Positions 1 through 58,423 of a stretch of 58,423 bases of DNA are shown piece by piece. The first letter of the stretch is position 1, and each line of letters begins with the position of its first letter. The DNA is from Candidatus Poseidoniaceae archaeon. GTDB lineage: Archaea; Thermoplasmatota; Poseidoniia; Poseidoniales; Poseidoniaceae. The stretch covers positions 1-58,423 of the forward strand of contig CBFIIS010000003.1 in the NCBI GenBank assembly GCA_965662715.1, written 5' to 3'. Both the position numbers and the translations under genes were made by a program. The notes beneath the pieces are model-generated. The model was not told the origin of the DNA. It did no database searches and saw only the letters and a list, made by a program, of their open reading frames with translations.

Positions 1-3000
1 CAACCTGTTCGACTGTTTTTATTGGGCCAAATGCTTCCATTGAGGGTGGTGTCGACGGGCGTCGATTCTGGGCTTGCTCAATCAGCGTTTGTGAATCAAA
101 CACATCATCCAACATGTCCTCAGCATCACCATTCCATGGGGTGTCGTTGCCACCCTTTCTCCGCCGTGTCAACAAACCAAGCAACGTTAGGATACTGATG
201 AGTAAGGCCAGTTGGGCAAGAGAATTTGCTTCTTCACCAATAAGTCCAGCACTGATTTGTTCAAGCGAATTCCGCTCCGCTGGAGCAACGTCGATGACCA
301 TTGTTGCTTGGCCTGGTCGTTCGGGGTTTTCGTCCCATGCAATGGCCTTGACACGGATTTGGCCTGGGCTTCGGAACATGTGTTGAACGGTTGTACCAAC
401 CAAATCTGCATCGTTATCTTTGATTCCATCACCGTTGCTATCAATGGTTATATCGAGATCCCACACCACCGTTAGGCTGTCAATATCGTTGGCTGAATCG
501 ATGGTTTGTTGAGCGCTAAGAACGCAGATCTGGTAGGCCATGCAGTCCAAATTTTGCAATCGAACAATCGGGGGCATGTTCAAGACTTCAACACTCAAAA
601 TCTCGCTGGTTTGAGCCCCGTCGTCATCTGTAACATGGTAGATGATCGTGTGTGTGCCGCTTCGGTTCCAGGTGTAGGTTAACACATCACCTTCGATATC
701 ACAATCGTCATCAGCGCCTCCAATGTCATTGCTGTCAACCCCTGGATCGATGTCCCAACAGCGTACAAGGCTTGCTTGGTCGCTTGGTGTATCGGTAGCA
801 TTTCCTGTGATGGTGATCGATTGCCCTTCGGCAATAGGAAGGATTGAGACCAGTGGTTCAATGACAGGCGGTACATTTCGCACGTTGACCCAACGCTCGT
901 TGATGGTGCTTGCTTCCCCATCTTCATCACTCACTTCCAGGCGGATGGTGTGGAGTCCAGATGTTGACCACATCATTGGGAAGGTCGAGACCCTTCCTGT
1001 GAATGAATACATCAACGATGGTTCTTGACCATCAGGCCACCATGTGTGAGTCAATGTGTCCAGATCATCAATCGAATCCAGTGCTTGTCCACGTACATTG
1101 ACGGATTCATCTTCGTCGAGGTACCATATTTGCTGTTCATCGCTGGCAAGAATTGCATCGTTTTGGAGCAGTGCAATGGATGTGCCATGGGGTGCGATAT
1201 TGGTGAATTTAATGTCGATGGTCGCCATGGTGGTAGCTGAATCATCATCGGTTCCAACGGCCGTGAAGGTGTGCCAACCCTCTGTTGGTGCGGTGGTGGT
1301 GCAGACCCTCGTGTAATAGCCCTCTTGGCATATTGCATCAGGCCAATAGACGTCAACTACGCCGGGCCATGCATCCTCAGAATCAGAATCATTGGCATAG
1401 GCATAAAGCGTGATTGGGTGCTCGACCTTCGCTTCAGTTCGCGAACTTCGAATCTCAATTTTCGGCTCTCGATTCCCGATCGAAGCGAGCAATGTCACAG
1501 TCTGCTCGTCACGTTCTTCATCGATGACAGTGACTTCGACTGGGTAATCGCCATCATCTATCCAAGTGTAATCCACACTGCAGTCCTCTGAAGGGATTTT
1601 CTCCCAAGCCCATGTCCGAGTGCCATCATCGTATGGGATGTTGAATTCGCAGACAACGGTTCCACCGTCTTCATCAAAGCTGCTTCCAGCATCGAGTGTG
1701 ATTTCTTCGAGGGTGAGTGCGCTCGCGTTTTGAACCACCGGTGTCGGCAATCGCCCGACAAACATCGCAAGTTGTGCCACATCGTTGTCTGGATTTGCAT
1801 CTGCAGAATTGATGTTGGAGGGGTCAGCTTCCCAAGTTATTGGTAGGATGCCAATGGTTTGATCATCGGGCACCACCCAAGAGAAGTTGACCTTATGAGC
1901 AGCGTATGTTGCCAAGGGTGGAAGTGCATACGATGTGTCTTGGCCATCAGGTCCACTGACCATGATGGTTGATGTCGCCGAGGTAGTAATGCCTCTGTTT
2001 TGAACGCCTACTTCGACCATTAACTCGTCGCCAGGAAGGACATTCCAGCCCGACAACGAGTTGAGTTCAGAAAGCACACCGCTCCTGTTTCTCAGGACCT
2101 TTGCGAACTCCTCACTTGCGATCAAATCCAATCCAACGAGGTACTCATCGAGGGTGAGGGTCGAAGCGCCAACGGTTGTGGTGGATTGAGAGGCAGGGTC
2201 GATGCGTGCCACAATGCCGTGGCTTGCCCAATCGAGTAAGCTTGCAGATGAGTCTTTTTCTTGCCCCACTTGAATGGTGAAAAACGCACTTCCATTGGCA
2301 GCAGTGGTCCCTGTCAACACCGAAGATGTGGTCTCATGTCGAAGTTCAATGGGGAGTCCACTTGCCGGATTAAAGCAAGAAGTGGAGGCATTGACCCAAA
2401 CCCCAAGTGGCGTATTGAGCGCGGTGATGGTGTTTTCCAAATCGACCACTAAACATTCCTCTCGATTCCCGGGGTTGCTGTATTCGTCAACACCAGTCGC
2501 TCCAACCGGGATGTACTGCTTGAGTTTGAAATCAATTGTCAAACCGATATCATCTGAAGTATGAAGCCAAGCATAATTCGACACCTCTGGACAATACCAT
2601 CGGTAGCCAGTTGGCGCCCCGTCACTGTTCACTGATTGCAATTCATACGAGGCATTGCAACCTCCATAACCGATGGTTTGACCAAAACTATTGCGAGGTT
2701 TGCCAACGCTGGTCACCTCCCAAGTGGTGCTGTTGGTATCACTTGTTGGAACTGGGAATGGTGTGATGTAATCGCTGGAACCAGACCACTGTGCAGAAGA
2801 TGTTGTTGTTGTTGTCCATTGTTCATTCAATCGCAATGGAAAATCATAGGTTTCAGAGACAGGGCTGTAGGTGGTGCTGATGGTAATGTCACCGAGGATT
2901 TGAGTCAAACTTGAAATCCCATAGGGAACAAATCGAATGTACATGTCAAGGTCGCTTCGCAAGCTTGCAAGGTCACTTACTCTGAGGTATTCAGTTTGGC

Positions 3001-3400
3001 TGTACGTGATGTAGACATTGCCCCCAAAACCTTCGAGCGACACACCCGATTTGTCGAAATTAGCGGAGGATTTCAGAGTATAGGCGAGAACAGACATGTT
3101 GTCGACACTGCGCTCAGTGATATCGAGAACTTCCATTGTCGTGTCACCATAGATTTCGCCAACTGTTGCTTCAACTCCAGTGTCGGTGACGAGCAGTGTT
3201 GGATCAAAGGTCCCAGAATAGACCCATTTATCGCCCACCCTCCACGTAGGCACATCGCTTACACCAGGATCGCTACCTGCGCTTCGTGCTGGTGTGTTTT
3301 CATGCTCGAAATCAACCGTAAGCACCGGAGTTTGCACACTAAAACACAAAAGAACCACGAGCAAAATTGCCGAGGTGGCTCGCCTGAGGTTCGGGCGCAT
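1..3400 (-). CDS. Large secreted, C-terminally membrane-anchored surface protein with CARDB-like and multiple PKD-like domains (3' end runs off window)
   Basis: Not in the ORF track because there is no stop in the window. Manual translation from ATG 3400 reads open to the window edge: MRPNLRRATSAILLVVLLCFSVQ (signal peptide), PTWRVGDKWVY, CARDB-like VEVGVQNRG...DANPDNDVA, PKD-like ITLDAGSSFDEDG / GLHTIRLEVSDEDG / GTHTIIYHVTDDDG, then TM LAQLALLISILTLLGLL-TRRRK. Confidence 0.85.
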   Translation of the reverse strand, partial: MRPNLRRATSAILLVVLLCFSVQTPVLTVDFEHENTPARSAGSDPGVSDVPTWRVGDKWVYSGTFDPTLLVTDTGVEATVGEIYGDTTMEVLDITERSVDNMSVLAYTLKSSANFDKSGVSLEGFGGNVYITYSQTEYLRVSDLASLRSDLDMYIRFVPYGISSLTQILGDITISTTYSPVSETYDFPLRLNEQWTTTTTSSAQWSGSSDYITPFPVPTSDTNSTTWEVTSVGKPRNSFGQTIGYGGCNASYELQSVNSDGAPTGYRWYCPEVSNYAWLHTSDDIGLTIDFKLKQYIPVGATGVDEYSNPGNREECLVVDLENTITALNTPLGVWVNASTSCFNPASGLPIELRHETTSSVLTGTTAANGSAFFTIQVGQEKDSSASLLDWASHGIVARIDPASQSTTTVGASTLTLDEYLVGLDLIASEEFAKVLRNRSGVLSELNSLSGWNVLPGDELMVEVGVQNRGITTSATSTIMVSGPDGQDTSYALPPLATYAAHKVNFSWVVPDDQTIGILPITWEADPSNINSADANPDNDVAQLAMFVGRLPTPVVQNASALTLEEITLDAGSSFDEDGGTVVCEFNIPYDDGTRTWAWEKIPSEDCSVDYTWIDDGDYPVEVTVIDEERDEQTVTLLASIGNREPKIEIRSSRTEAKVEHPITLYAYANDSDSEDAWPGVVDVYWPDAICQEGYYTRVCTTTAPTEGWHTFTAVGTDDDSATTMATIDIKFTNIAPHGTSIALLQNDAILASDEQQIWYLDEDESVNVRGQALDSIDDLDTLTHTWWPDGQEPSLMYSFTGRVSTFPMMWSTSGLHTIRLEVSDEDGEASTINERWVNVRNVPPVIEPLVSILPIAEGQSITITGNATDTPSDQASLVRCWDIDPGVDSNDIGGADDDCDIEGDVLTYTWNRSGTHTIIYHVTDDDGAQTSEILSVEVLNMPPIVRLQNLDCMAYQICVLSAQQTIDSANDIDSLTVVWDLDITIDSNGDGIKDNDADLVGTTVQHMFRSPGQIRVKAIAWDENPERPGQATMVIDVAPAERNSLEQISAGLIGEEANSLAQLALLISILTLLGLLTRRRKGGNDTPWNGDAEDMLDDVFDSQTLIEQAQNRRPSTPPSMEAFGPIKTVEQV

Positions 3401-3423
3401 GCTACGCCACTCACTCAATAGAA

Positions 3424-3429
3424 CATCAA
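3424..3429 (-). promoter_or_regulatory. Putative non-canonical TATA element TTGATG
   Basis: 23 nt upstream of ATG 3400; the same spacing recurs across the window. Confidence 0.5.
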
Positions 3430-3464
3430 CGCTTCTCCTACTGGAGGATGGAATCTGGTTGGAA

Positions 3465-4085
3465 TCAGTATTCCAACAAGTCTGCCAGTTCGTCCTTGAT
3501 GATTTCCACAGCTTCGAGGATTTCATCCTTGTGACGTGCACCAGTGATGACCATTTTTCCGCTACCGAAGATCAAGCAAACCACCTTCGGGTAATCAAGT
3601 CGATAGATAAGACCCGGGAATTGCTCTGGTTCATACTCCACCTTGTCGAATGGTAGGTGGAAGGTCAAGTTGTTGAGGTTCAATTTTCGGGGCACGCCTG
3701 CTTGAGGCTCGCCAGTGAATTTGTCGTTTCCAGGATAGTCCTCGGGGTAATGGAGGGCGTAGGTCGCAACCATGTTTTGAACTTCGATTTCGACTTGATC
3801 GAGGTTCCAGGTTTCGATACCTGCTGCTCGCAAATCGTTAATCATTCGCTCGATTCCAGTGTGGATGTTGTCCTCGTTCTTTCCACCGGTGCATACGGCT
3901 CGGCCAGATCGGAACATGAGGATCGCAAGTTTTGGTTCAGTGACACGATAGACGACACCTGGGAATTGTTCAGGCTCGTATTCACAATTCAACTGAATTG
4001 CGATGTCAGGTAGGTCAAGTTCCTCAGCAACTCGTGTGCTGGCAACCACGTTCACAACAGTTAGACGTTCTTCATCGGTAGTCAT
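3465..4085 (-). CDS. tbp: TATA-box binding protein
   Basis: Two repeats: VNVVAS...YEPEQFPGVVYR...LMFRSG and VQNMVAT...YEPEQFPGLIYR...LIFGSGKMVITGA. Confidence 0.98.
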   Translation of the reverse strand: MTTDEERLTVVNVVASTRVAEELDLPDIAIQLNCEYEPEQFPGVVYRVTEPKLAILMFRSGRAVCTGGKNEDNIHTGIERMINDLRAAGIETWNLDQVEIEVQNMVATYALHYPEDYPGNDKFTGEPQAGVPRKLNLNNLTFHLPFDKVEYEPEQFPGLIYRLDYPKVVCLIFGSGKMVITGARHKDEILEAVEIIKDELADLLEY

Positions 4086-4095
4086 AGTGCTACCG

Positions 4096-4115
4096 ATATA
4101 TAACCACTATATAAA
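4096..4115 (-). promoter_or_regulatory. tbp promoter: canonical TATA box TTTATATA (4115-4108) plus a second TTATATAT (4103-4096)
   Basis: Minus strand reads TTTTATTTATATAGTGGTTATATATCGGTAGCACT-ATG. Confidence 0.75.
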
Positions 4116-4169
4116 TAAAAGGCAGACGCCTTGGTTCTGTAGATTCTCTAAATGTGACACTGCGGACGC

Positions 4170-5342
4170 TTATGAATCGGGGCTCCATATCGGTACACTG
4201 TCGATCGCTTCAACCCTCACGCCGTCGTTTCCAAATTTCGAAATAAATGCTCTTCCACCTGCGAGTTCGATGGCTTCGCTCGTTGTTTTTGGGTCTCGAG
4301 TGAGGGCGACCATGCAACCACCACCTCCTGCTCCAGTCAATTTTGCGCCAAGTGATGTTGGGGCGGCAGCTCGAATCAGTGCGTCAAGTTCTGGGCATGA
4401 AACACCAAGGCCGCGAAGCATAATTTGATTTTCCGTCATAGCACGGCCTACAGCATCAAAATCACCATTTTTCAATGCCGAGATTCCTCTTCGTGCAATG
4501 GTTCCAATCGTTTCGATTTCTTTCATGCGTTCCGGCTCCTGCACAATCGCTTCAGCGACCTTGGCTACTTGTGCAGATGTGGGGGCATACACTCCAGTAT
4601 TTCCAATGACCAAAAACAGATCATCGCTCCCCTCAGGTACCTTGAGGTCGTGCAACTCCCAAGTTCGCTTTCCATCACTCATTTCCAATGCTCTTCGATA
4701 AAGATGAGTTGCATCGTCTTCCACCTGATCACTCAGCAGAACAACACCCCCGTGAGCGCATGTTGAGGCGTCCATCGGCGATGCTCTGCCTCCCTGAGCT
4801 GCGGCTTCCACAGCATGTCCAAGTATGGCACACTCATCGATATCAAGAGCAGATTCAGCATGGATCATATGTGTTCGATTATCGTAATTCGACGGCCTCA
4901 ATCCAGCCTTCTCATCATCAAACGTGGCGTAAGCATCCGTGTCGCCAATGGAACTTGAATAGCCTTCAGCCCAATGATGAGCTCCGTCCCTTGCTTCAAC
5001 CATCCATCGTCCTCGAGCCACTCGGAGTGCAGCGCAGGCTGCCACGCTCAATGCAGCCGAAGATCCAAGTCCTGAAGCACGTGGAATATCGCCCGTAATT
5101 TGAATGGAAAGGGGTGGTGCCCCGTCTTTGGTAGGCCACAGGCGATGCCTCAATGTGTTGAGATGGGGGTGTTTTTTGCCCTCGAGTCTGTGCCCCTCAA
5201 GCCGCCAATGTTCATCTGGTGAAGGCTGGATGCTGACCTTTATTCGCTGTTCAATGGCGACGGCTACGGCTGGTTGACCAAAGACCACTGCATGCTCACC
5301 GAACAAGATGCACTTTCCAGGGGCGCTCGCTTCAACCAACAT
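4170..5342 (-). CDS. mvk: Mevalonate kinase (GHMP family) with large insertion
   Basis: SAPGKCILFGEHAVV, IPRASGLGSSAA, ASPMD, GAKLTGAGGGGC. Confidence 0.9.
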   Translation of the reverse strand: MLVEASAPGKCILFGEHAVVFGQPAVAVAIEQRIKVSIQPSPDEHWRLEGHRLEGKKHPHLNTLRHRLWPTKDGAPPLSIQITGDIPRASGLGSSAALSVAACAALRVARGRWMVEARDGAHHWAEGYSSSIGDTDAYATFDDEKAGLRPSNYDNRTHMIHAESALDIDECAILGHAVEAAAQGGRASPMDASTCAHGGVVLLSDQVEDDATHLYRRALEMSDGKRTWELHDLKVPEGSDDLFLVIGNTGVYAPTSAQVAKVAEAIVQEPERMKEIETIGTIARRGISALKNGDFDAVGRAMTENQIMLRGLGVSCPELDALIRAAAPTSLGAKLTGAGGGGCMVALTRDPKTTSEAIELAGGRAFISKFGNDGVRVEAIDSVPIWSPDS

Positions 5343-5460
5343 TTCTTTGCCGCCCAGTGGGAGCCACGAACCGGCGCTTGATATCCCTTGTTGAAAGTTG
5401 GCTTAATTTGTAGATTTTATTACGGTGCATTGAAAGATTGGTTTTGGCTGGCATGGGTGA

Positions 5461-5475
5461 AGGGGCTTAGCCCCT
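5461..5475. promoter_or_regulatory. Perfect inverted repeat AGGGGCT-T-AGCCCCT (operator or 5'-UTR hairpin)
   Basis: 7-1-7 palindrome ending 15 nt before ATG 5491, just upstream of a GGTGA SD-like motif. Confidence 0.45.
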
Positions 5476-5490
5476 CTTCGGTGAAGGACC

Positions 5491-7527
5491 ATGGAACACC
5501 CACTTTCAATGTCGTATGGGCCACTCCCTGGCTGGGTGCTGTTGCTCGTGCTGGGAGGCATTTCTGGAGGTTTTTTCCTCTATCAAGTCGTTAAAGCATC
5601 ACGCTTGGTGATGATCGGGGCGCCAGATGACCGTTTCGATAACTGGGGGGCTCGAATCAAAGAAGTGATCACGGGCTGGCTCGGTCAGAAGCGTGTGCTA
5701 CAAGACAGAATCGCCGGTGGTATTCACGTCCTCATGTTCTGGGGATTTTTGATGCTGTCCACCGACATGTTTGACCTAGCCACTGCCAATTACTTCTCAC
5801 ACCACATTTTACCAGACCTTGTACGAGGTCCTTGGAATCTGATTGTGGAAACAGGCTACACCATCGCTTTGGTTGGCTGCATGGCGGCTTTGTTGCGCAG
5901 GGTTGTCTTTACCCCTGAAAAATTGAAGGGTAAATCGCAGCTTGAAGGCAATGTCATTCTGCTTCTGATCATGACCATCACCGTCACCTCCTTTTTCGTT
6001 GAAGCTGGTGAGGCGGGTGTCTCAGCGAAATGGGAGCCAATCGGCTACTGGGTTGCTGAAAGTATTTCACCAAGCACCGTACTCGTCGTTGCGTCCTACT
6101 GGATGCATATGCTCGCCATCTCGACCTTCTTATTCCTGATTCCATTGTCCAAGCACATGCACTTGGTGATGGCCTTCCCGAATGTCTTCTTCCACGACAT
6201 GCGCCCGATGGCGACCATGGAACCTCTCGCAAGGGGAGAGGATGGCAAAGCCGTCCTCCTCGATGATCTTGATATTGAATCCTTTGGTACGGTTAACTAC
6301 ACCGACCTTACATGGCGAAATTTGATTGATGGATGGGCTTGCACATCATGCGCAAGATGCCAAGACGTATGCCCTGCTTATGCAAGCGGTAAAGCGCTTA
6401 ACCCAATGCAAATTATTCACGATGTTCGCCATTATGCAAACGACAATTCGACCGCATTAATGGCAGGCGAAACGCCTGAACAAGACATCATTGCCCGATT
6501 TGGCGAAGATGCCATCTGGGCATGCACCACGTGCCATGCTTGTGTTGAAGCCTGTCCGATTTACATCGATCATGTTCCAAAACTCACCGATGCCCGTCGT
6601 CATCTGATGATGGAGCGTATGGAATTTGACGAAAGCGTCGAAGAGACCATCATGCCACTCATGGCGACCATTGAGAACCTTGAATCAGATTCAAACCCCT
6701 ATGGTTTGCCGGCTCACGAGCGTGGGGATTGGGCGGATGGACTTGACGTCAAGGTGGCAGAACCAGCGGAGTACATCTATTTCGCAGGCTGTGCTGCATC
6801 TTTCGACGAACGCAACAAAAAGGTCGCTCGAGACACGATCAGCGTCATGAAGGAAGCCGGTCTTGATGTCGGTATCCTTGGCATGCAAGAAGGCTGCAGT
6901 GGGGACTCCGCTCGACGAGCTGGAAATGAGTACCTCTTCCAGATGTTAGCAGAAACAAATCTTGCTACCTTCGAAGAGATTGGAGTCAAGAAGATTGTTG
7001 CCTCATGCCCTCACTGTTTCCATACCCTTGGTAAGGAATACAAAGACTATGGTGGTGAAGACATCGAAGTGATGCACCACTCACAACTCATCAACCATCT
7101 CCAGCAAGAAGGAAAACTTCCAGATCCAAAGCACGATCCATCCGTGACCTTCCACGATCCGTGCTACCTCGGCCGCATTGGCGGTGAACTCGATGCACCT
7201 CGAAATGCGATTGGTGGCGTCGATGTGGAAATCGAGCGCCATGGAAAGCAATCCTTCTGTTGCGGTGCCGGTGGCGCTCAAATGTGGATGGAAGAGGATG
7301 CAGACCAACGCGTCAATGTCATCAGGGCCAAAGAGATAGCAGAAACCGGAGCAGAAACTGTTGCTGTTGGATGTCCGTTCTGCTCGACCATGGTCAGCGA
7401 CGGGTTGACCGCCATTGATTCCGAGATGGAAGTCAAAGATATTGCGGAAATCGTTTGGGAACAGATTAAGGCGAACGATGCTGCGATTGAAGCCAAGAAA
7501 GCAGCAGCCGCAGAAGCCGAAGCTTGA
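5491..7527 (+). CDS. Membrane-bound Fe-S oxidoreductase, FadF/HdrD-like (multi-TM domain, 4Fe-4S dicluster, two CCG domains)
   Basis: N-terminal TM helices; CTSCARCQDVCP and CTTCHACVEACP; YFAGC, GCSG, SCPHC, HDPCY, CCGAGG, GCPFC. Confidence 0.9.
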   Translation: MEHPLSMSYGPLPGWVLLLVLGGISGGFFLYQVVKASRLVMIGAPDDRFDNWGARIKEVITGWLGQKRVLQDRIAGGIHVLMFWGFLMLSTDMFDLATANYFSHHILPDLVRGPWNLIVETGYTIALVGCMAALLRRVVFTPEKLKGKSQLEGNVILLLIMTITVTSFFVEAGEAGVSAKWEPIGYWVAESISPSTVLVVASYWMHMLAISTFLFLIPLSKHMHLVMAFPNVFFHDMRPMATMEPLARGEDGKAVLLDDLDIESFGTVNYTDLTWRNLIDGWACTSCARCQDVCPAYASGKALNPMQIIHDVRHYANDNSTALMAGETPEQDIIARFGEDAIWACTTCHACVEACPIYIDHVPKLTDARRHLMMERMEFDESVEETIMPLMATIENLESDSNPYGLPAHERGDWADGLDVKVAEPAEYIYFAGCAASFDERNKKVARDTISVMKEAGLDVGILGMQEGCSGDSARRAGNEYLFQMLAETNLATFEEIGVKKIVASCPHCFHTLGKEYKDYGGEDIEVMHHSQLINHLQQEGKLPDPKHDPSVTFHDPCYLGRIGGELDAPRNAIGGVDVEIERHGKQSFCCGAGGAQMWMEEDADQRVNVIRAKEIAETGAETVAVGCPFCSTMVSDGLTAIDSEMEVKDIAEIVWEQIKANDAAIEAKKAAAAEAEA

Positions 7528-7544
7528 TGCTAAGAGGTGGCTTT

Positions 7545-8501
7545 GTGAGCCAACACATCGATCAAGCCTCATTGTTGGCTTGGTTTGCAGAGCATCAAAG
7601 GGACCTGCCTTGGAGAACACTCAGTGATCCATGGCCAATTCTTCTTTCCGAGATACTACTTCAACAAACTCAAGTCAGCAGGGGTGTCGTGTTTTGGCAA
7701 CGTTTGTTTGACCGGTATCCAACCATCCAAAGCATGGCTGAATCGACAGAGGAAGAAGTGCTCTATTTGTGGCAGGGTGCAGGCTACTACAGTCGAGCGC
7801 GTCGTCTTTTCCAACTGTCTAAGGTTGTATGTTCACCGGTTGACAAAGGAGGTTTTGATGGCGTTTTACCAACCGATGCAGCTCAACTTGAATCACTCCC
7901 AGGCATTGGTCCATACACTGCGGCAGCAGTAGCAAGTATTGCTCACGGTGAATCGATTGCATGCGTTGATGGAAACGTCAAGCGGGTCATGGCTCGCCAA
8001 AAAAGCATCAAACGACCATCTGAAAAAGAGGTTCAACAATGGGCTGATGATGTGCTTTGGCAACCCGATGCTGGGGCATGGAATCAAGCAGTAATGGAAC
8101 TCGGCGCTACGATCTGCACACCCAAGAGCCCCCGTTGTAACATTTGTCCTGTGGTGGAATCCTGCACAGGGACCACGGCACCGGACCAGTATCCGGCTCC
8201 AAAAGTACGAAAGAAGAAACGAATGGATTTGATGTGCATTATCCGCCTTGACGCCAATGGTATGCCTGAATTACAACAACGAGATGAGTCTGGAATCTTG
8301 GCCGGCATGTGGGGGCCTCCACTCGCCAAAACGTTCGATGTTGAAGGGTTGGAGTACCTTGGTGAGATTCAGCATGTGCTTTCCCATAGAGACATGCGCA
8401 TCAAGGTCTGGCGCAGTGATTGCGAGCAGGGCGTTGATCCCTCGAGCGTCCCATTATCATCACTTGATGTGAAACTTCTTGCACTTGCCGACCTTCATTG
8501 A
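7545..8501 (+). CDS. mutY: A/G-specific adenine DNA glycosylase
   Basis: RDLPWR, SEILLQQTQV, WQGAGYYSRARRL, LPGIGPYTA, VDGNVKRV, MELGATICTPKSPRCNICPV. Start set at GTG 7545 behind SD GAGGTGG (alternatives 7524/7527). Confidence 0.93.
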   Translation: MSQHIDQASLLAWFAEHQRDLPWRTLSDPWPILLSEILLQQTQVSRGVVFWQRLFDRYPTIQSMAESTEEEVLYLWQGAGYYSRARRLFQLSKVVCSPVDKGGFDGVLPTDAAQLESLPGIGPYTAAAVASIAHGESIACVDGNVKRVMARQKSIKRPSEKEVQQWADDVLWQPDAGAWNQAVMELGATICTPKSPRCNICPVVESCTGTTAPDQYPAPKVRKKKRMDLMCIIRLDANGMPELQQRDESGILAGMWGPPLAKTFDVEGLEYLGEIQHVLSHRDMRIKVWRSDCEQGVDPSSVPLSSLDVKLLALADLH

Positions 8502-8512
8502 CCACGTGTCCA

Positions 8513-9229
8513 TTATTCTGAAACGTTTCCTCTTATCTCGAGGTCAAACCGAAACGAGGCAAGCATCATCACGAGGCTGAGAAATAAAATGTATTCAGCA
8601 GGGGCGGCGATGTTGATGGCGGCTTGAGACATGTTCATGATTTCAGTTCCATCTCTTAATCCACCATCAATCACATGCGTCTGTACGGAGCGCGCCAATG
8701 ACAGGTTCATGATTGCAAACGAAACTGCGCCGACAACCATCCAGAATTTTCTGTGAGCCTGTCCTAGGCTCAAGGTATTGGAGAGGGTAATGTGGGTGGT
8801 ATACGACCATGCATAGCCACTCATGAACACCACCATTGCGAGAATGCTGTGGATGATGATATAGTCGTGCATACTGAACCATGACATACAGATTAACGAA
8901 ACGCCAGAGATCAATCCCAACCACTTTGCTACATGACTGAACTTTTGTTCATGGATGGAATCAAAGGTATGGGCAAGGCGCAATGAAAGAGCGCATAAGA
9001 GCACTCCACCGAGTGTGAACCCAGCAGTGAACACCAGCCGCTCGAGGCCAGGGTAGTCTGATTCAGATATGAAAAAAGGGATCGCCCTGGAGTGTCCCGA
9101 GACCACATGTATGGTCATCGAAGTGATGCCCGTGAACAGAATGAGAAGCCATGTGCCTTTCAAGAGGTGTTCATCTCGCACCACAGATGTTCCGATCTGC
9201 AGGCCGTGTTCACCGCTCCAGTCAATCAC
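8513..9229 (-). CDS. Multi-pass membrane protein, Frag1/DRAM/Sfk1-like
   Basis: ~6 TM helices; PFFISES...ERLVF, His in IIIHSILA, terminal AEY...SF pattern. GTG 9229 overlaps the upstream stop (GTGA). Confidence 0.6.
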   Translation of the reverse strand: MIDWSGEHGLQIGTSVVRDEHLLKGTWLLILFTGITSMTIHVVSGHSRAIPFFISESDYPGLERLVFTAGFTLGGVLLCALSLRLAHTFDSIHEQKFSHVAKWLGLISGVSLICMSWFSMHDYIIIHSILAMVVFMSGYAWSYTTHITLSNTLSLGQAHRKFWMVVGAVSFAIMNLSLARSVQTHVIDGGLRDGTEIMNMSQAAINIAAPAEYILFLSLVMMLASFRFDLEIRGNVSE

Positions 9230-10254
9230 TTGAATTCCCTCACGGTGTCGTTGATGCACGCATCAAATGAATGCCATTCCATGCCTAAGACTTGAGTCGC
9301 TTTTTCGGAAGAAAGGTTTGCATCACCTCGAAAGTAGCCTTTGACAGCCTTTCGGGTCATTCGTCTTGGCGCACCAAACCAACTCATCACCCAATCTTGG
9401 AACACAACGATTGACATCAATGGCACTGGAATGGCACGCTTTGGTGATTTTGTGTCTGGGTGGAGTTCCCGTATCCTACGACAGACTGCAGAAATGGTCG
9501 AATTGTTGTGGGGTGCAAGAATGAATCGACCTTGAGCTTCATCAATCTCAAACGCTTTTCTGTGAGCAACTGCGACATCGACGACATGGACGAAGGCCAT
9601 CGGAATCTTCGGTGCGGCAGGAAACAAACCTTTCATCGCATCGTCAAACCACTCGACACTTGGTGTTGGTTTCACAAATCCACCACCGAGGACCCCGCTT
9701 GGATTGATCACTCGAAGGTCGAGATTCAAACGCTCTGCGAGTTCCCAAGCTAATCGCTCTGATTCAGTTTTAGCAATGACATATGGTGATGAACGATCGG
9801 TCTGCCAATCGTCTTCAGTCTTTTCTCGCCCTTTTGGCATCGAACCCACAGCAGCAATACTCGAGGTGTAGACCACCCTTGATATCTCACATTTTTTAGC
9901 CGCATTTAGGATGTGCAGCGTTCCTTTGTTTGCCGTATCGATGATGACCGTTGAATCTCCACTCGTCGAATACACCGTGGCGGTGTGAAACACGCCTTGG
10001 CAGCCAGCCATATGATCTTCCCAACCATCAGCATCAAGGACGTCACCTTGGACAAGTTCCAACCTGTCCTCAACACCAAGCACTTTCGCATGTTCACGCA
10101 CGTGATCGACCTTTTTTGGGTCATTAAGGTCCCTGACTGACCCTTTGACATTGTAGCCATGAGTCAGCAAATCTTTGACGATATGGTTGCCAATATGCCC
10201 GTTAACCCCAGTGACGAAAATCGTCGTTCCGTTCGGAGTGATTGCTTCGCTCAT
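9226..10254 (-). CDS. NAD-dependent epimerase/dehydratase, dihydroflavonol reductase-like extended SDR
   Basis: VTGVNGHIG, VFHTA, VVYTSSIAAV, YVIAK, FVHVVDVA. Confidence 0.9.
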   Translation of the reverse strand: MSEAITPNGTTIFVTGVNGHIGNHIVKDLLTHGYNVKGSVRDLNDPKKVDHVREHAKVLGVEDRLELVQGDVLDADGWEDHMAGCQGVFHTATVYSTSGDSTVIIDTANKGTLHILNAAKKCEISRVVYTSSIAAVGSMPKGREKTEDDWQTDRSSPYVIAKTESERLAWELAERLNLDLRVINPSGVLGGGFVKPTPSVEWFDDAMKGLFPAAPKIPMAFVHVVDVAVAHRKAFEIDEAQGRFILAPHNNSTISAVCRRIRELHPDTKSPKRAIPVPLMSIVVFQDWVMSWFGAPRRMTRKAVKGYFRGDANLSSEKATQVLGMEWHSFDACINDTVREFK

Positions 10255-10320
10255 GGCCTTCCGAAACGCGCGAGTGTCTTAACCTTCAAGTGAAGCAGAC
10301 CTCACCGCAGGCTGAATCCG

Positions 10321-11808
10321 ATGCCACTCCGCCTGCACGATACACGTCGAAAAGGGAAAGTCGATTTCTCGACTATGGAGCCTGGCAAAGTTTCGATGTA
10401 TGTTTGTGGCGTCACTGTGTACGACAGATGTCACCTGGGCCATGCAAGATGCTATTTGGCGTTTGATCTGATCCATCGCTGGCTTGAATCATCTGGATAT
10501 GACGTGCACTATGTCCAAAACTTCACCGATATTGATGACAAAATTATCGTTCGAGCCAATGAATTGGATGGGGATTGGAAAGCGCTTGTCGACCGAAACA
10601 TCGAATCATATTACGAAGATATGGACGCACTCAACATTCTTCGGGCCGATGATTATCCTCGCTGCACCGATTATGTTGACGATATGATTCGAATCACTCA
10701 AGACTTGATTGACAAAGGAAATGCCTACCAAGCCAATGATGGCGTCTATTTCCACATCGATTCAGCTCCTGAAAAATATGGCGTCTTGACAGGTCAAAGC
10801 ATTGAAGCTGTTCGTTCAGGCGCTGGAGGTCGAGTCGATAAAACTGGCTCTGGTAAGCGAGATCACAAAGACTTCGCACTTTGGAAATCAGCCAAACCAG
10901 GTGAACCGACATGGGATTCGCCATGGGGGCCAGGCCGTCCAGGTTGGCATATTGAGTGTACCGCGATGAGCATGGATTACTTTGGTGCACAATTCGACAT
11001 TCACGGTGGAGGCCACGATTTGAGGTTCCCTCATCATGAAGCTGAAATTTTCCAAGGCGAATGTCACACAGGCTGTTCACCAGTCGTCCATCATTGGTTG
11101 CACAATGGCTTTGTCAACATCGATGGTGAAAAGATGAGTAAATCGCTTGGGAATTTTTGGACTATTCGAGATATACTCGAGAAGGTTGATGCCATGGTGC
11201 TTAGATTCGCGCTGATCAATGCTCATTATCGCTCTCCAATCGATATGAATGAGACCTTGCTCAAGAATGCAGAAAAGAATTACAATCGTGTCCTTGAGAC
11301 CTATGTTTCTGCACTGAAAGCACGAACCTCTGAACACCCTGTGGAATTGCCACATGCAGACATCACCTCGACCCACCCGCTTTCCAAATCACTTGGTTTG
11401 TTGGAAAAAATGGGTGAAGGTTTTGCTCGGGCGATGGATGATGATTTCAACAGCAGAGAGGCTGTGGCCAAAGTGCTTGGTGCAGTTCGTGAAATCTCCA
11501 AAGTGCTTGGTAGCGGGTTAGATGAGGCCGATCAGGATGCGTTTGCACATTACGCAGTGGATTGGCTTGAAGAGAGTGCAGGTGTTGTGCTCGGTGTGTT
11601 GCCAACAAGGGAAATGGCACTTGCAGAACCAGAAGCTGATCCGAGAAAGGAAGCCATCGCTGAACAGGTGGAACAATTGCTCCTTGAGCGAACAGAAGCT
11701 CGTAATGCAAAGGACTGGACTCGGGCAGAACAAATTCGCGATGAACTGAAGGCAATCGGTGTTGTCGTCACCGATTCAGCATCCGGCCCCACATGGGACC
11801 TTGCTTGA
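10321..11808 (+). CDS. cysS: Cysteine--tRNA ligase
   Basis: MYVCGVTVYD, HLGH, NFTDIDDKII, DFALWK, GRPGWHIEC, FPHHE, KMSKS. Confidence 0.98.
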   Translation: MPLRLHDTRRKGKVDFSTMEPGKVSMYVCGVTVYDRCHLGHARCYLAFDLIHRWLESSGYDVHYVQNFTDIDDKIIVRANELDGDWKALVDRNIESYYEDMDALNILRADDYPRCTDYVDDMIRITQDLIDKGNAYQANDGVYFHIDSAPEKYGVLTGQSIEAVRSGAGGRVDKTGSGKRDHKDFALWKSAKPGEPTWDSPWGPGRPGWHIECTAMSMDYFGAQFDIHGGGHDLRFPHHEAEIFQGECHTGCSPVVHHWLHNGFVNIDGEKMSKSLGNFWTIRDILEKVDAMVLRFALINAHYRSPIDMNETLLKNAEKNYNRVLETYVSALKARTSEHPVELPHADITSTHPLSKSLGLLEKMGEGFARAMDDDFNSREAVAKVLGAVREISKVLGSGLDEADQDAFAHYAVDWLEESAGVVLGVLPTREMALAEPEADPRKEAIAEQVEQLLLERTEARNAKDWTRAEQIRDELKAIGVVVTDSASGPTWDLA

Positions 11809-11811
11809 ATG

Positions 11812-14502
11812 TCACTCCTCTTCGCTGGAATCGCTTTTCGCCTTCATTGGCGGTGGTGCTGGAACAAATGTTGATTCGCTGAGTGATGGTTCGAGTTCAG
11901 TCTCATCCCAAATCTTCTCAATCGTTGCCTCTTCACTGAGGTTCAATTGGTCGCCACCTGTTTTGCTGATCAGGTATAACCCAACACCCATAACCCCAAT
12001 AATTCCAAACAAGAGCAAAATGATGTTTTGCCGGTCTGTTTCACCGCTTGCACCATCTGCATCGGTCATGCTGCCATCGCCAGAGTTCGGATTTGTCAAG
12101 CAAGGAGGGAGGGAGCCATCATCACAGAGCACAATCGTGGTACCATCACCATTCCCGTCTCCGCCAGTGGTGTCGCCAGTACCTGTGTTGTCTGTGTTAC
12201 CGCTGTTTCCAGTATTGGTATTATCACCATTGTTGTCATTGCCACCGGTGTTTCCACTGTTCCCGCCCGTTGTTCCATCGTCTTCTGGAAGCGTAATATC
12301 GGCTGATGTACGGTCGCCATCAGCGTCCATTTCAACCGTGTAATAATCGTAGAGTTTGCTCAAATCGATGTGGGTGTTGGCCCATGACGAGCTGTTGATG
12401 ACATTGAAATAGCGTTCATCACCAGTGGTGAAGATTGGATCTAATGTCATGTTTTTGAGATGGGATACACCATCACGATAATCGCCGTCAAAAGTCGTGT
12501 CAAGCCATGCTTGGACTTCCGAATCGCTGGTCATTTCAGACACCTCGGACCAGTGCTCACGAATGTCACTCAATTCGTTTCGCATGGCCATGGCCAAGCC
12601 CGCCTCAATGCTGGCAAAGGATTGGCTCCCATCAACAACAGATGTTGAGGTGATATCGACCACCTTCGAAACACCGCCACCTTCGATAACTTCCCAATCA
12701 TCACCCTTGAGTGCCGTCATGATGTCTTCATCGCCAAACAGGGCTTTGCCTTGAACCATGGTCAATCGCACATCCTCGTCAATGGCTTCGATAAGGTTGC
12801 GGTATGGGTCTTCGTGGAAGGTATCGATGACCACAAGGTCAGCGATCAGGCCTGCCTTGACTTGACCAACAAATGGATCCCATTTTGCGGCAGCAGCAGG
12901 ATTAGAAGTAACCATTTCTGCAAGCTCATAGTTGGAGAAATAGTTGTTCATAATTTCCTTATTCCACAAGTCTGCAACTTTGAGTTCGTGAAGGCTCGAC
13001 TTAGAACCACTTGGTCCCCAATCAGGTGCAATAGAAATTTTCACTCCAGCGCGGTCAGCAGCGCGCACATCGGTTGTGTTACCGTACAGAAGCAGGTTTG
13101 AAAGTGGCGACCAGACGAGTTTTGAGTCAACAGCAGCCATCTGTTCAAACTGCGATGGCAAAAGGGATGTGCCATGGATGACAACGGTTGGTTCAGCAAG
13201 AAGGCCCTTGCTGTTCAACAGATCAAATTCGTCTCTGCTGGTCTTGTCGACGCCTTCGGACAAGTGGATAAACCATGCCTCAAGATCTCCATCATTGAAA
13301 TCTGCAATTTTTCCTTCAGCGTTGTAGCTGGATTCATACCATCCACATACTGCACAAGTGACGATGTTGTCTTGGCCAAAGTTGTACAACTCGACGTTTC
13401 TTGAAAGCGTGCTGTCCCATGCATCGTTGCCAGATGGTGAGCCTTGCACAGCAGTGACGCCACCAGCAATGGCTTGCACTTCTGCGTACTTCATTTGCTC
13501 AGTAGCCATGCCCCAACGGTTGTTTTGTTGAACGTTATTTTTGTTCCAAGTGATGCTTGGTCCGTAATCGTAATTGTCACCCCATTGTCCTCGGTTGGTG
13601 TATCCACCTTCTGCAGACTTTTGATTTTCGTTAAGATGCACTTCAAAGTCCCAAAGTGGGATGTGATTGTAATGCATGTGGTTGTGCAGATCGATCAGGC
13701 CAGGATAAATTGTCCCGTTTGTTTCTAGGATTGGGACATCGGTGAGGTCGACACCGCTTGGGATGGTTGCTGCGTCAGACCACACACCGGTGATCTCACC
13801 ATTTCGGACCATGACGTTGCCTTGATTCAGCACATTGTTTTCGCCATCCATGGTCACAACTCTCCCTTTCAACAGGAAGGCATCATTTGACACTGGGTCT
13901 GGGATGTTGAAGCATCTGACGATGTTGATCGCAACATCAGAATCTGCGCCGCCGGGGCCCCAGCCAGGGGTGGGTGTGACCTTTTGCAACTCACCATTGC
14001 TGTCCTCGACATAGGACTGACCATACCAGGAATCCTTTGCCGGATAGGACATTGAATCCATTGCAGCACCGGTGTCGTCACTGATGGTTACAGTGTCACC
14101 GTCAAAGTAATCAAGCAAAATTCCTGAATCAGCACTGAACACGGAGATTCGCCCATCGGCAGGGATGGTTGTGTTCCATGCAAGCTGACATGGCGGGCTG
14201 CCGCTGGTCACAGAAAGTTGCCAGTCTGAGACATCAACAGGCGTTGTGCCGCTGTTCCAAATTTCGATGAATTGGTCAGAATACTTACCGTACTCGCCAT
14301 CGGCGTTCCAGTCAACTGCCCCGTAGACATTCTGAGAAGTCTCGTTCGAGACCAAGTTGTTCGGGCTGACAAACAACTCGGCGACAACGATAGAAGATTC
14401 TCGTCCCGAAGCAACGGCCGATTCCTCAGTTGAAGCAACTGACAATGTTGGCAAGAGCATGAGGGCGAACAGGGCGATGGCGACACAACGGGTCAGGCGC
14501 AT
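11812..14502 (-). CDS. Secreted, membrane-anchored metal-dependent amidohydrolase with N-terminal lamin-tail-like domain
   Basis: Signal peptide from ATG 14502 (MRLTRCVAIALFALMLL); LTD-like IVVAELF...DQFIEIWNSGTTPVDVSDWQL; PGLIDLHNH, HLSEG, IHG, APDW, GLIADLVV; G/N/T/D linker; C-terminal TM. Confidence 0.85.
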   Translation of the reverse strand: MRLTRCVAIALFALMLLPTLSVASTEESAVASGRESSIVVAELFVSPNNLVSNETSQNVYGAVDWNADGEYGKYSDQFIEIWNSGTTPVDVSDWQLSVTSGSPPCQLAWNTTIPADGRISVFSADSGILLDYFDGDTVTISDDTGAAMDSMSYPAKDSWYGQSYVEDSNGELQKVTPTPGWGPGGADSDVAINIVRCFNIPDPVSNDAFLLKGRVVTMDGENNVLNQGNVMVRNGEITGVWSDAATIPSGVDLTDVPILETNGTIYPGLIDLHNHMHYNHIPLWDFEVHLNENQKSAEGGYTNRGQWGDNYDYGPSITWNKNNVQQNNRWGMATEQMKYAEVQAIAGGVTAVQGSPSGNDAWDSTLSRNVELYNFGQDNIVTCAVCGWYESSYNAEGKIADFNDGDLEAWFIHLSEGVDKTSRDEFDLLNSKGLLAEPTVVIHGTSLLPSQFEQMAAVDSKLVWSPLSNLLLYGNTTDVRAADRAGVKISIAPDWGPSGSKSSLHELKVADLWNKEIMNNYFSNYELAEMVTSNPAAAAKWDPFVGQVKAGLIADLVVIDTFHEDPYRNLIEAIDEDVRLTMVQGKALFGDEDIMTALKGDDWEVIEGGGVSKVVDITSTSVVDGSQSFASIEAGLAMAMRNELSDIREHWSEVSEMTSDSEVQAWLDTTFDGDYRDGVSHLKNMTLDPIFTTGDERYFNVINSSSWANTHIDLSKLYDYYTVEMDADGDRTSADITLPEDDGTTGGNSGNTGGNDNNGDNTNTGNSGNTDNTGTGDTTGGDGNGDGTTIVLCDDGSLPPCLTNPNSGDGSMTDADGASGETDRQNIILLLFGIIGVMGVGLYLISKTGGDQLNLSEEATIEKIWDETELEPSLSESTFVPAPPPMKAKSDSSEEE
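12137..12283 (-). repeat. Gly/Asn/Thr/Asp low-complexity linker within the amidohydrolase
   Basis: DDGTTGGNSGNTGGNDNNGDNTNTGNSGNTDNTGTGDTTGGDGNGDGTT. Confidence 0.8.
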
Positions 14503-14525
14503 GGGGGATGCTTGAGGCCCAAGCA

Positions 14526-14565
14526 CATGAACTCGTCGGCACGGCAGAATGCGGTTGTATTCAAG
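14526..14565. promoter_or_regulatory. Divergent promoter pair: TTCATG (minus, 14531-14526) and TTCAAG (plus, 14560-14565)
   Basis: 23 nt before ATG 14502 and 24 nt before ATG 14590. Confidence 0.55.
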
Positions 14566-14589
14566 AACCTCCACCGTTGGGGGTCATAC

Positions 14590-14967
14590 ATGGCAGCAAT
14601 CAACTTGACCGAACCTGAATTTGCAGACACCGTCGAAAACAACGAAATTGTTTTGCTCGACTTTTGGGCGGAATGGTGTGGTCCATGCAAGGCATACGGT
14701 CCAGTCTACGAGCGTGTTTCAGAAGAGTTCCCTGACGTTGTTTTTGGCAAGATTGACACGGAAGCTGAACCTCAACTTGCTCAAGCATTCAACATTCGGT
14801 CGATCCCCACGACGATTGCTTTCAAAGAAGGCATCGGTGTGTTCATGCAACCAGGTGCTCTTCCAGAAGATGCACTTCGCGACCTTGTCACCAAACTCGG
14901 CACGCTCGATATGAATGAAGTTCGTGCTGAAATTGAATCCCAAAAAGACCAACAAAAGGCTGTTTAA
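14590..14967 (+). CDS. trxA: Thioredoxin
   Basis: LDFWAEWCGPCK, IRSIPT; start moved to MAAINLTE. Confidence 0.93.
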   Translation: MAAINLTEPEFADTVENNEIVLLDFWAEWCGPCKAYGPVYERVSEEFPDVVFGKIDTEAEPQLAQAFNIRSIPTTIAFKEGIGVFMQPGALPEDALRDLVTKLGTLDMNEVRAEIESQKDQQKAV

Positions 14968-15090
14968 TCACCAGTGGAAAAATCGGGTGAAGGATGCGGC
15001 AACGATGGCTGCTGTTGAGTGATATAGGGTATTTGCCACCTTCTTTGGTAGGCTAAGGCAAGAAAAGGTGTAATCCAAGAAACCAATGCG

Positions 15091-15096
15091 TTCAAA
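15091..15096 (+). promoter_or_regulatory. Putative TATA-position element TTCAAA
   Basis: 23 nt before ATG 15120. Confidence 0.55.
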
Positions 15097-15119
15097 AATC
15101 CCACAGGGTAGGACATGCC

Positions 15120-16928
15120 ATGCACCTGCGCTCATTATTCTTGGTATCGGTGATGCTCAGTGCTAGCCTCTCTGGTTGTTTTGGCGAGCAGCAAATCGAT
15201 GACGGTGGCATTGAGGCTCCGTATGAATTCTATCCCGAACCTTGGGACCGCACCGACATGAACTACGATGATTCCGATGTTTTTGCCCGAGTAACGATGA
15301 ATGGTTCGTATGGCATTGATGCGGTTCGGTCTGTCTTTGTACCCGTCCCTACAATCACTGCAGCTGACGGTGGTGCTGGGCTGACCGGTAATGCAGAAGT
15401 CCACCTTGGGCTATGGCTACCAGTGATTGAAGGGTGCGATTGGGAAGCTGGAAATGTTTCCGAGGCGTGTCAAGTTCCTGTCATTGCTGAAGTCGGCCCG
15501 TATTACAACGATGGCGATGTTGACGCGCTGACTCCTGCGGACCGTTTGGGTCGAATGTTGATCGAAAATTATGTGCCCCACGGATATGGCGTTGCCCAAG
15601 TATCAGTGTTTGGCACTGGTGAATCAAACCACTGTATGGACCTCATGGGCACAGATGAACAACGTGGCATCGATGCAGCAGTCACTTGGCTCGGCAGCCA
15701 GGGCTGGTCAAATGGGAACGTTGGTCTCATCGGCAAATCATATGATGGCTCCACTCCATGGCAGGCAGCCACCTTTGGCAACCCTCACCTTGCCACCATC
15801 GTTCCAATGTCAGGTCTGATTGGCGTCCATGAACTCATGTGGAGAAATGGAAGCATGGAGGCTCGTGGAATGATCATGCACAACGGTGTTTACGGCTCGT
15901 TTGGTGTAGACGGTGATGCGGCAGATGCTGAGAATGCTTGTGAGGGATACATGGAAGGCTACTTCAACGGGCCAGCCGCTTATCTCACGGGTGGGATGGT
16001 CGAATACGGAGGCAATGATTACTGGACTTCCCGTTCCTTCCTCGACCGTGTGGTGAGCAATTACAATGGCTCAGTGTACATCATTCAGGGCATGCAAGAT
16101 TGGAACGTTGACCCGCACATGGCTTTCCCAACTCACCAAATCATAGAAGATGCTGGAATTGAAGTCAAAACCCTTGCAGGCCAATGGGCTCACGATTATC
16201 CAGATCGAAAATCTGGTCATGAGTCACTGCCTTCTGGTGAAGGTGCAGAAGCCTACCCGTACACCCTTCGTTGGGACTGGGCTGACGAGATGTTGTATTG
16301 GTTCGACTGGTACCTCAAGGGCGAAGGTCGGGCACCGACCCTTGGCGTTGAAATGCAAGACAACCGCGGAGGATGGAGGTTCGAAGCAACATATCCTGCA
16401 GAGGATACAGAGTACCTGCTCATTAACGCAGCAGAACTTAATCCAAGCAGTGCGGGTATGGTCACGACAACTGAAACAATCACACTCACCTACGGGCCGT
16501 TTGAGCAAGACGCCTACATCGCAGGGATGCCTTCATTCCACATTGCAGTCACACCCCATACGACAAATGGAGCACACGCCTTCCTTGAGATGAGCGATTC
16601 TTCGGGTATGCGTCTTGGTCATGCAGTTATGGACTTCCGCTTCGCCGATGGAGGGCGCGATGGAAACGAACTCATGGCTGCCTTTTCGACCGTGACAGGT
16701 AAGATGGAATTCATGCCGATGGATGTGTTCATCGAAGCCGGTGAAACCATTACCATCACCATGACTCAAACAGGCATGGACTACGTGCCATCACCTGCGG
16801 CAGCTGGCGGCTACAGTGTGAATTGGGCAAATTCGGAATTGACACTACCACTTGTGTACCGAACATGTGAAGACCTGTTCCAAGCACCTTTGCATGCCTA
16901 TGGGGAAGAAGCAGGGCGTGTGTGCTGA
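15120..16928 (+). CDS. Lipoprotein, CocE/NonD family serine hydrolase (Xaa-Pro dipeptidyl-peptidase-like, S15)
   Basis: Lipobox LSGC; GNVGLIGKSYDG nucleophile motif; QGMQDWNVDP; GQWAH. Confidence 0.88.
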   Translation: MHLRSLFLVSVMLSASLSGCFGEQQIDDGGIEAPYEFYPEPWDRTDMNYDDSDVFARVTMNGSYGIDAVRSVFVPVPTITAADGGAGLTGNAEVHLGLWLPVIEGCDWEAGNVSEACQVPVIAEVGPYYNDGDVDALTPADRLGRMLIENYVPHGYGVAQVSVFGTGESNHCMDLMGTDEQRGIDAAVTWLGSQGWSNGNVGLIGKSYDGSTPWQAATFGNPHLATIVPMSGLIGVHELMWRNGSMEARGMIMHNGVYGSFGVDGDAADAENACEGYMEGYFNGPAAYLTGGMVEYGGNDYWTSRSFLDRVVSNYNGSVYIIQGMQDWNVDPHMAFPTHQIIEDAGIEVKTLAGQWAHDYPDRKSGHESLPSGEGAEAYPYTLRWDWADEMLYWFDWYLKGEGRAPTLGVEMQDNRGGWRFEATYPAEDTEYLLINAAELNPSSAGMVTTTETITLTYGPFEQDAYIAGMPSFHIAVTPHTTNGAHAFLEMSDSSGMRLGHAVMDFRFADGGRDGNELMAAFSTVTGKMEFMPMDVFIEAGETITITMTQTGMDYVPSPAAAGGYSVNWANSELTLPLVYRTCEDLFQAPLHAYGEEAGRVC

Positions 16929-18920
16929 TCACTGAAACATCGTCAAGATGTCTCCGAACAAGGCCTTTGCGTGACCATCGCTCCGCTCCACTAACCTCTT
17001 GACAATGAGTTCAGGTGTTGAACGGGCCAAATGATTCCGTTTCGGTGTTCGATCAACCATTAACTCAAGATCTGCATCAAGGCCCTTTGCCTCGATGCCA
17101 TCCACACGTAGGTCATCCCTTCCGGTTGCTTCCAAAATTGCCGGTGCAAGGTGGGTGACCAGCATCATTGTTGTATCGTTTTGAGCTTCAGCTGCAAGCA
17201 GCATGCCTGCGATGATTCTTGCTCCAGCACCTGGTTCTGTGATGGCTTCAAGTTCATCAGCCAAAATCAACTTCGGCGTAGGGTCGCTGACCACAGTCGC
17301 CAACTCGACCAATGTCTGTTCCAACGCACCCGCACTTTGAGTTCCACCCGCTTTCGCAAGAATGTGAAGTGCTTCAACCTGTCCGACAACAGCATGGCTT
17401 GCCGGGACCGGTAGACCCATGTGTGCGAGAATGCAAGTATGGGCCAACAATTCCAGCAATGTGGTCTTACCACCGGAGTTTGCGCCAGTGAGCAGAGCGA
17501 GTGATTGTTGATCGTTGTTCATAGCGCATCGCCCCAAGCCATAGGTGACAGCATCTGCTTCAACGCCTAGAAGGAGATGCCGACCATCCTCAATGTGAAT
17601 GCCGTGGTCAGAAAGTTCAGGCATGGTGCAACCGTGTTCTTTTGCCCACCTTGCGACAGCAACCCACTGGTCAAGTTCGATGAGGTCACGAATAGCATGT
17701 TCACACTTAGGCTGCAGTGGGCCGAGGTTTTTGGCAAGAGTCAACATTCGCTCGGTTTCACCCGATGCTAGGTTTACTGAGAGTGCATGGTCGAGTTCGT
17801 CAATGACCTTGCGATCGATTTTAGCAGGCCAATTTTTTGTAAAAATGGAGTAAGGTACTCGAACGCCAGTCCCCTGAAGTTCTTCAGCAAGTTTTTGTTT
17901 TGCTGCCTCCATTGCATCGGCAATGACGTCACTTGTAGCTTCCTGGAGTTTTCTCTGGAAGGCAGCACCGTCGGAAAGTGCTTCGAGTAACTCGGTCCCA
18001 CTGAGATTCATTTTAGCGTTGTTCATTGCGTCTGTGACCTCTTCATTCACCTCAGCTTCAAGCGATTTCATAATCTTCCATAGTCGGTCTTTGACGTCAG
18101 CAATTTTTTCCAAATCGCCTTGCTGGTCGATGTTTTCCAGCCATTCAGGTAGCCGTTCAAGGCCGCGCACTGTAGCGTGTATTTGCCCAAGAAAAGCATC
18201 ATTCTCATCGCCATCCATGGCGTCTTCGATCAGTGACACGAGAACTGAGAGTTGACGCTGATTATTCCTGAACCAATCGATGGTTCGCTCAGGGATGACC
18301 ATCTCAGGTGCGGGGTCATTTCCGAGCACGACCCAACCTTCGGGTGCTTGTGCAGGGCTGCCGCCGCCGATCCAAGTGACGAGTTTGAATACGGTGTAAT
18401 CCTTCCACGTCTCACCCTCGCCTGGTTGGAGAACCCTGCACCATTTTTTGAGGTGGTCCAGTGACCTCTTGCTGACCACAACGCGTTCATACCGTTCACT
18501 GCTGTGACGGGTTTGACCGAGACCTTTCAACATCGAGGCAAGGCGTTCCATTCGTTCTGGGTGTTTCATGGCAAAATGAATGGCTGCACTGGATTTTTCA
18601 CGGCGCATTGTGGGATCCTCAACCGGCATCAGTAACTGCATTCGCTGTCGTGTTGCAGATGCAGAGGCATAGCCTTGAATGTGCTGAAGTATGTCCTTGT
18701 GCAATCGTTGCGCTTCTTTTGTAGCAAGAAAGGAGCCAGAGTCACCCGCTACCATTCGGGCCAATGAAAGCGCTCGTTTTGGTGAAACGCCATCGATTTC
18801 AGCGACACGAGCAATATCGCCACATCGCAATGATGCTAACGCCTCGTGCTCACCCCCGAAATGTTCGGTGATTTTCTTGGCCAGTCGTTCGCCCACGCCG
18901 GGTAATGTACTCAGAACCAT
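16929..18920 (-). CDS. Archaeal MutS-family ATPase (MutS5/MutS2-like) with N-terminal helix-hairpin-helix
   Basis: LPGVGERLA and IDGVSPKRA HhH motifs; LTGANSGGKTTLL; LADELEAITEPGAG; VTHL. No mismatch-binding or Smr domain seen. Start 18920 or 18929. Confidence 0.85.
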   Translation of the reverse strand: MVLSTLPGVGERLAKKITEHFGGEHEALASLRCGDIARVAEIDGVSPKRALSLARMVAGDSGSFLATKEAQRLHKDILQHIQGYASASATRQRMQLLMPVEDPTMRREKSSAAIHFAMKHPERMERLASMLKGLGQTRHSSERYERVVVSKRSLDHLKKWCRVLQPGEGETWKDYTVFKLVTWIGGGSPAQAPEGWVVLGNDPAPEMVIPERTIDWFRNNQRQLSVLVSLIEDAMDGDENDAFLGQIHATVRGLERLPEWLENIDQQGDLEKIADVKDRLWKIMKSLEAEVNEEVTDAMNNAKMNLSGTELLEALSDGAAFQRKLQEATSDVIADAMEAAKQKLAEELQGTGVRVPYSIFTKNWPAKIDRKVIDELDHALSVNLASGETERMLTLAKNLGPLQPKCEHAIRDLIELDQWVAVARWAKEHGCTMPELSDHGIHIEDGRHLLLGVEADAVTYGLGRCAMNNDQQSLALLTGANSGGKTTLLELLAHTCILAHMGLPVPASHAVVGQVEALHILAKAGGTQSAGALEQTLVELATVVSDPTPKLILADELEAITEPGAGARIIAGMLLAAEAQNDTTMMLVTHLAPAILEATGRDDLRVDGIEAKGLDADLELMVDRTPKRNHLARSTPELIVKRLVERSDGHAKALFGDILTMFQ

Positions 18921-19005
18921 GACCCCCATCGTTTGTCAAGGGCTTTTGAGGATATTGCTCCCAGTTACCACTTTTGTCGCAAACTGAATGCGTTTTCGCA
19001 TTGGC

Positions 19006-20403
19006 TCACGCTTCGGGCAATTCCAATTCCACAGCGAACAGTGGATCTGGATCTGTTGAATCGTGATAGGCAACAACAACACCGCCGTCGTTAAGGATGG
19101 CGAGGGATGCAAAATCAAAACGAATGTCATTTCCAGCACCTGAGGTCGAGTCGAGGTCGCCTTGACCGATGTAGGTTAATGTGTCTGGAGCCATACTTTC
19201 GCTGTAGTCTCGAACATGGAACACGGTGTCGACATCTGGCCCTTCGCTGCTTTGGTACCTGACGTTGAGGATGAATAGGTCCTGCTCGCCGTTTGCTTGG
19301 AATTCCCATTCCTCAATCTGTGTGGCCATGCTCCCCATTTCGTAGGTTTGGTTGGTCCAAGTTTGCGCTCCATCCATCGACATGTAATGGGTGAATGATG
19401 TGCCACTGTTGGCAACGCAATGGAGCGCTCCTGTGCGGTCAATCTGGCAATACTCTGATGGGAATTGGACTTCGAGTTCATTCCAAGAAAGCGTAGTGTC
19501 CATGAAAGCAGCGTTTCCGTTATCGAAATAACTCGGGAAGAGTAATCCGCCGCTTGGTACAGGGAAGGCTCTCATTTCCTTGTGAGGTTTGTTGACGTCC
19601 CAGTAGGCTGGAAGGTCAGCATCAGTGAAGTCCAGATCCAGCTCAATGGAGGGTTCTCCACCATCACGGCCAGGGAATTGGAAGGGGTAGTAATTCAGGC
19701 CATCAACACTGATTTGGCCACCTGCGTTTTGGGTTTGGTGCCAGAAATTTGAGACCACAACGCTTGCCCATTCCCCGTTCCCAAGGCTGGATGAGATTGG
19801 TCCAATGACTTCAACTTGCCAAGAACGATCGTAGAAGGGTTCAGTGATCCTGTTGTAACACCATTTCCATTCCCCTTCAGATTCGTCATAGAGAATGGCG
19901 TAGAATTTGTCGATTTTCAGGTCAGCGCCTAGGTATGGGAACCACGACATGGAAATGATGTCCCCATTGGTGGCTTGGACGATGCTTCCTTCTCCAAGCC
20001 CCTCTTGCCCTTCGTTGGTCGGAACGAATGTTCGACATTGAGTGTCAGGGATGAACCCCGGAATGTAGGTATCCCATGTGTGCGCTCTGTCTGCAGAATA
20101 CACAGGATATTCTCCTCCAATGTTCATGATTTGCCCCTCGATTGAGGTTGCAATGTAATGCTCACAGCAATTGCCTCCCTTGGTTTTGTCAAACACCGCC
20201 CATGATGTATTGGTGGTTTGGTTGGTTGCCAAATCCACAGTCATAAACATCCGAACGTCTTCATGGGGCATCGAATCAATCATCGTGTAAGTTGACCAGA
20301 TTGGCTCCTGTTGTTCTTCGGTGATGATCGCTTCCCCGTCACCAAAACAACCTGCCAAGACCATGGAGGTCATCAGCAACATGCTCAGCACGACTCGACG
20401 CAT
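19006..20403 (-). CDS. Lipoprotein of unknown function, possible beta-propeller (sialidase/BNR-like)
   Basis: Lipobox LAGC; Asp-box-like SADRAHTW, SVDGLNY, SMDGAQTW. Confidence 0.7.
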   Translation of the reverse strand: MRRVVLSMLLMTSMVLAGCFGDGEAIITEEQQEPIWSTYTMIDSMPHEDVRMFMTVDLATNQTTNTSWAVFDKTKGGNCCEHYIATSIEGQIMNIGGEYPVYSADRAHTWDTYIPGFIPDTQCRTFVPTNEGQEGLGEGSIVQATNGDIISMSWFPYLGADLKIDKFYAILYDESEGEWKWCYNRITEPFYDRSWQVEVIGPISSSLGNGEWASVVVSNFWHQTQNAGGQISVDGLNYYPFQFPGRDGGEPSIELDLDFTDADLPAYWDVNKPHKEMRAFPVPSGGLLFPSYFDNGNAAFMDTTLSWNELEVQFPSEYCQIDRTGALHCVANSGTSFTHYMSMDGAQTWTNQTYEMGSMATQIEEWEFQANGEQDLFILNVRYQSSEGPDVDTVFHVRDYSESMAPDTLTYIGQGDLDSTSGAGNDIRFDFASLAILNDGGVVVAYHDSTDPDPLFAVELELPEA

Positions 20404-20426
20404 GACACTGGCTCACTGGGGTTCGA

Positions 20427-20432
20427 TTTGAA
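20427..20432 (-). promoter_or_regulatory. Putative TATA-position element TTCAAA
   Basis: 23 nt before ATG 20403. Confidence 0.55.
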
Positions 20433-20454
20433 GTCGTCGCTTGGGAATGCTGGC

Positions 20455-21219
20455 TCAAATACTTGGTTCATCGAAGTAAGATCTCAGTGTTTTGAGGCCT
20501 TGGGCCGTATGGCTTCCAAACCATGTCAAAGCCTCGCCATCAATGCATTTACACCATATGTTTTGACCACCATTTTCAACAACCTGAGCCACAATATCCT
20601 CGCCTTCAGCAAGGGCAAATGGGTGTGGTTCACTGGACAGCAGTAACCCCTCTATTTTGTGTTCAATGAGAGCCTCGATGGTAACCACAGGGTAGCCGTT
20701 GCCTCCTTCGACCAGCGCTGGCACTGCGAAGCCGAGTGTCGTGAGCACCCCACCAGCGTACTTTTCTGGCCCTACCGACATCAATGGCTTGTGCCAGATC
20801 ATTGGTGTGATCCTCGAGGGTGCCAGTGGGCTCTCCGCTATTTCATCCAAAAGCGATTCAAGTTCAGAGGCAAATTCTTCTGCTTTTTCCTGCCTTCTGA
20901 TGATCGTTCCGAGTTCCCTCAACATCTTCGGAACCTCCTTTGGATGTTCGACCGATGACACATAGACCTCTATCCCAGCGTCGAGTAAGGCATCATAGAT
21001 CTCCTTTGGATTCTCCTCTCGATCAAGCACAACAAGGTCAGGCTTTGCTGATAGGATCTTGTTCAGGTTGGGAGTTTTCGTACCACCGACAACCGGCACT
21101 GAAGCGACCTTCTCAGCTGGATGTATGCACCATGGCGTTCGTCCCACGACTTCCTCTTGGTCACAACCCAGGTCGAAAAGCGTGAGTGTCAAACTTGGTA
21201 CAAGGGAGACAATCCTCAT
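20455..21219 (-). CDS. Helical-backbone metal/cobalamin-binding protein (BtuF/TroA-like) without signal peptide
   Basis: MRIVSLVPSLT, VGRTPWCIHP, VGGTKTP, PDLVVLDREEN, LSSEPHPF, IDGEALTWFG. Confidence 0.85.
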   Translation of the reverse strand: MRIVSLVPSLTLTLFDLGCDQEEVVGRTPWCIHPAEKVASVPVVGGTKTPNLNKILSAKPDLVVLDREENPKEIYDALLDAGIEVYVSSVEHPKEVPKMLRELGTIIRRQEKAEEFASELESLLDEIAESPLAPSRITPMIWHKPLMSVGPEKYAGGVLTTLGFAVPALVEGGNGYPVVTIEALIEHKIEGLLLSSEPHPFALAEGEDIVAQVVENGGQNIWCKCIDGEALTWFGSHTAQGLKTLRSYFDEPSI

Positions 21220-21231
21220 GATGGCCCAACC

Positions 21232-24200
21232 TCATGCAACAGTGAACCATACCGTGGTACCGTCGACTTCGAAGGACTCACTTTGTTCTGAAGGTGAAGC
21301 ATTCTCAGGGTGGAAGACCACACCAGCAGCACGTGTTTCGTTCACAATCCACTGTTGATCATCAGCGAATAACTCCGGGGCATCTTTCATCCAAATTTCG
21401 AGGTCGATGGTGGCTTCAATTTCCAAATTGAGCGTTTTTCGCATTGCTTGAATTCTACGGGTGATGTCTCGTGCCAGTCCCTTTGAGAGCAACTCTGGCG
21501 TGTCGTTCATGTCCAATACAAGACTGATCTGAGCAGCATCTTCGCCTGCACCGGCTTGAACAGTCGAGGCCGCAAAGCCTGGTTTTTCGACTCGTCTCAC
21601 TTCGACATCGCTCAATTCAATGTGCACTCCCATAATTTCACAGTTACCTGCTTGAATCGAGGCGAGCAATGCTTCAGGGTCTTCACTGGATTTGATCTCA
21701 GTCGCAATTGCGTTGACATCAGCCCTTGCCTTCGGTGCGAGTGCCCTGAAGTTTGGTGCTAATTCGATGCGTTGGAAACGGTCAAGGTCTTCTTCAACAT
21801 TGATGGTTTCTACGTTCAATTCTTCGGCGAGAATTCCATGGAACTCTTCCAAATCAGGTCCGGCTACAATCCATCCTTGTGCGCATGGAAGCCGTTGACG
21901 TCGAGCGGCATCCACTCGAATTCTGCGTCCAACTTCAGCTAGTTCTCTTACCAGTGCCATCGAGGCTTCCAAATCGAGGTCCTGTGGTGGGAGGTTTGCG
22001 GTTGCAGCAGCAGCTTCGTGATCCCAATCATCTGCGGTTGCCCCTTCGAGAAGACCGGGTGTGCCGAGTGGCCAGGCTGCTTGATGGACAGTTTCTCCTG
22101 TGAGGTTTCGATGAATGATATCGACCATGAAAGGTGCCACTGGTGCCATCAATTTACACACGGTTGTCAGCACTTCGTGTAGGGTGTGTTGGCAAGCAAG
22201 TTTGTCATCAGACTCAGCATCGTCCCAAAGCCTTCGACGGCTTCGACGCACGTACCAGTTTGAGAGATCATTTACGACAAAGTCTTCCAAGTCTCGGCAC
22301 GCCTTGTGGTAGTTCCAACCTACGAAATCTTGGTGATAGGACCTTGCGGTGCTTGCAAGGCGTGAGAGAATCCAGCGATCAAGCGTTGGTCGTTGTTCGA
22401 CATTTGACGATGATTTTTCTGGGTCAAAGCCATCCAAAGCAGCATAGTCTGCATGGAATTTGTAGATGTTCCAAAGGGTCAGGAACATCTTGGCGTATGT
22501 TTCCCTCACACCATTAGGATCGAATTTCATCGGATTCCAAGGCGCTCCAGCAGTGACCATGTACCATCGAGTTGCATCAGCACCTTCTCGGTTGAAGTGA
22601 TCCCAAGGGTCAACGATGTTCCCCTTTGATTTCGACATTTTCTTTCCTTCCGCATCGAGGATTAAGCCAAGACTCAAGCAGCGCTTGTAGGCGGGCTTGT
22701 CGAACACTGTGGTCGATACTGCAAGCAAGGTGTAGAACCAGCCACGGGTTTGGTCGACACCTTCACAGATGTAATCGACCGGGAAGGATGCATCAAACGT
22801 CTCGCCTCCGTCAAATGGATGGTGCCACTGAGCAAACGGTGCACAACCGGAATCGAACCAGCAGTCCATGACGAATGTCTCTCGTGTCATTTGATTGCCT
22901 TGTTCATCGATGAGGATGAACGCGTCAACCACTGGTCGATGCAAATCAACATCGTCTGGACACGGCGGATTATCGAAGCCAGCAGCGTTCGCTTTGGCAA
23001 CTTCTTTTTGCAATTCTTCAATCGAGCCAATGCATTTCATTTGACCGCTTTCGCTTCGCCAAACAGGAAGAGGTGTACCCCAGTATCGCTCTCGTGAAAT
23101 CGCCCAATCTTTGACATTGCGCAACCATTCACCAAACCGACCTTCGCCAACCCAATCAGGGGCCCATTCGACGCTATCATTGAATTCCAACAATCGTTCT
23201 TTGACCGCAGTCATTCGAACAAACCAAGAATCCATGGCGTAGTACAGGAGGGGGTGACCGGTTCGCCAGCAGTGAGGATAATCGTGCAGGTAGGCTTTTT
23301 CTCGGTACAACAGCCCACTTGCAGGTCCCTTCTGATTGCTACCGCCTTCAGCAGAGAGCAGTTCAATGATCGTTTGGTCGCAATCCTTGACGTAGCGCCC
23401 GTCAAGTTCGGCATGCGTTCCCTCGATGAATGCCCCGTCCATACCAACGGTGTGGTAAGCGGGAAGTCCGGCTGCCATGCCCAGGTTGTAATCGTCTTCA
23501 CCATACATGACTGCAGTGTGAACAACACCGGTACCATCTGTGGTGGTGACCCAATCCGCTTCGAGGACAGTCCATGCAGTTTCGGAACCATTTCGAGGTA
23601 CTGCGCCGGGGAAAAGTGGTTCATATGAACGGCCAACAAGTTCGGAGCCAGTGAATTCTTCGATGACTTCTACATTGTGTCGCAGGACCTCTTTCATCAG
23701 GTCTTTTGCAAGAATAACAACTTCGCCAACATCTGCACCGCCCGGTCCAGTCCATTGTTCTGCAGCCTCTGTCACCCGTGCCCGCACATAGGTAACATCG
23801 GGCCCAACGGCGAGACCTACATTGCCTGGGAGTGTCCAAGGCGTTGTTGTCCATGCAAGGATGCTTGCATCTTCATCAGTGAGTTTGAATTTGACATAGA
23901 CCGAGGGCTCCTCGACTTCTTTGTAGCCGAGGGCGACTTCGTGGCTGGAATACGATGTTCCGGTTTGCGGGCAGTATGGCAACACTTTGTGGCCTCGATA
24001 GAGAAGACCCTTGTCGAACATTTGCTTCAATGCCCACCAACACGATTCCACATAGGAATTTTCGAGCGTCACATAGGGGTTGTCGAGATCGACCCAGTAC
24101 GCCATTCGCTCAGTCATTTCTCTCCATGCCGATTCATAGGTCCAAACCGATTCACGGCATGCTTGATTGAAGTTACCCATTCCATAGGCTTCAATCGCCT

Positions 24201-24519
24201 CGTTTGACATGAGATCCATTCTCTTCTGCACTTCAATTTCGACAGGCAATCCATGGGTGTCCCACCCACCCTTTCGCTTGACTTGGAACCCTTCCATTGT
24301 CTTCCATCGGCAGACGAGGTCCTTGTATGCACGAGCAACGACGTGGTGAATGCCTGGTTTTCCGTTGGCAGTAGGCGGGCCTTCAAGGAAGATGAACGGT
24401 GCACCATTGGAGCGAGAATCGATCGATGCTTGAAAGGCGTGTTCTTTTTTCCATGCCTCCAGCAAAGCCGTCTCGAGAGCAACAGCATTGAGTTCGCCTG
24501 CAGCATTGGGCTGAGCCAT
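21232..24519 (-). CDS. ileS: Isoleucine--tRNA ligase (type 2)
   Basis: EGPPTANG, GIHH, GWDTHGLPVE, WTTTPWTLP, GTGVVH, DWAISRERYWGTPLP, DQTRGWFY, KMSKS; start set at MAQPN (24519). Confidence 0.97.
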   Translation of the reverse strand: MAQPNAAGELNAVALETALLEAWKKEHAFQASIDSRSNGAPFIFLEGPPTANGKPGIHHVVARAYKDLVCRWKTMEGFQVKRKGGWDTHGLPVEIEVQKRMDLMSNEAIEAYGMGNFNQACRESVWTYESAWREMTERMAYWVDLDNPYVTLENSYVESCWWALKQMFDKGLLYRGHKVLPYCPQTGTSYSSHEVALGYKEVEEPSVYVKFKLTDEDASILAWTTTPWTLPGNVGLAVGPDVTYVRARVTEAAEQWTGPGGADVGEVVILAKDLMKEVLRHNVEVIEEFTGSELVGRSYEPLFPGAVPRNGSETAWTVLEADWVTTTDGTGVVHTAVMYGEDDYNLGMAAGLPAYHTVGMDGAFIEGTHAELDGRYVKDCDQTIIELLSAEGGSNQKGPASGLLYREKAYLHDYPHCWRTGHPLLYYAMDSWFVRMTAVKERLLEFNDSVEWAPDWVGEGRFGEWLRNVKDWAISRERYWGTPLPVWRSESGQMKCIGSIEELQKEVAKANAAGFDNPPCPDDVDLHRPVVDAFILIDEQGNQMTRETFVMDCWFDSGCAPFAQWHHPFDGGETFDASFPVDYICEGVDQTRGWFYTLLAVSTTVFDKPAYKRCLSLGLILDAEGKKMSKSKGNIVDPWDHFNREGADATRWYMVTAGAPWNPMKFDPNGVRETYAKMFLTLWNIYKFHADYAALDGFDPEKSSSNVEQRPTLDRWILSRLASTARSYHQDFVGWNYHKACRDLEDFVVNDLSNWYVRRSRRRLWDDAESDDKLACQHTLHEVLTTVCKLMAPVAPFMVDIIHRNLTGETVHQAAWPLGTPGLLEGATADDWDHEAAAATANLPPQDLDLEASMALVRELAEVGRRIRVDAARRQRLPCAQGWIVAGPDLEEFHGILAEELNVETINVEEDLDRFQRIELAPNFRALAPKARADVNAIATEIKSSEDPEALLASIQAGNCEIMGVHIELSDVEVRRVEKPGFAASTVQAGAGEDAAQISLVLDMNDTPELLSKGLARDITRRIQAMRKTLNLEIEATIDLEIWMKDAPELFADDQQWIVNETRAAGVVFHPENASPSEQSESFEVDGTTVWFTVA

Positions 24520-24542
24520 GCTTCGCCCAACCGTGATATTGT

Positions 24543-24548
24543 CTTGAA
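24543..24548 (-). promoter_or_regulatory. Putative ileS promoter element TTCAAG
   Basis: 23 nt before ATG 24519. Confidence 0.55.
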
Positions 24549-24651
24549 CCTCACCCATGGGCAGGGACCAAAAAATGAACATTTCAATGATATCATTTTT
24601 CCTCAAATTGCCCCAATAGACAGTTTTTGGCATAGTAGCGAAGGGGTATCA

Positions 24652-24665
24652 TTCAAGTTCTTGAA
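24652..24665. promoter_or_regulatory. Palindrome TTCAAG-TT-CTTGAA; left arm is the promoter hexamer of the 1723-aa gene
   Basis: 6-2-6 inverted repeat; the left arm ends 23 nt before ATG 24681. Confidence 0.55.
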
Positions 24666-24680
24666 CGCACAGCAAGAAGC

Positions 24681-27600
24681 ATGGCGGGTGCGTCTGGTTT
24701 GAAAACGGCGTTGTTTCTCGGCGTTTTGATGGTCCTTGGCGGGCCACTCAACACCATGGTGATGCATCATGATGATGCCCCTGAACACATCGAATTATCC
24801 GATCATATCGTGGCCCAAGCGATTGCAGGTGAAAATTCAACATTCCTCCTTCCAGGCAACGATGTCGCATCAACTTCATTCACCTTGGATGTTCCCAGTG
24901 ACGCTCCAATTACCAACGTCCATCTTTCGATGGAACCATCAGTTCAACCAACACAGACAGGATTCACATGGGATAGCAATGCGGTTTGGTCAGCATCATC
25001 AGCAGTCCACAACGGTACCTTTGGTTCTGATGATGTACTGACTGGTGATGGTGGTGGCACCCTTTGGGATTTCAATACCAATGCAGGAGGTTGGACTTTT
25101 TCAAATTCATACTCCGCTCGAGTGACTTCACCGGCATGTGGAATTAATGGAACGACAGGTGGATCTCTTCGAACCTACGCCGGCTCAACATATGCAACCT
25201 CTCCAGTCATCGACTTTTCGGGAGTTTCTGCAATGCCTTTCCACGCTTGGGTCCACGAGGGTAGGAGCGGATGTGGAGAAACACCCGACGGTGGTGAAGA
25301 CTTGCAATTCCAGTACAAGACCGCCAGCGGTACATGGACGACCTTCAACACCTTCGCGGGTGGTGGTTCTCAAACCAGCAATTTCCAGTACATGACAAAC
25401 CTTCCACCAGCAGCCCTGCACACCACTTCACAGGTACGAATACACCAAACCTCTGGTTCAAGCACATGTTGCGATTATTGGTTTGTTGACGATGTGCATT
25501 TCGCTACACCTCCTTCCGCAGATTGGACCAGTCCCACGATTGGTTTCGGAGCTTCAGATTTCCAGAAAGTCAATGCTGGCCCATGGGCACCATTGTACCT
25601 CGATGCGGCTGTTCCAGCCGGCGGTCAATTGAACTGGACCATCCTTGATGGCGGGACAAATCAACCAATTGAGGGCTTCCACGGGTCTGGTGCTGGTTGG
25701 ATTCCGACCAATGCTCTGGATTGGACTCAACACACTTCAATCAAAGTTCACTTCTACCTCGAACCGGCACCCGACGGTCGAATGGCATCGATTTACTCAC
25801 TCAGCGGCGATGGGTTGTATGCCTCTCAATTCCAACAAGATCCAACTGAACTTGGTTGGACGCTTGGAGGCAATGCCTACTATGCGCCTTTTGCTCCTGA
25901 GCACCCGAATACACCACCAAGCGTCAATGGCAGCGACGGTGATACCTTGCTTTCACCATGGTTGTCCACCTCTGGCGCGGTTGCCAGTGCCATGGTCACA
26001 GCAGAGCACAGTAATGCAAACATATCCATCAGGTATGCAGAAAACGAGCCATGGGCTCAAATTTCTGAACCTTTCAGTGTGAATCTTGCTCAGGCAGAAG
26101 GCACAACTGGTCGAATCCAAGTGCAATTTTCTACTGACTATTCACTCGCAACTTCGAATGGCTCGACAAACAGTACGAACACGACAACGCCAGAATGGTC
26201 GGTCTCAGGACTTGAATTGGGCTTGATGGCAGGTCTTCAACCCGCCACGCCATCGATTGATTTCGAAGGTGATGGCATCTTCGAATGGGGCGGTAGCGAT
26301 GCACGTGTAGGTTCGTGGGGCATGCAGGACCGCTTCGAAAACGGTCAGACCAGCATGGCTGTCAATCCAGGTATATCGGGCTACGCTACAGGTAAGGCGT
26401 GGGTTCCAGTCACCGACCTTTCTTCCTTCAGCTTCTCAGCAGTCTCATACAATGGTAATCTCGATGGGGTCTTGCTCCGTGTTGGCAATGATGAAATTGC
26501 AAATTGGAGCCTCAATGGTTCCGCATACCTTGCCCTTGATTCAAACCAACTTGATCTGTTCACAACAACACTCGCCAGTCAGACATCAACGGTGGGCGCT
26601 CTTGGTACTTCATTCGCAGAGGTGACGTTCGAAATCACAGGCACAGGTGATGTGACCCTCGGAGGGTTAGCCATCCCCTATGCCACTGGCACGTCAATTG
26701 ATGCCGGTTCAGACTCATCTTTTGTCTTGGCATTGAACACCATTCGCTTCGGCCTTACACCAAGCAATGGGCTGCACCAAATCACAGTTCCATTCTCCTC
26801 ATCAACGCCAGGAGGCCTCCATGTGGCTGTTGAGGGCATGAACACCTCGTCAGCTGTACAAATGGTAGGAACTGAGATGCTCATCGATGATCCAGTGCTC
26901 ACACCAAGCCAACGTTGGCAAACCATGAACACGACATACAATCTGTACGGTTCCTCTGCCTCCCTTGCACGATTGGACGTCACGGATGGTACAACCACTG
27001 GAACATGGTTGCTACCGATGAGTGGCTCCACGCCGGTGGGCATAGGCAGCTTTGAGCACATCGAACTTCATCCAGATTCACCGCTTGTGGTGATTGAAAA
27101 TGGCGTGGAAACCACCATCAGCATCACCTTCAGAATTGAACCGACATGGGACGATGCAGAGCAACTTAGGGTCACATCCCGATTGGTGCTTACCAACACA
27201 GTGATTTCCATTCCTTCAGTGCATGTTTGGGGTGGTCCAGGCGTCCAAGGGTATGAAAACGACCTCGAAATTCAAGATGTTGTCTTCACTGATGTGGACA
27301 ATGGACGCACCCTCAATTCAGCAGATTATTACCTCAAAGCCGGCATTGATGTGGCGTTTTCCGCTCGGATCGGATTTGAAGGCCTGAACACGATTGATGC
27401 CTTTGCAGACGGCGACGCTTTGCTCAGCCTTTACCGAGGCGAAACAATGGTCGCCAACACCACTTCACTCGCTGACAATTTTTGGAATTACACCGATACT
27501 GTACCATTTACATTTGGAGAATTGACTTGGAGGCTTGAGATCACTTCAATCAACGGTTCAGGGCTGACTGAGGACGCCGTGTTTGAACGCACATTCCACA

Positions 27601-29852
27601 TCGATTCAGTCAATCCACAAGTCCTGAGTACATCCATGGATTTGTACGACCATCGTACACCTTCAAGCACTCAGACGATTCAAATTCAAATCTCCGATCA
27701 ACCCCTGCTACCGACCGATGTTCAAGCGATGGTGTGGCGTGAATGGATCGATGATACCAACATGAACAAATGGCCAGATGGTGATGAATACCAATCCTTG
27801 GGGTTGTATATTCCTAACGATTTGACGAGCCTCATTGGTCAATATACGCTTTTGCTCGATGACACCGGAGGCAGTTTGGGGCAAAAGGTTGCAGTGTACA
27901 TTACCGGTACTGATGATGCAGGCCAACACCTCGAAAAAGGAGGTTCAAATGAGAGTGGAGAACACTTGTTCATGTACCAATTAGCCGTTGATGGTGCACC
28001 AACCATCGAGCCAGGTGCTTACGCCTTCGAATCCGGCCGTGAACCGTGGCTCCACCCCCAGACTCCATACGTACTCAATGTCGAATTGAATGAACCAAAC
28101 GGTGGCTCCGACCTCACCGACGTATTTGTCGAACTCGCATCCAATCAAGGCAGCGATGTCCTTCCAATTCAGTGGGATTTCACCACAGGAAACTGCACGA
28201 CAACAAGCCCACACCTGATCGTTCTCGACTGTACCATGCTTGGTGCGGATGGTCCTGCGGACCCATATGAACGAGAAATCACGCTCAACATTGAATTCAT
28301 GCTTGCGTGGACAACACCCGATTTGGGTGAAACACGACGAGAACCAGGCGTCCGAGTCATTGATCGTGCTGGACAAGAGGTGTTCAAAACCTTCCCAGAG
28401 CACCGGTGGCGATTTTCCGCAGCGATGGAAATTCCAGAGGAGTCTGTGGCCCTCGTTCTGTCCCAAGGCACCTTACTGGGCGATGGTGCACGTCTTGCAC
28501 CCAGCAGCCCAATGGAGATTGCTGGCGGGGTTGTGTTCAGTCAGACCAATGCTGTCCCAGTCTTTGATTGTCAAGTGGATGTCTTGTTTGCCGGCCAGAC
28601 GCTTTCGGCAACAACCTATGAGGGCATTTGGTCAATGGAGCTTACAGCACCATCCGAATCGGGAACGCTCCCTCTCACATGGAGCATTGGCTGTCTTGAA
28701 GGACAGGGCGTCGATGCAACAGATAAGGAAACTTCAGTTCGATGGATCATTGTCGATGGTACAGGGCCCGAACCCGTTGAAGTCCTGAATCCGCGGCCAC
28801 AAGCGATTTTAGCAGCCGATTCCCATGAAGTTCGCGTCCTTCTGTCCGAGGAGGGTGGACTTGAAACCGATTCACTCGAGCTGGTTTGGTGGGTCGAAGA
28901 GAAAGCCACTGGCGATCGACTCCGCAATGGTGTTGAGCCCCTCGAACTTCTTGGGACAGAAACTTCAGGACTTCGCTTGGAAGTTGTTGGAAGCATTGAT
29001 CTGAGCATCATTACGCCAGAAATGCTCGAGAACAGACTTGCCCTTCACGTCGTCGTAGCGGGACGAGATCTTGCCGACAACGACATTTTGGGGCTTGGCG
29101 GCACCCCCGCAGGGACTCCGGTTGGCGTGTGGGATATGGAATGGCTCAAGCCTGAATTCGACATCGAACAAGGCGGGATCGAATACTCCCGTGTCATTAT
29201 CGAAGTTGGTCAGACCTCCATCGTCACTGCATACGTCAAAAACACCGGTACACTCGACGGAACAGTCGATCTGGTCTTCACGATTGTTGATGCTGACGGA
29301 AACCGCTCAACCTTGAGGCGAACCAGCGCCGAAGTACCGCAAAGCGGAGAAGTTGCGGTTCAAGTGGATTGGAACCCTGATTCTCCAGGGTTGCAGTGGA
29401 TCGAAGTCTCTTTGGAAAACGAGATCACTTCGAACGGCCCGTCGATTGATGTCCGGCCGGCACGTGAAGAATCCTTGACAGAACGGGTGTTTGGTGATGT
29501 CAATCCAATCATCGGTTCTGTGGCTGGTTTACTGTTCATATCCATCCTTGTGACTGGCCTCATTTACGCTACACGCATGACGCGCAAGCGTGGTTCAAAG
29601 GCCGAATATGACTGGGATGAATATTCTTCGTCATTTGAAGACGATGAGGACGATCCAGACGAGGACGATTCGACCCTCTCCTCGACAGTAGAAACCACAA
29701 CCGCCGCCGCATCAACGGCCACAACTCAAGCAACACAAGAGGAAGAAACCGATTGGGTGCGAGGCTCTGATGGCTACTGGTGGTACCACGACAAAGAAGC
29801 AGATGAATGGTGGTACAAAGATTCACAAGGAAACATCGTAAGGCACGACTAA
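24681..29852 (+). CDS. Giant (1723 aa) secreted surface glycoprotein with C-terminal CARDB-like domain, TM anchor and acidic/Trp-rich tail
   Basis: Signal peptide; many N-x-S/T sequons; VKNTGTLDG...DWNPDSPG CARDB-like; TM IIGSVAGLLFISILVTGLIY; tail WVRGSDGYWWYHDKEADEWWYKD. Confidence 0.85.
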   Translation: MAGASGLKTALFLGVLMVLGGPLNTMVMHHDDAPEHIELSDHIVAQAIAGENSTFLLPGNDVASTSFTLDVPSDAPITNVHLSMEPSVQPTQTGFTWDSNAVWSASSAVHNGTFGSDDVLTGDGGGTLWDFNTNAGGWTFSNSYSARVTSPACGINGTTGGSLRTYAGSTYATSPVIDFSGVSAMPFHAWVHEGRSGCGETPDGGEDLQFQYKTASGTWTTFNTFAGGGSQTSNFQYMTNLPPAALHTTSQVRIHQTSGSSTCCDYWFVDDVHFATPPSADWTSPTIGFGASDFQKVNAGPWAPLYLDAAVPAGGQLNWTILDGGTNQPIEGFHGSGAGWIPTNALDWTQHTSIKVHFYLEPAPDGRMASIYSLSGDGLYASQFQQDPTELGWTLGGNAYYAPFAPEHPNTPPSVNGSDGDTLLSPWLSTSGAVASAMVTAEHSNANISIRYAENEPWAQISEPFSVNLAQAEGTTGRIQVQFSTDYSLATSNGSTNSTNTTTPEWSVSGLELGLMAGLQPATPSIDFEGDGIFEWGGSDARVGSWGMQDRFENGQTSMAVNPGISGYATGKAWVPVTDLSSFSFSAVSYNGNLDGVLLRVGNDEIANWSLNGSAYLALDSNQLDLFTTTLASQTSTVGALGTSFAEVTFEITGTGDVTLGGLAIPYATGTSIDAGSDSSFVLALNTIRFGLTPSNGLHQITVPFSSSTPGGLHVAVEGMNTSSAVQMVGTEMLIDDPVLTPSQRWQTMNTTYNLYGSSASLARLDVTDGTTTGTWLLPMSGSTPVGIGSFEHIELHPDSPLVVIENGVETTISITFRIEPTWDDAEQLRVTSRLVLTNTVISIPSVHVWGGPGVQGYENDLEIQDVVFTDVDNGRTLNSADYYLKAGIDVAFSARIGFEGLNTIDAFADGDALLSLYRGETMVANTTSLADNFWNYTDTVPFTFGELTWRLEITSINGSGLTEDAVFERTFHIDSVNPQVLSTSMDLYDHRTPSSTQTIQIQISDQPLLPTDVQAMVWREWIDDTNMNKWPDGDEYQSLGLYIPNDLTSLIGQYTLLLDDTGGSLGQKVAVYITGTDDAGQHLEKGGSNESGEHLFMYQLAVDGAPTIEPGAYAFESGREPWLHPQTPYVLNVELNEPNGGSDLTDVFVELASNQGSDVLPIQWDFTTGNCTTTSPHLIVLDCTMLGADGPADPYEREITLNIEFMLAWTTPDLGETRREPGVRVIDRAGQEVFKTFPEHRWRFSAAMEIPEESVALVLSQGTLLGDGARLAPSSPMEIAGGVVFSQTNAVPVFDCQVDVLFAGQTLSATTYEGIWSMELTAPSESGTLPLTWSIGCLEGQGVDATDKETSVRWIIVDGTGPEPVEVLNPRPQAILAADSHEVRVLLSEEGGLETDSLELVWWVEEKATGDRLRNGVEPLELLGTETSGLRLEVVGSIDLSIITPEMLENRLALHVVVAGRDLADNDILGLGGTPAGTPVGVWDMEWLKPEFDIEQGGIEYSRVIIEVGQTSIVTAYVKNTGTLDGTVDLVFTIVDADGNRSTLRRTSAEVPQSGEVAVQVDWNPDSPGLQWIEVSLENEITSNGPSIDVRPAREESLTERVFGDVNPIIGSVAGLLFISILVTGLIYATRMTRKRGSKAEYDWDEYSSSFEDDEDDPDEDDSTLSSTVETTTAAASTATTQATQEEETDWVRGSDGYWWYHDKEADEWWYKDSQGNIVRHD

Positions 29853-29868
29853 GAAGGCGCTGAGTTCG

Positions 29869-31632
29869 ATGTCCCGGTCAATTGCACTGCTCCAAGGTGA
29901 TTCCACCGTAGGTGACTTAGAAGGCAACGCAAAGCGCCTTGAAGCACTGGCGGAATTGGCTGCTTCGCATGGTGCAGTTCTGGGTTTGAGCACAGAATTG
30001 GCCATCTGCGGCTACCCTCCAAGAGATTTGCTTTTGCAATCAGATTTTGTCCTCAAGGCACAATCCAAGGCAAGCGAATTATCGGTTCCTATCCCCGTTC
30101 TCGTTGGCACTCCACTCGCTCCCGAACATGAAAAGCAACTACCAAGCAATGGTGTTGTTCGGTGCGGTCCAACCGCATCATCGCCGACCAATGGAACTCG
30201 AGTTGTTGCCAAAAAGCAATTGCTTCCAACCTACGATGTGTTCGATGAAGCCCGATATTTCAAACCTGATAACCGGCCAGGAATTGCACGAACGATTGCA
30301 GGTCTTGATTTGGGTGTGACCGTATGTGAAGATGCCTGGCAAGCAGCGGGTATGACCCCCTCGACATACGCTGCAGATCCGATTGAATCACTGGCTGAGT
30401 GGGGTCGTCAAGGCGTCAAACTAGATGCGACAGTCAACCTTTCTGCTTCACCATACCACGCCGACAAATTGGTTTCAAGAATTCATGTTTGCCGTACAGC
30501 CTCAGCCATACTTGGCCATCCATTTTTGATGGCGAATCAAGTTGGAGGAAACGATGATCTTCTGTTTGATGGTAATTCACTTGTCGCCTGGCCAGATGGC
30601 CGAGTTGTCATTGCCCCTGCTTGGAAAGAAGGGATTTTACTGGTCGATTTGGATGATCCTGACGCCTGCACATGGCTGGTATCATCTTCAGAAGACGCAC
30701 TTGATGTAGGTCAAGATCAATTGCGTCGGCTCCAATCTGATGATGACGGAAAGGAACAGGAACGCGATGTATTGGAAGATTTAGCGGATGCAGTCATCAC
30801 AGGTCTTTCCGACTACTGTAGGAAATCGGGCATTCAATCCATTGTACTCGGCCTTTCAGGTGGGATTGATTCTGCAGTCGCCGCTTGCGTGGCTGCCGCA
30901 GCAGTTGGGCCGTCAAATGTTACTGGAATCGCTATGCCCTCAAGACATTCATCTCAACATTCGATTGATGATGCAGCTTACACTGCAGCATCTTTGGGTC
31001 TTGTCTTCGATACCATACCAATCGATTCCATGCATGGCTCGGTCGAGGCTTCGATTGGCACCATGCTCGATGCTGGTGCACAAGTCGCAGGTGAGAATCT
31101 CCAAGCAAGATTACGGGGGTTAATCGTCATGGCACATGCCAATGCTCAAGGTAGCATGGCCATCGCCACAGGGAATAAATCAGAACTAGCCCAAGGCTAT
31201 TGCACCCTATATGGAGACATGGCAGGGGGGTATACTCCTCTTGGCGATCTCTACAAAATGCAGGTTTATGGCTTGGCTGAAGTCTTCAACCAACGTGCGA
31301 TCAATATGGGTATGCCGGAACCAGTGAATGACTCAACGCTCACCAAACCTCCCTCTGCTGAATTAGCACCTGACCAAATTGACGAGGATTCACTCCCTCC
31401 CTATCCCGTGCTTGACGCCATCCTCAAAGCCCACATCGAGGAAGGTCTTGATGGGCAAAGCATTGTCGAAAAGGGCCATGATGCCGCTATAGTGCTCGAT
31501 GTCCTCACTCGCTTAGAACGCAATGAACACAAGCGGTGGCAAATGTCTCCAGCGCCGCGCGTCTCAAGCCGTGCTTTCGGCCAAGGATGGCGTCGTCCTT
31601 TGGCGTCTCGGCACGATTGGCGTCGTTCTTGA
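29869..31632 (+). CDS. nadE: Glutamine-dependent NAD+ synthetase
   Basis: Nitrilase triad motifs TELAICGYPP / KKQLLPTY / VCEDAW; GLSGGIDS, ENLQARLRG, TGNKSE, GYCTLYGD, PSAEL. Confidence 0.96.
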   Translation: MSRSIALLQGDSTVGDLEGNAKRLEALAELAASHGAVLGLSTELAICGYPPRDLLLQSDFVLKAQSKASELSVPIPVLVGTPLAPEHEKQLPSNGVVRCGPTASSPTNGTRVVAKKQLLPTYDVFDEARYFKPDNRPGIARTIAGLDLGVTVCEDAWQAAGMTPSTYAADPIESLAEWGRQGVKLDATVNLSASPYHADKLVSRIHVCRTASAILGHPFLMANQVGGNDDLLFDGNSLVAWPDGRVVIAPAWKEGILLVDLDDPDACTWLVSSSEDALDVGQDQLRRLQSDDDGKEQERDVLEDLADAVITGLSDYCRKSGIQSIVLGLSGGIDSAVAACVAAAAVGPSNVTGIAMPSRHSSQHSIDDAAYTAASLGLVFDTIPIDSMHGSVEASIGTMLDAGAQVAGENLQARLRGLIVMAHANAQGSMAIATGNKSELAQGYCTLYGDMAGGYTPLGDLYKMQVYGLAEVFNQRAINMGMPEPVNDSTLTKPPSAELAPDQIDEDSLPPYPVLDAILKAHIEEGLDGQSIVEKGHDAAIVLDVLTRLERNEHKRWQMSPAPRVSSRAFGQGWRRPLASRHDWRRS

Positions 31633-31670
31633 GGCCGAATCTCTCATTACCAAAACGCTGTAGCAATGTC

Positions 31671-32495
31671 ATGGCCGAGACCATTGTCAACATCGCGGGC
31701 TATCGCTTTGTCGACCTGCCAGACAGAGATGAATTGCGCGGCCCAATGATTGCTGCGTGCACCACATCAGATTTGCGCGGCACCATTCTTCTGGCGCACG
31801 AAGGCATCAATTTCTTCCTCGCCGGCAGACAGGATGGCATCGACCGTTTTCTTTCATTCCTAGATCAGGATGTGAGGTTTCTCGATATTCCTTTGAAAAT
31901 CTCTCATACCGATTATCAGCCGTTTAACAGAATGAATGTACGGCTCAAAAAAGAGATTATTTCATTGGGCATGGACGAGGTTAAGCCTGCAGATTTCACA
32001 GGTGAATCAATCGCACCAACCGAATTCAAAAAGTGGCTTGATGAAGGCAAAGCCGTCACCGTGCTCGACACTCGAAATGATTACGAGATTCGTCTTGGCA
32101 CCTTTCAGAATGCATTGGATCTTGACATCAAGAGTTTCCGGGCCTTCCCAGCAGCCGTAGAAGCCATGCCAGATGAATTGAAAGACACACCAGTGGTGAT
32201 GTTTTGCACAGGAGGCATTCGATGCGAGAAGGCAAGTGTGGTGATGCTTGAAGCCGGGTTCAAAGACGTCCGCCAACTCGAAGGCGGTATTCTTGGATAC
32301 TTCGAAGAGGTTGGAGGTGCGCACTGGGACGGCGATTGTTTTGTTTTTGATCATCGAGTGGCGTTAACGCCTGAGCTCAAAGAATCAGATGCCGTTCAAT
32401 GCTTTGCATGCCGTCAGCCACTCACGCTGGAAGAGCAACAATCGCCAGAGTATGTGATTGAGGTTTCATGCCCATACTGCATCCATTTGCGTTGA
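31671..32495 (+). CDS. trhO: Rhodanese-domain protein, TrhO/YceA family (tRNA U34 hydroxylase-like)
   Basis: LRGTILLAHEGIN, RLKKEII, LDTRNDYE, FCTGGIRCEKA, QLEGGILGY, GDCFVFDHR, C-terminal CFAC...SCPYC. Confidence 0.85.
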   Translation: MAETIVNIAGYRFVDLPDRDELRGPMIAACTTSDLRGTILLAHEGINFFLAGRQDGIDRFLSFLDQDVRFLDIPLKISHTDYQPFNRMNVRLKKEIISLGMDEVKPADFTGESIAPTEFKKWLDEGKAVTVLDTRNDYEIRLGTFQNALDLDIKSFRAFPAAVEAMPDELKDTPVVMFCTGGIRCEKASVVMLEAGFKDVRQLEGGILGYFEEVGGAHWDGDCFVFDHRVALTPELKESDAVQCFACRQPLTLEEQQSPEYVIEVSCPYCIHLR

Positions 32496-34718
32496 TCACG
32501 ACGGCCAAATGAGCCATGTTCCCGACAGGTGCGCATGGCTGTAAGCATGCCATTCGTGACCAGTGTTTCCATCATTTGCTGCAAACAGAACATGGTGTTC
32601 TGTTGCATGAATTTCGCCATAGGTTGCAGAATATGAGTTGTTGTTGAGGCCCGACCAAGGATCATACACCAATTCAGGGAGGGTATTCGTGGTCAGTTTC
32701 CAAAGACATGAGCCAGTCTCAATTCCATTCTCTTGGCCACTGGCTACGACAAACAAATGATCTCCTGTTGAGGCAAATCCGCGAACTAAGGCACTTGCGG
32801 ATCCTGCCCGCATATCAGTTTCAGTCTGTGTACCAGCCACAGTTCCATCGCTGGAGCAAATCTCTTGAGCAATATTTGGAGCAACACAATCGAACCACAA
32901 CCGTTCGTTGTGGAGGGTGCCGCCAGTCAAATCACCAGGAGCGAGAATGCTGGTTGAAAGCAAGGTGGTCGTGCCTTGAGTCAAATTGTGTGCCCACAGG
33001 GATGCATCCACGCCGGAGGTCAGTGCATCGAAAATGATTCGGTCTCCAATCGCGTGGACGCCAAGATGCTCAGCAACATGGCTTGTTTGGAGGCCATTGT
33101 TGGTGTTCATCAGTGAGGTGAGCCAGGCTTGACTTCCATCATAATTCAATTGAATCAACTGACGGCCCTGGCCGTTATCGGCAACCATCACACGACCATC
33201 CTGTAGTGCTGTGGATGGGCCTGGATTCGCATCACCTGCGACCAAGTCCCAGGCAAGGAGGCGCCCATCGCTGTTGAGGGCATATGGTTCAATCCCCGTT
33301 GTTGATTTCGCTGAAAACCACAACCATTCATCTTCTGATTCCAGCAGACTGCTTTGGAAGGCAGACAGTTGTGAAAATGATCCTCTGTCGTTTGTTGACA
33401 TGCCTTGAGTCACCGACGGGTGATCAACCACATCCATGGTCGTCGAAACATTAGTCCACAGCATGGTGTTCGGTGTATTCAACATCACAAGCCCGTCATT
33501 CCACGCCACTGATGCGACGGTTGAGCTCACCGTGGTGCTGATGTTGCTTGCGAGTTTCATGGTGCCTGAGAGCGTCCCATCAGTCGACCACAACATTCGT
33601 CCATTGACGCCATCATCGGCATCAAACACGACATGCTCTTGGCCATCGACCTCGATCAGGGAAAAACCAGCATAACGGCCTGGAGATGAGTCACCGTTTG
33701 GATTGATGTCCAACAGCATCGAAGAGTGCTCGGCGGTAGCATCGCTGAACCACAACTCACAACCGTTCGCGCCATCAGACCCAGAGGTAAGCAAGCGTTC
33801 CGCTTTCGGGAGCCAAATAAGTTGGTCGCACCCAGTTGTAATTCCGTTGGTAGTTCCGATTGTATAATCGTCAATGGCGCCGATAAAGAGCGGTTGACTG
33901 CAGATGTTGAGTGTGCTTCGAACCTCGTCATCGTGTAATGAGCCATCCATGGCCATTCCATCGCCACTGCCGTCATCAATGCCAAATGCAATTTCGACAC
34001 CAACTGGGCACACGCTGGCGAGAGGTGTGTTCTGAACCACGAGGGCAGGGGCGCCATCGCCGCCCTGAATGCCTTCGGCGCCATCCATGCCTTGACCGCC
34101 CTGCGAACCGGTTGGTCCTAGGGGCCCGTTGCAGAGGAGGTTGGTGCTCTGCACCTCGTCTTCATCCAATTCGTTATTTGCATTCGTGTCAATACCGGCC
34201 AGAAGCATGATGCCTCCAGCAATGCAGGTTTCATTGCCGACTTCAATTGAAGAGGTCTCAATTAAACTTGAATCACCTGTAGTTCCTGATCCAGAATAAC
34301 CAGAAGGGCCACGTTCACCATGGCAAACCGTTGTTGTGGAAGTGATTTCATCACCGTCAAGGAATTGATTGGCGTTTAGATCAGAACCAATCATGATCAA
34401 TGAACCACCTTCTGTACATAATCCATCAGCGTCTCTGCCTTCTGTTCGGATGAGCAATTCATTGTTGCTTGGTGAATCATCACTGTCTTCGGACCAGGTT
34501 GCTACTGTGTAGAGGGCGTAACTCGAAATGCCAACTGCACCAAATAACAGCAAGACTTGCAAAAACGCGAGCACTTTGACCGACCTTCTCGAAGGCGTTT
34601 CAATTGGTAGTTCTGATGGCTGTTCACTCGGAAGTTGAGGGACTGGTTTTCCATGCTGTCTCGGGGCAGGTTCACCTGCGATAGGGGTCGGACCTTCCTG
34701 TTCGGTGGGGGTTGACAT
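32496..34718 (-). CDS. Type II membrane protein with three Cys/Asp-rich repeats, short collagen-like GXY runs and an ELWxxDGT-type propeller
   Basis: N-terminal TM; repeats C..GG...G.D.N.N..LD.DE......C; GPLGPTGSQGGQGMDGAEGIQGGDGAP; ELWFSDAT, LWSTDGT, CSSDGT. Start MSTPTEQ (34718). Confidence 0.8.
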   Translation of the reverse strand: MSTPTEQEGPTPIAGEPAPRQHGKPVPQLPSEQPSELPIETPSRRSVKVLAFLQVLLLFGAVGISSYALYTVATWSEDSDDSPSNNELLIRTEGRDADGLCTEGGSLIMIGSDLNANQFLDGDEITSTTTVCHGERGPSGYSGSGTTGDSSLIETSSIEVGNETCIAGGIMLLAGIDTNANNELDEDEVQSTNLLCNGPLGPTGSQGGQGMDGAEGIQGGDGAPALVVQNTPLASVCPVGVEIAFGIDDGSGDGMAMDGSLHDDEVRSTLNICSQPLFIGAIDDYTIGTTNGITTGCDQLIWLPKAERLLTSGSDGANGCELWFSDATAEHSSMLLDINPNGDSSPGRYAGFSLIEVDGQEHVVFDADDGVNGRMLWSTDGTLSGTMKLASNISTTVSSTVASVAWNDGLVMLNTPNTMLWTNVSTTMDVVDHPSVTQGMSTNDRGSFSQLSAFQSSLLESEDEWLWFSAKSTTGIEPYALNSDGRLLAWDLVAGDANPGPSTALQDGRVMVADNGQGRQLIQLNYDGSQAWLTSLMNTNNGLQTSHVAEHLGVHAIGDRIIFDALTSGVDASLWAHNLTQGTTTLLSTSILAPGDLTGGTLHNERLWFDCVAPNIAQEICSSDGTVAGTQTETDMRAGSASALVRGFASTGDHLFVVASGQENGIETGSCLWKLTTNTLPELVYDPWSGLNNNSYSATYGEIHATEHHVLFAANDGNTGHEWHAYSHAHLSGTWLIWPS

Positions 34719-34825
34719 ATGATTGCAGAAGAACCTCAATGGTATCAAATGCTTCGGTTCTGGCCCGAAAACGAACTTTTCACCTCCTGTTCGCTCAGTG
34801 ATGCCTTTGCAGTCCAAGGGGTGAG

Positions 34826-34831
34826 TTCATG
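34826..34831 (+). promoter_or_regulatory. Putative TATA-position element TTCATG
   Basis: 23 nt before ATG 34855; divergent partner TTGATA (34748-34743) lies 24 nt before ATG 34718. Confidence 0.55.
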
Positions 34832-34854
34832 AGCGTCCTCGCCCTCGCTCAATC

Positions 34855-36627
34855 ATGGACTTGCCCGACCGCCTTGCTTCCCAACTTGCTGGTGATGAAG
34901 GACCGACCCGGCAAAAAGCTGCCAGACTGGTTGTTGATTTGGCGATCACCGCAGGTGCATCGGGCTTCATCGAAGTAGATCACGCCCATGTATCAGGTGT
35001 TTCAGTCATCACTGGCGGGCACGGCCTTCGTCGTTTCCTTGCAGATTTGTCCAGTTCAGGTGATGGGACTGTGGTCATACCCACAACCCTCAACTCGGCT
35101 GGTTGCGACAAGGAAAAGATGGAAGAGATGGACATCGAGTGGCCAGAATTCCTTGAACAGCAATTTGAGATTGTTCAAGCCTATGAGGCGTTGGGACTTG
35201 ATGCAACACTTTCGTGCACGCCTTATGATCGTGGTATCGCCGATGAATCCGGGATTGCTTCGTGGGCAGAGTCAAACGCAGTTTGTTTCTCGAACACGTG
35301 GACATCACTGATCACCAACCGTGAATCTGGCTTGTCGGCTTTGGCCACGGCGTTAACTGGTTTTGCACCTAAATGGGGGCTTCACATTGAAGCAAATCGT
35401 ACACCAAACATCATTGTCAATGTCGAATGTGAGTTGACGACATTGTCGGATTGGTCGGTTCTTGGGGATTGGATTGGAAAGCAGGTTCGACCGGGTTGGC
35501 GCCTTCCTTGGGGGCCAATGCCGTTCATTCGTGGATTGCCAGAACATGCAAGTTTCGCTCGCAAGAAAGCCCTCACTGCAGCCGCCGCCAATTATGGAAC
35601 GCCAATGCTTTGGGCAGAGGGGTTGTCTGCTGATCCGCCACTTGGTCTTGATTCAAATGGCCACTGGGCTCCACCAGAAGGTGGTTGGCAAGGGGCGCTC
35701 ACCTTCACTGCTGATGATCTCGCCCAACGCTATGCTGAACTGGCGCCGAAAGGACAAGTCGATTTGGTCGTCATCGGTTGCCCACAAGCGAGCCTCGAAG
35801 AGATCCGGATCACAGCCTCTGCTGTTCGTTCTCATGCCGAAATGGGTTCGAAGATTCCAAATCAACGCCTATGGGTGTTCACAAGCGGCGAAAACTTCGA
35901 ACTTGCGGAAGCTGACGGAAGCATTGAACTTCTTGAGCAAGCGGGTGCAGTGATCCTCAAAGACACCTGCCCTGAAGTGACGCCCTACAACCGTTCCAAG
36001 TACAATCATCTTCTGACAAATTCCCTCAAAGCAGAGCACTATTTGACAAGCGGACTTAACCGGTTGCCGACAAGTGTGTCATCAATTCAGAAATGTGTAG
36101 CCCACGCCTTTGACCCTCACCTCTCTGCGGGAGAACGGCCAACCCTTGCCTCAAAAGCACAACCTCAACATGCCAGTAACAAAACCGTGCAAACAGGTTC
36201 AGCCACACTCAATGGTGAAGGATTGTTGAGCCAAGAATCGTTTACTGTTCGGGGGAAGGCGATGGTGACAGATGTTCCAATCACCTACCTTGGTTACGTC
36301 AATAGAGACACAGGAGTCGTTGAAGAATTTGGCCACCCACTCGATGGGCGAGCCATTGGGGATACAATTCTCATCTATCCAAAAGGGTCTGGCTCAACTG
36401 TGGCCCCGTATGTGTTGATGGGTCTTCTCTACACTGGCAAGGGGCCAAAAGCGATTGTCAACAGTGATGTTTGTCCGTTGACCCTTCCCGCATGCTCGTT
36501 GCTCAATCTACCGTATGGTCATGCCTTCGATGAAGATCCGTGCATGGCGATTAATGATGGTGATTTGATCGAAATGACCTCAGCCAATGGCCGTGTCTCC
36601 ATCGAGATCCTTGAACGAGCGAGTTGA
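34855..36627 (+). CDS. Aconitase X family protein with fused large and small (swivel) subunits; probable phosphomevalonate dehydratase
   Basis: AHVSGVS, PTTLN, SCTPY, WAESNAV, TNRESG, IGCPQAS, DTCP, TNSLKAEHY; C-terminal ITYLGYVNRDTGVV...GHPLDG...KGSGSTV. Confidence 0.85.
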   Translation: MDLPDRLASQLAGDEGPTRQKAARLVVDLAITAGASGFIEVDHAHVSGVSVITGGHGLRRFLADLSSSGDGTVVIPTTLNSAGCDKEKMEEMDIEWPEFLEQQFEIVQAYEALGLDATLSCTPYDRGIADESGIASWAESNAVCFSNTWTSLITNRESGLSALATALTGFAPKWGLHIEANRTPNIIVNVECELTTLSDWSVLGDWIGKQVRPGWRLPWGPMPFIRGLPEHASFARKKALTAAAANYGTPMLWAEGLSADPPLGLDSNGHWAPPEGGWQGALTFTADDLAQRYAELAPKGQVDLVVIGCPQASLEEIRITASAVRSHAEMGSKIPNQRLWVFTSGENFELAEADGSIELLEQAGAVILKDTCPEVTPYNRSKYNHLLTNSLKAEHYLTSGLNRLPTSVSSIQKCVAHAFDPHLSAGERPTLASKAQPQHASNKTVQTGSATLNGEGLLSQESFTVRGKAMVTDVPITYLGYVNRDTGVVEEFGHPLDGRAIGDTILIYPKGSGSTVAPYVLMGLLYTGKGPKAIVNSDVCPLTLPACSLLNLPYGHAFDEDPCMAINDGDLIEMTSANGRVSIEILERAS

Positions 36628-36632
36628 ACGAT

Positions 36633-37628
36633 ATGAGCCTCAAGATTCTTGTCACTGGTGGAGCAGGGTTTCTTGGTTCATCATTGTGTGAGTCGTTGAT
36701 CGAAAAAGGGCACCATGTTGTCGCTTTGGATTCACTGTTTCGAGGTACGCTAGAGAACATTGCTCACCTTCAAAATCATCCGCATTTTGAATTCCAGAAG
36801 GACGATGTTCGAAATGTTGAGGCGCTTGATGCGTGCGTTGAGCGCCTTGGAGGATTGGATCTCATCTATCATCTCGCGGCAATCAACGGAACAAAATGGT
36901 TTCACGAAGCAGCACATTCGGTCATCGATGTCAACATCAACGGTACGCTTCGAACGCTTGAGTTGGCGATGGCTCACGAAGCAAGGTATGTGCTTGCCTC
37001 ATCACCTGAGGCTTTTGGTGAGGCAGAGCAACAACCTATTCGCAACGGGAATCCAATGCAATTTAGCGATCCAAGCGAACATCAGCGACATTCCTACGGT
37101 GCGAGCAAATACCTCGATGAAGTCGCAGCACAGCATGCGGCAAGGGACGGTTTAGATGTTAGAATCGTCCGCCCATTCAACGCCTATGGCCCACGATTGA
37201 ACGGCGGCGATTATGGGCAAGTCGTGGCCATGTTCTTCCATTCTATCCTAACATCTTCAACCATTCACATCCATAACAATGGCTTGCAAACCCGTTCGTT
37301 CACTTGGATCGACGACATCACTGACGGTTTCTTGAAAGCCGGGTTACTGGACCAAGGTGTTTCAGGAGCATCACTCTCTGGTATGGCTTTCAACATCGGC
37401 TCAACGGAGGAAATCAGCATCCTTGACCTGCAAAAACGAGTATATGAGGTTGTGGAAGCCGACTCAAACTGGAGTCTTTCTCTTCCCGAAGTTGAATTTA
37501 CTGATGGATACCATGGTGATGCCACACGTCGCTGGCCTGATGTTTCATTGGCCACCCTTCATCTTGGATGGACACCTTCAACCAGCCTCATGCAAGGACT
37601 TCAGTCAACCTGGGTTGCTCTGCGTTAA
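36633..37628 (+). CDS. NAD-dependent nucleotide-sugar epimerase/dehydratase (UDP-glucuronate decarboxylase-like)
   Basis: ILVTGGAGFLGS, IYHLAA, YGASK, RPFNAYGPR, QTRSFTWIDD. Confidence 0.9.
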   Translation: MSLKILVTGGAGFLGSSLCESLIEKGHHVVALDSLFRGTLENIAHLQNHPHFEFQKDDVRNVEALDACVERLGGLDLIYHLAAINGTKWFHEAAHSVIDVNINGTLRTLELAMAHEARYVLASSPEAFGEAEQQPIRNGNPMQFSDPSEHQRHSYGASKYLDEVAAQHAARDGLDVRIVRPFNAYGPRLNGGDYGQVVAMFFHSILTSSTIHIHNNGLQTRSFTWIDDITDGFLKAGLLDQGVSGASLSGMAFNIGSTEEISILDLQKRVYEVVEADSNWSLSLPEVEFTDGYHGDATRRWPDVSLATLHLGWTPSTSLMQGLQSTWVALR

Positions 37629-37631
37629 TGC

Positions 37632-38438
37632 TCAACGATTGTAGTGCTTAGCGACTTTTTCGCCCCACTGGGATGGAGCCGGAGTGAGCCGGTCATGCCC
37701 GTGCTGACACAACACATCGAGCCCTTCTGCCGGCAGTTCATCACTGGTTGTCCAGAGTGCTCTGACACGAAGCACTGCAAGGCGCGCTACAGCGTCTGGT
37801 AGCGGCCGATCCTCAAGGTATTCAACTTCAATTGCCGCAACGGCTTCATTGATCAGCAAAGGGTCTGCATCATGATGAGTAAAGCCTGCCATATTCCATT
37901 CGCTTTCATTCGCAGGGAGCGGAGCAGCGGTCTCGTCTACTGCTTTTACCATGGCAAGATTGGCTGGCATGAGGTGCAAAATGGCTCGTTTCGTACTTCG
38001 AAGGTTGTGGAGTGTGTCTCGATAGACACCGTTCCGGTTGCAACTGAATGACGCAATCAGGAGTGGGGGGCCAGTGGACACCGCCATCACCGATGTGTAG
38101 GGGGCAAGGTTGAGGTTACCCTCTGCATCTTGAGTCGATGCTACGATTAATGGACGTGGAGAAAGCAATCCTGACAACCAACCAGCTCGTACCGGGTGGT
38201 CAATCTCGTCTGCCTCCATTCGGTAGGCTTCGGCCATCGATTGAGTTGGTGCAGGGGTAAACCAAGCGTCGAGTTTGCCATTACCAAGTTCTTCAATGGC
38301 ATGATCATTGAAGGCAATATACGACTTCCAAGCAGAAATTTCTTCCAGTTCGCCACGGTCTTCCTTTCGCTGAATTGAGGCTTCAGCATAGGTGTTGCAC
38401 TTTCGTAGGTAATTCACGATAACTGCTTTCTCATCCAT
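37632..38438 (-). CDS. Flavin reductase (DIM6/NTAB) family protein with extra N-terminal helical domain
   Basis: SPRPLIVAST, NLAPYTS, RDTLHNL, ESEW; start 38438 behind GAGGGA (ORF extends to 38486). Confidence 0.8.
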   Translation of the reverse strand: MDEKAVIVNYLRKCNTYAEASIQRKEDRGELEEISAWKSYIAFNDHAIEELGNGKLDAWFTPAPTQSMAEAYRMEADEIDHPVRAGWLSGLLSPRPLIVASTQDAEGNLNLAPYTSVMAVSTGPPLLIASFSCNRNGVYRDTLHNLRSTKRAILHLMPANLAMVKAVDETAAPLPANESEWNMAGFTHHDADPLLINEAVAAIEVEYLEDRPLPDAVARLAVLRVRALWTTSDELPAEGLDVLCQHGHDRLTPAPSQWGEKVAKHYNR

Positions 38439-38448
38439 CTGTCTTCCC

Positions 38449-38922
38449 TCATCCATCAGAACGTCCACCTTTTTGTTCATATTCACTGCGCATCATCAAG
38501 AATTTTGCTGGATTACCCGCCCAAACTTCGTTATCTGGCACATCTTTGGTGGCTGTTGAGCCTGCAGCGAGAACAGCATATTCTCCAATCGCCACGCCCG
38601 GTAAAACGGTAGCACCGCCACCAATCACAGCATTTGAGTGCACAACGACGGGTTGCCAAAGTTCCGCATTTCTCGACGGAGGGTAGCGGTCATTGAGCAA
38701 TGTGGCGTTTGGTCCGACAAAAACACCATCATTCAGCACGCAGTGATCTGCGATGTACGCACCGCCTTGAATCCTGCAGCCGTTGCCGAGTTTGATGTGT
38801 CTTCCAACATGGGCGAGTGCACCAATGGAACAGTTTGCACCGATAAGCAGGCCTTCTCCAATGTGACAAGGCGCCCATGCAACGCTCTGGTTTGGGAGGT
38901 CAATTCGTTGGTTTGCCTCCAT
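38449..38922 (-). CDS. Hexapeptide-repeat acyltransferase (WbpD/WxcM-like sugar N-acetyltransferase)
   Basis: IGANCSIG, GVFVGPNATLLND, IGGGATVLPGVAIG, TKDVP, WAGNPAK. Confidence 0.88.
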   Translation of the reverse strand: MEANQRIDLPNQSVAWAPCHIGEGLLIGANCSIGALAHVGRHIKLGNGCRIQGGAYIADHCVLNDGVFVGPNATLLNDRYPPSRNAELWQPVVVHSNAVIGGGATVLPGVAIGEYAVLAAGSTATKDVPDNEVWAGNPAKFLMMRSEYEQKGGRSDG

Positions 38923-38932
38923 TCAATCACCC

Positions 38933-39418
38933 TTATTCGGTGAACTCGAGTTCACGCATCAACATGGAAACATGCCCCTTGGCACGGACATTGTACCTGA
39001 GCCATTTGAAAGTACCATCTGGTTGAATGACAAAGGTCGATCGAACGCAGCCCATGTATTCCTTCCCGTAGTTCTTCTTCATTCGCCATGTACCAAATGC
39101 CTCATGAAGCGATCCGTCAGTGTCCATCAGCAGGGGGAAATTGAGTTCCTGCTTGGTGATGAACTTCTCGTGCGATGCTTCGGAATCTTTTGAGACGCCG
39201 AGGACAACGGTATCTTTTGATTGAAGCAGGGCCATGTTGTCTCTAAAGTCACAGGCCTGTGTTGTGCATCCTGGCGTAGAGTCTCGTGGATAAAAGTACA
39301 AAATCACGGTTTTTCCGCCAGCCATGTATGTTTCAAGGTCGTGTTGTGTGCCTGCTGAGTCCATGACTGAAAATCGTGGAGCATCATTTCCGATTTCGTA
39401 GGTTATTGCGTCGCTCAT
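38933..39418 (-). CDS. bcp: Thioredoxin-dependent thiol peroxidase (BCP/PrxQ)
   Basis: LYFYPRDSTPGCTTQACDFRD, LNFPLL, RSTFVI. Confidence 0.95.
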   Translation of the reverse strand: MSDAITYEIGNDAPRFSVMDSAGTQHDLETYMAGGKTVILYFYPRDSTPGCTTQACDFRDNMALLQSKDTVVLGVSKDSEASHEKFITKQELNFPLLMDTDGSLHEAFGTWRMKKNYGKEYMGCVRSTFVIQPDGTFKWLRYNVRAKGHVSMLMRELEFTE

Positions 39419-39462
39419 GTCGCTTCGTGTGAGCCATAGTCCAAGAAGGGTTGCTTTGACTC

Positions 39463-39479
39463 AAAAAATAGTATTTTTT
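39463..39479. promoter_or_regulatory. Perfect AT-rich palindrome AAAAAATA-G-TATTTTTT in the divergent bcp / archaellum-locus intergenic region
   Basis: 8-1-8 inverted repeat lying between promoter hexamers TTCTTG (39447-39442) and TTCAAT (39589-39594). Confidence 0.5.
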
Positions 39480-39588
39480 ACATCATCTCTGGTTAAAATC
39501 ACGACCTTCATTCCTTTGGTACATCATTAATGCAATGTGCATGGGATACGATTCATTACGACTAAACCTATACTTGTCAACCGATTCT

Positions 39589-39594
39589 TTCAAT
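39589..39594 (+). promoter_or_regulatory. Putative promoter element TTCAAT at the head of the extended archaellum locus
   Basis: 23 nt before ATG 39618. Confidence 0.55.
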
Positions 39595-39617
39595 AACCGG
39601 CAGGTGAACGAGCAACT

Positions 39618-40052
39618 ATGGTCGCCTCGCGTATGTCTCGACGTTCTCGTCGATACTTCAAGCGCATTCAACGCGTGTCGACCAAGTTTGACCTGCAGGC
39701 CATCGCCAGCGCCATACAAACCGACCTCGATAAGCGCAATGTGTCCTACGACGAGGCATTGACGCTCGGCAATCTCATCCAGCATCGTTCCGATCAACTT
39801 CCAGGTGACGCCATCGTCTATGCCATTTCAGACCGGGACGCTTATCGGCGCACACTTGAATTGTATTTGCGGGACGCCCTTTTGACCCGAACAGAACAAC
39901 TGCTGCTCTGGGAAGAACGCCGACGCCTTGGGATCACCGAACAAGAACATGAACGTCTTCTCCATCAACTATTAGCTCAATGGAAGAGCCAAGGAAAGCG
40001 AGTCACCATCGACCGCTTCGAAAAGCCTGGCGGAGGTGAAGCATCTGCGTAA
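39618..40052 (+). CDS. Hypothetical cytoplasmic helical protein: basic N-terminus, TerB-C/ENT-like C-terminal motif
   Basis: MVASRMSRRSRRYFKR; AYRRTLELYLRDALLTRTEQLLLWEERRRLGITEQEHERLL. Confidence 0.75.
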   Translation: MVASRMSRRSRRYFKRIQRVSTKFDLQAIASAIQTDLDKRNVSYDEALTLGNLIQHRSDQLPGDAIVYAISDRDAYRRTLELYLRDALLTRTEQLLLWEERRRLGITEQEHERLLHQLLAQWKSQGKRVTIDRFEKPGGGEASA

Positions 40053-43000
40053 TCAGTCATCTTCTTCCACAAGACTTGCTTTCTGCTTGATTCTTCTGTT
40101 CTTGATTCCAATAGCAACTCCACTTGTCGCCACATCAGGCGCTCAACCAACGGGACGAGCTGCACCTGATTTCAGTGTGAGTTTGATGACCATGAGTGGT
40201 GCCGGGTCGATCAACCGTGGGACTGGAATCATCGTTGAACCAGCAGAGCACGACATTCGAGTTGTGGTGCGCAACACTGGAGATGTCGGTGGATCTGCAT
40301 CGTTGCAACTCGTCCATAAGGGCTCACCAACTGCGGGCGAGTACATTGTCACAACCATTTCTCTTGGCAACATTCCGGCGCTCACGACCTCAAATCCAAT
40401 CATTATTCCATGGACGGCAACAACAGGCGACGATCAAACCCTCTTCGCTCGTGTCTCTGGCAACGGAGACAGCAACCCGGCAAACAACGAACAACGAAAG
40501 GACTTCGATGTCAAGAATAACCACAGCGGTATATCTGTCTCGGACACTGTTCCAACCTTGGACCCAGGTGAAACAAGCGTCGGGTTGACCCGTAGCGTTC
40601 AAACCATCAATGCCTCTGTGCGCAACAACGGTGTGAAAAACATCTCATCGGTCATGCAACTCACCTTGACCGAACAAGCAAATCCGTCAAATTCCTTTGT
40701 GTATTATTCCAACACGCAAACGCTACAATCAGGTTCACTCTTTGCTCCCTCAAGCCCGAAAGACCTCACGCTGTCCTTCGACCCATCTGCGCTCTCTGGG
40801 CTATGGACTTTAGAAGTCAAAATCCTCTTCAACGGAACGCTTTGGACGGATGATCCGACCATCGCAACCGTGACTGTTCGACTTTCGAATTACACTGCTT
40901 CTCTTTCATCTCTCGGTGATCGTTCCATTGAACCGGGGCAGACTGGAACCCTGACCTTCTTGCTCAAGAACACTGGCGGTCTACAGGATTCATATCGAAT
41001 CGATTCGATCACAACCAACCCACTCACTCGAAACTGGGCCGATGTTTCATCGGTTGGTAGTTCGACTGCTGCGCTGTCTCCCGGGGCAACAACTTCGATA
41101 GGCATCCCTGTGACGGTGCCACTAGGTGAAAACAGATCAAATGCCTCTGTAATCACAATTACTCTCCTTTCGATCCAAGACGGATACACGCTCGTCACGA
41201 CAGCCGTTGTTCAAGCGGGCGAATCATACATTGCTTCCATCGAGATGCCATCGACGGTTACAGAATTGCTTCCCGGTGATTCAAACACCATCATGGCGAA
41301 TGTCACAAATGATGGCAACGTCGGCGGCGAATTCACGTTCGATTGTGGCCTCTCTGTCGCCGCAATAAATTGGGTTTTGGACATACAAGGGGAGGAATGC
41401 GACCAATGGTCGACCTTCATCAATCGCTCTGCAACGGTTCAAATCCCAATCAATGTCAAGGTCCCACCGATCAAGAGCCCTCTCGACCCCGGTGAATTCA
41501 ACCTTGCAGGTCAACCGTTGCAAGTATGGCTGCAAGTACGAGCCGCAGGCGGCGGGCTCCCGACTCAGGCCTCTGCTGGAATTGAAGTCCTTCCAACAAT
41601 CGTTGTCGACCCTGGCCTGCCTGTCGAAGAACTCGTTTTGACCGAAGAAGATGTCATCGCTGCCAGAAACGGCCAGGGCCTCGAGGATGTCCTCGGACTG
41701 AATGTGGAGGTTCGCCACAATCTCTTTGCAGACATTGATGAAACCCTTAGCGCTGATATTGAAGTCAGTGGCTTATCCTTCCTTGCAGCGAATACCGGTG
41801 GATTTTCTGAAGCTGGTCGCTGGAGTGCTGTCGTTTCACCACCTGAACTTACGGGACTGAAGCCCGGCGACACTTCGCCAGCCATTCTTGCGTTGCAAGG
41901 TCCTGACGATGATTATCCTCTGGCAGGCACAATCACCCTCTCGGTCACAGTCACGCCCACGCTTGGCGGGGTTCACGCAGGAAGCGGGGTCACCGCGAAT
42001 CCAGTGACTCGTAATTTGTCAATCGTGATCCCCTCAGTGCTCGGTGCAGAAATCCTTGAAGATGGACCAGTGGATGTGCAAGTCGGTGTTGAAACCGCTG
42101 TTGCTTTCCCATTCGCTAACATCGGAAACGACTTGACTTCCTATCGTCTTCGCTTGGCTGACGTGCCAGATGATTGGATCGTCCAATTCAACGGGACCAG
42201 CGACACCATTGACAACCTCTCTGCTGACGTTGCAGATTTCCCAGCAACAGGGTCTGCACACCAAAGCATTGTCGAACTGCTCATCCAAACCGATCCCTTT
42301 GTGCCAGCGAATTCGATTGTCCCTCTGACCATTACCATCGAAGAGCGAGACACTGGCGCCTCCATCGGAGAGCATATTCTCCCCGTAAGGGTCGGAGAAT
42401 TGAGAAACGGAACCTTGTTCCCTCTGACCCAACATATTTCCGTGGATCCAACTGATTTCGATGAATTCAAGACCATCAAGGTCTCCAACACAGGTAACGC
42501 ACCAACCACGTATTATGTTTGGATTGACGATGCCCTTGCAGGTGATGTTATTTTCGAACTTGACTCAAATCCTTCCATGCTCGTAGCGCCCGGGTATGAT
42601 GACATCATCAAGATCAATGTGATTCCAACTGCGGCTGCGAGCGCCGATCAAACATACGAGGCGGTGGTTTGGGTCGCTGATTCAACTGGCGCAGTCAATA
42701 TGTCTGCAAACATTACCGCGAACATCACAAAGAGTTCCGACATCAGAATCGATGCACCACTTGTGATTGGTGTCACACCCGGCCAAATGACCAACATCGA
42801 ATTCAACGTGACCAACATTGGAAACCTACAGGAATCAATCCTTATCATGCCTTCAATCGAAGGCAATTGGTCGACCGACGTCACTGAAATTGGAATGACG
42901 CTTCAAATCAATCAAACCATTACCGGACAAATTGTCGTTAGCGTTCCAAGTCTTGGAGGCGAAGAATCGCTGATGGATGGTTCGGTACACAACCTCACGC

Positions 43001-44952
43001 TCGCCGTGTATGACGCCTCGACTTCAGATTTCAAAACAAGCTACACAATCCAACTTCGAGTTGGTGCTTTGTTTGCTCTCGAAGCAGAAGCCTGGCCGGC
43101 TGTTATGGAATTCTACAGGCAAGGGACTCGCACTTGGGAAGTTGCCCTCACAAACACTGGAAACCGAGATGTAGAAGTCAATGTAGGTTATTCAGTGAAT
43201 AGAGCTGGTCTCGATGTTGGATCGAGTGATTGGACAATGGTTGACGGTGCACCAACGACCCTTTATCTCCCAGTCGGTGTTCCAATCACTCACATATTCA
43301 GTATCGAAGCATTGAATTTCGAACCCGATCTTTCGCTCCAAGCAGATTTCAAAATCTATTACGATCCTGTTGACGAAGCCGTTCAAGGCAACGCCTCATA
43401 TGAGACCAATCTCGTGATGTCGAGGTTCTTCAGCACTGGAGACATCATTCTCAGACCTGAGGTCGGCGATCCTCCAATCGATATTGACATCACATACTCT
43501 CACATCCCGAACGGACAAGCACTCTCCGCTGCCTATGAAATTGAATTGTGTGGTGCGAATCGAATCCTTGACTTCGCAGCCCTCAACCTCAACGACGCGG
43601 ATTATCCGTGGGAATTCAAGGTCGTGCTTCCAGACGCGAACAACACCGAAGTGATTCTACCGATTAACGCAGCATCATGCACATTTGGCACCCAAGGTGA
43701 ATCCTCAAGGATTTCATTACCAACTCGCAGCGCTTGGGATACATCCTCTCCGCTCAAAATTTCAGTCAATGCTCCTGAGCGAGGTAAAATTCTCTCAGGC
43801 GATGGCTGGGACCTCACGTTCCGACTCTATCACCCAACAGAGAACAATAATTATTCCACATTCGATGAGGAAACATTCAGTTTCCAATTGGACGTCTTCG
43901 CCGATCCATTGGTTGAATCCCTCGAAGTCATCACCATCGAAGAAGGTGAGGAATTCGATCTCTTGCTCACCGTGACCAACGCAGGTACGGCCACTGCTCT
44001 GGGTGTCGATGTCGCCCTTGTGTGCCCAACGTCGACCATTCTAAGTGGTCCTCTGGCTGAGCCAATGATTGGTATTCTTGGCCCGGGTGAATCTGTCGTG
44101 CTCAATTGGCGCATTCAACCAGATTCCATCGATTGGTGGGAACAGTCTGAAGCATCTGAGTGTACGGCGACCGTTGATGCCTTCTACATGGACAAGAACG
44201 TCGTCGGCAATGATGTACGAACCATTGAGATGAACGTTGAGTCTTCTTCCCCAGGTGTTTCAACCAGTTTCATAGCATTGATCATTTGTTTCCTCGCCTC
44301 CATCATCCTCCTTCGACTGACCGGACAAAATGAGAAATTCAGACTCATGGCAGTGTACGCTGGTGTGCTCGGCTTTGGCTTCTCATTCCACGTCCTTGAT
44401 GTTCCGTTCTGGGGTATCGCTGTTCTCATTGCAACAGCTCTGTGGATTTGGCGCATGAGTTGGTCAAGCGCTGAAGAATTCAAATTGATTCATGAGGACT
44501 ACCAACGCGCTCGTCGCGGTGTCTCAACGCTCTACACAGACCACTTCGATGCTCTGAAGGACAGCCGCCGCCAATTGAGCGTGATTCTGGCGGTTCCTGT
44601 GCTTGGTTTCATAGCGGTGATCCTCGGTCTTCCGCCTCAACTCTATACCGATCAAAACAACATGGTTTCGTTGCTTGTTTACATTACAATCGTCATGCTC
44701 GGAGTGTGGTTCATCATCCTTAGAGCAGATCGTGCCTATGGTAATCTGTACGGTCGCCTCACCGATGTTGAGGTCAAAGCAACTCGGATCGAACGAGACC
44801 TTGGCGACCCAGCACGTTTGTTCAATGAATTAGCGGGCGACGGCTTGAACCTCGACGAAATTTTCGGAGATGTTTCGAGCAACGCTACTGTTGGCGCGCT
44901 TGTCGGTGCAGAACAATCTCAAGAGGAGGTGAATGATGATGTCCAAAGATGA
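40036..44952 (+). CDS. Giant (1638 aa) surface protein with CARDB/NEW3-like Ig repeats, ~5 C-terminal TM helices and cytoplasmic tail
   Basis: Signal peptide; repeated xxNxG motifs (VRNTG, LKNTG, VTNDGN, ANIGN, VSNTGN, VTNIGN, LTNTGN, VTNAG); DSNPANN; five hydrophobic segments near the C-terminus. Confidence 0.85.
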   Translation: MKHLRNQSSSSTRLAFCLILLFLIPIATPLVATSGAQPTGRAAPDFSVSLMTMSGAGSINRGTGIIVEPAEHDIRVVVRNTGDVGGSASLQLVHKGSPTAGEYIVTTISLGNIPALTTSNPIIIPWTATTGDDQTLFARVSGNGDSNPANNEQRKDFDVKNNHSGISVSDTVPTLDPGETSVGLTRSVQTINASVRNNGVKNISSVMQLTLTEQANPSNSFVYYSNTQTLQSGSLFAPSSPKDLTLSFDPSALSGLWTLEVKILFNGTLWTDDPTIATVTVRLSNYTASLSSLGDRSIEPGQTGTLTFLLKNTGGLQDSYRIDSITTNPLTRNWADVSSVGSSTAALSPGATTSIGIPVTVPLGENRSNASVITITLLSIQDGYTLVTTAVVQAGESYIASIEMPSTVTELLPGDSNTIMANVTNDGNVGGEFTFDCGLSVAAINWVLDIQGEECDQWSTFINRSATVQIPINVKVPPIKSPLDPGEFNLAGQPLQVWLQVRAAGGGLPTQASAGIEVLPTIVVDPGLPVEELVLTEEDVIAARNGQGLEDVLGLNVEVRHNLFADIDETLSADIEVSGLSFLAANTGGFSEAGRWSAVVSPPELTGLKPGDTSPAILALQGPDDDYPLAGTITLSVTVTPTLGGVHAGSGVTANPVTRNLSIVIPSVLGAEILEDGPVDVQVGVETAVAFPFANIGNDLTSYRLRLADVPDDWIVQFNGTSDTIDNLSADVADFPATGSAHQSIVELLIQTDPFVPANSIVPLTITIEERDTGASIGEHILPVRVGELRNGTLFPLTQHISVDPTDFDEFKTIKVSNTGNAPTTYYVWIDDALAGDVIFELDSNPSMLVAPGYDDIIKINVIPTAAASADQTYEAVVWVADSTGAVNMSANITANITKSSDIRIDAPLVIGVTPGQMTNIEFNVTNIGNLQESILIMPSIEGNWSTDVTEIGMTLQINQTITGQIVVSVPSLGGEESLMDGSVHNLTLAVYDASTSDFKTSYTIQLRVGALFALEAEAWPAVMEFYRQGTRTWEVALTNTGNRDVEVNVGYSVNRAGLDVGSSDWTMVDGAPTTLYLPVGVPITHIFSIEALNFEPDLSLQADFKIYYDPVDEAVQGNASYETNLVMSRFFSTGDIILRPEVGDPPIDIDITYSHIPNGQALSAAYEIELCGANRILDFAALNLNDADYPWEFKVVLPDANNTEVILPINAASCTFGTQGESSRISLPTRSAWDTSSPLKISVNAPERGKILSGDGWDLTFRLYHPTENNNYSTFDEETFSFQLDVFADPLVESLEVITIEEGEEFDLLLTVTNAGTATALGVDVALVCPTSTILSGPLAEPMIGILGPGESVVLNWRIQPDSIDWWEQSEASECTATVDAFYMDKNVVGNDVRTIEMNVESSSPGVSTSFIALIICFLASIILLRLTGQNEKFRLMAVYAGVLGFGFSFHVLDVPFWGIAVLIATALWIWRMSWSSAEEFKLIHEDYQRARRGVSTLYTDHFDALKDSRRQLSVILAVPVLGFIAVILGLPPQLYTDQNNMVSLLVYITIVMLGVWFIILRADRAYGNLYGRLTDVEVKATRIERDLGDPARLFNELAGDGLNLDEIFGDVSSNATVGALVGAEQSQEEVNDDVQR

Positions 44953-46000
44953 TGTCAACGTTATTGACGACCCAGATATGATTCTGGATGAAGTCGATGC
45001 CTCTTTCGACCTCGAAGCCCCGGGATTGGATGATTCTCTGACAACAGCACCGGAGATGACCGAGGGCGAAGTCCAGGAAGCCCGTGCTGCAATTGCGGCG
45101 AGCAAAGATTCCGCAGACCGCCTCATCGCCGCCTCAAGAGAACTCGAATCTTTGGTGTTCGGCGTCGTTCAGGACGAATCAAATTCATTGGCTGGAACAG
45201 AAGTCGATATTGCAGATGCCAAACTGTTCCTCAATGCTCACAAACTGAAAGCGGCTCGCAAGTCGGTCAAGAAAGCTGAACAATCCCTCGCACTGCTCGA
45301 GGAAGATGTGCTTCACCTCCGGCGAAACATTGCGATGCTTCATAGATTGCTCAATGAAAAGAAAATCAATGAAGAAGAAATTGAAACAATTCTTCTCCGT
45401 CTTCATTCAGCAACAGGTGCTGCAGAAATTGGTGATGTTGGTGTCGCTGCTGGTGAGGTCGAACACCTTGTGGACGATCTCATCGGTGGGAACACCGCTA
45501 CCCTCAATCCTTTCCTCTTCCGTCATTTCTGGCTCGGTCTTGACACTCGGTGGCCAGCGGGTGGAGATGAAGGCGTCTTGATTGTCCGTCTCATCAATGA
45601 TGGTCCTGTGGCTATGCCGAGCATGCGCCTGGCTCCTCCAGTGCCTGAAGGATGGACCTGCGTTCCTTCCTCGGTTGATCTACCAATCATCGCCCCGGGC
45701 GGAAATCTACCGCTCCGGTTTGAAGTCAAGGCGAACCGTCGGTATGGCGCAGATGAAATCCCCCTCTCACGCAAGTTGGCAATTGCCACCTCGTACGAGA
45801 TGCGAACGGGCGATATTACCGCAACAATTCGCGCTCAGAATCGTTCGATGGAGCCCCTGCAAGACATTGTGCTCTCGCCATGGATTCCACCCGGCTTTAC
45901 CACAGATTCAGTCCCATTCATCAACCGTCTCGCACCTGATGAAGTCGCTCTTATTCGCATGCCTTTGCGCATCAACATTGGTTCAGGAGGGAATGCTTGA
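44933..46000 (+). CDS. Hypothetical protein: acidic N-terminus, helical/coiled-coil core, two C-terminal NEW3-like beta domains, no signal peptide
   Basis: SD GGAGGTGA then ATGATGATG, overlapping the upstream gene; PVPEGWT and WIPPGFT motifs. Confidence 0.8.
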
Positions 46001-46056
46001 ACCGCTCACAGTCCACCCTAATGGGGGATACAAAAAAAACAAAAATGGTGAAAAAT

Positions 46057-46617
46057 ATGAAAGAAAATACGAACGAAAACAGCGATAATATCGCTGCAAT
46101 TGGTATTGGTGCAATGATTGTGTTCATTGCCCTAATCCTTGTTGCGGCGGTTGCAGCAGCGGTCATTATTCAGACCGCTGAACAATTGCAACAAAATGCA
46201 CAAAGCACTGGCGAAGAGACAACTGACTTGTTGTCCTCCAAGGTGAACATCAAGGGTGCCGTGATCACTGGAGCTGGTGCAAACCAGATCTACATCACCT
46301 TCGAATTGGCCCCTGGATCTGATCCAGTCACAGCAAACACTGTGGCTTGGTCAATCATGTGCAGTGGAACCCCAAGCGGTGACGACTACGGAAACTTTGG
46401 TGCCGCACAGCAAGTTGGCGGTGCAGCTCTTGTCGGTGGCGTCCTCAGTCCGGGCACAACCTACACAATCGAACTAACCAACGCTGGTGGCCTTGCTACC
46501 TGCGTTCCAACAGCAAACCAAGACCACTCGTTGATGATTCAATCCGGTAAGGGTGGATTCACATACGAATTGCTCAACTACGGCGGAAACATTGCAGCAG
46601 GCGAGGTGATTGTATGA
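46057..46617 (+). CDS. flaB: Archaellin (archaeal flagellin) 1
   Basis: [28 protein letters not shown]; LAPGSDP; start 46057 behind SD GGTGA. Confidence 0.93.
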
Positions 46618-47195
46618 AGTCCTTCAACAATGAAGAACAACAAAACGACACAGTGGCAGCTATCGGTATCGGTGCAATGATTGTGTTTATTGCATTGATC
46701 CTTGTTGCAGCAGTTGCAGCAGCAGTGATTATTCAAACCGCAGAACAACTCCAACAAAACGCTCAGAAGACCGGTGAAGACACGGCAGACAACATGGCTG
46801 GAAAAGTCATGATTAACTCCGTCTACGTCGACACCAACGCTGCAGGAGAAGACTACCTTCTCTATGTTCGCTTGGCTCCTGGCAGTGAAGCAACAACAAC
46901 CACGACCATCTCATACCAGGTGTTCTGTGCGAACGGTGTTGCGGAAGGTGTCCTTCTCGCTGCAGATGTCGCTCCAATGACCACTGGTACATTCGGAACA
47001 GCGACCATGGCAGCCTCAACAGGATACATCATGACCATCGATGGAAACAACGGCGGTACAGATTGTAGCCCAGACGCAGTCAACGGCGGAAACCCAATTT
47101 CCACCGCACAATTGTTCATTCACGTTGGAAAGGGCGGTACAACCTACGAGACCCTGACCATCGACAGCAGCACTGCCGGATCAAAAATTGTCTGA
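46614..47195 (+). CDS. flaB: Archaellin (archaeal flagellin) 2
   Basis: Same N-terminal helix as archaellin 1; LAPGSEA; SD GAGGTGA; ATGA overlap. Confidence 0.93.
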
Positions 47196-47248
47196 TGTTC
47201 ATCTAGGGGCACAGCACAGCAATGTGCGCCCTTAGAGGAGGAATTATC

Positions 47249-48082
47249 ATGGCATGGCCATTTGGCAACAGTGCTCAGAAGGACCAAGGGGAAGACGCAT
47301 CACTTACTGAAGATCGGCTCAAAATCATGGCGAACATCGCCATTGAACAAGTCCCCCTTCCTGAAGAAGGAGAACTTGGAGAAGAAGATGCGTGGACCAT
47401 CTCACCCGGCCCCACGAAGGCACGCCTCAACAGCATCGGCAGTGTACCAAGCGTGGCAGCAAGCCTCGCTCCAGCACCAGCCGCACCGGTGAACACCACC
47501 GTCGACACCTCGGGTCTCGAACGTTTGATCAGCAGCCGTCTCGACATGGTCGAGGATGTGCTTCGCATGGTTGAAGTTCGACTCGAGCAACCGTCAGAAG
47601 CAGCAGCTTCGGGCGAATCTGCGGAAGGTGTCGATGTGGAAGACGCAGCACTCAGTGGTGACACTATTGTCACTGCAAGCGGTGAAGTTATTCCAGTCTC
47701 AGGAAACGATCGTCTCAAAGAAGTGGATGAAGCACCATTGGTGGAATTGTACGAAGCACAAGCTCTCGCTGCAAATCCATTCTTGCATGCTCCATCGCGC
47801 GGTGCAACTGCCAACGCAAACAGCGTTGGTGCACCAACTGTCTCCGCCCTCTTGCTCGACCATATGTCGGGCATGGCTGCAGTCAGTTTTACTCAGAAGG
47901 CCATGGCCTCGGGTATGCTAAGCGACGAAGAAGGACGTTCAGTCATGGCAATTGTTCAACTTGCAGAACCAGGTGAAACTGAGGCTGCTCTTGATGACCA
48001 TTTACCACACAAAGAATTGCTCACATTCTCATCGCTCGTCAGTTCATGGCGCAGCGTGAGAACACTCCGAGGTGAAGTCTGA
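47249..48082 (+). CDS. Divergent protein in the FlaC/D/E (ArlCDE) position
   Basis: Sits between the archaellins and flaF; acidic, short coiled coil; C-terminal LDDHLPHKELLTF only weakly recalls FlaD/E; SD GGAGG before ATG 47249. Confidence 0.55.
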   Translation: MAWPFGNSAQKDQGEDASLTEDRLKIMANIAIEQVPLPEEGELGEEDAWTISPGPTKARLNSIGSVPSVAASLAPAPAAPVNTTVDTSGLERLISSRLDMVEDVLRMVEVRLEQPSEAAASGESAEGVDVEDAALSGDTIVTASGEVIPVSGNDRLKEVDEAPLVELYEAQALAANPFLHAPSRGATANANSVGAPTVSALLLDHMSGMAAVSFTQKAMASGMLSDEEGRSVMAIVQLAEPGETEAALDDHLPHKELLTFSSLVSSWRSVRTLRGEV

Positions 48083-48083
48083 G

Positions 48084-48767
48084 ATGGCTGGCTCGGTAGG
48101 TATTGGTGGCCTCATCATTGGGGTCTCATTGTTGGTCGTGTTTTCCATGGCCGTTCAAACAATGTCGTATCAAATGGAAACCTCAATCGAGGTTTTGGAC
48201 GCTGCGGCTGATCCCCTACCAAGTTATGTTATTGCAGATGCATCTCTTCTCGAAGGCGCGATTCTCACTGTATCCGTCACAGGGACCGGTCTTGGTTCAG
48301 GTGTCGTCGATGGAACCCTTGTCGCAAATGGTGGGGTTGGTTTGGGTGGTTTTTCTGCTACTTTTACTGTGTCATCGGGGGAAATAGATACGAATTCCGT
48401 GGTCATCACCAGCCACGGCTCGTACTCAACCCTCCCTACGAGCATTACAGTAAGTGGTCAAGGAACACTAAATCCTGCACCAACATTCACCTTTACTACG
48501 GGCGATATCTTCTATGCTAACCTTACCAACACTGGTGACAAGACAATCAAAACAAACGATGTATGGTTGTTCTTTGATGGCGAGTCGCCAACAAAGTTCA
48601 GTTCAGTCCACCGTGATGGTTGGGCTCAAAATCAGGCCACACCTCCGTTCGCATCAGGAAACTGGTATGTTGGAGAAACGGTTGATTTGATTTTACCAAA
48701 CCCACCAACACTTACCACACGCTTTGCAGCCACATCCGAAGGATTCATTGCTGCAGAGGCGATTTGA
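48084..48767 (+). CDS. flaF: Archaellum accessory protein FlaF (ArlF)
   Basis: N-terminal TM; NLTNTGDKTI...WLFFDG...WYVGET; position before flaG. Confidence 0.75.
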   Translation: MAGSVGIGGLIIGVSLLVVFSMAVQTMSYQMETSIEVLDAAADPLPSYVIADASLLEGAILTVSVTGTGLGSGVVDGTLVANGGVGLGGFSATFTVSSGEIDTNSVVITSHGSYSTLPTSITVSGQGTLNPAPTFTFTTGDIFYANLTNTGDKTIKTNDVWLFFDGESPTKFSSVHRDGWAQNQATPPFASGNWYVGETVDLILPNPPTLTTRFAATSEGFIAAEAI

Positions 48768-48776
48768 GGGATTACT

Positions 48777-49274
48777 ATGGCAGATGGCGGTGCTTCGACT
48801 TTTATTATGCTCATCACAGGGCTTTTGATTTCGAGTTCAGTCAGTGCCTTGTTGATCACTGAATGGTCTTCTACAGCAAAGGTAGCGCAAGTACAGCAAC
48901 GCGGAGTTCAACTCGATTCAGAATTGGATATCGAATTTGCAGGCGACCCTATGATGGTGGATTTTGATGATTCAACATTACCAGAAACAATCACGTTTTA
49001 CATTCAGAACAGTGGGCTGCATTCCATGGATGAATCAAAGATGACCGTCGTGGTTGATGGTAGAGAACCGACGTCTGTTTCTGTCTCATTGGTTGGCACG
49101 CCTACGCCAAGTTCATGGGTTCCAAACGAACTCGCCATGATTGTCCTGGAATATAATCCGGCCTCTGGCTACAGTGATGGCGATGATGTCGCACTGTATG
49201 CCATTGCTACATCTGAAGTGATTGGCGGCCTTTCATCGAGTGCATCGATGAACATCGAGGTGAGACTGTCATGA
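48777..49274 (+). CDS. flaG: Archaellum accessory protein FlaG (ArlG)
   Basis: MADGGASTFIMLITGLLISSSVS; IEFAGDP; FYIQNSG; VVVDG; WVPNE. Confidence 0.85.
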   Translation: MADGGASTFIMLITGLLISSSVSALLITEWSSTAKVAQVQQRGVQLDSELDIEFAGDPMMVDFDDSTLPETITFYIQNSGLHSMDESKMTVVVDGREPTSVSVSLVGTPTPSSWVPNELAMIVLEYNPASGYSDGDDVALYAIATSEVIGGLSSSASMNIEVRLS

Positions 49275-49999
49275 AGGAAGATCCATTTTTGAAAGCTCAC
49301 AAGCCAAAGGAAGATGGTTTCCCCTATGACTTGGAAACAGATTCACTTGCGGATTCGATGGGTCTACGCTTACCAAACCGTTCACTCTATGTGTTGCAAG
49401 GTGCGGTCGGTGGCGGTAAATCACTGATCTCTCAACGTCTTGCCTATGGCATGGTGGAAAACGGGGTCAAGGTCCTCGTCATCACAACAGAACTCACCAC
49501 GCGCGGCTGGATTGAACAAATGGAATCCATTGGTTATGGTGTGACAGATGCAATTCGCGAGGGTACACTGATGGTGTTCTCACGCTTTGGAACGATTGCC
49601 GAATCCCTACCAAATGTTGGGCTTGATGAGTTGCTTGAATCTGAAGCAATTGCCCTTGCCGATGTTGTCATTATCGATGCAGCGAGTTCACTGATGCCTG
49701 ATTCACTTGAGGAGCCCGAGCGCTTTGCTATGATGCAACGATTAAGACGCATTTGTGCCGATGGTCGTTCATTGATGTTATGTGTTGACCCGGAAGAAAT
49801 GGATCACAAGTTGATGCACAGCATGCGTGCTTCTGCTGAAATAGTGCTTGATTTGACCACCAGCATGATCGGTGGAGAGATCAAAAGAAACATTGTTGTC
49901 ACGAGATTTTTGAGGGCTGCTGGACCAGTCCAGACCTCGATTGGATGGCGAGTTGAACCAAGCATGGGCTTCATCGTCGATATTACAGCCGTGAGCTGA
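49271..49999 (+). CDS. flaH: Archaellum RecA/KaiC-like ATP-binding protein FlaH (ArlH)
   Basis: Walker A GAVGGGKS, QRLAYG, ITTELT, QMESIGY, VVIID, WRVEPSMGFIVDI. Confidence 0.92.
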   Translation: MKEDPFLKAHKPKEDGFPYDLETDSLADSMGLRLPNRSLYVLQGAVGGGKSLISQRLAYGMVENGVKVLVITTELTTRGWIEQMESIGYGVTDAIREGTLMVFSRFGTIAESLPNVGLDELLESEAIALADVVIIDAASSLMPDSLEEPERFAMMQRLRRICADGRSLMLCVDPEEMDHKLMHSMRASAEIVLDLTTSMIGGEIKRNIVVTRFLRAAGPVQTSIGWRVEPSMGFIVDITAVS

Positions 50000-50013
50000 T
50001 GGAGGGATTTTGA

Positions 50014-51729
50014 ATGGCCGATGAACCACGCTTTGCCAAAGGGGACCTCAATGGTGTCATGGCAGCTCATCCACACGTTGCTGATTGGGTGCGTGACTTC
50101 GAAGCTCGATATGGGGCTCGCCCAATCTACTATGGTGAATTGGACCGAGATGCCAAAAAAGAACGACCTCTCAATTTGATTTACTTGGCCAAGGAGCCAA
50201 TTTTTGTTCACATTTACGAACCACCTGCTGATGAAGAAGGTGGTGGCCAAGTGTTGTGGTTTGGATTGGAACCACAACTCACTGAAGAAGAAGAAAACAT
50301 TCGTCGGGAATTGACCGAAACCTTACTTCAAGAAGCACCTACTGCTCCATCCTTTACTACTGATAATGAGTTCGAAAATATCCTCCGCCAAATGATTGAG
50401 CGGTACACGGTTCTCGATTCTGAACTTGGGGTGACCCCGCGACGACAAGGTCGTATGTGGGAAATGCTGGGCATGGATGACAAACGGCTCATTGTCAATC
50501 AAGAACAACGAACGCGTCTCGAGTACATCGTCATTCGAGACCTGATTCGTAATGGGCCACTTGAACCTCTGCTCTCCGACGAGATGCTGGAAGATATTCA
50601 CTCCATTGGGCTCAAACACGTCCACATGGATCACAAGGTGTTTGGCATGGTCACCTCAAACATTCGATTTAGGGAACGAGAAATGCTTTCTCGATTCCTT
50701 CGAGCTATGTCGGAACGTATTGGTCGCCCGGTGTCGGATAACAAGCCAATTATTGACGGCGCCCTGCTCGATGGATCCCGTATCAACATCATTTTCTCAG
50801 ACGACGTTTCCATGCTTGGCCCCTCGTTTACGATTCGTAAGTTCGCTGAAGAAACCATTTCCATTACACAATTAATCGCTTGGGGCACCATCTCTTCACA
50901 AGTCGCAGCCTACATCTGGATTTGCCTTGAGTATGGAATGTCTGTACTTGTTTCTGGTGAAACAGCATCAGGTAAGACCACGACCCTTAATGCAATTCTT
51001 CCATTCATCGATCATAACGTCAAGATTTACTCGGCGGAAGACACTCCTGAAGTGAAGGTTCGCCACAAGATTTGGCAACGCCTCGTCACTCGCTCTTCGA
51101 AGAATGAAGAATCTCGCGTCGAAATGTTCGATTTGCTCAAAGCAGCATTGCGTAGCCGCCCACGGTACATCATCATCGGTGAAATTCGTGGTGTTGAAGG
51201 TGCGACCGCTTTCCAGGCCATGCAGACAGGTCACCCTGTAATCGCCACCTTCCACGCCTCTTCAATCGTCAAGATGATCCAGCGGTTTACCGGTGACCCA
51301 ATCAACGTTCCAATTCGTTTCTTCGATAACCTGAATTTTGCAATTTTCCAAGAAGTTGTTGAGGCTCCAGGTGGTGGAATCGCACGACGTGTCACTGGTA
51401 TCGACGAAGTCATCGGCTACAACAAGCACAGCGATGGTGTTCTCACTCGTGGTATGTTCGAGTGGGATCCTGTCAAAGACAAGCATTACTTCCGAGGTAT
51501 GTTCCAGAGCCACTTGCTCGAAAATAAGATTGCTGCAATGGCTGGTTTTGCGAACAAGCGTGATATTTACGATGAGATGCTCAAGCGAGCCGCAGCTCTT
51601 CAGAAAATGGTCGATCGGGACTTAACTCACTACGATGACGTCTTTGATTTGCTTGGGATTTATTACAACAGTGGCTGGGACCACTTCGACCGTGCCATCG
51701 ATTCATGGAAGGGTGTCAACCACGATTGA
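50014..51729 (+). CDS. flaI: Archaellum motor ATPase FlaI (ArlI)
   Basis: DGSRINI, FTIRKF, SGETASGKTTTLNA, EDTPE, ALRSRPRYIIIGEIRG, QAMQTGH, TFHA. Confidence 0.96.
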   Translation: MADEPRFAKGDLNGVMAAHPHVADWVRDFEARYGARPIYYGELDRDAKKERPLNLIYLAKEPIFVHIYEPPADEEGGGQVLWFGLEPQLTEEEENIRRELTETLLQEAPTAPSFTTDNEFENILRQMIERYTVLDSELGVTPRRQGRMWEMLGMDDKRLIVNQEQRTRLEYIVIRDLIRNGPLEPLLSDEMLEDIHSIGLKHVHMDHKVFGMVTSNIRFREREMLSRFLRAMSERIGRPVSDNKPIIDGALLDGSRINIIFSDDVSMLGPSFTIRKFAEETISITQLIAWGTISSQVAAYIWICLEYGMSVLVSGETASGKTTTLNAILPFIDHNVKIYSAEDTPEVKVRHKIWQRLVTRSSKNEESRVEMFDLLKAALRSRPRYIIIGEIRGVEGATAFQAMQTGHPVIATFHASSIVKMIQRFTGDPINVPIRFFDNLNFAIFQEVVEAPGGGIARRVTGIDEVIGYNKHSDGVLTRGMFEWDPVKDKHYFRGMFQSHLLENKIAAMAGFANKRDIYDEMLKRAAALQKMVDRDLTHYDDVFDLLGIYYNSGWDHFDRAIDSWKGVNHD

Positions 51730-51739
51730 GGGATGATGA

Positions 51740-53542
51740 ATGCAGCGAATGTCGATGTGGCAAATCGCGTTGCGGCGACTTGAAATGCCCATTCTTCGAT
51801 TTCTTGCTTTGTTCGTAGGAGGCGCTGCATTTGCGGGCTTTTTCATGTCCATTGTCATCATCCTCCTTACAGGAGGATTGGCGGAAGGCGCCCTCTTTTC
51901 TGGACTGTCTGGTGTCCTTCTTCTTATTCTATTACCAATCCTCTCTGGAGGTGCGGCGATTGTTTTTCCAATCCTCGACGTTCAACGCTCAGCAACCCTC
52001 ATCGAAAAGGAGATGCATATGTTCATCACAAGAATGGGGATTTTATCCCTCGGTGAAGTTGGGGCCCAATCCATCTTCGATATCCTCAAACAGATGAGGG
52101 ACTATGGTGAACTTGCAACGGAAGTTCAGAGGATTGAAACTCTTGTCGATAAATGGCATACTTCCCTGCCCGAAGCCTCTCGTATTGTAGCCCAACAAAG
52201 CCCAAGTCCGTTGTGGGCTGACTTCCTTGATCGCATGGCGTTCTCCATCGAAGCGGGCCAACCAATCGATGAGTTCATGCGCTCAGAGCAAGAGACGATT
52301 GCAGAACAGTATACAACCCTGTATGACACTCGTTTGGAATCCGTTGACACAATGAAGGAGATCTACGTCTCTCTGGTTTCTGCAGGATTGTTTGGTCTTG
52401 TCATCGCTGGTATTCACTTGGTTCTTTTTGAAACCGGTTCGCCAACCGATGCTCCAATAGAAATCGCCAGCCGGTTGCGTTTCTTGCTCTTAGCGGGACT
52501 TCTTTTCACCATCGTTCAGATTGGCGGTGTTGTCGCTTTCAATTCGACGATTCCAGAAGACCCAACGTTTGCACGTGACGAAATGGACACGCCGTTCCGG
52601 ATTAATTTCCTGAGAGCATTGGTTGGTGCCACCGTCATTTCGACATTTTTGTTCATCATCACGGTCATTGTGATTTTAGCATCATGGCAAGAGGTCAGCG
52701 CCCAATGGGACCGCTATGGACTTCTCCTGATCGTTGCGCCCCTCTCCCCAATGTTGATCCCGGCATTCATGGTTGGTCGAGAAGAAGGCCAAGTCCTGCG
52801 ACGAGACGAAACATATCCTGACTTTATCCGCGCTTTAGGTGGTACTGCCCAAGCGCGTTCCGCAGAACCATCGGCCACAATCAAAGCATTGAGGGGTATT
52901 GATTTTGGTGTTCTGGACAATTCCATCGATCGCCTAGAGAAGCGTTTGTCCACACGAATTGACTCGGACCGAGCATGGGATTACTTCACTGCGGATACAA
53001 ATTCAGCAGTAATTTCGAGGTACACTCGAATTTACATCGAGGGTTCACAGTCTTCGGGTCAACCCGCAGCGACAGCAGAAATGGTTTCTCGCTCTGTAGG
53101 TAATCTGCTCTCCTTGCGCCGCCGTCGTGCTCTATCTGCCAATACGATGCGGGGTGTCGCTCTTGGATTACTGATTGCAACCGTGACCAGCCTCAACGTC
53201 ACCATCGCTATTGTTCTCAAGTTAGGCGATTCAATTGCTGGTGTTGCTGAAGGGTTCGTTGATACCGATGTCTCGGCACTTTCACGCTTTGGTTCTGACC
53301 TCGCCCTGCCGGTGATGGAAGATGCATCAGCTGTTGGTGAAAACATCAGGATGTTCAAGATCATTGTCTCCATTCTCATTCTTTTCCAAGTTGCAGCGGT
53401 TTCCATGATTTCCAATCGTCTGAGGGGTGGTGGGAAAACAACTGCTCTTGGCCAAGCCATCCAATTGCTTTGGGTGGCAGGTATCACTTCGTTCCTCACA
53501 TCGATTGTTCTTGAGAGCGCTTCGGGAATCTTCGGAGTCTGA
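51740..53542 (+). CDS. flaJ: Archaellum membrane platform protein FlaJ (ArlJ)
   Basis: Polytopic; MHMFITRM, SPSPLWADFLDRMAF, RRDETYPDFIRALG; follows flaI. Confidence 0.92.
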   Translation: MQRMSMWQIALRRLEMPILRFLALFVGGAAFAGFFMSIVIILLTGGLAEGALFSGLSGVLLLILLPILSGGAAIVFPILDVQRSATLIEKEMHMFITRMGILSLGEVGAQSIFDILKQMRDYGELATEVQRIETLVDKWHTSLPEASRIVAQQSPSPLWADFLDRMAFSIEAGQPIDEFMRSEQETIAEQYTTLYDTRLESVDTMKEIYVSLVSAGLFGLVIAGIHLVLFETGSPTDAPIEIASRLRFLLLAGLLFTIVQIGGVVAFNSTIPEDPTFARDEMDTPFRINFLRALVGATVISTFLFIITVIVILASWQEVSAQWDRYGLLLIVAPLSPMLIPAFMVGREEGQVLRRDETYPDFIRALGGTAQARSAEPSATIKALRGIDFGVLDNSIDRLEKRLSTRIDSDRAWDYFTADTNSAVISRYTRIYIEGSQSSGQPAATAEMVSRSVGNLLSLRRRRALSANTMRGVALGLLIATVTSLNVTIAIVLKLGDSIAGVAEGFVDTDVSALSRFGSDLALPVMEDASAVGENIRMFKIIVSILILFQVAAVSMISNRLRGGGKTTALGQAIQLLWVAGITSFLTSIVLESASGIFGV

Positions 53543-53581
53543 CCTTTTCCAAGCGAAGTACAATAACTTCCATGGTGATGG

Positions 53582-54031
53582 ATGTATATGCAAGCAATAC
53601 CCCCGCCTCCAACTCCAGCCGCCCAGCCAATGCCAGTTTCGCCATATCAACCAGCGAAAGGCTTCGACAAAACCAAGTTGGCTTATTCATTTGAGCGATG
53701 GTTGATGATCGGTATCGTTCTCATTCTGGCTGCAACCCTATTTGCACAAGTCGTAACTATGTGGGGTCCTCCTGACGTCCCAGGGGCTGAAGCAACATTG
53801 GACGATCTATCTGATTATCAATCAGACCTTGATGGCTACAACGATCTCGTGCGTGTCGTCGGCTCAATCGGAACCATGCTACAAACTGTGGGTATGGGTC
53901 TCATTGGATATGCACTTCTTCGAGAATCTCACAGCACAACGAGTGAACATACGGCACTTCGAGTGACTGGTATGATTCTGGGTGTGCTTGTGGTCGCAAA
54001 CTTGGCGGCTCGTAATCTGAACATTCTGTGA
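53582..54031 (+). CDS. Hypothetical membrane protein (3 TM, Pro-rich N-terminus)
   Basis: Fills the gap between flaJ and nth; three hydrophobic segments; start 53582 or 53588. Confidence 0.7.
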   Translation: MYMQAIPPPPTPAAQPMPVSPYQPAKGFDKTKLAYSFERWLMIGIVLILAATLFAQVVTMWGPPDVPGAEATLDDLSDYQSDLDGYNDLVRVVGSIGTMLQTVGMGLIGYALLRESHSTTSEHTALRVTGMILGVLVVANLAARNLNIL

Positions 54032-54682
54032 TCAACGTCGCGCTTCTTCGGCAATTCGCTTTTTGGTCGCCGTCCAAGAACAAATAGGACACGTTGTCAA
54101 ATCGTGATGGCGAGCAGGACAATACTCTCTCCCAAAGAAAATGATTTGCAGGTGGAGTTTGTTCCACAGGTGCTTGGGAAACACTGCCTTGAGGTCACGC
54201 TCTGTTCGCTCGACGGTTGTCCCGTTTGAGAGACCCCAACGGGCAGCGAGACGATGAATGTGGGTGTCGATTGGGAACGCAGGGATGCCAAACGCTTGGG
54301 CAAGGACAACGCCAGCAGTCTTGTGACCTACGCCGGGAAGCGCTTCAAGCGCTTCAAACGAATCGGGTACAACTCCATCATGGCGTTCAACCAAGAGTTC
54401 TGAAAGACGACGGATGTTTTTTGCCTTGGTCGGAGCGAGTCCTACTTGACGAATGTCGTTGAGAATTGTTTCAACCGGAAGTTGAGCCATCAGTTCTGGT
54501 GTATTCGCTTTAGCAAAAAGTGCTGGCGTGACTTGGTTGACCTTCAAGTCGGTCGTTTGAGCGCTCATCAAGACTGCAACAAGCAACTCGAAGGTATTGG
54601 TGTGATCTAGCGGCACTGGTGTTTCTGGATAGAGTTCTTCCAACATGATCACAATGCGCTCTGCTTTTTCTGAACGTTTCAT
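54032..54682 (-). CDS. nth: Endonuclease III
   Basis: LLVAVLMSAQTTD, LPGVGHKTA, PIDTHIHRLA, GREYCPAR...CPIC. Confidence 0.96.
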   Translation of the reverse strand: MKRSEKAERIVIMLEELYPETPVPLDHTNTFELLVAVLMSAQTTDLKVNQVTPALFAKANTPELMAQLPVETILNDIRQVGLAPTKAKNIRRLSELLVERHDGVVPDSFEALEALPGVGHKTAGVVLAQAFGIPAFPIDTHIHRLAARWGLSNGTTVERTERDLKAVFPKHLWNKLHLQIIFFGREYCPARHHDLTTCPICSWTATKKRIAEEARR

Positions 54683-54996
54683 GAATCCCCACCTCGTCGG
54701 TTGAGGATCTCACTGGGAACGGTGTAGCTGTAAGATCTACCTTCAGCCACGCAGTGGACCATATTCTTTTGATGATCGAACTCAAAAGATGAAAATTGAA
54801 TACTGATTTGATGGAGCGGCATCGCCGCATTGACTTCACCATTGGAGGTGATGGAAAATCCAGTGGCCACATGCGGAGGCACGGAATTGAATGTGAGAGC
54901 GTTGGAGGTCGCGTTTGTTTCACCAAGCCCCTCAAAAAAGGATATGAATTCCTCATGCAATTCTTTCCAATTCGCTAAAGGTATGCAAAGAGGCAC
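54679..54996 (-). CDS. Hypothetical protein (105 aa)
   Basis: GTG start behind SD GGTGA; ATGA overlap with nth. Confidence 0.65.
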   Translation of the reverse strand: MPLCIPLANWKELHEEFISFFEGLGETNATSNALTFNSVPPHVATGFSITSNGEVNAAMPLHQISIQFSSFEFDHQKNMVHCVAEGRSYSYTVPSEILNRRGGDS

Positions 54997-55010
54997 GTTG
55001 ATTCACCACA

Positions 55011-55223
55011 TTATGGATCGACTTTGACCGAATATGCTTCACCAGTGGCCCATCCAAAGACAAGTCCAAGGGTGACAGAAAGCAACGGGATGCCGTTACA
55101 CACGATGCTTTCGACAGGTTCGGTCACCGCTTCGCCTCCTGCAATGTACCAAATCACAAAGCCGAGAAGGAGGCCGGGGATGAGCATAACGCCCCCCATG
55201 ATGAGCGTTCTTAGTAGGCGCAT
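55011..55223 (-). CDS. Small 2-TM membrane protein
   Basis: MRLLRTLIMGGVMLIPGLLLGFVIWY...; TTCTTG exactly 23 nt upstream favours ATG 55223 over TTG 55244. Confidence 0.7.
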   Translation of the reverse strand: MRLLRTLIMGGVMLIPGLLLGFVIWYIAGGEAVTEPVESIVCNGIPLLSVTLGLVFGWATGEAYSVKVDP

Positions 55224-55273
55224 GCCACGAGGAAGAGGTGGCAAGTCAAGAAGGTGTGCATCTCAAATGATGT

Positions 55274-57208
55274 TCACAGCAAGGCTGACAATGATGCAGC
55301 ATCCATGGAATTCAAAATGTCAGGTGCTTCCAACCATCCCTTTCTTGCAGCCATAACACCATAACTGATGTCGGCCAATCCACGCAAGGAATGGGCGTCT
55401 GGGTTGATGATCACCGGTACGCCAAGGCCTTTGGCATGCTTGCAAAGCCGCCAATCCAAATCGAGACGATACGGGCTTGCATTGAGTTCAACTGCTTTGA
55501 GTCGCCCTTCGCTGTTATGGTCTGCCATATGCTCCAGCACGGCGAATAAGTCAACTTCGTACCCGTCCCGTCCTTGAAGAATCCTCCCCGTTGGATGGCC
55601 CAACACGGTGGTTGCAGGATGGTCGATGCAGCGGATTAACTCTTCAGTATTCTCAAGTTCATCCCTCGCCCTCCACTTGGAAATAGCGTGAACAGAAGCA
55701 ACCGTGTAATCGAGGGTTGAAAGGACGTCATCAGGATGGTCGAGTTTTCCACCGGGGAGAATATCGGATTCAACCCCGTGGAAGATTTTGAAATCCACGC
55801 CGTCGTCTGCCCAAGCTTGGTTGTATTTTTTGATGGTTGCACCTTGTTGGAGTAAATCTTCTGCACTTGCACCATTGGCGACCTTCAATGTTGGAGAATG
55901 GTCGGCGATACCAAGCCAATTCCAGCCCAGTTTCCGAGCGGTTTCGGCCATTTCTTCGAGGCTTGCTTCGCCATCTGATAACGTGGTGTGATTATGCCAG
56001 GCACCTCGAATGTCGGCGTTTGTAATCAGCGATGGTAGTTTGTTTGATTCAGCAGCCACAATTTCACCAGTGTCTTCACGTAACTCGGGCGTCACCCAAT
56101 CCAATTCAAGGTGGCTGTATATGGCGGCCTCATCCAAAGCATCAAGTGAAAACTGCGCTGCAGCCATGCCCTTCAATTCCCCAGCTTTCTCTTCAGGGAT
56201 CAATCCGAACTCGTTCAAGCGAAGGCCTCGGTCGATGGCCCGTTGTCGCATGGCGATGTTGTGTTCTTTGCTTCCTGTAAAGTACGCCAGTGTGAATGGA
56301 AACACTTCTTTTGGAACCAAGCGAACTTGTGCATCAATCGTTCCTCCGCTTTCGAGTTGTTCGTAATCATCTCCTCCAATCGCATCTAAGACATTTGGAT
56401 CGATATGGCCTACACTGAATCCTTCGTCGAAAATACTCGTATCGAGGATCAGGCTGATTTTTGAGTCACCTGCACCTTTCACATCTGCAATTCCTGGTAG
56501 GCTGAGAATGGCGTTTGCTACATGTTCGTGATTGTTTTTATCGACGGCGACTACCAAATCCAAATCGCCAATCGTTTCCTTACGCCGTCGTGCACTGCCT
56601 GCTAATTGAGCCTTGATGACGCCATCGATTTGGCTGACCCTTGCCTCGAATGCTTCGCCATACATGAGGCCAATATCGAGCCTCCTTCTTGCCCGGAATC
56701 GAGCAAGCAACTCGATACCGTCAAGCATGCGTGCTTGTGATTTCTGACCAAAACCCTTCATCGGCGCAATCCTGTTTGCTTCTGCAGCTTGCTTGAGGGA
56801 GGCTACGGAATCCACACCTAATTCTTCATGCATCAATTTGATTCGTTTCGGGCCAAGTCCAGGAATACCAAGCATCTCGATGAGTCCTTCGGGCGTTGAA
56901 GCGTGAAGTTCAATCCAGTCATCAGGCCAACGTCCCTCGCCAACAACTTGAGTCAAAGCAGAACCCAGCCCTTTGCCGATCCCTTTCATCTCTAAAAGCC
57001 GCCCAGTCGCCACCAATTCTCCTAAATCCTCGGTAAGTGAGCCAAGCATTCTGCTTGCGTTTTGATAGGATCGGACTCTGAACACATTCGCTCCCTGTAG
57101 TTCCAACAGGACCGCTACCTGATGCAGTGCATTTGCGACTTGATTGCGAGAAAAGTATGGTGGGCCACTCGGACGTGGTTTTGGTAGAGAGAAGCCGGTG
57201 CCTGCCAT
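55274..57208 (-). CDS. polX: Family X DNA polymerase / PHP phosphoesterase
   Basis: FRVRSY, IPGLGPKR, AGSARRRKETIGDLD, YFTGSKEHN, LNEFGL, PELRE; PHP motifs HNHTTLSDG, IADHS, GHPTGR, NPDAH. Confidence 0.95.
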   Translation of the reverse strand: MAGTGFSLPKPRPSGPPYFSRNQVANALHQVAVLLELQGANVFRVRSYQNASRMLGSLTEDLGELVATGRLLEMKGIGKGLGSALTQVVGEGRWPDDWIELHASTPEGLIEMLGIPGLGPKRIKLMHEELGVDSVASLKQAAEANRIAPMKGFGQKSQARMLDGIELLARFRARRRLDIGLMYGEAFEARVSQIDGVIKAQLAGSARRRKETIGDLDLVVAVDKNNHEHVANAILSLPGIADVKGAGDSKISLILDTSIFDEGFSVGHIDPNVLDAIGGDDYEQLESGGTIDAQVRLVPKEVFPFTLAYFTGSKEHNIAMRQRAIDRGLRLNEFGLIPEEKAGELKGMAAAQFSLDALDEAAIYSHLELDWVTPELREDTGEIVAAESNKLPSLITNADIRGAWHNHTTLSDGEASLEEMAETARKLGWNWLGIADHSPTLKVANGASAEDLLQQGATIKKYNQAWADDGVDFKIFHGVESDILPGGKLDHPDDVLSTLDYTVASVHAISKWRARDELENTEELIRCIDHPATTVLGHPTGRILQGRDGYEVDLFAVLEHMADHNSEGRLKAVELNASPYRLDLDWRLCKHAKGLGVPVIINPDAHSLRGLADISYGVMAARKGWLEAPDILNSMDAASLSALL

Positions 57209-57231
57209 GGAGGTGCTGTGTCGGCGACCCT

Positions 57232-57273
57232 TGTCAAAGATTGTGTTAAAGCAAATACGACTTCACATTGAAG
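57232..57273. promoter_or_regulatory. Divergent promoter pair: TTGACA (minus, 57237-57232) and TTGAAG (plus, 57268-57273)
   Basis: Each is 23 nt before its ATG (57208 and 57297). Confidence 0.55.
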
Positions 57274-57296
57274 AACTTCGGCTCCTGCCCTTGTTC

Positions 57297-57626
57297 ATGG
57301 TCGACCCCGCAACCATTGAGCGTCTGGCCGAGGGTCTGTGTGGGTTTTCTGCCGTTCTGTTCACTTTTATTGCCTCGTTCTCCCGTTCACCCCCAGTAGA
57401 ACGCGTGGTGCAGAACCTGATTGCCGTTAGTCTGATTGCTGCGGCGGCTGTTCTATGGTGGCTCTCGTTGTCTGGAGGGACCTTATGGGGTTCGAATTAC
57501 TTACCTAAACCGCTTTCTTTGGTTTGTATTGTGATCGCTATCTCCGCCCGAATGAACATCAAGGGAGAGAATGTTTCCTTCGGGGCCAACCCGCACACGA
57601 TTGGTAAAGACAAATCCGAGGAGTAA
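57297..57626 (+). CDS. Small 3-TM membrane protein
   Basis: MVDPATIERLAEG...; three hydrophobic segments; the longer ORF start overlaps polX and was rejected. Confidence 0.7.
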   Translation: MVDPATIERLAEGLCGFSAVLFTFIASFSRSPPVERVVQNLIAVSLIAAAAVLWWLSLSGGTLWGSNYLPKPLSLVCIVIAISARMNIKGENVSFGANPHTIGKDKSEE

Positions 57627-58010
57627 TCAAACGATTTCGCCCTGAGGTTGAGGTCCTTTGTCCTCATCACCTGTTGAATTGTTTTCCATGGATTCCTTGG
57701 CCATCTTTTGATCGATGAAGGTACGCATGTACTCTGGCAGTTCCCCATTGACGAAAATCACGTCGTTGATGGCTTCCAATTTTTTCAAAGAATAGTAAAT
57801 TTGCATGGCGGTCATCGGCGTCGATGAACAGCCATTGCACCCTCCATCGAGCGAGAGCATGATGTTGCCATCACTTGTGTCAAGCACGGTCACAACACCA
57901 TCGTGCTCGTCAAGGATCTCTTGTACTGGCCCGATTTCGGCGAGTACCTCCTCGGCAGTCATGGTCATGCCCATCCCTCGTGCATCTCCTCTTTCAACAA
58001 TTGCCTCCAT
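57627..58010 (-). CDS. NifU/NfuA C-terminal domain protein (Fe-S cluster carrier)
   Basis: ILDEHDGVV...LSLDGGCNGCSS; TTCACA 23 nt upstream of ATG 58010. Confidence 0.85.
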   Translation of the reverse strand: MEAIVERGDARGMGMTMTAEEVLAEIGPVQEILDEHDGVVTVLDTSDGNIMLSLDGGCNGCSSTPMTAMQIYYSLKKLEAINDVIFVNGELPEYMRTFIDQKMAKESMENNSTGDEDKGPQPQGEIV

Positions 58011-58131
58011 TCCCCATTCAAAAAGACGCTCGGTGTGAATGGACCAGTCGTAAAAAGGCCACGACCACGGCTTTTGAAAGGGGAACCACTTATGAGGGGT
58101 TCTCAGGTCGCCAAGCCACAGGTGTTCTGTT

Positions 58132-58423
58132 ATGATGGATAATATACCGATGATTGCCGCGGCCGCAGGTCTGGTTGGACTGTTAATTGCTTTCGTGCTC
58201 TACCAGCAAGTAAACAAAGTGAAAATTGACAACGATACAGTTGCTGACATTACTCAAGAAATTCAAGATGGAGCCATGGCGTTCCTCTTTGCAGAATACC
58301 GAGTGCTCTCAATCTTCGTTGTTGTTGTCGGTGCTGTCTTGGCTTGGCTTAATGACATCGAAACAGCAATTGCATTCTTCGCTGGTGCCGTCGCATCGGT
58401 GCTCGCAGGCTTCTCTGGAATGC
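58132..58423 (+). CDS. hppA: Membrane-bound Na+/H+-translocating pyrophosphatase (5' part only)
   Basis: Manual translation MMDNIPMIAAAAGLVGLLIAF...ITQEIQDGAMAFLFAEYRVLSIF...AFFAGAVASVLAGFSGM matches the HppA N-terminus. Confidence 0.88.
   Translation, partial: MMDNIPMIAAAAGLVGLLIAFVLYQQVNKVKIDNDTVADITQEIQDGAMAFLFAEYRVLSIFVVVVGAVLAWLNDIETAIAFFAGAVASVLAGFSGM

Follow-up and report, generated by a model that had tools for sequence, protein, structure and literature searches.

What is the hexamer beginning with TT(C/G) that stands at a fixed distance before start codons in the window (the whole 58,423-nt stretch of DNA analysed here)? The archaeal TATA box lies ~24–30 nt upstream of the transcription start, with its centre at about −26/−27. 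The original prediction placed the hexamer in the same position, in a rewired core promoter serving leaderless first genes. The source genome (1.8 Mb, 85% complete) is that of an archaeon of the Poseidoniales, or Marine Group II (MGII). We conclude that the hexamer, of consensus TTSAWR where S is C or G, is very likely an archaeal TATA box in the form used by Poseidoniales, a lineage-specific variant that drives leaderless transcription. According to PMC6461757, no other planktonic archaea are as abundant in the surface ocean as MGII, of which no member has been cultured. Our search of the literature found no paper linking MGII with leaderless transcripts, transcription starts, the TATA box or core promoters.

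All 15 of the sites originally listed are present in the window as described. At 13 of them TT(C/G) begins at −29 relative to the start codon, giving the hexamer, 23 nt and then ATG, and at the two with a spacing of 24 nt it begins at −30. Ten of the 15 fit TTSAWR strictly. The nucleotide at −1 is C in 12, and an SD-like 4-mer is missing from 14. The starts at 3400, 14502, 14590, 34718 and 57297 are other than the first in-frame start codon, and that at 24519 is not the first ATG.

From the left end of the window, the first box is TTGATG (3424–3429, minus strand), 23 nt before ATG 3400 of a large PKD/CARDB surface protein (Pfam) located directly downstream of tbp. This start is supported by conservation of box and spacing, since TTGATG or TTCATG followed by 23–24 nt and ATG occurs downstream of tbp in ~12 of 28 related loci. 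TTCATG (14526–14531, minus) precedes ATG 14502 of an amidohydrolase-domain protein, with C at −1 and A at −10, and TTCAAG (14560–14565, plus) lies 24 nt before ATG 14590 of a thioredoxin whose Pfam match begins at residue 4. There follow TTCAAA (15091–15096, plus) before ATG 15120 of an S15 peptidase, and TTCAAA (20427–20432, minus) before ATG 20403 of a 465-aa protein without a Pfam family. TTCAAG (24543–24548, minus) precedes ATG 24519 of isoleucyl-tRNA synthetase (IleRS), where the start is fixed by homology, and TTCAAG (24652–24657, plus) precedes ATG 24681 of a 1723-aa protein, also without a Pfam family. TTGATA (34743–34748, minus), 24 nt before ATG 34718 of a DUF7151 protein, is a weaker case because the nucleotide at −1 is T. 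TTCATG (34826–34831, plus) is found before ATG 34855 of aconitase X, in which the Pfam AcnX match begins at residue 1, and TTGAAG (57268–57273, plus) before ATG 57297 of a 109-aa protein.

The remaining five sites are looser. TTCTTG (39442–39447, minus) precedes ATG 39418 of a peroxiredoxin. TTCAAT (39589–39594, plus), before ATG 39618 of a 144-aa protein, is weakened by T at −1 together with an AGGT 4-mer at −16. A second TTCTTG (55247–55252, minus) lies before ATG 55223 of a putative 70-aa membrane ORF, the coding status of which is unproven and the start of which was picked with the motif in mind. TTGACA (57232–57237, minus) precedes ATG 57208 of PolX with a PHP domain. TTCACA (58034–58039, minus) is located before ATG 58010 of a NifU-like protein, with A at −1; this start is uncertain because a strict box and an SD both precede an alternative start, ATG 57968. 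The sequence TTGACA at 57232–57237 was also considered as a bacterial −35 element, and this was rejected: the genome encodes TBP and TFB, and the 23-nt spacing does not fit a −35/−10 promoter. A search of the window against Rfam gave no match.

The positional signal is general in the genome. The gene set was a naive one, comprising the longest ORFs of at least 100 aa chosen greedily and each begun at its first ATG (n = 1363). Strict TTSAWR begins at −29 in 103 of these genes. Control positions yield 9.1 ± 3.1, and shuffled upstream regions 2.7 ± 1.6 (maximum 8), so that the predicted consensus is recovered genome-wide; the neighbouring registers have 51 at −30 and 21 at −28. The shorter TTS is found at −29 in 172 genes, against 68.2 ± 10.7 (maximum 90) over positions −70 to −41. 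Within the window by itself, 11 of the 41 genes begun at their first ATG have TTS at −29 (binomial P = 3.8e-6). When all 4-mers were scanned at all positions, TTCA at −29 (64 vs 12.0) and TTGA at −29 (67 vs 14.4) came top after the SD. Among the S-type boxes pooled from Poseidoniales, hexamer-to-start distances number 152 at −29, 69 at −30, 33 at −28 and 25 at −31. The hexamer spans −29 to −24 from the start codon with its centre at −26.5, the position of a TATA box if transcription begins at the start codon. A strict box at −30 to −28 is present in only 175 of the 1363 genes.

Selectivity at the third position is strong. Of 108 TTNAWR boxes at −29, 103 have C or G as the third base. Expectation maximization (EM) begun from TTTAAA or from TTTATATA ends at TT[C/G]A[A/T][G/A], with A ≤0.03 and T ≤0.10 at position 3. 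The EM frequencies there are A 0.00, C 0.40, G 0.55 and T 0.04, and the motif is therefore not an A/T-only TATA box. The fractions of motif-bearing genes given by EM (0.4–0.55) were left unused because they are inflated by the weak model. Nor is there an alternative A/T-rich box at the TATA position, where TTWWWW at −29 occurs 6 times against 3.1.

Could base composition, gene calling or coding sequence upstream have produced the signal artificially, or could it act in translation, within a leader? The start calls are naive and some starts were picked with the motif in mind, which lends this view some substance. It is rejected by the position and shuffle controls, and equally by comparison with other ATG triplets: the box is found at −29 in 104 of 1378 gene-start ATGs and in 334 of 79,668 other ATGs. 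Moreover, genes for non-coding RNAs also have the box, and it is conserved at homology-fixed starts with diverging flanks and absent from sister lineages put through the same pipeline (all below). We regard an artefact as scarcely credible.

The conservation is seen at two genes of the window. For IleRS the homology matches begin at residue 1–2 in 41 of 41 genomes, and of 30 orthologous loci 29 have a strict box at −31 to −28, its third position being C in 15 and G in 14. For AcnX, where seven loci of family f3 have a GTG start, 28 of the 30 orthologous loci have the strict box (C 13, G 15). At the 45 control positions from −80 to −36 there are 5 and 6 hits for IleRS and AcnX, respectively. 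The box persists across the order ahead of homology-fixed starts although the sequences on either side have diverged, and the comparison with shuffled controls and related genomes that had been proposed as a check comes out in favour of the motif.

S-type peaks occur in genera of both large families of the order, f1 (g1 11 vs 0.6, g2 15 vs 0.8, g4 6 vs 0.4) and f3 (g10 10 vs 1.2, g13 7 vs 1.0); the related genomes are non-independent samples. The one genome sampled of family f2 (160 kb, 121 genes, 6% contamination) has no positional peak; its IleRS promoter has TTGAAA. The same pipeline found no S-type peak in sister family f4 (GC 60%) or in family f5 (GC 61%), which have instead an A/T-only box (TTWW at −28, 30 vs 4.4; and TTWA at −28, 8 vs 0.9, respectively). 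The box is likewise A/T-only in other Thermoplasmatota (53 vs 13.5). Drift in GC content was considered as the cause of the change from T to S at position 3 and rejected, because these two sister lineages of the class keep A/T-only boxes at 60–61% GC.

The same element serves protein, tRNA and rRNA genes, as a TATA box does under the single archaeal RNA polymerase. Among the tRNA genes, strict TTSAWR lies at −42 to −28 in 10 of 33, with 10 hits in these 15 positions against 6 in ~80 other positions. The 16S rRNA gene was not found in the source genome, which is 85% complete, and for this reason the rRNA promoter was examined in relatives. In four of four, TT[G/C]ATATA is found 276–308 nt before the 16S gene, and the conserved rRNA leader starts with a T|G step located exactly 23 nt past the hexamer. 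In TTSATATA the S is aligned with position 3 of TTTATATA. Since the box also precedes tRNA and 16S rRNA genes, it is a transcription signal. These data bear on a further explanation, that a lineage-specific global regulator or nucleoid protein binds the hexamer, which would fall at −29 by chance and not be a TBP site. G or C at position 3 is indeed atypical of TBP sites. The distance to the start is rigid, however, all three classes of gene are affected and the TATA position holds no other A/T-rich box; the hexamer consequently occupies the place where TBP must bind, and a regulator is highly improbable.

Some A/T-only boxes remain, at tbp and at a third of the tRNA genes. The tbp gene of the window (3465–4085, minus strand) encodes a TBP of 206 aa, TBP-A (Pfam TBP, 175 bits), a candidate reader of the box. 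Its own start, ATG 4085, is preceded by a canonical TTTATATA box at 4108–4115 on the same strand (−30 to −23). In other Poseidoniales the tbp gene has an A/T-only box (TTTATA, TTTAAA or TTTATAAG) in all five examined. In a pooled Poseidoniales sample 279 protein genes have an S-type box and 56 an A/T-only box, and the two sets of promoters have the −36/−35 and −1 signals in common.

The sequence around the box has several features of an archaeal core promoter. In the 172 TTS genes A is found at −26 in 76%, A or T at −10 in 84% and C at −1 in 69%. The box reappears when genes are selected without reference to it: in a class set by C(−1), W(−10) and S(−9) alone (n = 311) there are 44 TTCA and 35 TTGA at −29. 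C at −1 is present in 69–71% of box genes compared with 39% of others and, with A of ATG or G of GTG at +1, gives the pyrimidine/purine step of an initiator. A BRE, read by TFB, is a purine-rich element directly upstream of the TATA box; in that region there is only a weak preference, for C at −36 and G at −35 (0.42 each) and for A at −34/−33 (0.32–0.36).

Box genes are depleted of SD-like 4-mers (40 of 175, against 445 of 1188 others) and tend to be first rather than internal genes. Of 319 genes that lie <30 nt from the preceding gene on the same strand, 13 carry the box and 198 an SD-like 4-mer, which bears out the earlier assignment of SDs to internal operon genes. The box is present in 62 of 277 genes with gaps of 30–99 nt and in 70 of 452 in divergent pairs. 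Both box and SD are missing from many genes that appear to come first. The spacing, the initiator-like signal of C(−1) and A(+1) and the lack of an SD together suggest that the mRNAs are leaderless. Of the claim of leaderless first genes, the association with first genes and the depletion of SDs thus hold as observations, and a transcription start at the ATG of box genes is probable on the basis of spacing and initiator-like signal. A search for RNA sequencing runs that contain the window returned none, and four sets of marine metatranscriptome contigs gave five short pieces with 85–95% likeness to the window, which are uninformative on starts.

The promoter would then work as follows. Position 3 of a TTTAWATA box is changed from T to C or G, with the hexamer placed 23 nt (sometimes 22–25 nt) upstream of the transcription start. 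In about one-eighth of genes, mostly first in their transcription units, the start would be the A of ATG (or G of GTG), giving an mRNA with neither leader nor SD; operon-internal genes would use GGAGGTGA, complementary to the 3′ end of 16S rRNA. The remainder of the core promoter appears to be of the ordinary archaeal kind, with weak C/G at −36/−35 in the place of a BRE, two S after an A/T at −10, and the pyrimidine/purine initiator (C at −1, A at +1). TBP presumably binds the box via the minor groove, and TFB and RNA polymerase would follow. A reader that senses the 2-amino group of guanine in the minor groove would treat C and G as interchangeable and nearly exclude A/T at position 3, a logic that could account for the S preference.

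In alignments, repeat 2 of TBP-A contains an insertion, specific to the lineage, that follows strand S1′ (AF2 model of TBP-A, pLDDT 91.7). By alignment, the residues of TBP-A that face the DNA are canonical and do not differ from those in lineages whose boxes are A/T-only. No molecular basis for the S preference was found. The core promoter is thus rewired in its DNA consensus, as predicted, but the DNA-contact residues of TBP are unchanged and A/T-only boxes persist.

A bolder version holds that G/C at position 3 is specifically read, and not just tolerated, by an innovation of the order in its initiation machinery, either the insertion of TBP-A or a complex of a second protein, TBP-B, possibly with TFB-2. 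We consider it a minority possibility. Such reading would correspond to a position-3 S kept by selection in orthologous promoters, with free exchange between C and G and almost no A/T. In one form it could involve a structured insertion of 22–55 aa after strand S1′ of TBP-A; in another, a Phe-poor TBP-B complex (with TFB-2) would act at most genes and TBP-A at A/T-only promoters. If true, this would be the first archaeal remodelling of a TBP–DNA recognition code, or a TRF2-like division of labour.

The division of labour can also be put as a rival in its own right, with two initiation systems in which TBP-A reads the A/T-only boxes (tbp and many tRNA genes) and TBP-B, a divergent TBP paralogue specific to the order, perhaps with the likewise order-specific TFB-2, reads TTSAWR. 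The two box classes do coexist. TBP-B (G000:C31:3992-4531, 180 aa) scores 30.7 bits against Pfam TBP, and its model (pLDDT 91.5) has TM 0.75–0.83 to TBP structures. In the alignment only one of its four intercalating Phe residues is retained, and the first stirrup is shortened. It is found in 24/24 f1, 15/16 f3 and 0/19 f4 genomes, the distribution of the S-type box, and TFB-2 has orthologues (at least 52% identity) in 38/40 Poseidoniales, compared with matches of only 35–40% in f4/f5. This co-occurrence of TBP-B and S-type box amounts, however, to a single evolutionary event, and the TBP-A insertion, being also order-specific, agrees with the phyletic pattern just as well. The rRNA promoter, which is the strongest candidate, is TTSATATA, a canonical box except at position 3, and S-type and A/T-type promoters have the same register and flanking signals. 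Furthermore, a saddle without Phe pairs, whose role is described in PMC3142196, is not expected to bend a TATA-like site. Two separate systems are therefore unlikely, and a single TATA-type box, with TBP as its presumed reader, is the preferred reading.

Metazoan TRF2 is not known to have the TATA-intercalating phenylalanines. TBP-B resembles it, on alignment, in appearing to be a TBP-fold paralogue that has lost intercalating residues and is confined to one lineage. Unlike TRF2, which activates TATA-less promoters (described in PMC4180970), TBP-B has a putative role in binding DNA and promoters, and the two are unrelated in origin.

The Poseidoniales promoter is like the archaeal core promoter, especially that of haloarchaea, in position, order of elements, W at −10 and initiator, in its use at protein, tRNA and rRNA genes, and in that canonical TTTATATA is still used at tbp. 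The haloarchaeal elements are described as TTWT, CGAAA and −10 WW in PMC4983044. It is unlike them in the C or G at position 3 (the 103 of 108 boxes above) across two families of the order, where the sisters are A/T-only. GeneMarkS-2 ‘group D’ takes in 11/11 Thermoplasmata and, as described in PMC6028130, has a box ~26 nt from the start with a spacer of 22–24 nt, and an RBS for other genes. The arrangement here is similar, with a box and such a spacer before probably leaderless first genes and an RBS elsewhere; it differs in the fixed-position G/C, for which the account of group D in PMC6028130, as far as it goes, describes no counterpart. According to their entries, PDB 1qn3 (‘C(−25)’) and 1qn5 (‘G(−26)’) are variants of the adenovirus major late promoter box, and indicate that the eukaryotic TBP saddle accommodates single G:C pairs. 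In those structures single variants toward the 3′ half of the box are tolerated, whereas the Poseidoniales S is preferred and conserved at position 3.

With this box, which would serve most of their leaderless genes, abundant and uncultured ocean archaea would have altered, throughout the lineage, the signal most basic to transcription. It offers a natural experiment in which TBP-type recognition shifts from T to G/C at one base pair, with candidate causes identified. With its fixed spacing the box could help to place gene starts and delimit transcription units across thousands of MGII genomes, and it could serve as a promoter for heterologous or cell-free expression. It may also mark viruses and plasmids of MGII hosts. 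A TBP protein search of a phage collection returned three haloarchaeal virus records only, and a scan of viral contigs found 11 loci with TBPs, ≤47% identical and none tied to MGII.

Orthologues of the peroxiredoxin at 39418 have a strict box in only 8/30 and a relaxed box in 18/30. The sequence is TTCTTG within the genus, and TTGATG, TTCATG or TTGAAA at −29 in other genera.

The TTSAWR hexamer (S = C or G, W = A or T, R = A or G) holds a fixed position upstream of genes across the genome to which the window belongs (1.80 Mb, 113 contigs, 50% GC; the window is its contig C3). Genes were called naively: a greedy pass took the longest ORFs, with 100 amino acids as the minimum, and set each start at the first ATG. 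This yielded 1403 genes, of which 1363–1366 have sufficient upstream sequence. In this set the genome-wide enrichment of TTS anticipated in the original prediction is found as a sharp peak at −29 (hexamer, 23 nt, start codon), with TTC in 84 genes and TTG in 88. These 172 genes compare with 68.2 ± 10.7 at control positions −70 to −41. When all 256 tetramers are scanned at all positions, TTCA (64 vs 12.0) and TTGA (67 vs 14.4) at −29 come next after the Shine–Dalgarno (SD) words. The full hexamer occurs 103 times at −29, 51 times at −30 and 21 times at −28, against 9.1 ± 3.1 at control positions; shuffling the upstream regions leaves 2.7 ± 1.6 and never more than 8. Of the 108 TTNAWR boxes at −29, 103 have C or G at position 3, and TTTAWA occurs only four times, at −30. 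The box lies at −29 of 104 of 1378 gene-start ATGs, compared with 334 of the 79,668 other ATGs of the genome. Within the window alone TTS is at −29 of 11 of the 41 first-ATG genes (P = 3.8e-6).

The 15 individual sites first reported all match their description, with TT(C/G) at −29 in 13 and at −30 in two. Ten have the strict TTSAWR, 12 have C at −1, and 14 lack an SD-like tetramer. The NifU-like gene (57968–58010, −) has two candidate starts: at the ATG 58010 (−) the box is loose and −1 is A, and the ATG 57968 (−) has a strict TTSAWR at −29 together with GAGG at −11. Directly past the PolX stop there is a hydrophobic 70-aa ORF (55011–55223, −) whose start has TTCTTG at −29 and is immediately preceded by C; this may be an unannotated gene for a small membrane protein.

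Several starts can be fixed by homology. For isoleucyl-tRNA synthetase (IleRS) the query was the first 150 residues counted from the ATG at 24519 (−) and not from the first ATG of the ORF. Of 41 Poseidoniales genomes, 40 give a match that begins at residue 1 or 2; in the remaining one it begins at residue 6. The box predicted before this start holds, a strict TTSAWR being located at −31 to −28 in 29 of 30 loci, although such counts come from related genomes and are not independent samples. Position 3 is C in 15 of these and G in 14, and the flanks have diverged. The aconitase X (AcnX) gene (34855, +) has a strict box in 28 of 30 loci, with C in 13 and G in 15. At both genes C and G have exchanged repeatedly while A and T are almost absent, a pattern better explained by selection for S at position 3 than by drift. 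Seven AcnX orthologues of the second large family, f3 (L277–L279, L281–L283 and L285), start with GTG and retain the box at −29 or −30, with C or another pyrimidine immediately before the GTG; their transcripts would be leaderless mRNAs beginning with GUG. Peroxiredoxin is weaker (strict box in 8 of 30 loci, relaxed box in 18 of 30); TTCTTG is retained in the genus of the window, and in one genus TTTTG or TTTAG takes its place. As a control, the 45 positions from −80 to −36 of the three genes hold 5, 7 and 6 matches to the same pattern. In about 12 of 28 related loci, an ATG downstream of tbp again has TTGATG or TTCATG ahead of it at a spacing of 23–24 nt, and the start at 3400 (−) is thus supported.

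The box also precedes genes for stable RNA. The tRNA genes examined were the 33 for which 100 nt upstream are available. Ten have a strict TTSAWR 28–42 nt 5′ of the mature end (10 hits in 15 positions, vs 6 in ∼80 other positions), a further 11 an A/T-only box of the kind TTATAT or TTAAAT, and the remaining 12 lack both. The 16S gene is not assembled in the genome of the window, and the rRNA promoter was read instead in four relatives (three genera, two families), where TT[G/C]ATATA is conserved 276–308 nt upstream of 16S. The conserved rRNA leader, GCTTGCGT / GCTGCGTC, starts at a T|G step exactly 23 nt past the hexamer. This candidate promoter is a perfect archaeal TTTATATA save for position 3, so the variable S is aligned with position 3 of the classical TATA box, as had been proposed. 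On the evidence of sequence, TTSAWR is a transcription signal.

Further elements accompany the box. In the 172 TTS genes, positions outside the selection are A (76%) at −26, W (84%) at −25 and R (81%) at −24; downstream there is W (84%) at −10, S at −9 and −8 and C (69%) at −1, and C/G is weakly present at −36/−35. Conversely, 311 genes picked solely by C(−1), W(−10) and S(−9) have TTCA (44) or TTGA (35) at −29. The expected division of start signals is also seen: SD-like words precede 40 of 175 box genes vs 445 of 1188 others, and where the same-strand gap is <30 nt the box is found in 13 of 319 genes and an SD-like word in 198 of 319. The box is commoner after gaps of 30–99 nt (62/277) and in divergent pairs (70/452). 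The SD consensus, TGAGGTGA at −12, is complementary to the 16S 3′ end of relatives, GGATCACCTCCT. A same-strand run at 44933–53542 (+), with GAGG, GGAGG or GAGGT ahead of each start, is a good example within the window of internal genes led by SD sequences; it closes with a T2SSE-family ATPase (50014–51729) followed by a T2SSF-family membrane protein (51740–53542) and resembles an operon for an archaellum or pilus. The 66-nt divergent intergenic region 10255–10320, between the ATG at 10254 (−) and the CysRS start at 10321 (+), contains one palindromic CTTCAAGTGAAG that one gene would read as TTGAAG at −35 and the other as TTCAAG at −36, TTSAA being its own reverse complement. The two genes may share this element, or use it as a bidirectional box, with leaders of 6–7 nt.

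Leaderless first genes with SD-led genes elsewhere would correspond to the dual architecture of archaea, in agreement with the original prediction, given the SD depletion and operon context. In archaea with leaderless first genes the box is described as lying about 26 nt from the start, the spacer being 22–24 nt (PMC6028130), and the core promoter proposed for haloarchaea (TTWT, CGAAA and WW at −10; PMC4983044) has its elements in the same order as the Poseidoniales box promoters. By position and context TTSAWR is the predicted TATA box of these archaea, yet at one fixed position, order-wide, it departs from the A/T-only consensus. The solved TBP structures 1qn3 and 1qn5, by their entry titles, tolerate single G:C pairs elsewhere in the box, whereas in Poseidoniales G/C is preferred and conserved at a fixed position. 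A literature search returned no paper on TATA boxes, leaderless transcripts, transcription starts or core promoters of Marine Group II/Poseidoniales. The box is of real interest for archaeal transcription, and a practical aid to annotating a very abundant uncultured group.

Relatives were analysed with the same pipeline on sampled stretches of 100–400 kb each. The peak is present in the genus of the window (11 vs 0.6, 159 genes), in two other genera of its family (15 vs 0.8, 200 genes; 6 vs 0.4, 68 genes) and in two genera of f3 (10 vs 1.2 with shoulders, 309 genes; 7 vs 1.0, 148 genes). Whatever the seed, expectation maximization (EM) ends at TT[C/G]A[A/T][G/A] in each of the three Poseidoniales sets. 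The TTSA peak is absent from the sister family f4 of the same class (0–1 vs 2.0; four genomes, GC 60%, 281 genes), where TTWW at −28 is found 30 times vs 4.4 and EM reaches cTTwwAta even from a TTCAAG seed. Lineage f5 (GC 61%, 147 genes) has an A/T-only box. In other Thermoplasmatota (40 TBP-neighbourhood loci, 614 genes) there is likewise no TTSA peak, and TTWW at −28 is found 53 times vs 13.5. A contrary result comes from the Poseidoniales family f2, sampled in one genome (G001:C1:1-160000, 160 kb, 121 genes, 6% contamination), which, unlike the window's family and f3, has no positional peak of either box type before first-ATG starts; its IleRS promoter nevertheless reads TTGAAA. The lack of a peak may come from starts being used differently, from longer leaders or from the quality of the sample.

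The genome encodes a canonical TBP (TBP-A; tbp at 3465–4085, −, within the window) and two TFBs, so its source is an archaeon. Among named public records, the TBP loci nearest to its own (88–96% identity) come from MAGs that carry the labels Poseidoniaceae, Poseidoniales or Marine Group II. We take the DNA-contact residues of TBP to be Asn and Val of S1, two Phe pairs, Leu of S4, and Val and Thr of S5. TBP-A retains these in both repeats, identical to lineages with A/T-only boxes, and is 86–95% identical between two families except for an insertion. This insertion (residues about 112–135) lies directly past strand S1′ of repeat 2, is conserved and order-specific, and in its model (pLDDT 84–88) includes short strands. 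It is about 22 aa in the family of the window and about 55 aa and acidic in f3, and is missing from every outgroup aligned (f4, f5, Acidiplasma and Haloarcula). A divergent paralogue, TBP-B, is encoded outside the window (G000:C31:3992-4531, +; 180 aa, 30.7 bits against Pfam TBP) by an SD-led gene overlapping the stop codon of the ORF before it. Its model is a full TBP saddle (pLDDT 91.5), with TM 0.75–0.83 to solved TBPs at 14–20% identity. TBP-B is present in 24 of 24 genomes of the window's family and 15 of 16 of f3 (39 of 40 Poseidoniales sampled), and in none of 19 of f4. By alignment three of the four intercalating Phe residues are gone and the first stirrup is four residues shorter; the role of the Phe pairs is described in PMC3142196. 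The TFB genes are at G000:C22:4675-5652 and G000:C15:3415-4341 (both +). The C22 copy has an N-terminal extension, and among 60 class genomes sampled its orthologues (at least 52% identity) occur only in Poseidoniales.

Labour may be divided between TBP-A and TBP-B, but S-type (279) and A/T-type (56) promoters have the same register and the same flanks, the candidate rRNA box is TTSATATA, and TBP-B is without the DNA-bending residues. For these reasons we favour a single complex that reads both types of box. The tbp gene itself has a canonical TTTATATA box (4108–4115, −), a perfect match at −30, followed at about −17 by a second one, TTATATAT. A/T-only boxes likewise precede the five other Poseidoniales tbp genes examined, six of six in all, which may be a hint that canonical boxes single out a limited number of special or strong promoters.

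Follow-up and report, generated by a model that had tools for sequence, protein, structure and literature searches.

The euryarchaeal arl1-type cluster, as laid out by Jarrell et al. (2021, PMC10117864), consists of archaellin genes and accessory genes that end in arlF/G-like members, followed by arlH, arlI and arlJ on one strand. Of the accessory proteins, the ArlF/ArlG stator is anchored to the S-layer, as shown by Banerjee et al. (2015, PMC4425475). An ArlX ring is described in Thermoproteota, and ArlCDE together with a polar cap in Euryarchaeota (PMC12488501, PMC10117864). For Marine Group IIa (MGIIa), the accounts of Rinke et al. (2018, PMC6461757) and Orellana et al. (2019, PMC6864105) place the operon in all genera and report no che genes. 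Tully (2019, PMC6336850) noted that the MGIIa motility operon holds unannotated orthologous proteins and has conserved flanks. The locus described here is the same “putative MGII motility operon”, and the genes next to it on both sides are conserved in MGIIa; the text and Fig. 4 legend of that paper regard the upstream genes as flanks and assign them no role. The promoter box, Shine-Dalgarno (SD) pattern, hairpins and domain anatomy reported below go beyond the description in that text and legend.

Within the window (the whole stretch of DNA analysed, 58,423 nt), the Poseidoniaceae (MGIIa) archaellum locus reads g1-g2-g3-arlB1-arlB2-X-F-G-H-I-J, all on the plus strand. From the archaellins onwards this order resembles the arl1-type cluster. 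The locus differs from it in that three orphan genes precede the archaellins in apparently the same unit, ArlC/D/E are undetectable with the single orphan X in their place, and che genes are absent. Both archaellins (arlB1, 46057..46617, E 1.9e-24, 87.2 bits; arlB2, 46614..47195, E 1.1e-18, 68.5 bits) exceed the PF01917 cut-off of 29.5 bits and have a hydrophobic N-terminus of the class III signal-peptide type. The ArlH, ArlI and ArlJ core is present, each family being the best NCBIfam match: the ArlI ATPase (50014..51729, E 1.7e-203, 677 bits) lies above its cut-off of 550 bits, while ArlH (49271..49999, E 3.2e-51, 174 bits) and the platform protein ArlJ (51740..53542, E 1.3e-114, 384 bits) lie below their equivalog cut-offs of 215 and 550 bits, respectively. 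The ArlG-like gene (48777..49274, E 2.5e-14, 53.6 bits) is below its cut-off of 110 bits, and the ArlF-like protein (48072..48767, 231 aa), which has an archaellin-type hydrophobic N-terminus, matches ArlF weakly (E 0.033). X (47249..48082), an acidic soluble protein of 277 aa with a mean column identity of 76%, has no known family or solved fold and occupies the place that ArlCDE or ArlX takes in other clusters. Profile searches at E values up to 5 matched neither ArlCDE nor ArlX to X, g3 or g1, and g3 and X displayed no HMM relation to any Arl family. The pilin-like P downstream of arlJ (53582..54031, plus strand, 149 aa, Pilin_N E 0.007), which has a GGTGA SD site, probably closes the unit. 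The absence of neighbouring che genes and cheF in the initial annotation agrees with our scan, in which Pfam and NCBIfam revealed no chemotaxis domain in 37 window ORFs (ORFs shorter than 150 aa being included within the locus only).

The three leading ORFs of the initial annotation were all recovered: g1 (39618..40052, a 144-aa orphan with an Arg-rich N-terminus), g2 (40036..44952, a 1638-aa surface protein) and g3 (44933..46000, a cytoplasmic orphan of 353-355 aa). We compared the best 80 of 169 related genome loci, and these 80 were all MGIIa-like. Among them no deviation in order or strand was found; all 11 genes are held in 47, and the remaining 33 are contiguous runs ended by contig ends. 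The claimed linkage to arlB is never broken in those of the 80 loci that reach far enough. The orphan genes g1, g2 and g3 are real and conserved, and in Poseidoniaceae they always lie between the promoter box and arlB1. The unrelated housekeeping genes bcp, nth and polX on the flanks are, however, equally syntenic in the same loci, so that conserved position within one family is no proof of shared function, and synteny by itself is weak evidence for a functional link between g1-g3 and the archaellum. The equal synteny of the flanks fits a rival explanation in which g1-g3 are an independent surface operon, encoding an S-layer-like MGIIa wall protein or a giant surface protein with membrane partners. 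Such an operon would merely lie upstream of the archaellum genes, with incidental read-through and an arlB1 promoter of its own that has escaped recognition. The same window contains two further giant surface protein ORFs, large surface proteins being common in this genome, which also speaks for an independent operon. We regard this explanation as rather unlikely.

The transcription signals argue against it. The promoter-like element that had been claimed at 39589 is real: CCGATTCTTTCAATAACCGG (39581..39600, plus strand) is conserved upstream of g1, occurs once in the window and had 0 matches in 100 shuffles. Its region is the sole high-information stretch between -70 and -1 of g1 across 64 sequences (the window and 63 loci). 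The centre of the TATA-like box TTCAATAA lies some 26 nt ahead of the g1 ATG, a spacing that implies a transcript that is leaderless or nearly so. Of the 64 upstream regions, 51 match the form TT[CTG][ATC]A[TAG]AA, and the other 13 carry the variants TTTGATAA (12) or TTCTAATAA (1), so that the box is present in 64/64. Other first genes in the window have the same type of box and no SD site, and genes that follow closely carry GGAGG or GGTGA instead of the box. arlB1 falls into this second class. The gap between g3 and arlB1 (flaB1) is 56 nt long, as annotated, and holds no box of the type found ahead of the other first genes of the window. It does hold the GGTGA SD site of arlB1 (46046..46050, plus strand, 6 nt before the ATG at 46057), and GGTGA-N3-9-ATG was present in every g3-arlB1 spacer examined (74 unique, 0 lacking). 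The SD-linked overlaps described for g1, g2 and g3 were likewise found, with 17 nt shared by g1 and g2, and 14 nt (start 44939) or 20 nt (listed start 44933) by g2 and g3. T-runs of at least 5 were absent from the plus strand between 39475 and 48349; terminator-like sites were not above chance, and none followed g3. Synonymous-site variation across g3 is uniform, and towards the 3' end of the gene there is no conserved stretch rich in AT. Taken together, sequence features apparently fit a single transcript that begins at the g1 promoter and continues into flaB1, though an arlB1 promoter may reside inside g3, or in the spacer as an atypical, A-rich box.

Two hairpins flank the archaellin pair. 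Hairpin 1 (46011..46029, plus strand, -10.2 kcal/mol, z -2.2) lies in the g3-arlB1 spacer and is followed by an A-rich tract and no U-run. Across 75 unique spacers the mean z was -2.5, with 62 of the 75 below -1.5, and compensatory changes occur in 2/4 predicted pairs; because the pairing is kept in this way, the spacer is probably under constraint at the RNA level. Hairpin 2 (47202..47236, plus strand, -23.5 kcal/mol, z -5.0; 0/200 shuffles fold as well) comes directly after arlB2, and the GAGGAGG SD site of X, again with no U-run, follows it. Most of 66 loci have a hairpin of clade-specific sequence at this position, and a few short post-arlB2 spacers among the 66 have no evident hairpin. 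From these features, one primary transcript would begin some 26 nt downstream of the box, on or close to the g1 ATG, and run through g1-g2-g3 and arlB1-arlB2 to arlJ. The archaellin segment bracketed by the two hairpins could have a longer life, or read-through could be attenuated, and archaellin would in consequence outnumber the accessory proteins.

The g1 protein is 66-99% identical across loci, with a mean column identity of 81% and a conserved N-terminus, MVASRMSRRSRRYFKRIQR. Its description as basic is accurate (26 K+R vs 20 D+E). The 553 homologues are all hypothetical proteins with Poseidoniaceae or Poseidoniales names, and g1 had no Pfam or NCBIfam family match at E values up to 5 and no solved fold. 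A TerB-like domain was rejected, since Pfam gave no PF05099 match at E values up to 5; weak TerB/ENT-like look-alikes in the Atlas (0.82-0.84) serve as a lead only. It could be hypothesized that g1 is a nucleic-acid-binding regulator whose Arg-rich N-terminus acts on the promoter element or on hairpin 1 and thereby sets archaellin expression. The conserved N-terminus would suit such a role, as would a 20-nt promoter element that is conserved beyond the needs of a TATA box and by eye forms an imperfect palindrome, and a conserved hairpin just upstream of arlB1. Nevertheless, no DNA- or RNA-binding family was found in g1, and the overlap of its stop with the g2 start suggests a stoichiometric partner of g2 instead; we judge the regulator hypothesis very improbable.

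The start of g2 is ambiguous. GTG 40036 lies within GGAGGTG, and the codon 9 nt on, at 40045, is at ideal SD spacing and reads CTG in 47 of 64 sequences, ATG in 12, TTG in 4 and ATN in 1. The ORF is intact at 1625-1784 aa in 61/64 complete ORFs; the three shorter ones are located next to N runs (two) or at a contig start (one). The protein comprises a signal-peptide-like N-terminus, an acidic multi-beta-sandwich ectodomain (169 D+E vs 59 K+R), five transmembrane helices and a cytoplasmic tail. Its N-x-S/T glycosylation sequons number 23, where 14 would be expected, and it contains three repeats, each of about 110 aa, that are related to one another. The AF2 model, with five C-terminal helices and a tail (pLDDT 66), bears out the roughly five membrane spans and tail first proposed. 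The “Ig-repeat” label stands in part: NPCBM_assoc (31.5 bits), the three repeats and one modelled beta-sandwich favor it, whereas the Ig_VWA7 match was below cut-off. The membrane and cytoplasmic domain (44248..44949, residues ~1405-1638, which holds the AF2 helices) has an identity to the window of 0.64-0.75 vs 0.36-0.59 elsewhere in g2, and contains a near-invariant cytoplasmic loop, EEF(K/R)LIHEDYQRAR.G.ST.Y.DHF, and a near-invariant tail, LYGRLTD.EVK..R.ERDL.DPARL. This domain has no known family or solved-fold match.

Some general traits of g2 could suit an S-layer protein, namely the signal-peptide-like N-terminus, beta-sandwich repeats, sequons and a C-terminal anchor, although Pfam and NCBIfam gave no S-layer family match. 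An acidic ectodomain, excess sequons and repeated beta-sandwich domains are typical of archaeal wall proteins, and these features of g2 favor the independent operon. A five-helix anchor is atypical for an archaeal S-layer or wall protein, and the anchor, the near-invariant cytoplasmic parts and two partners exceed what a plain wall protein needs. A wall-protein g2 may also be the binding target of ArlF/G, in which case the independent operon overlaps with an archaellum accessory. Another possibility, which we consider improbable, is that g2 serves as an adhesin and is expressed together with the archaellum in cells that swim and stick to particles, with g1 and g3 anchoring or regulating it from inside. 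The argument of Rinke et al. (PMC6461757) that the MGII archaellum serves adhesion, che genes being absent, is in line with an adhesin, as is an ectodomain that evolves fast like those of exposed binding proteins; the co-transcription signals suit an adhesin and an accessory alike. However, g2 contains no adhesin domain family, only generic beta-sandwich matches, and its strongest constraint is cytoplasmic rather than in the ectodomain.

For g3 the likely start is 44939, because homologues begin MSK, and AGGAGGTGA lies 7 nt upstream. The protein is 64-97% identical across loci and consists of a variable acidic N-terminus, a helical/coiled region, an invariant 10-letter motif and two beta-sandwich domains. 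The coiled coil and beta domain of the initial annotation thus reappear in the predicted model, as helices 44-184 and two beta-sandwiches; no known family or solved fold was matched. Distant g3 relatives with 30-35% identity lie outside the 80 loci, and one carries a Thalassarchaeaceae (MGIIb) name. According to the supplement of Tully (PMC6336850), FlaB is present in 26% of MGIIb genomes and most Thalassarchaeaceae are reported without archaella. The Thalassarchaeaceae relatives add support to the independent operon. An invariant NPF motif is present in both g3 and X, and this shared motif, the near-invariant g2 loop and tail, and the lack of che genes among the window ORFs scanned and in the MGII reports cited above are what a contact or surface sensor, the second idea of the initial annotation, would lead one to expect, with g2 signalling to the motor via its polytopic domain and g1/g3 in place of chemotaxis. 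Yet the NPF match spans just three residues, g3 and X displayed no homology when their profiles were compared, and no known signalling domain (kinase, receiver, HAMP, MCP) was found in g1, g2 or g3; we judge such a sensor to be quite improbable.

The reading we tentatively favor, at somewhat short of even odds, is that g1-g3 constitute a lineage-specific, envelope-spanning archaellum accessory, an anchor or scaffold. What the initial annotation proposed overall, an anchoring or sensing system of the archaellum, is upheld in its linkage to archaellum genes, as far as synteny and sequence features tell. Known archaella usually have the archaellin gene first in the unit, and we counted this against an accessory. 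Also counted against it were the Thalassarchaeaceae g3 relatives, the equally syntenic flanks and the commonness of large surface proteins. That the three proteins build a membrane-spanning surface complex is probable, and we took the g1/g2/g3 overlaps with their SD sites and the conservation of g1, g3 and the g2 cytoplasmic parts as signs of it. Judging from conservation pattern and topology, g2 would be a glycosylated surface protein of several beta-sandwiches, anchored in the membrane through five helices, and its near-invariant cytoplasmic loop and tail would dock g1 and g3, giving a predicted envelope-spanning g1-g2-g3 complex.

ArlX carries a transmembrane helix. g3, which differs in having none, is with its coiled helices in the cytoplasm a conserved soluble or membrane-tethered motor-side candidate comparable to ArlX/ArlCDE, as is X. 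With the ArlF/ArlG stator (PMC4425475) the complex would share the logic that a rotary motor must be held at some fixed site in the envelope, and g2 could either supply such a site or be the partner that is bound. g2 differs from ArlF/ArlG in being about 10 times larger, in being polytopic and in having partners in the cytoplasm; its sequence is unrelated to theirs, and the locus has ArlF- and ArlG-like genes as well. More speculatively, the complex may act as an anchor or scaffold from outside to inside that gives the motor a point to push against and positions it. Poseidoniaceae would need such an accessory because theirs is a lineage without recognisable ArlCDE, ArlX or chemotaxis proteins.

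The three open reading frames that the initial annotation had placed at the head of the archaellum locus were recovered in the ORF listing of the window, all on the + strand: the orphans g1 (39618-40052) and g3 (44933-46000) and, between them, g2 (40036-44952), which encodes a giant surface protein. 3' of g3 lie two archaellin genes, arlB1 and arlB2 (PF01917, E 1.9e-24 and 1.1e-18), followed by X (47249-48082), an orphan in the slot of ArlCDE/ArlX in other archaea, whose start is most likely 47249 since X orthologues begin MAWPF. The 231-aa gene after X is ArlF-like (weak ArlF match, E 0.033), the next is ArlG-like (53.6 bits, under the ArlG cut-off), and ArlH, ArlI and ArlJ follow as family-profile matches. 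The opposite-strand neighbours of the locus are a peroxiredoxin gene upstream and genes for endonuclease III and PolX downstream, and homologue names assign the window to Candidatus Poseidoniaceae, Marine Group II a (MGIIa). A pilin-like gene of 149 aa (53582-54031) with its own GGTGA Shine-Dalgarno (SD) sequence lies 3' of arlJ; it had no tblastn counterpart in five homologous loci (L015, L016, L017, L019 and L021) on contigs reaching past arlJ to the flanking gene nth. Two more giant ORFs were seen in the window: 24681-29852 (+), of 1723 aa, without a Pfam match at 1e-5 and without similarity to g2 in a pairwise comparison, and 2-3541 (-), of more than 1180 aa, which has PKD domains and continues beyond the window edge.

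A g3 profile search of one-genome-per-species contigs returned 169 genome stretches, the best 80 of which were compared together with their 10-kb flanks. By tblastn with the window proteins, gene order and strand showed no deviation in these best 80 of 169 loci, all of them MGIIa-like, and linkage of g1-g3 to the archaellum genes is supported to that extent. All eleven genes from g1 to arlJ were present in 47 of the 80 loci, the other 33 being contiguous runs ended by contig ends; g2 was intact (1625-1784 aa) in 61 of 64 complete ORFs, and the three short ones lie beside runs of N (two) or at a contig start (one). The synteny should be interpreted with some caution, since the flanking genes bcp, nth and polX are equally syntenic in the compared loci and all 80 loci look MGIIa-like, so that synteny alone is no proof of a functional link. 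One rival reading, which we consider rather unlikely, is that g1-g3 form a wall- or surface-protein operon that has nothing to do with the archaellum and from which transcription reads through. The module lies between the promoter and arlB1, a position that speaks for a function connected with the archaellum. Two contigs of one MAG (L031 and L033) both carry g2-g3-arlB, a double occurrence that points to strain mixture or duplication. In L038 and L051 the archaeal operon lies within MAGs titled as bacteria (Salipiger, Rhodobiaceae), probably as a result of binning errors.

The product of g1 had no Pfam, NCBIfam or PDB relative in standard and relaxed scans, and its 553 homologues, with a mean column identity of 81%, are all without a name. 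A language-model search gave weak TerB/ENT-like leads (0.82-0.84), and comparison with PADLOC gave one weak match (E 0.0024); a regulatory g1 appears highly improbable to us. The g3 protein was modelled as helices at residues 44-184 and two beta-sandwiches (AF2, pLDDT 64), with a variable, acidic N-terminus. A fold search with this model returned generic Ig-like matches only (best E 6.6e-5, TM-score at most 0.20), and sequence and profile searches of the PDB gave nothing significant. When 1.84 billion representatives were searched exhaustively by HMM, only 61 matches were obtained, with about eight full-length clusters among them; four of these clusters have 30-35% identity to the MGIIa proteins, and one distant relative (P0308) carries the name Thalassarchaeaceae. 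The X protein is acidic and soluble (mean column identity 76%), belongs to no family in relaxed Pfam and NCBIfam scans, and had no significant PDB match by sequence or profile. Invariant motifs were found in both proteins, a 10-residue one in g3 (45509-45538) and ANPFL in X (47774-47785), and the NPF/SPF core of the former is retained in the distant g3 relatives. Profile alignment of g3 with X (hhalign) revealed no homology, and from sequence the NPF-type motif could be either a common short binding motif or a coincidence.

The g2 protein begins with a signal-peptide-like N-terminus, and its ectodomain has some recognisable beta-sandwich repeats, more glycosylation sequons than expected (23 vs 14) and an excess of acidic over basic residues (169 vs 59). 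An adhesin is one reading of such an ectodomain, and to our mind an unlikely one; conservation is concentrated elsewhere, with identities to the window of 0.64-0.75 at residues 1401-1600 vs 0.36-0.59 in the remainder of the protein, and hardly any variation is seen in the cytoplasmic loop and tail. The C-terminal domain was modelled with five membrane helices, two of them prolonged as long cytoplasmic helices (AF2, pLDDT 66). Confidence is moderate for this model and for that of g3. A fold search of this model found generic Ig-like matches only for the C-terminus (best E 3.9e-3) and no structural analogue of the membrane domain, relaxed Pfam and NCBIfam scans of the C-terminus gave nothing, there was no usable Atlas match, and sequence and profile searches of the PDB with g2 gave nothing significant. 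The overlap and SD coupling of the three genes, together with the cytoplasmic concentration of constraint, argue that g2 would dock g1 and g3 and that the three would form a complex spanning the envelope. A joint fold of the g2 membrane domain with g1 and g3 scored 0.06 against a mark of 0.32 and carries no weight either way. We tentatively favour a structural anchor or scaffold of the archaellum as the role of g1-g2-g3; a contact sensor we judge to be very unlikely. The start of g2 is ambiguous (40036-40052): the listed GTG at 40036 lies within an SD-like GGAGGTG, and the codon at 40045, 9 nt after the GTG, at ideal SD spacing and overlapping the g1 stop, is CTG in 47 sequences, ATG in 12, TTG in 4 and ATN in 1 (n=64), which hints at a non-canonical CTG start of g2 in most MGIIa.

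The sole conserved DNA upstream of g1 is a 20-nt element (39581-39600) that occurs once in the window. Information is high at -39 to -18 in 64 sequences, 51 of which have a box TT[CTG][ATC]A[TAG]AA before g1, the other 13 having TTTGATAA or TTCTAATAA. The centre of the box lies about 26 nt 5' of the ATG, a distance at which the box of a leaderless transcript would be expected in archaea. First genes elsewhere in the window (TBP, CysRS, IleRS, a peptidase and others) have a TTCAA/TTTAT-type box at about -36 to -23 without an SD, as at 4086-4130, 24634-24680 and 15060-15119, which suggests that first genes of the window's units mostly give rise to leaderless transcripts. The IleRS gene (-) and the 1723-aa ORF (+) have a common 47-nt divergent spacer with the palindrome TTCAAGAACTTGAA. 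Genes closely behind another gene carry GGAGG or GGTGA at -8 to -15, and the arlB1 start belongs to this SD-bearing kind, not to the box kind: the g3-arlB1 spacer measures 53-92 nt across loci (stop codon to ATG inclusive), and GGTGA-N3-9-ATG was present in every spacer examined (74 unique locus sequences, 0 without). No T-run of at least five was found on the + strand from 39475 to 48349, and terminator-like sites were no more frequent than chance. Within g3, third-codon-position variation is even (about 1.2-1.7 bits), with dips at codons 141-150 (0.91) and in the G+C-rich last 13 codons (about 1.05), and this profile revealed no AT-rich conserved stretch near the 3' end. The last 13 codons (45962-45997), with their reduced synonymous variation, include a conserved GGAGG about 10 nt 5' of the stop codon. 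In deep-water fosmids, Hou 2016 (PMC5069720) describes a DUF1628 pilin-type gene with an abundant start site; this gene cannot be taken to be arlB1.

Hairpins were predicted on both sides of the archaellin genes. Hairpin 1 (46011-46029; -10.2 kcal/mol, z -2.2), in the g3-arlB1 spacer, occurs in two clade variants that differ in register, and its pairing is kept via compensatory changes in two of the four predicted pairs; folding of the spacer had a mean z of -2.5, with 62 of 75 unique spacers below -1.5 (mononucleotide shuffles). Hairpin 2 (47202-47236; -23.5 kcal/mol, z -5.0) lies between arlB2 and the SD of X. A hairpin of clade-specific sequence was present at this site in most of 66 loci, with none evident in a few short spacers. 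Both hairpins lack a downstream U-run, the window had no Rfam match, and hairpin 2 may act as an mRNA stabiliser or attenuator. From these sequence features we infer a single long primary transcript with the archaellin segment bracketed by hairpins.

The available text of Rinke 2018, Tully 2019 and Orellana 2019 describes the MGII archaellum operon, the absence of che genes, unannotated orthologues and conserved flanks, and ascribes no function to the three genes upstream. In the non-PDF supplements of Tully 2019 and Rinke 2018, as far as available, there is no table of gene context for this operon; Damashek 2021, Fan 2024 and Pereira 2019 have nothing on the g1-g3 module, and we found no description of g1-g3 in the literature searched, figures and PDF supplements aside. 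The same available text (Rinke 2018; Tully 2019; Orellana 2019) presents the purpose of the MGII archaellum as debated between swimming, attachment or both, partly because chemotaxis genes are absent. A broader reading, unlikely when taken as a whole, sees in g1-g2-g3 a kind of archaellum component that has so far gone unrecognised: an anchor across the envelope that doubles as a sensor of load or contact. With its giant glycosylated ectodomain, g2 would reach the surface or a particle, and its invariant cytoplasmic loop and tail would pass a signal to the motor, where g3, g1 and X would receive it. In these archaea, the most abundant planktonic Euryarchaeota of the ocean, the module would take the place of the polar-cap/ArlCDE scaffold as well as of input from chemotaxis, and hairpin-bracketed processing of one long transcript would fix how much archaellin is made relative to the accessory proteins.

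If the link to the archaellum is false, the module would remain a family-wide orphan membrane complex. If it is true, the operon would have an unusual layout, in which the archaellin genes are internal and stand between two hairpins, and a conserved, co-transcribed, envelope-spanning orphan complex at its head would be a concrete candidate for what anchors, positions or informs the motor in this lineage.
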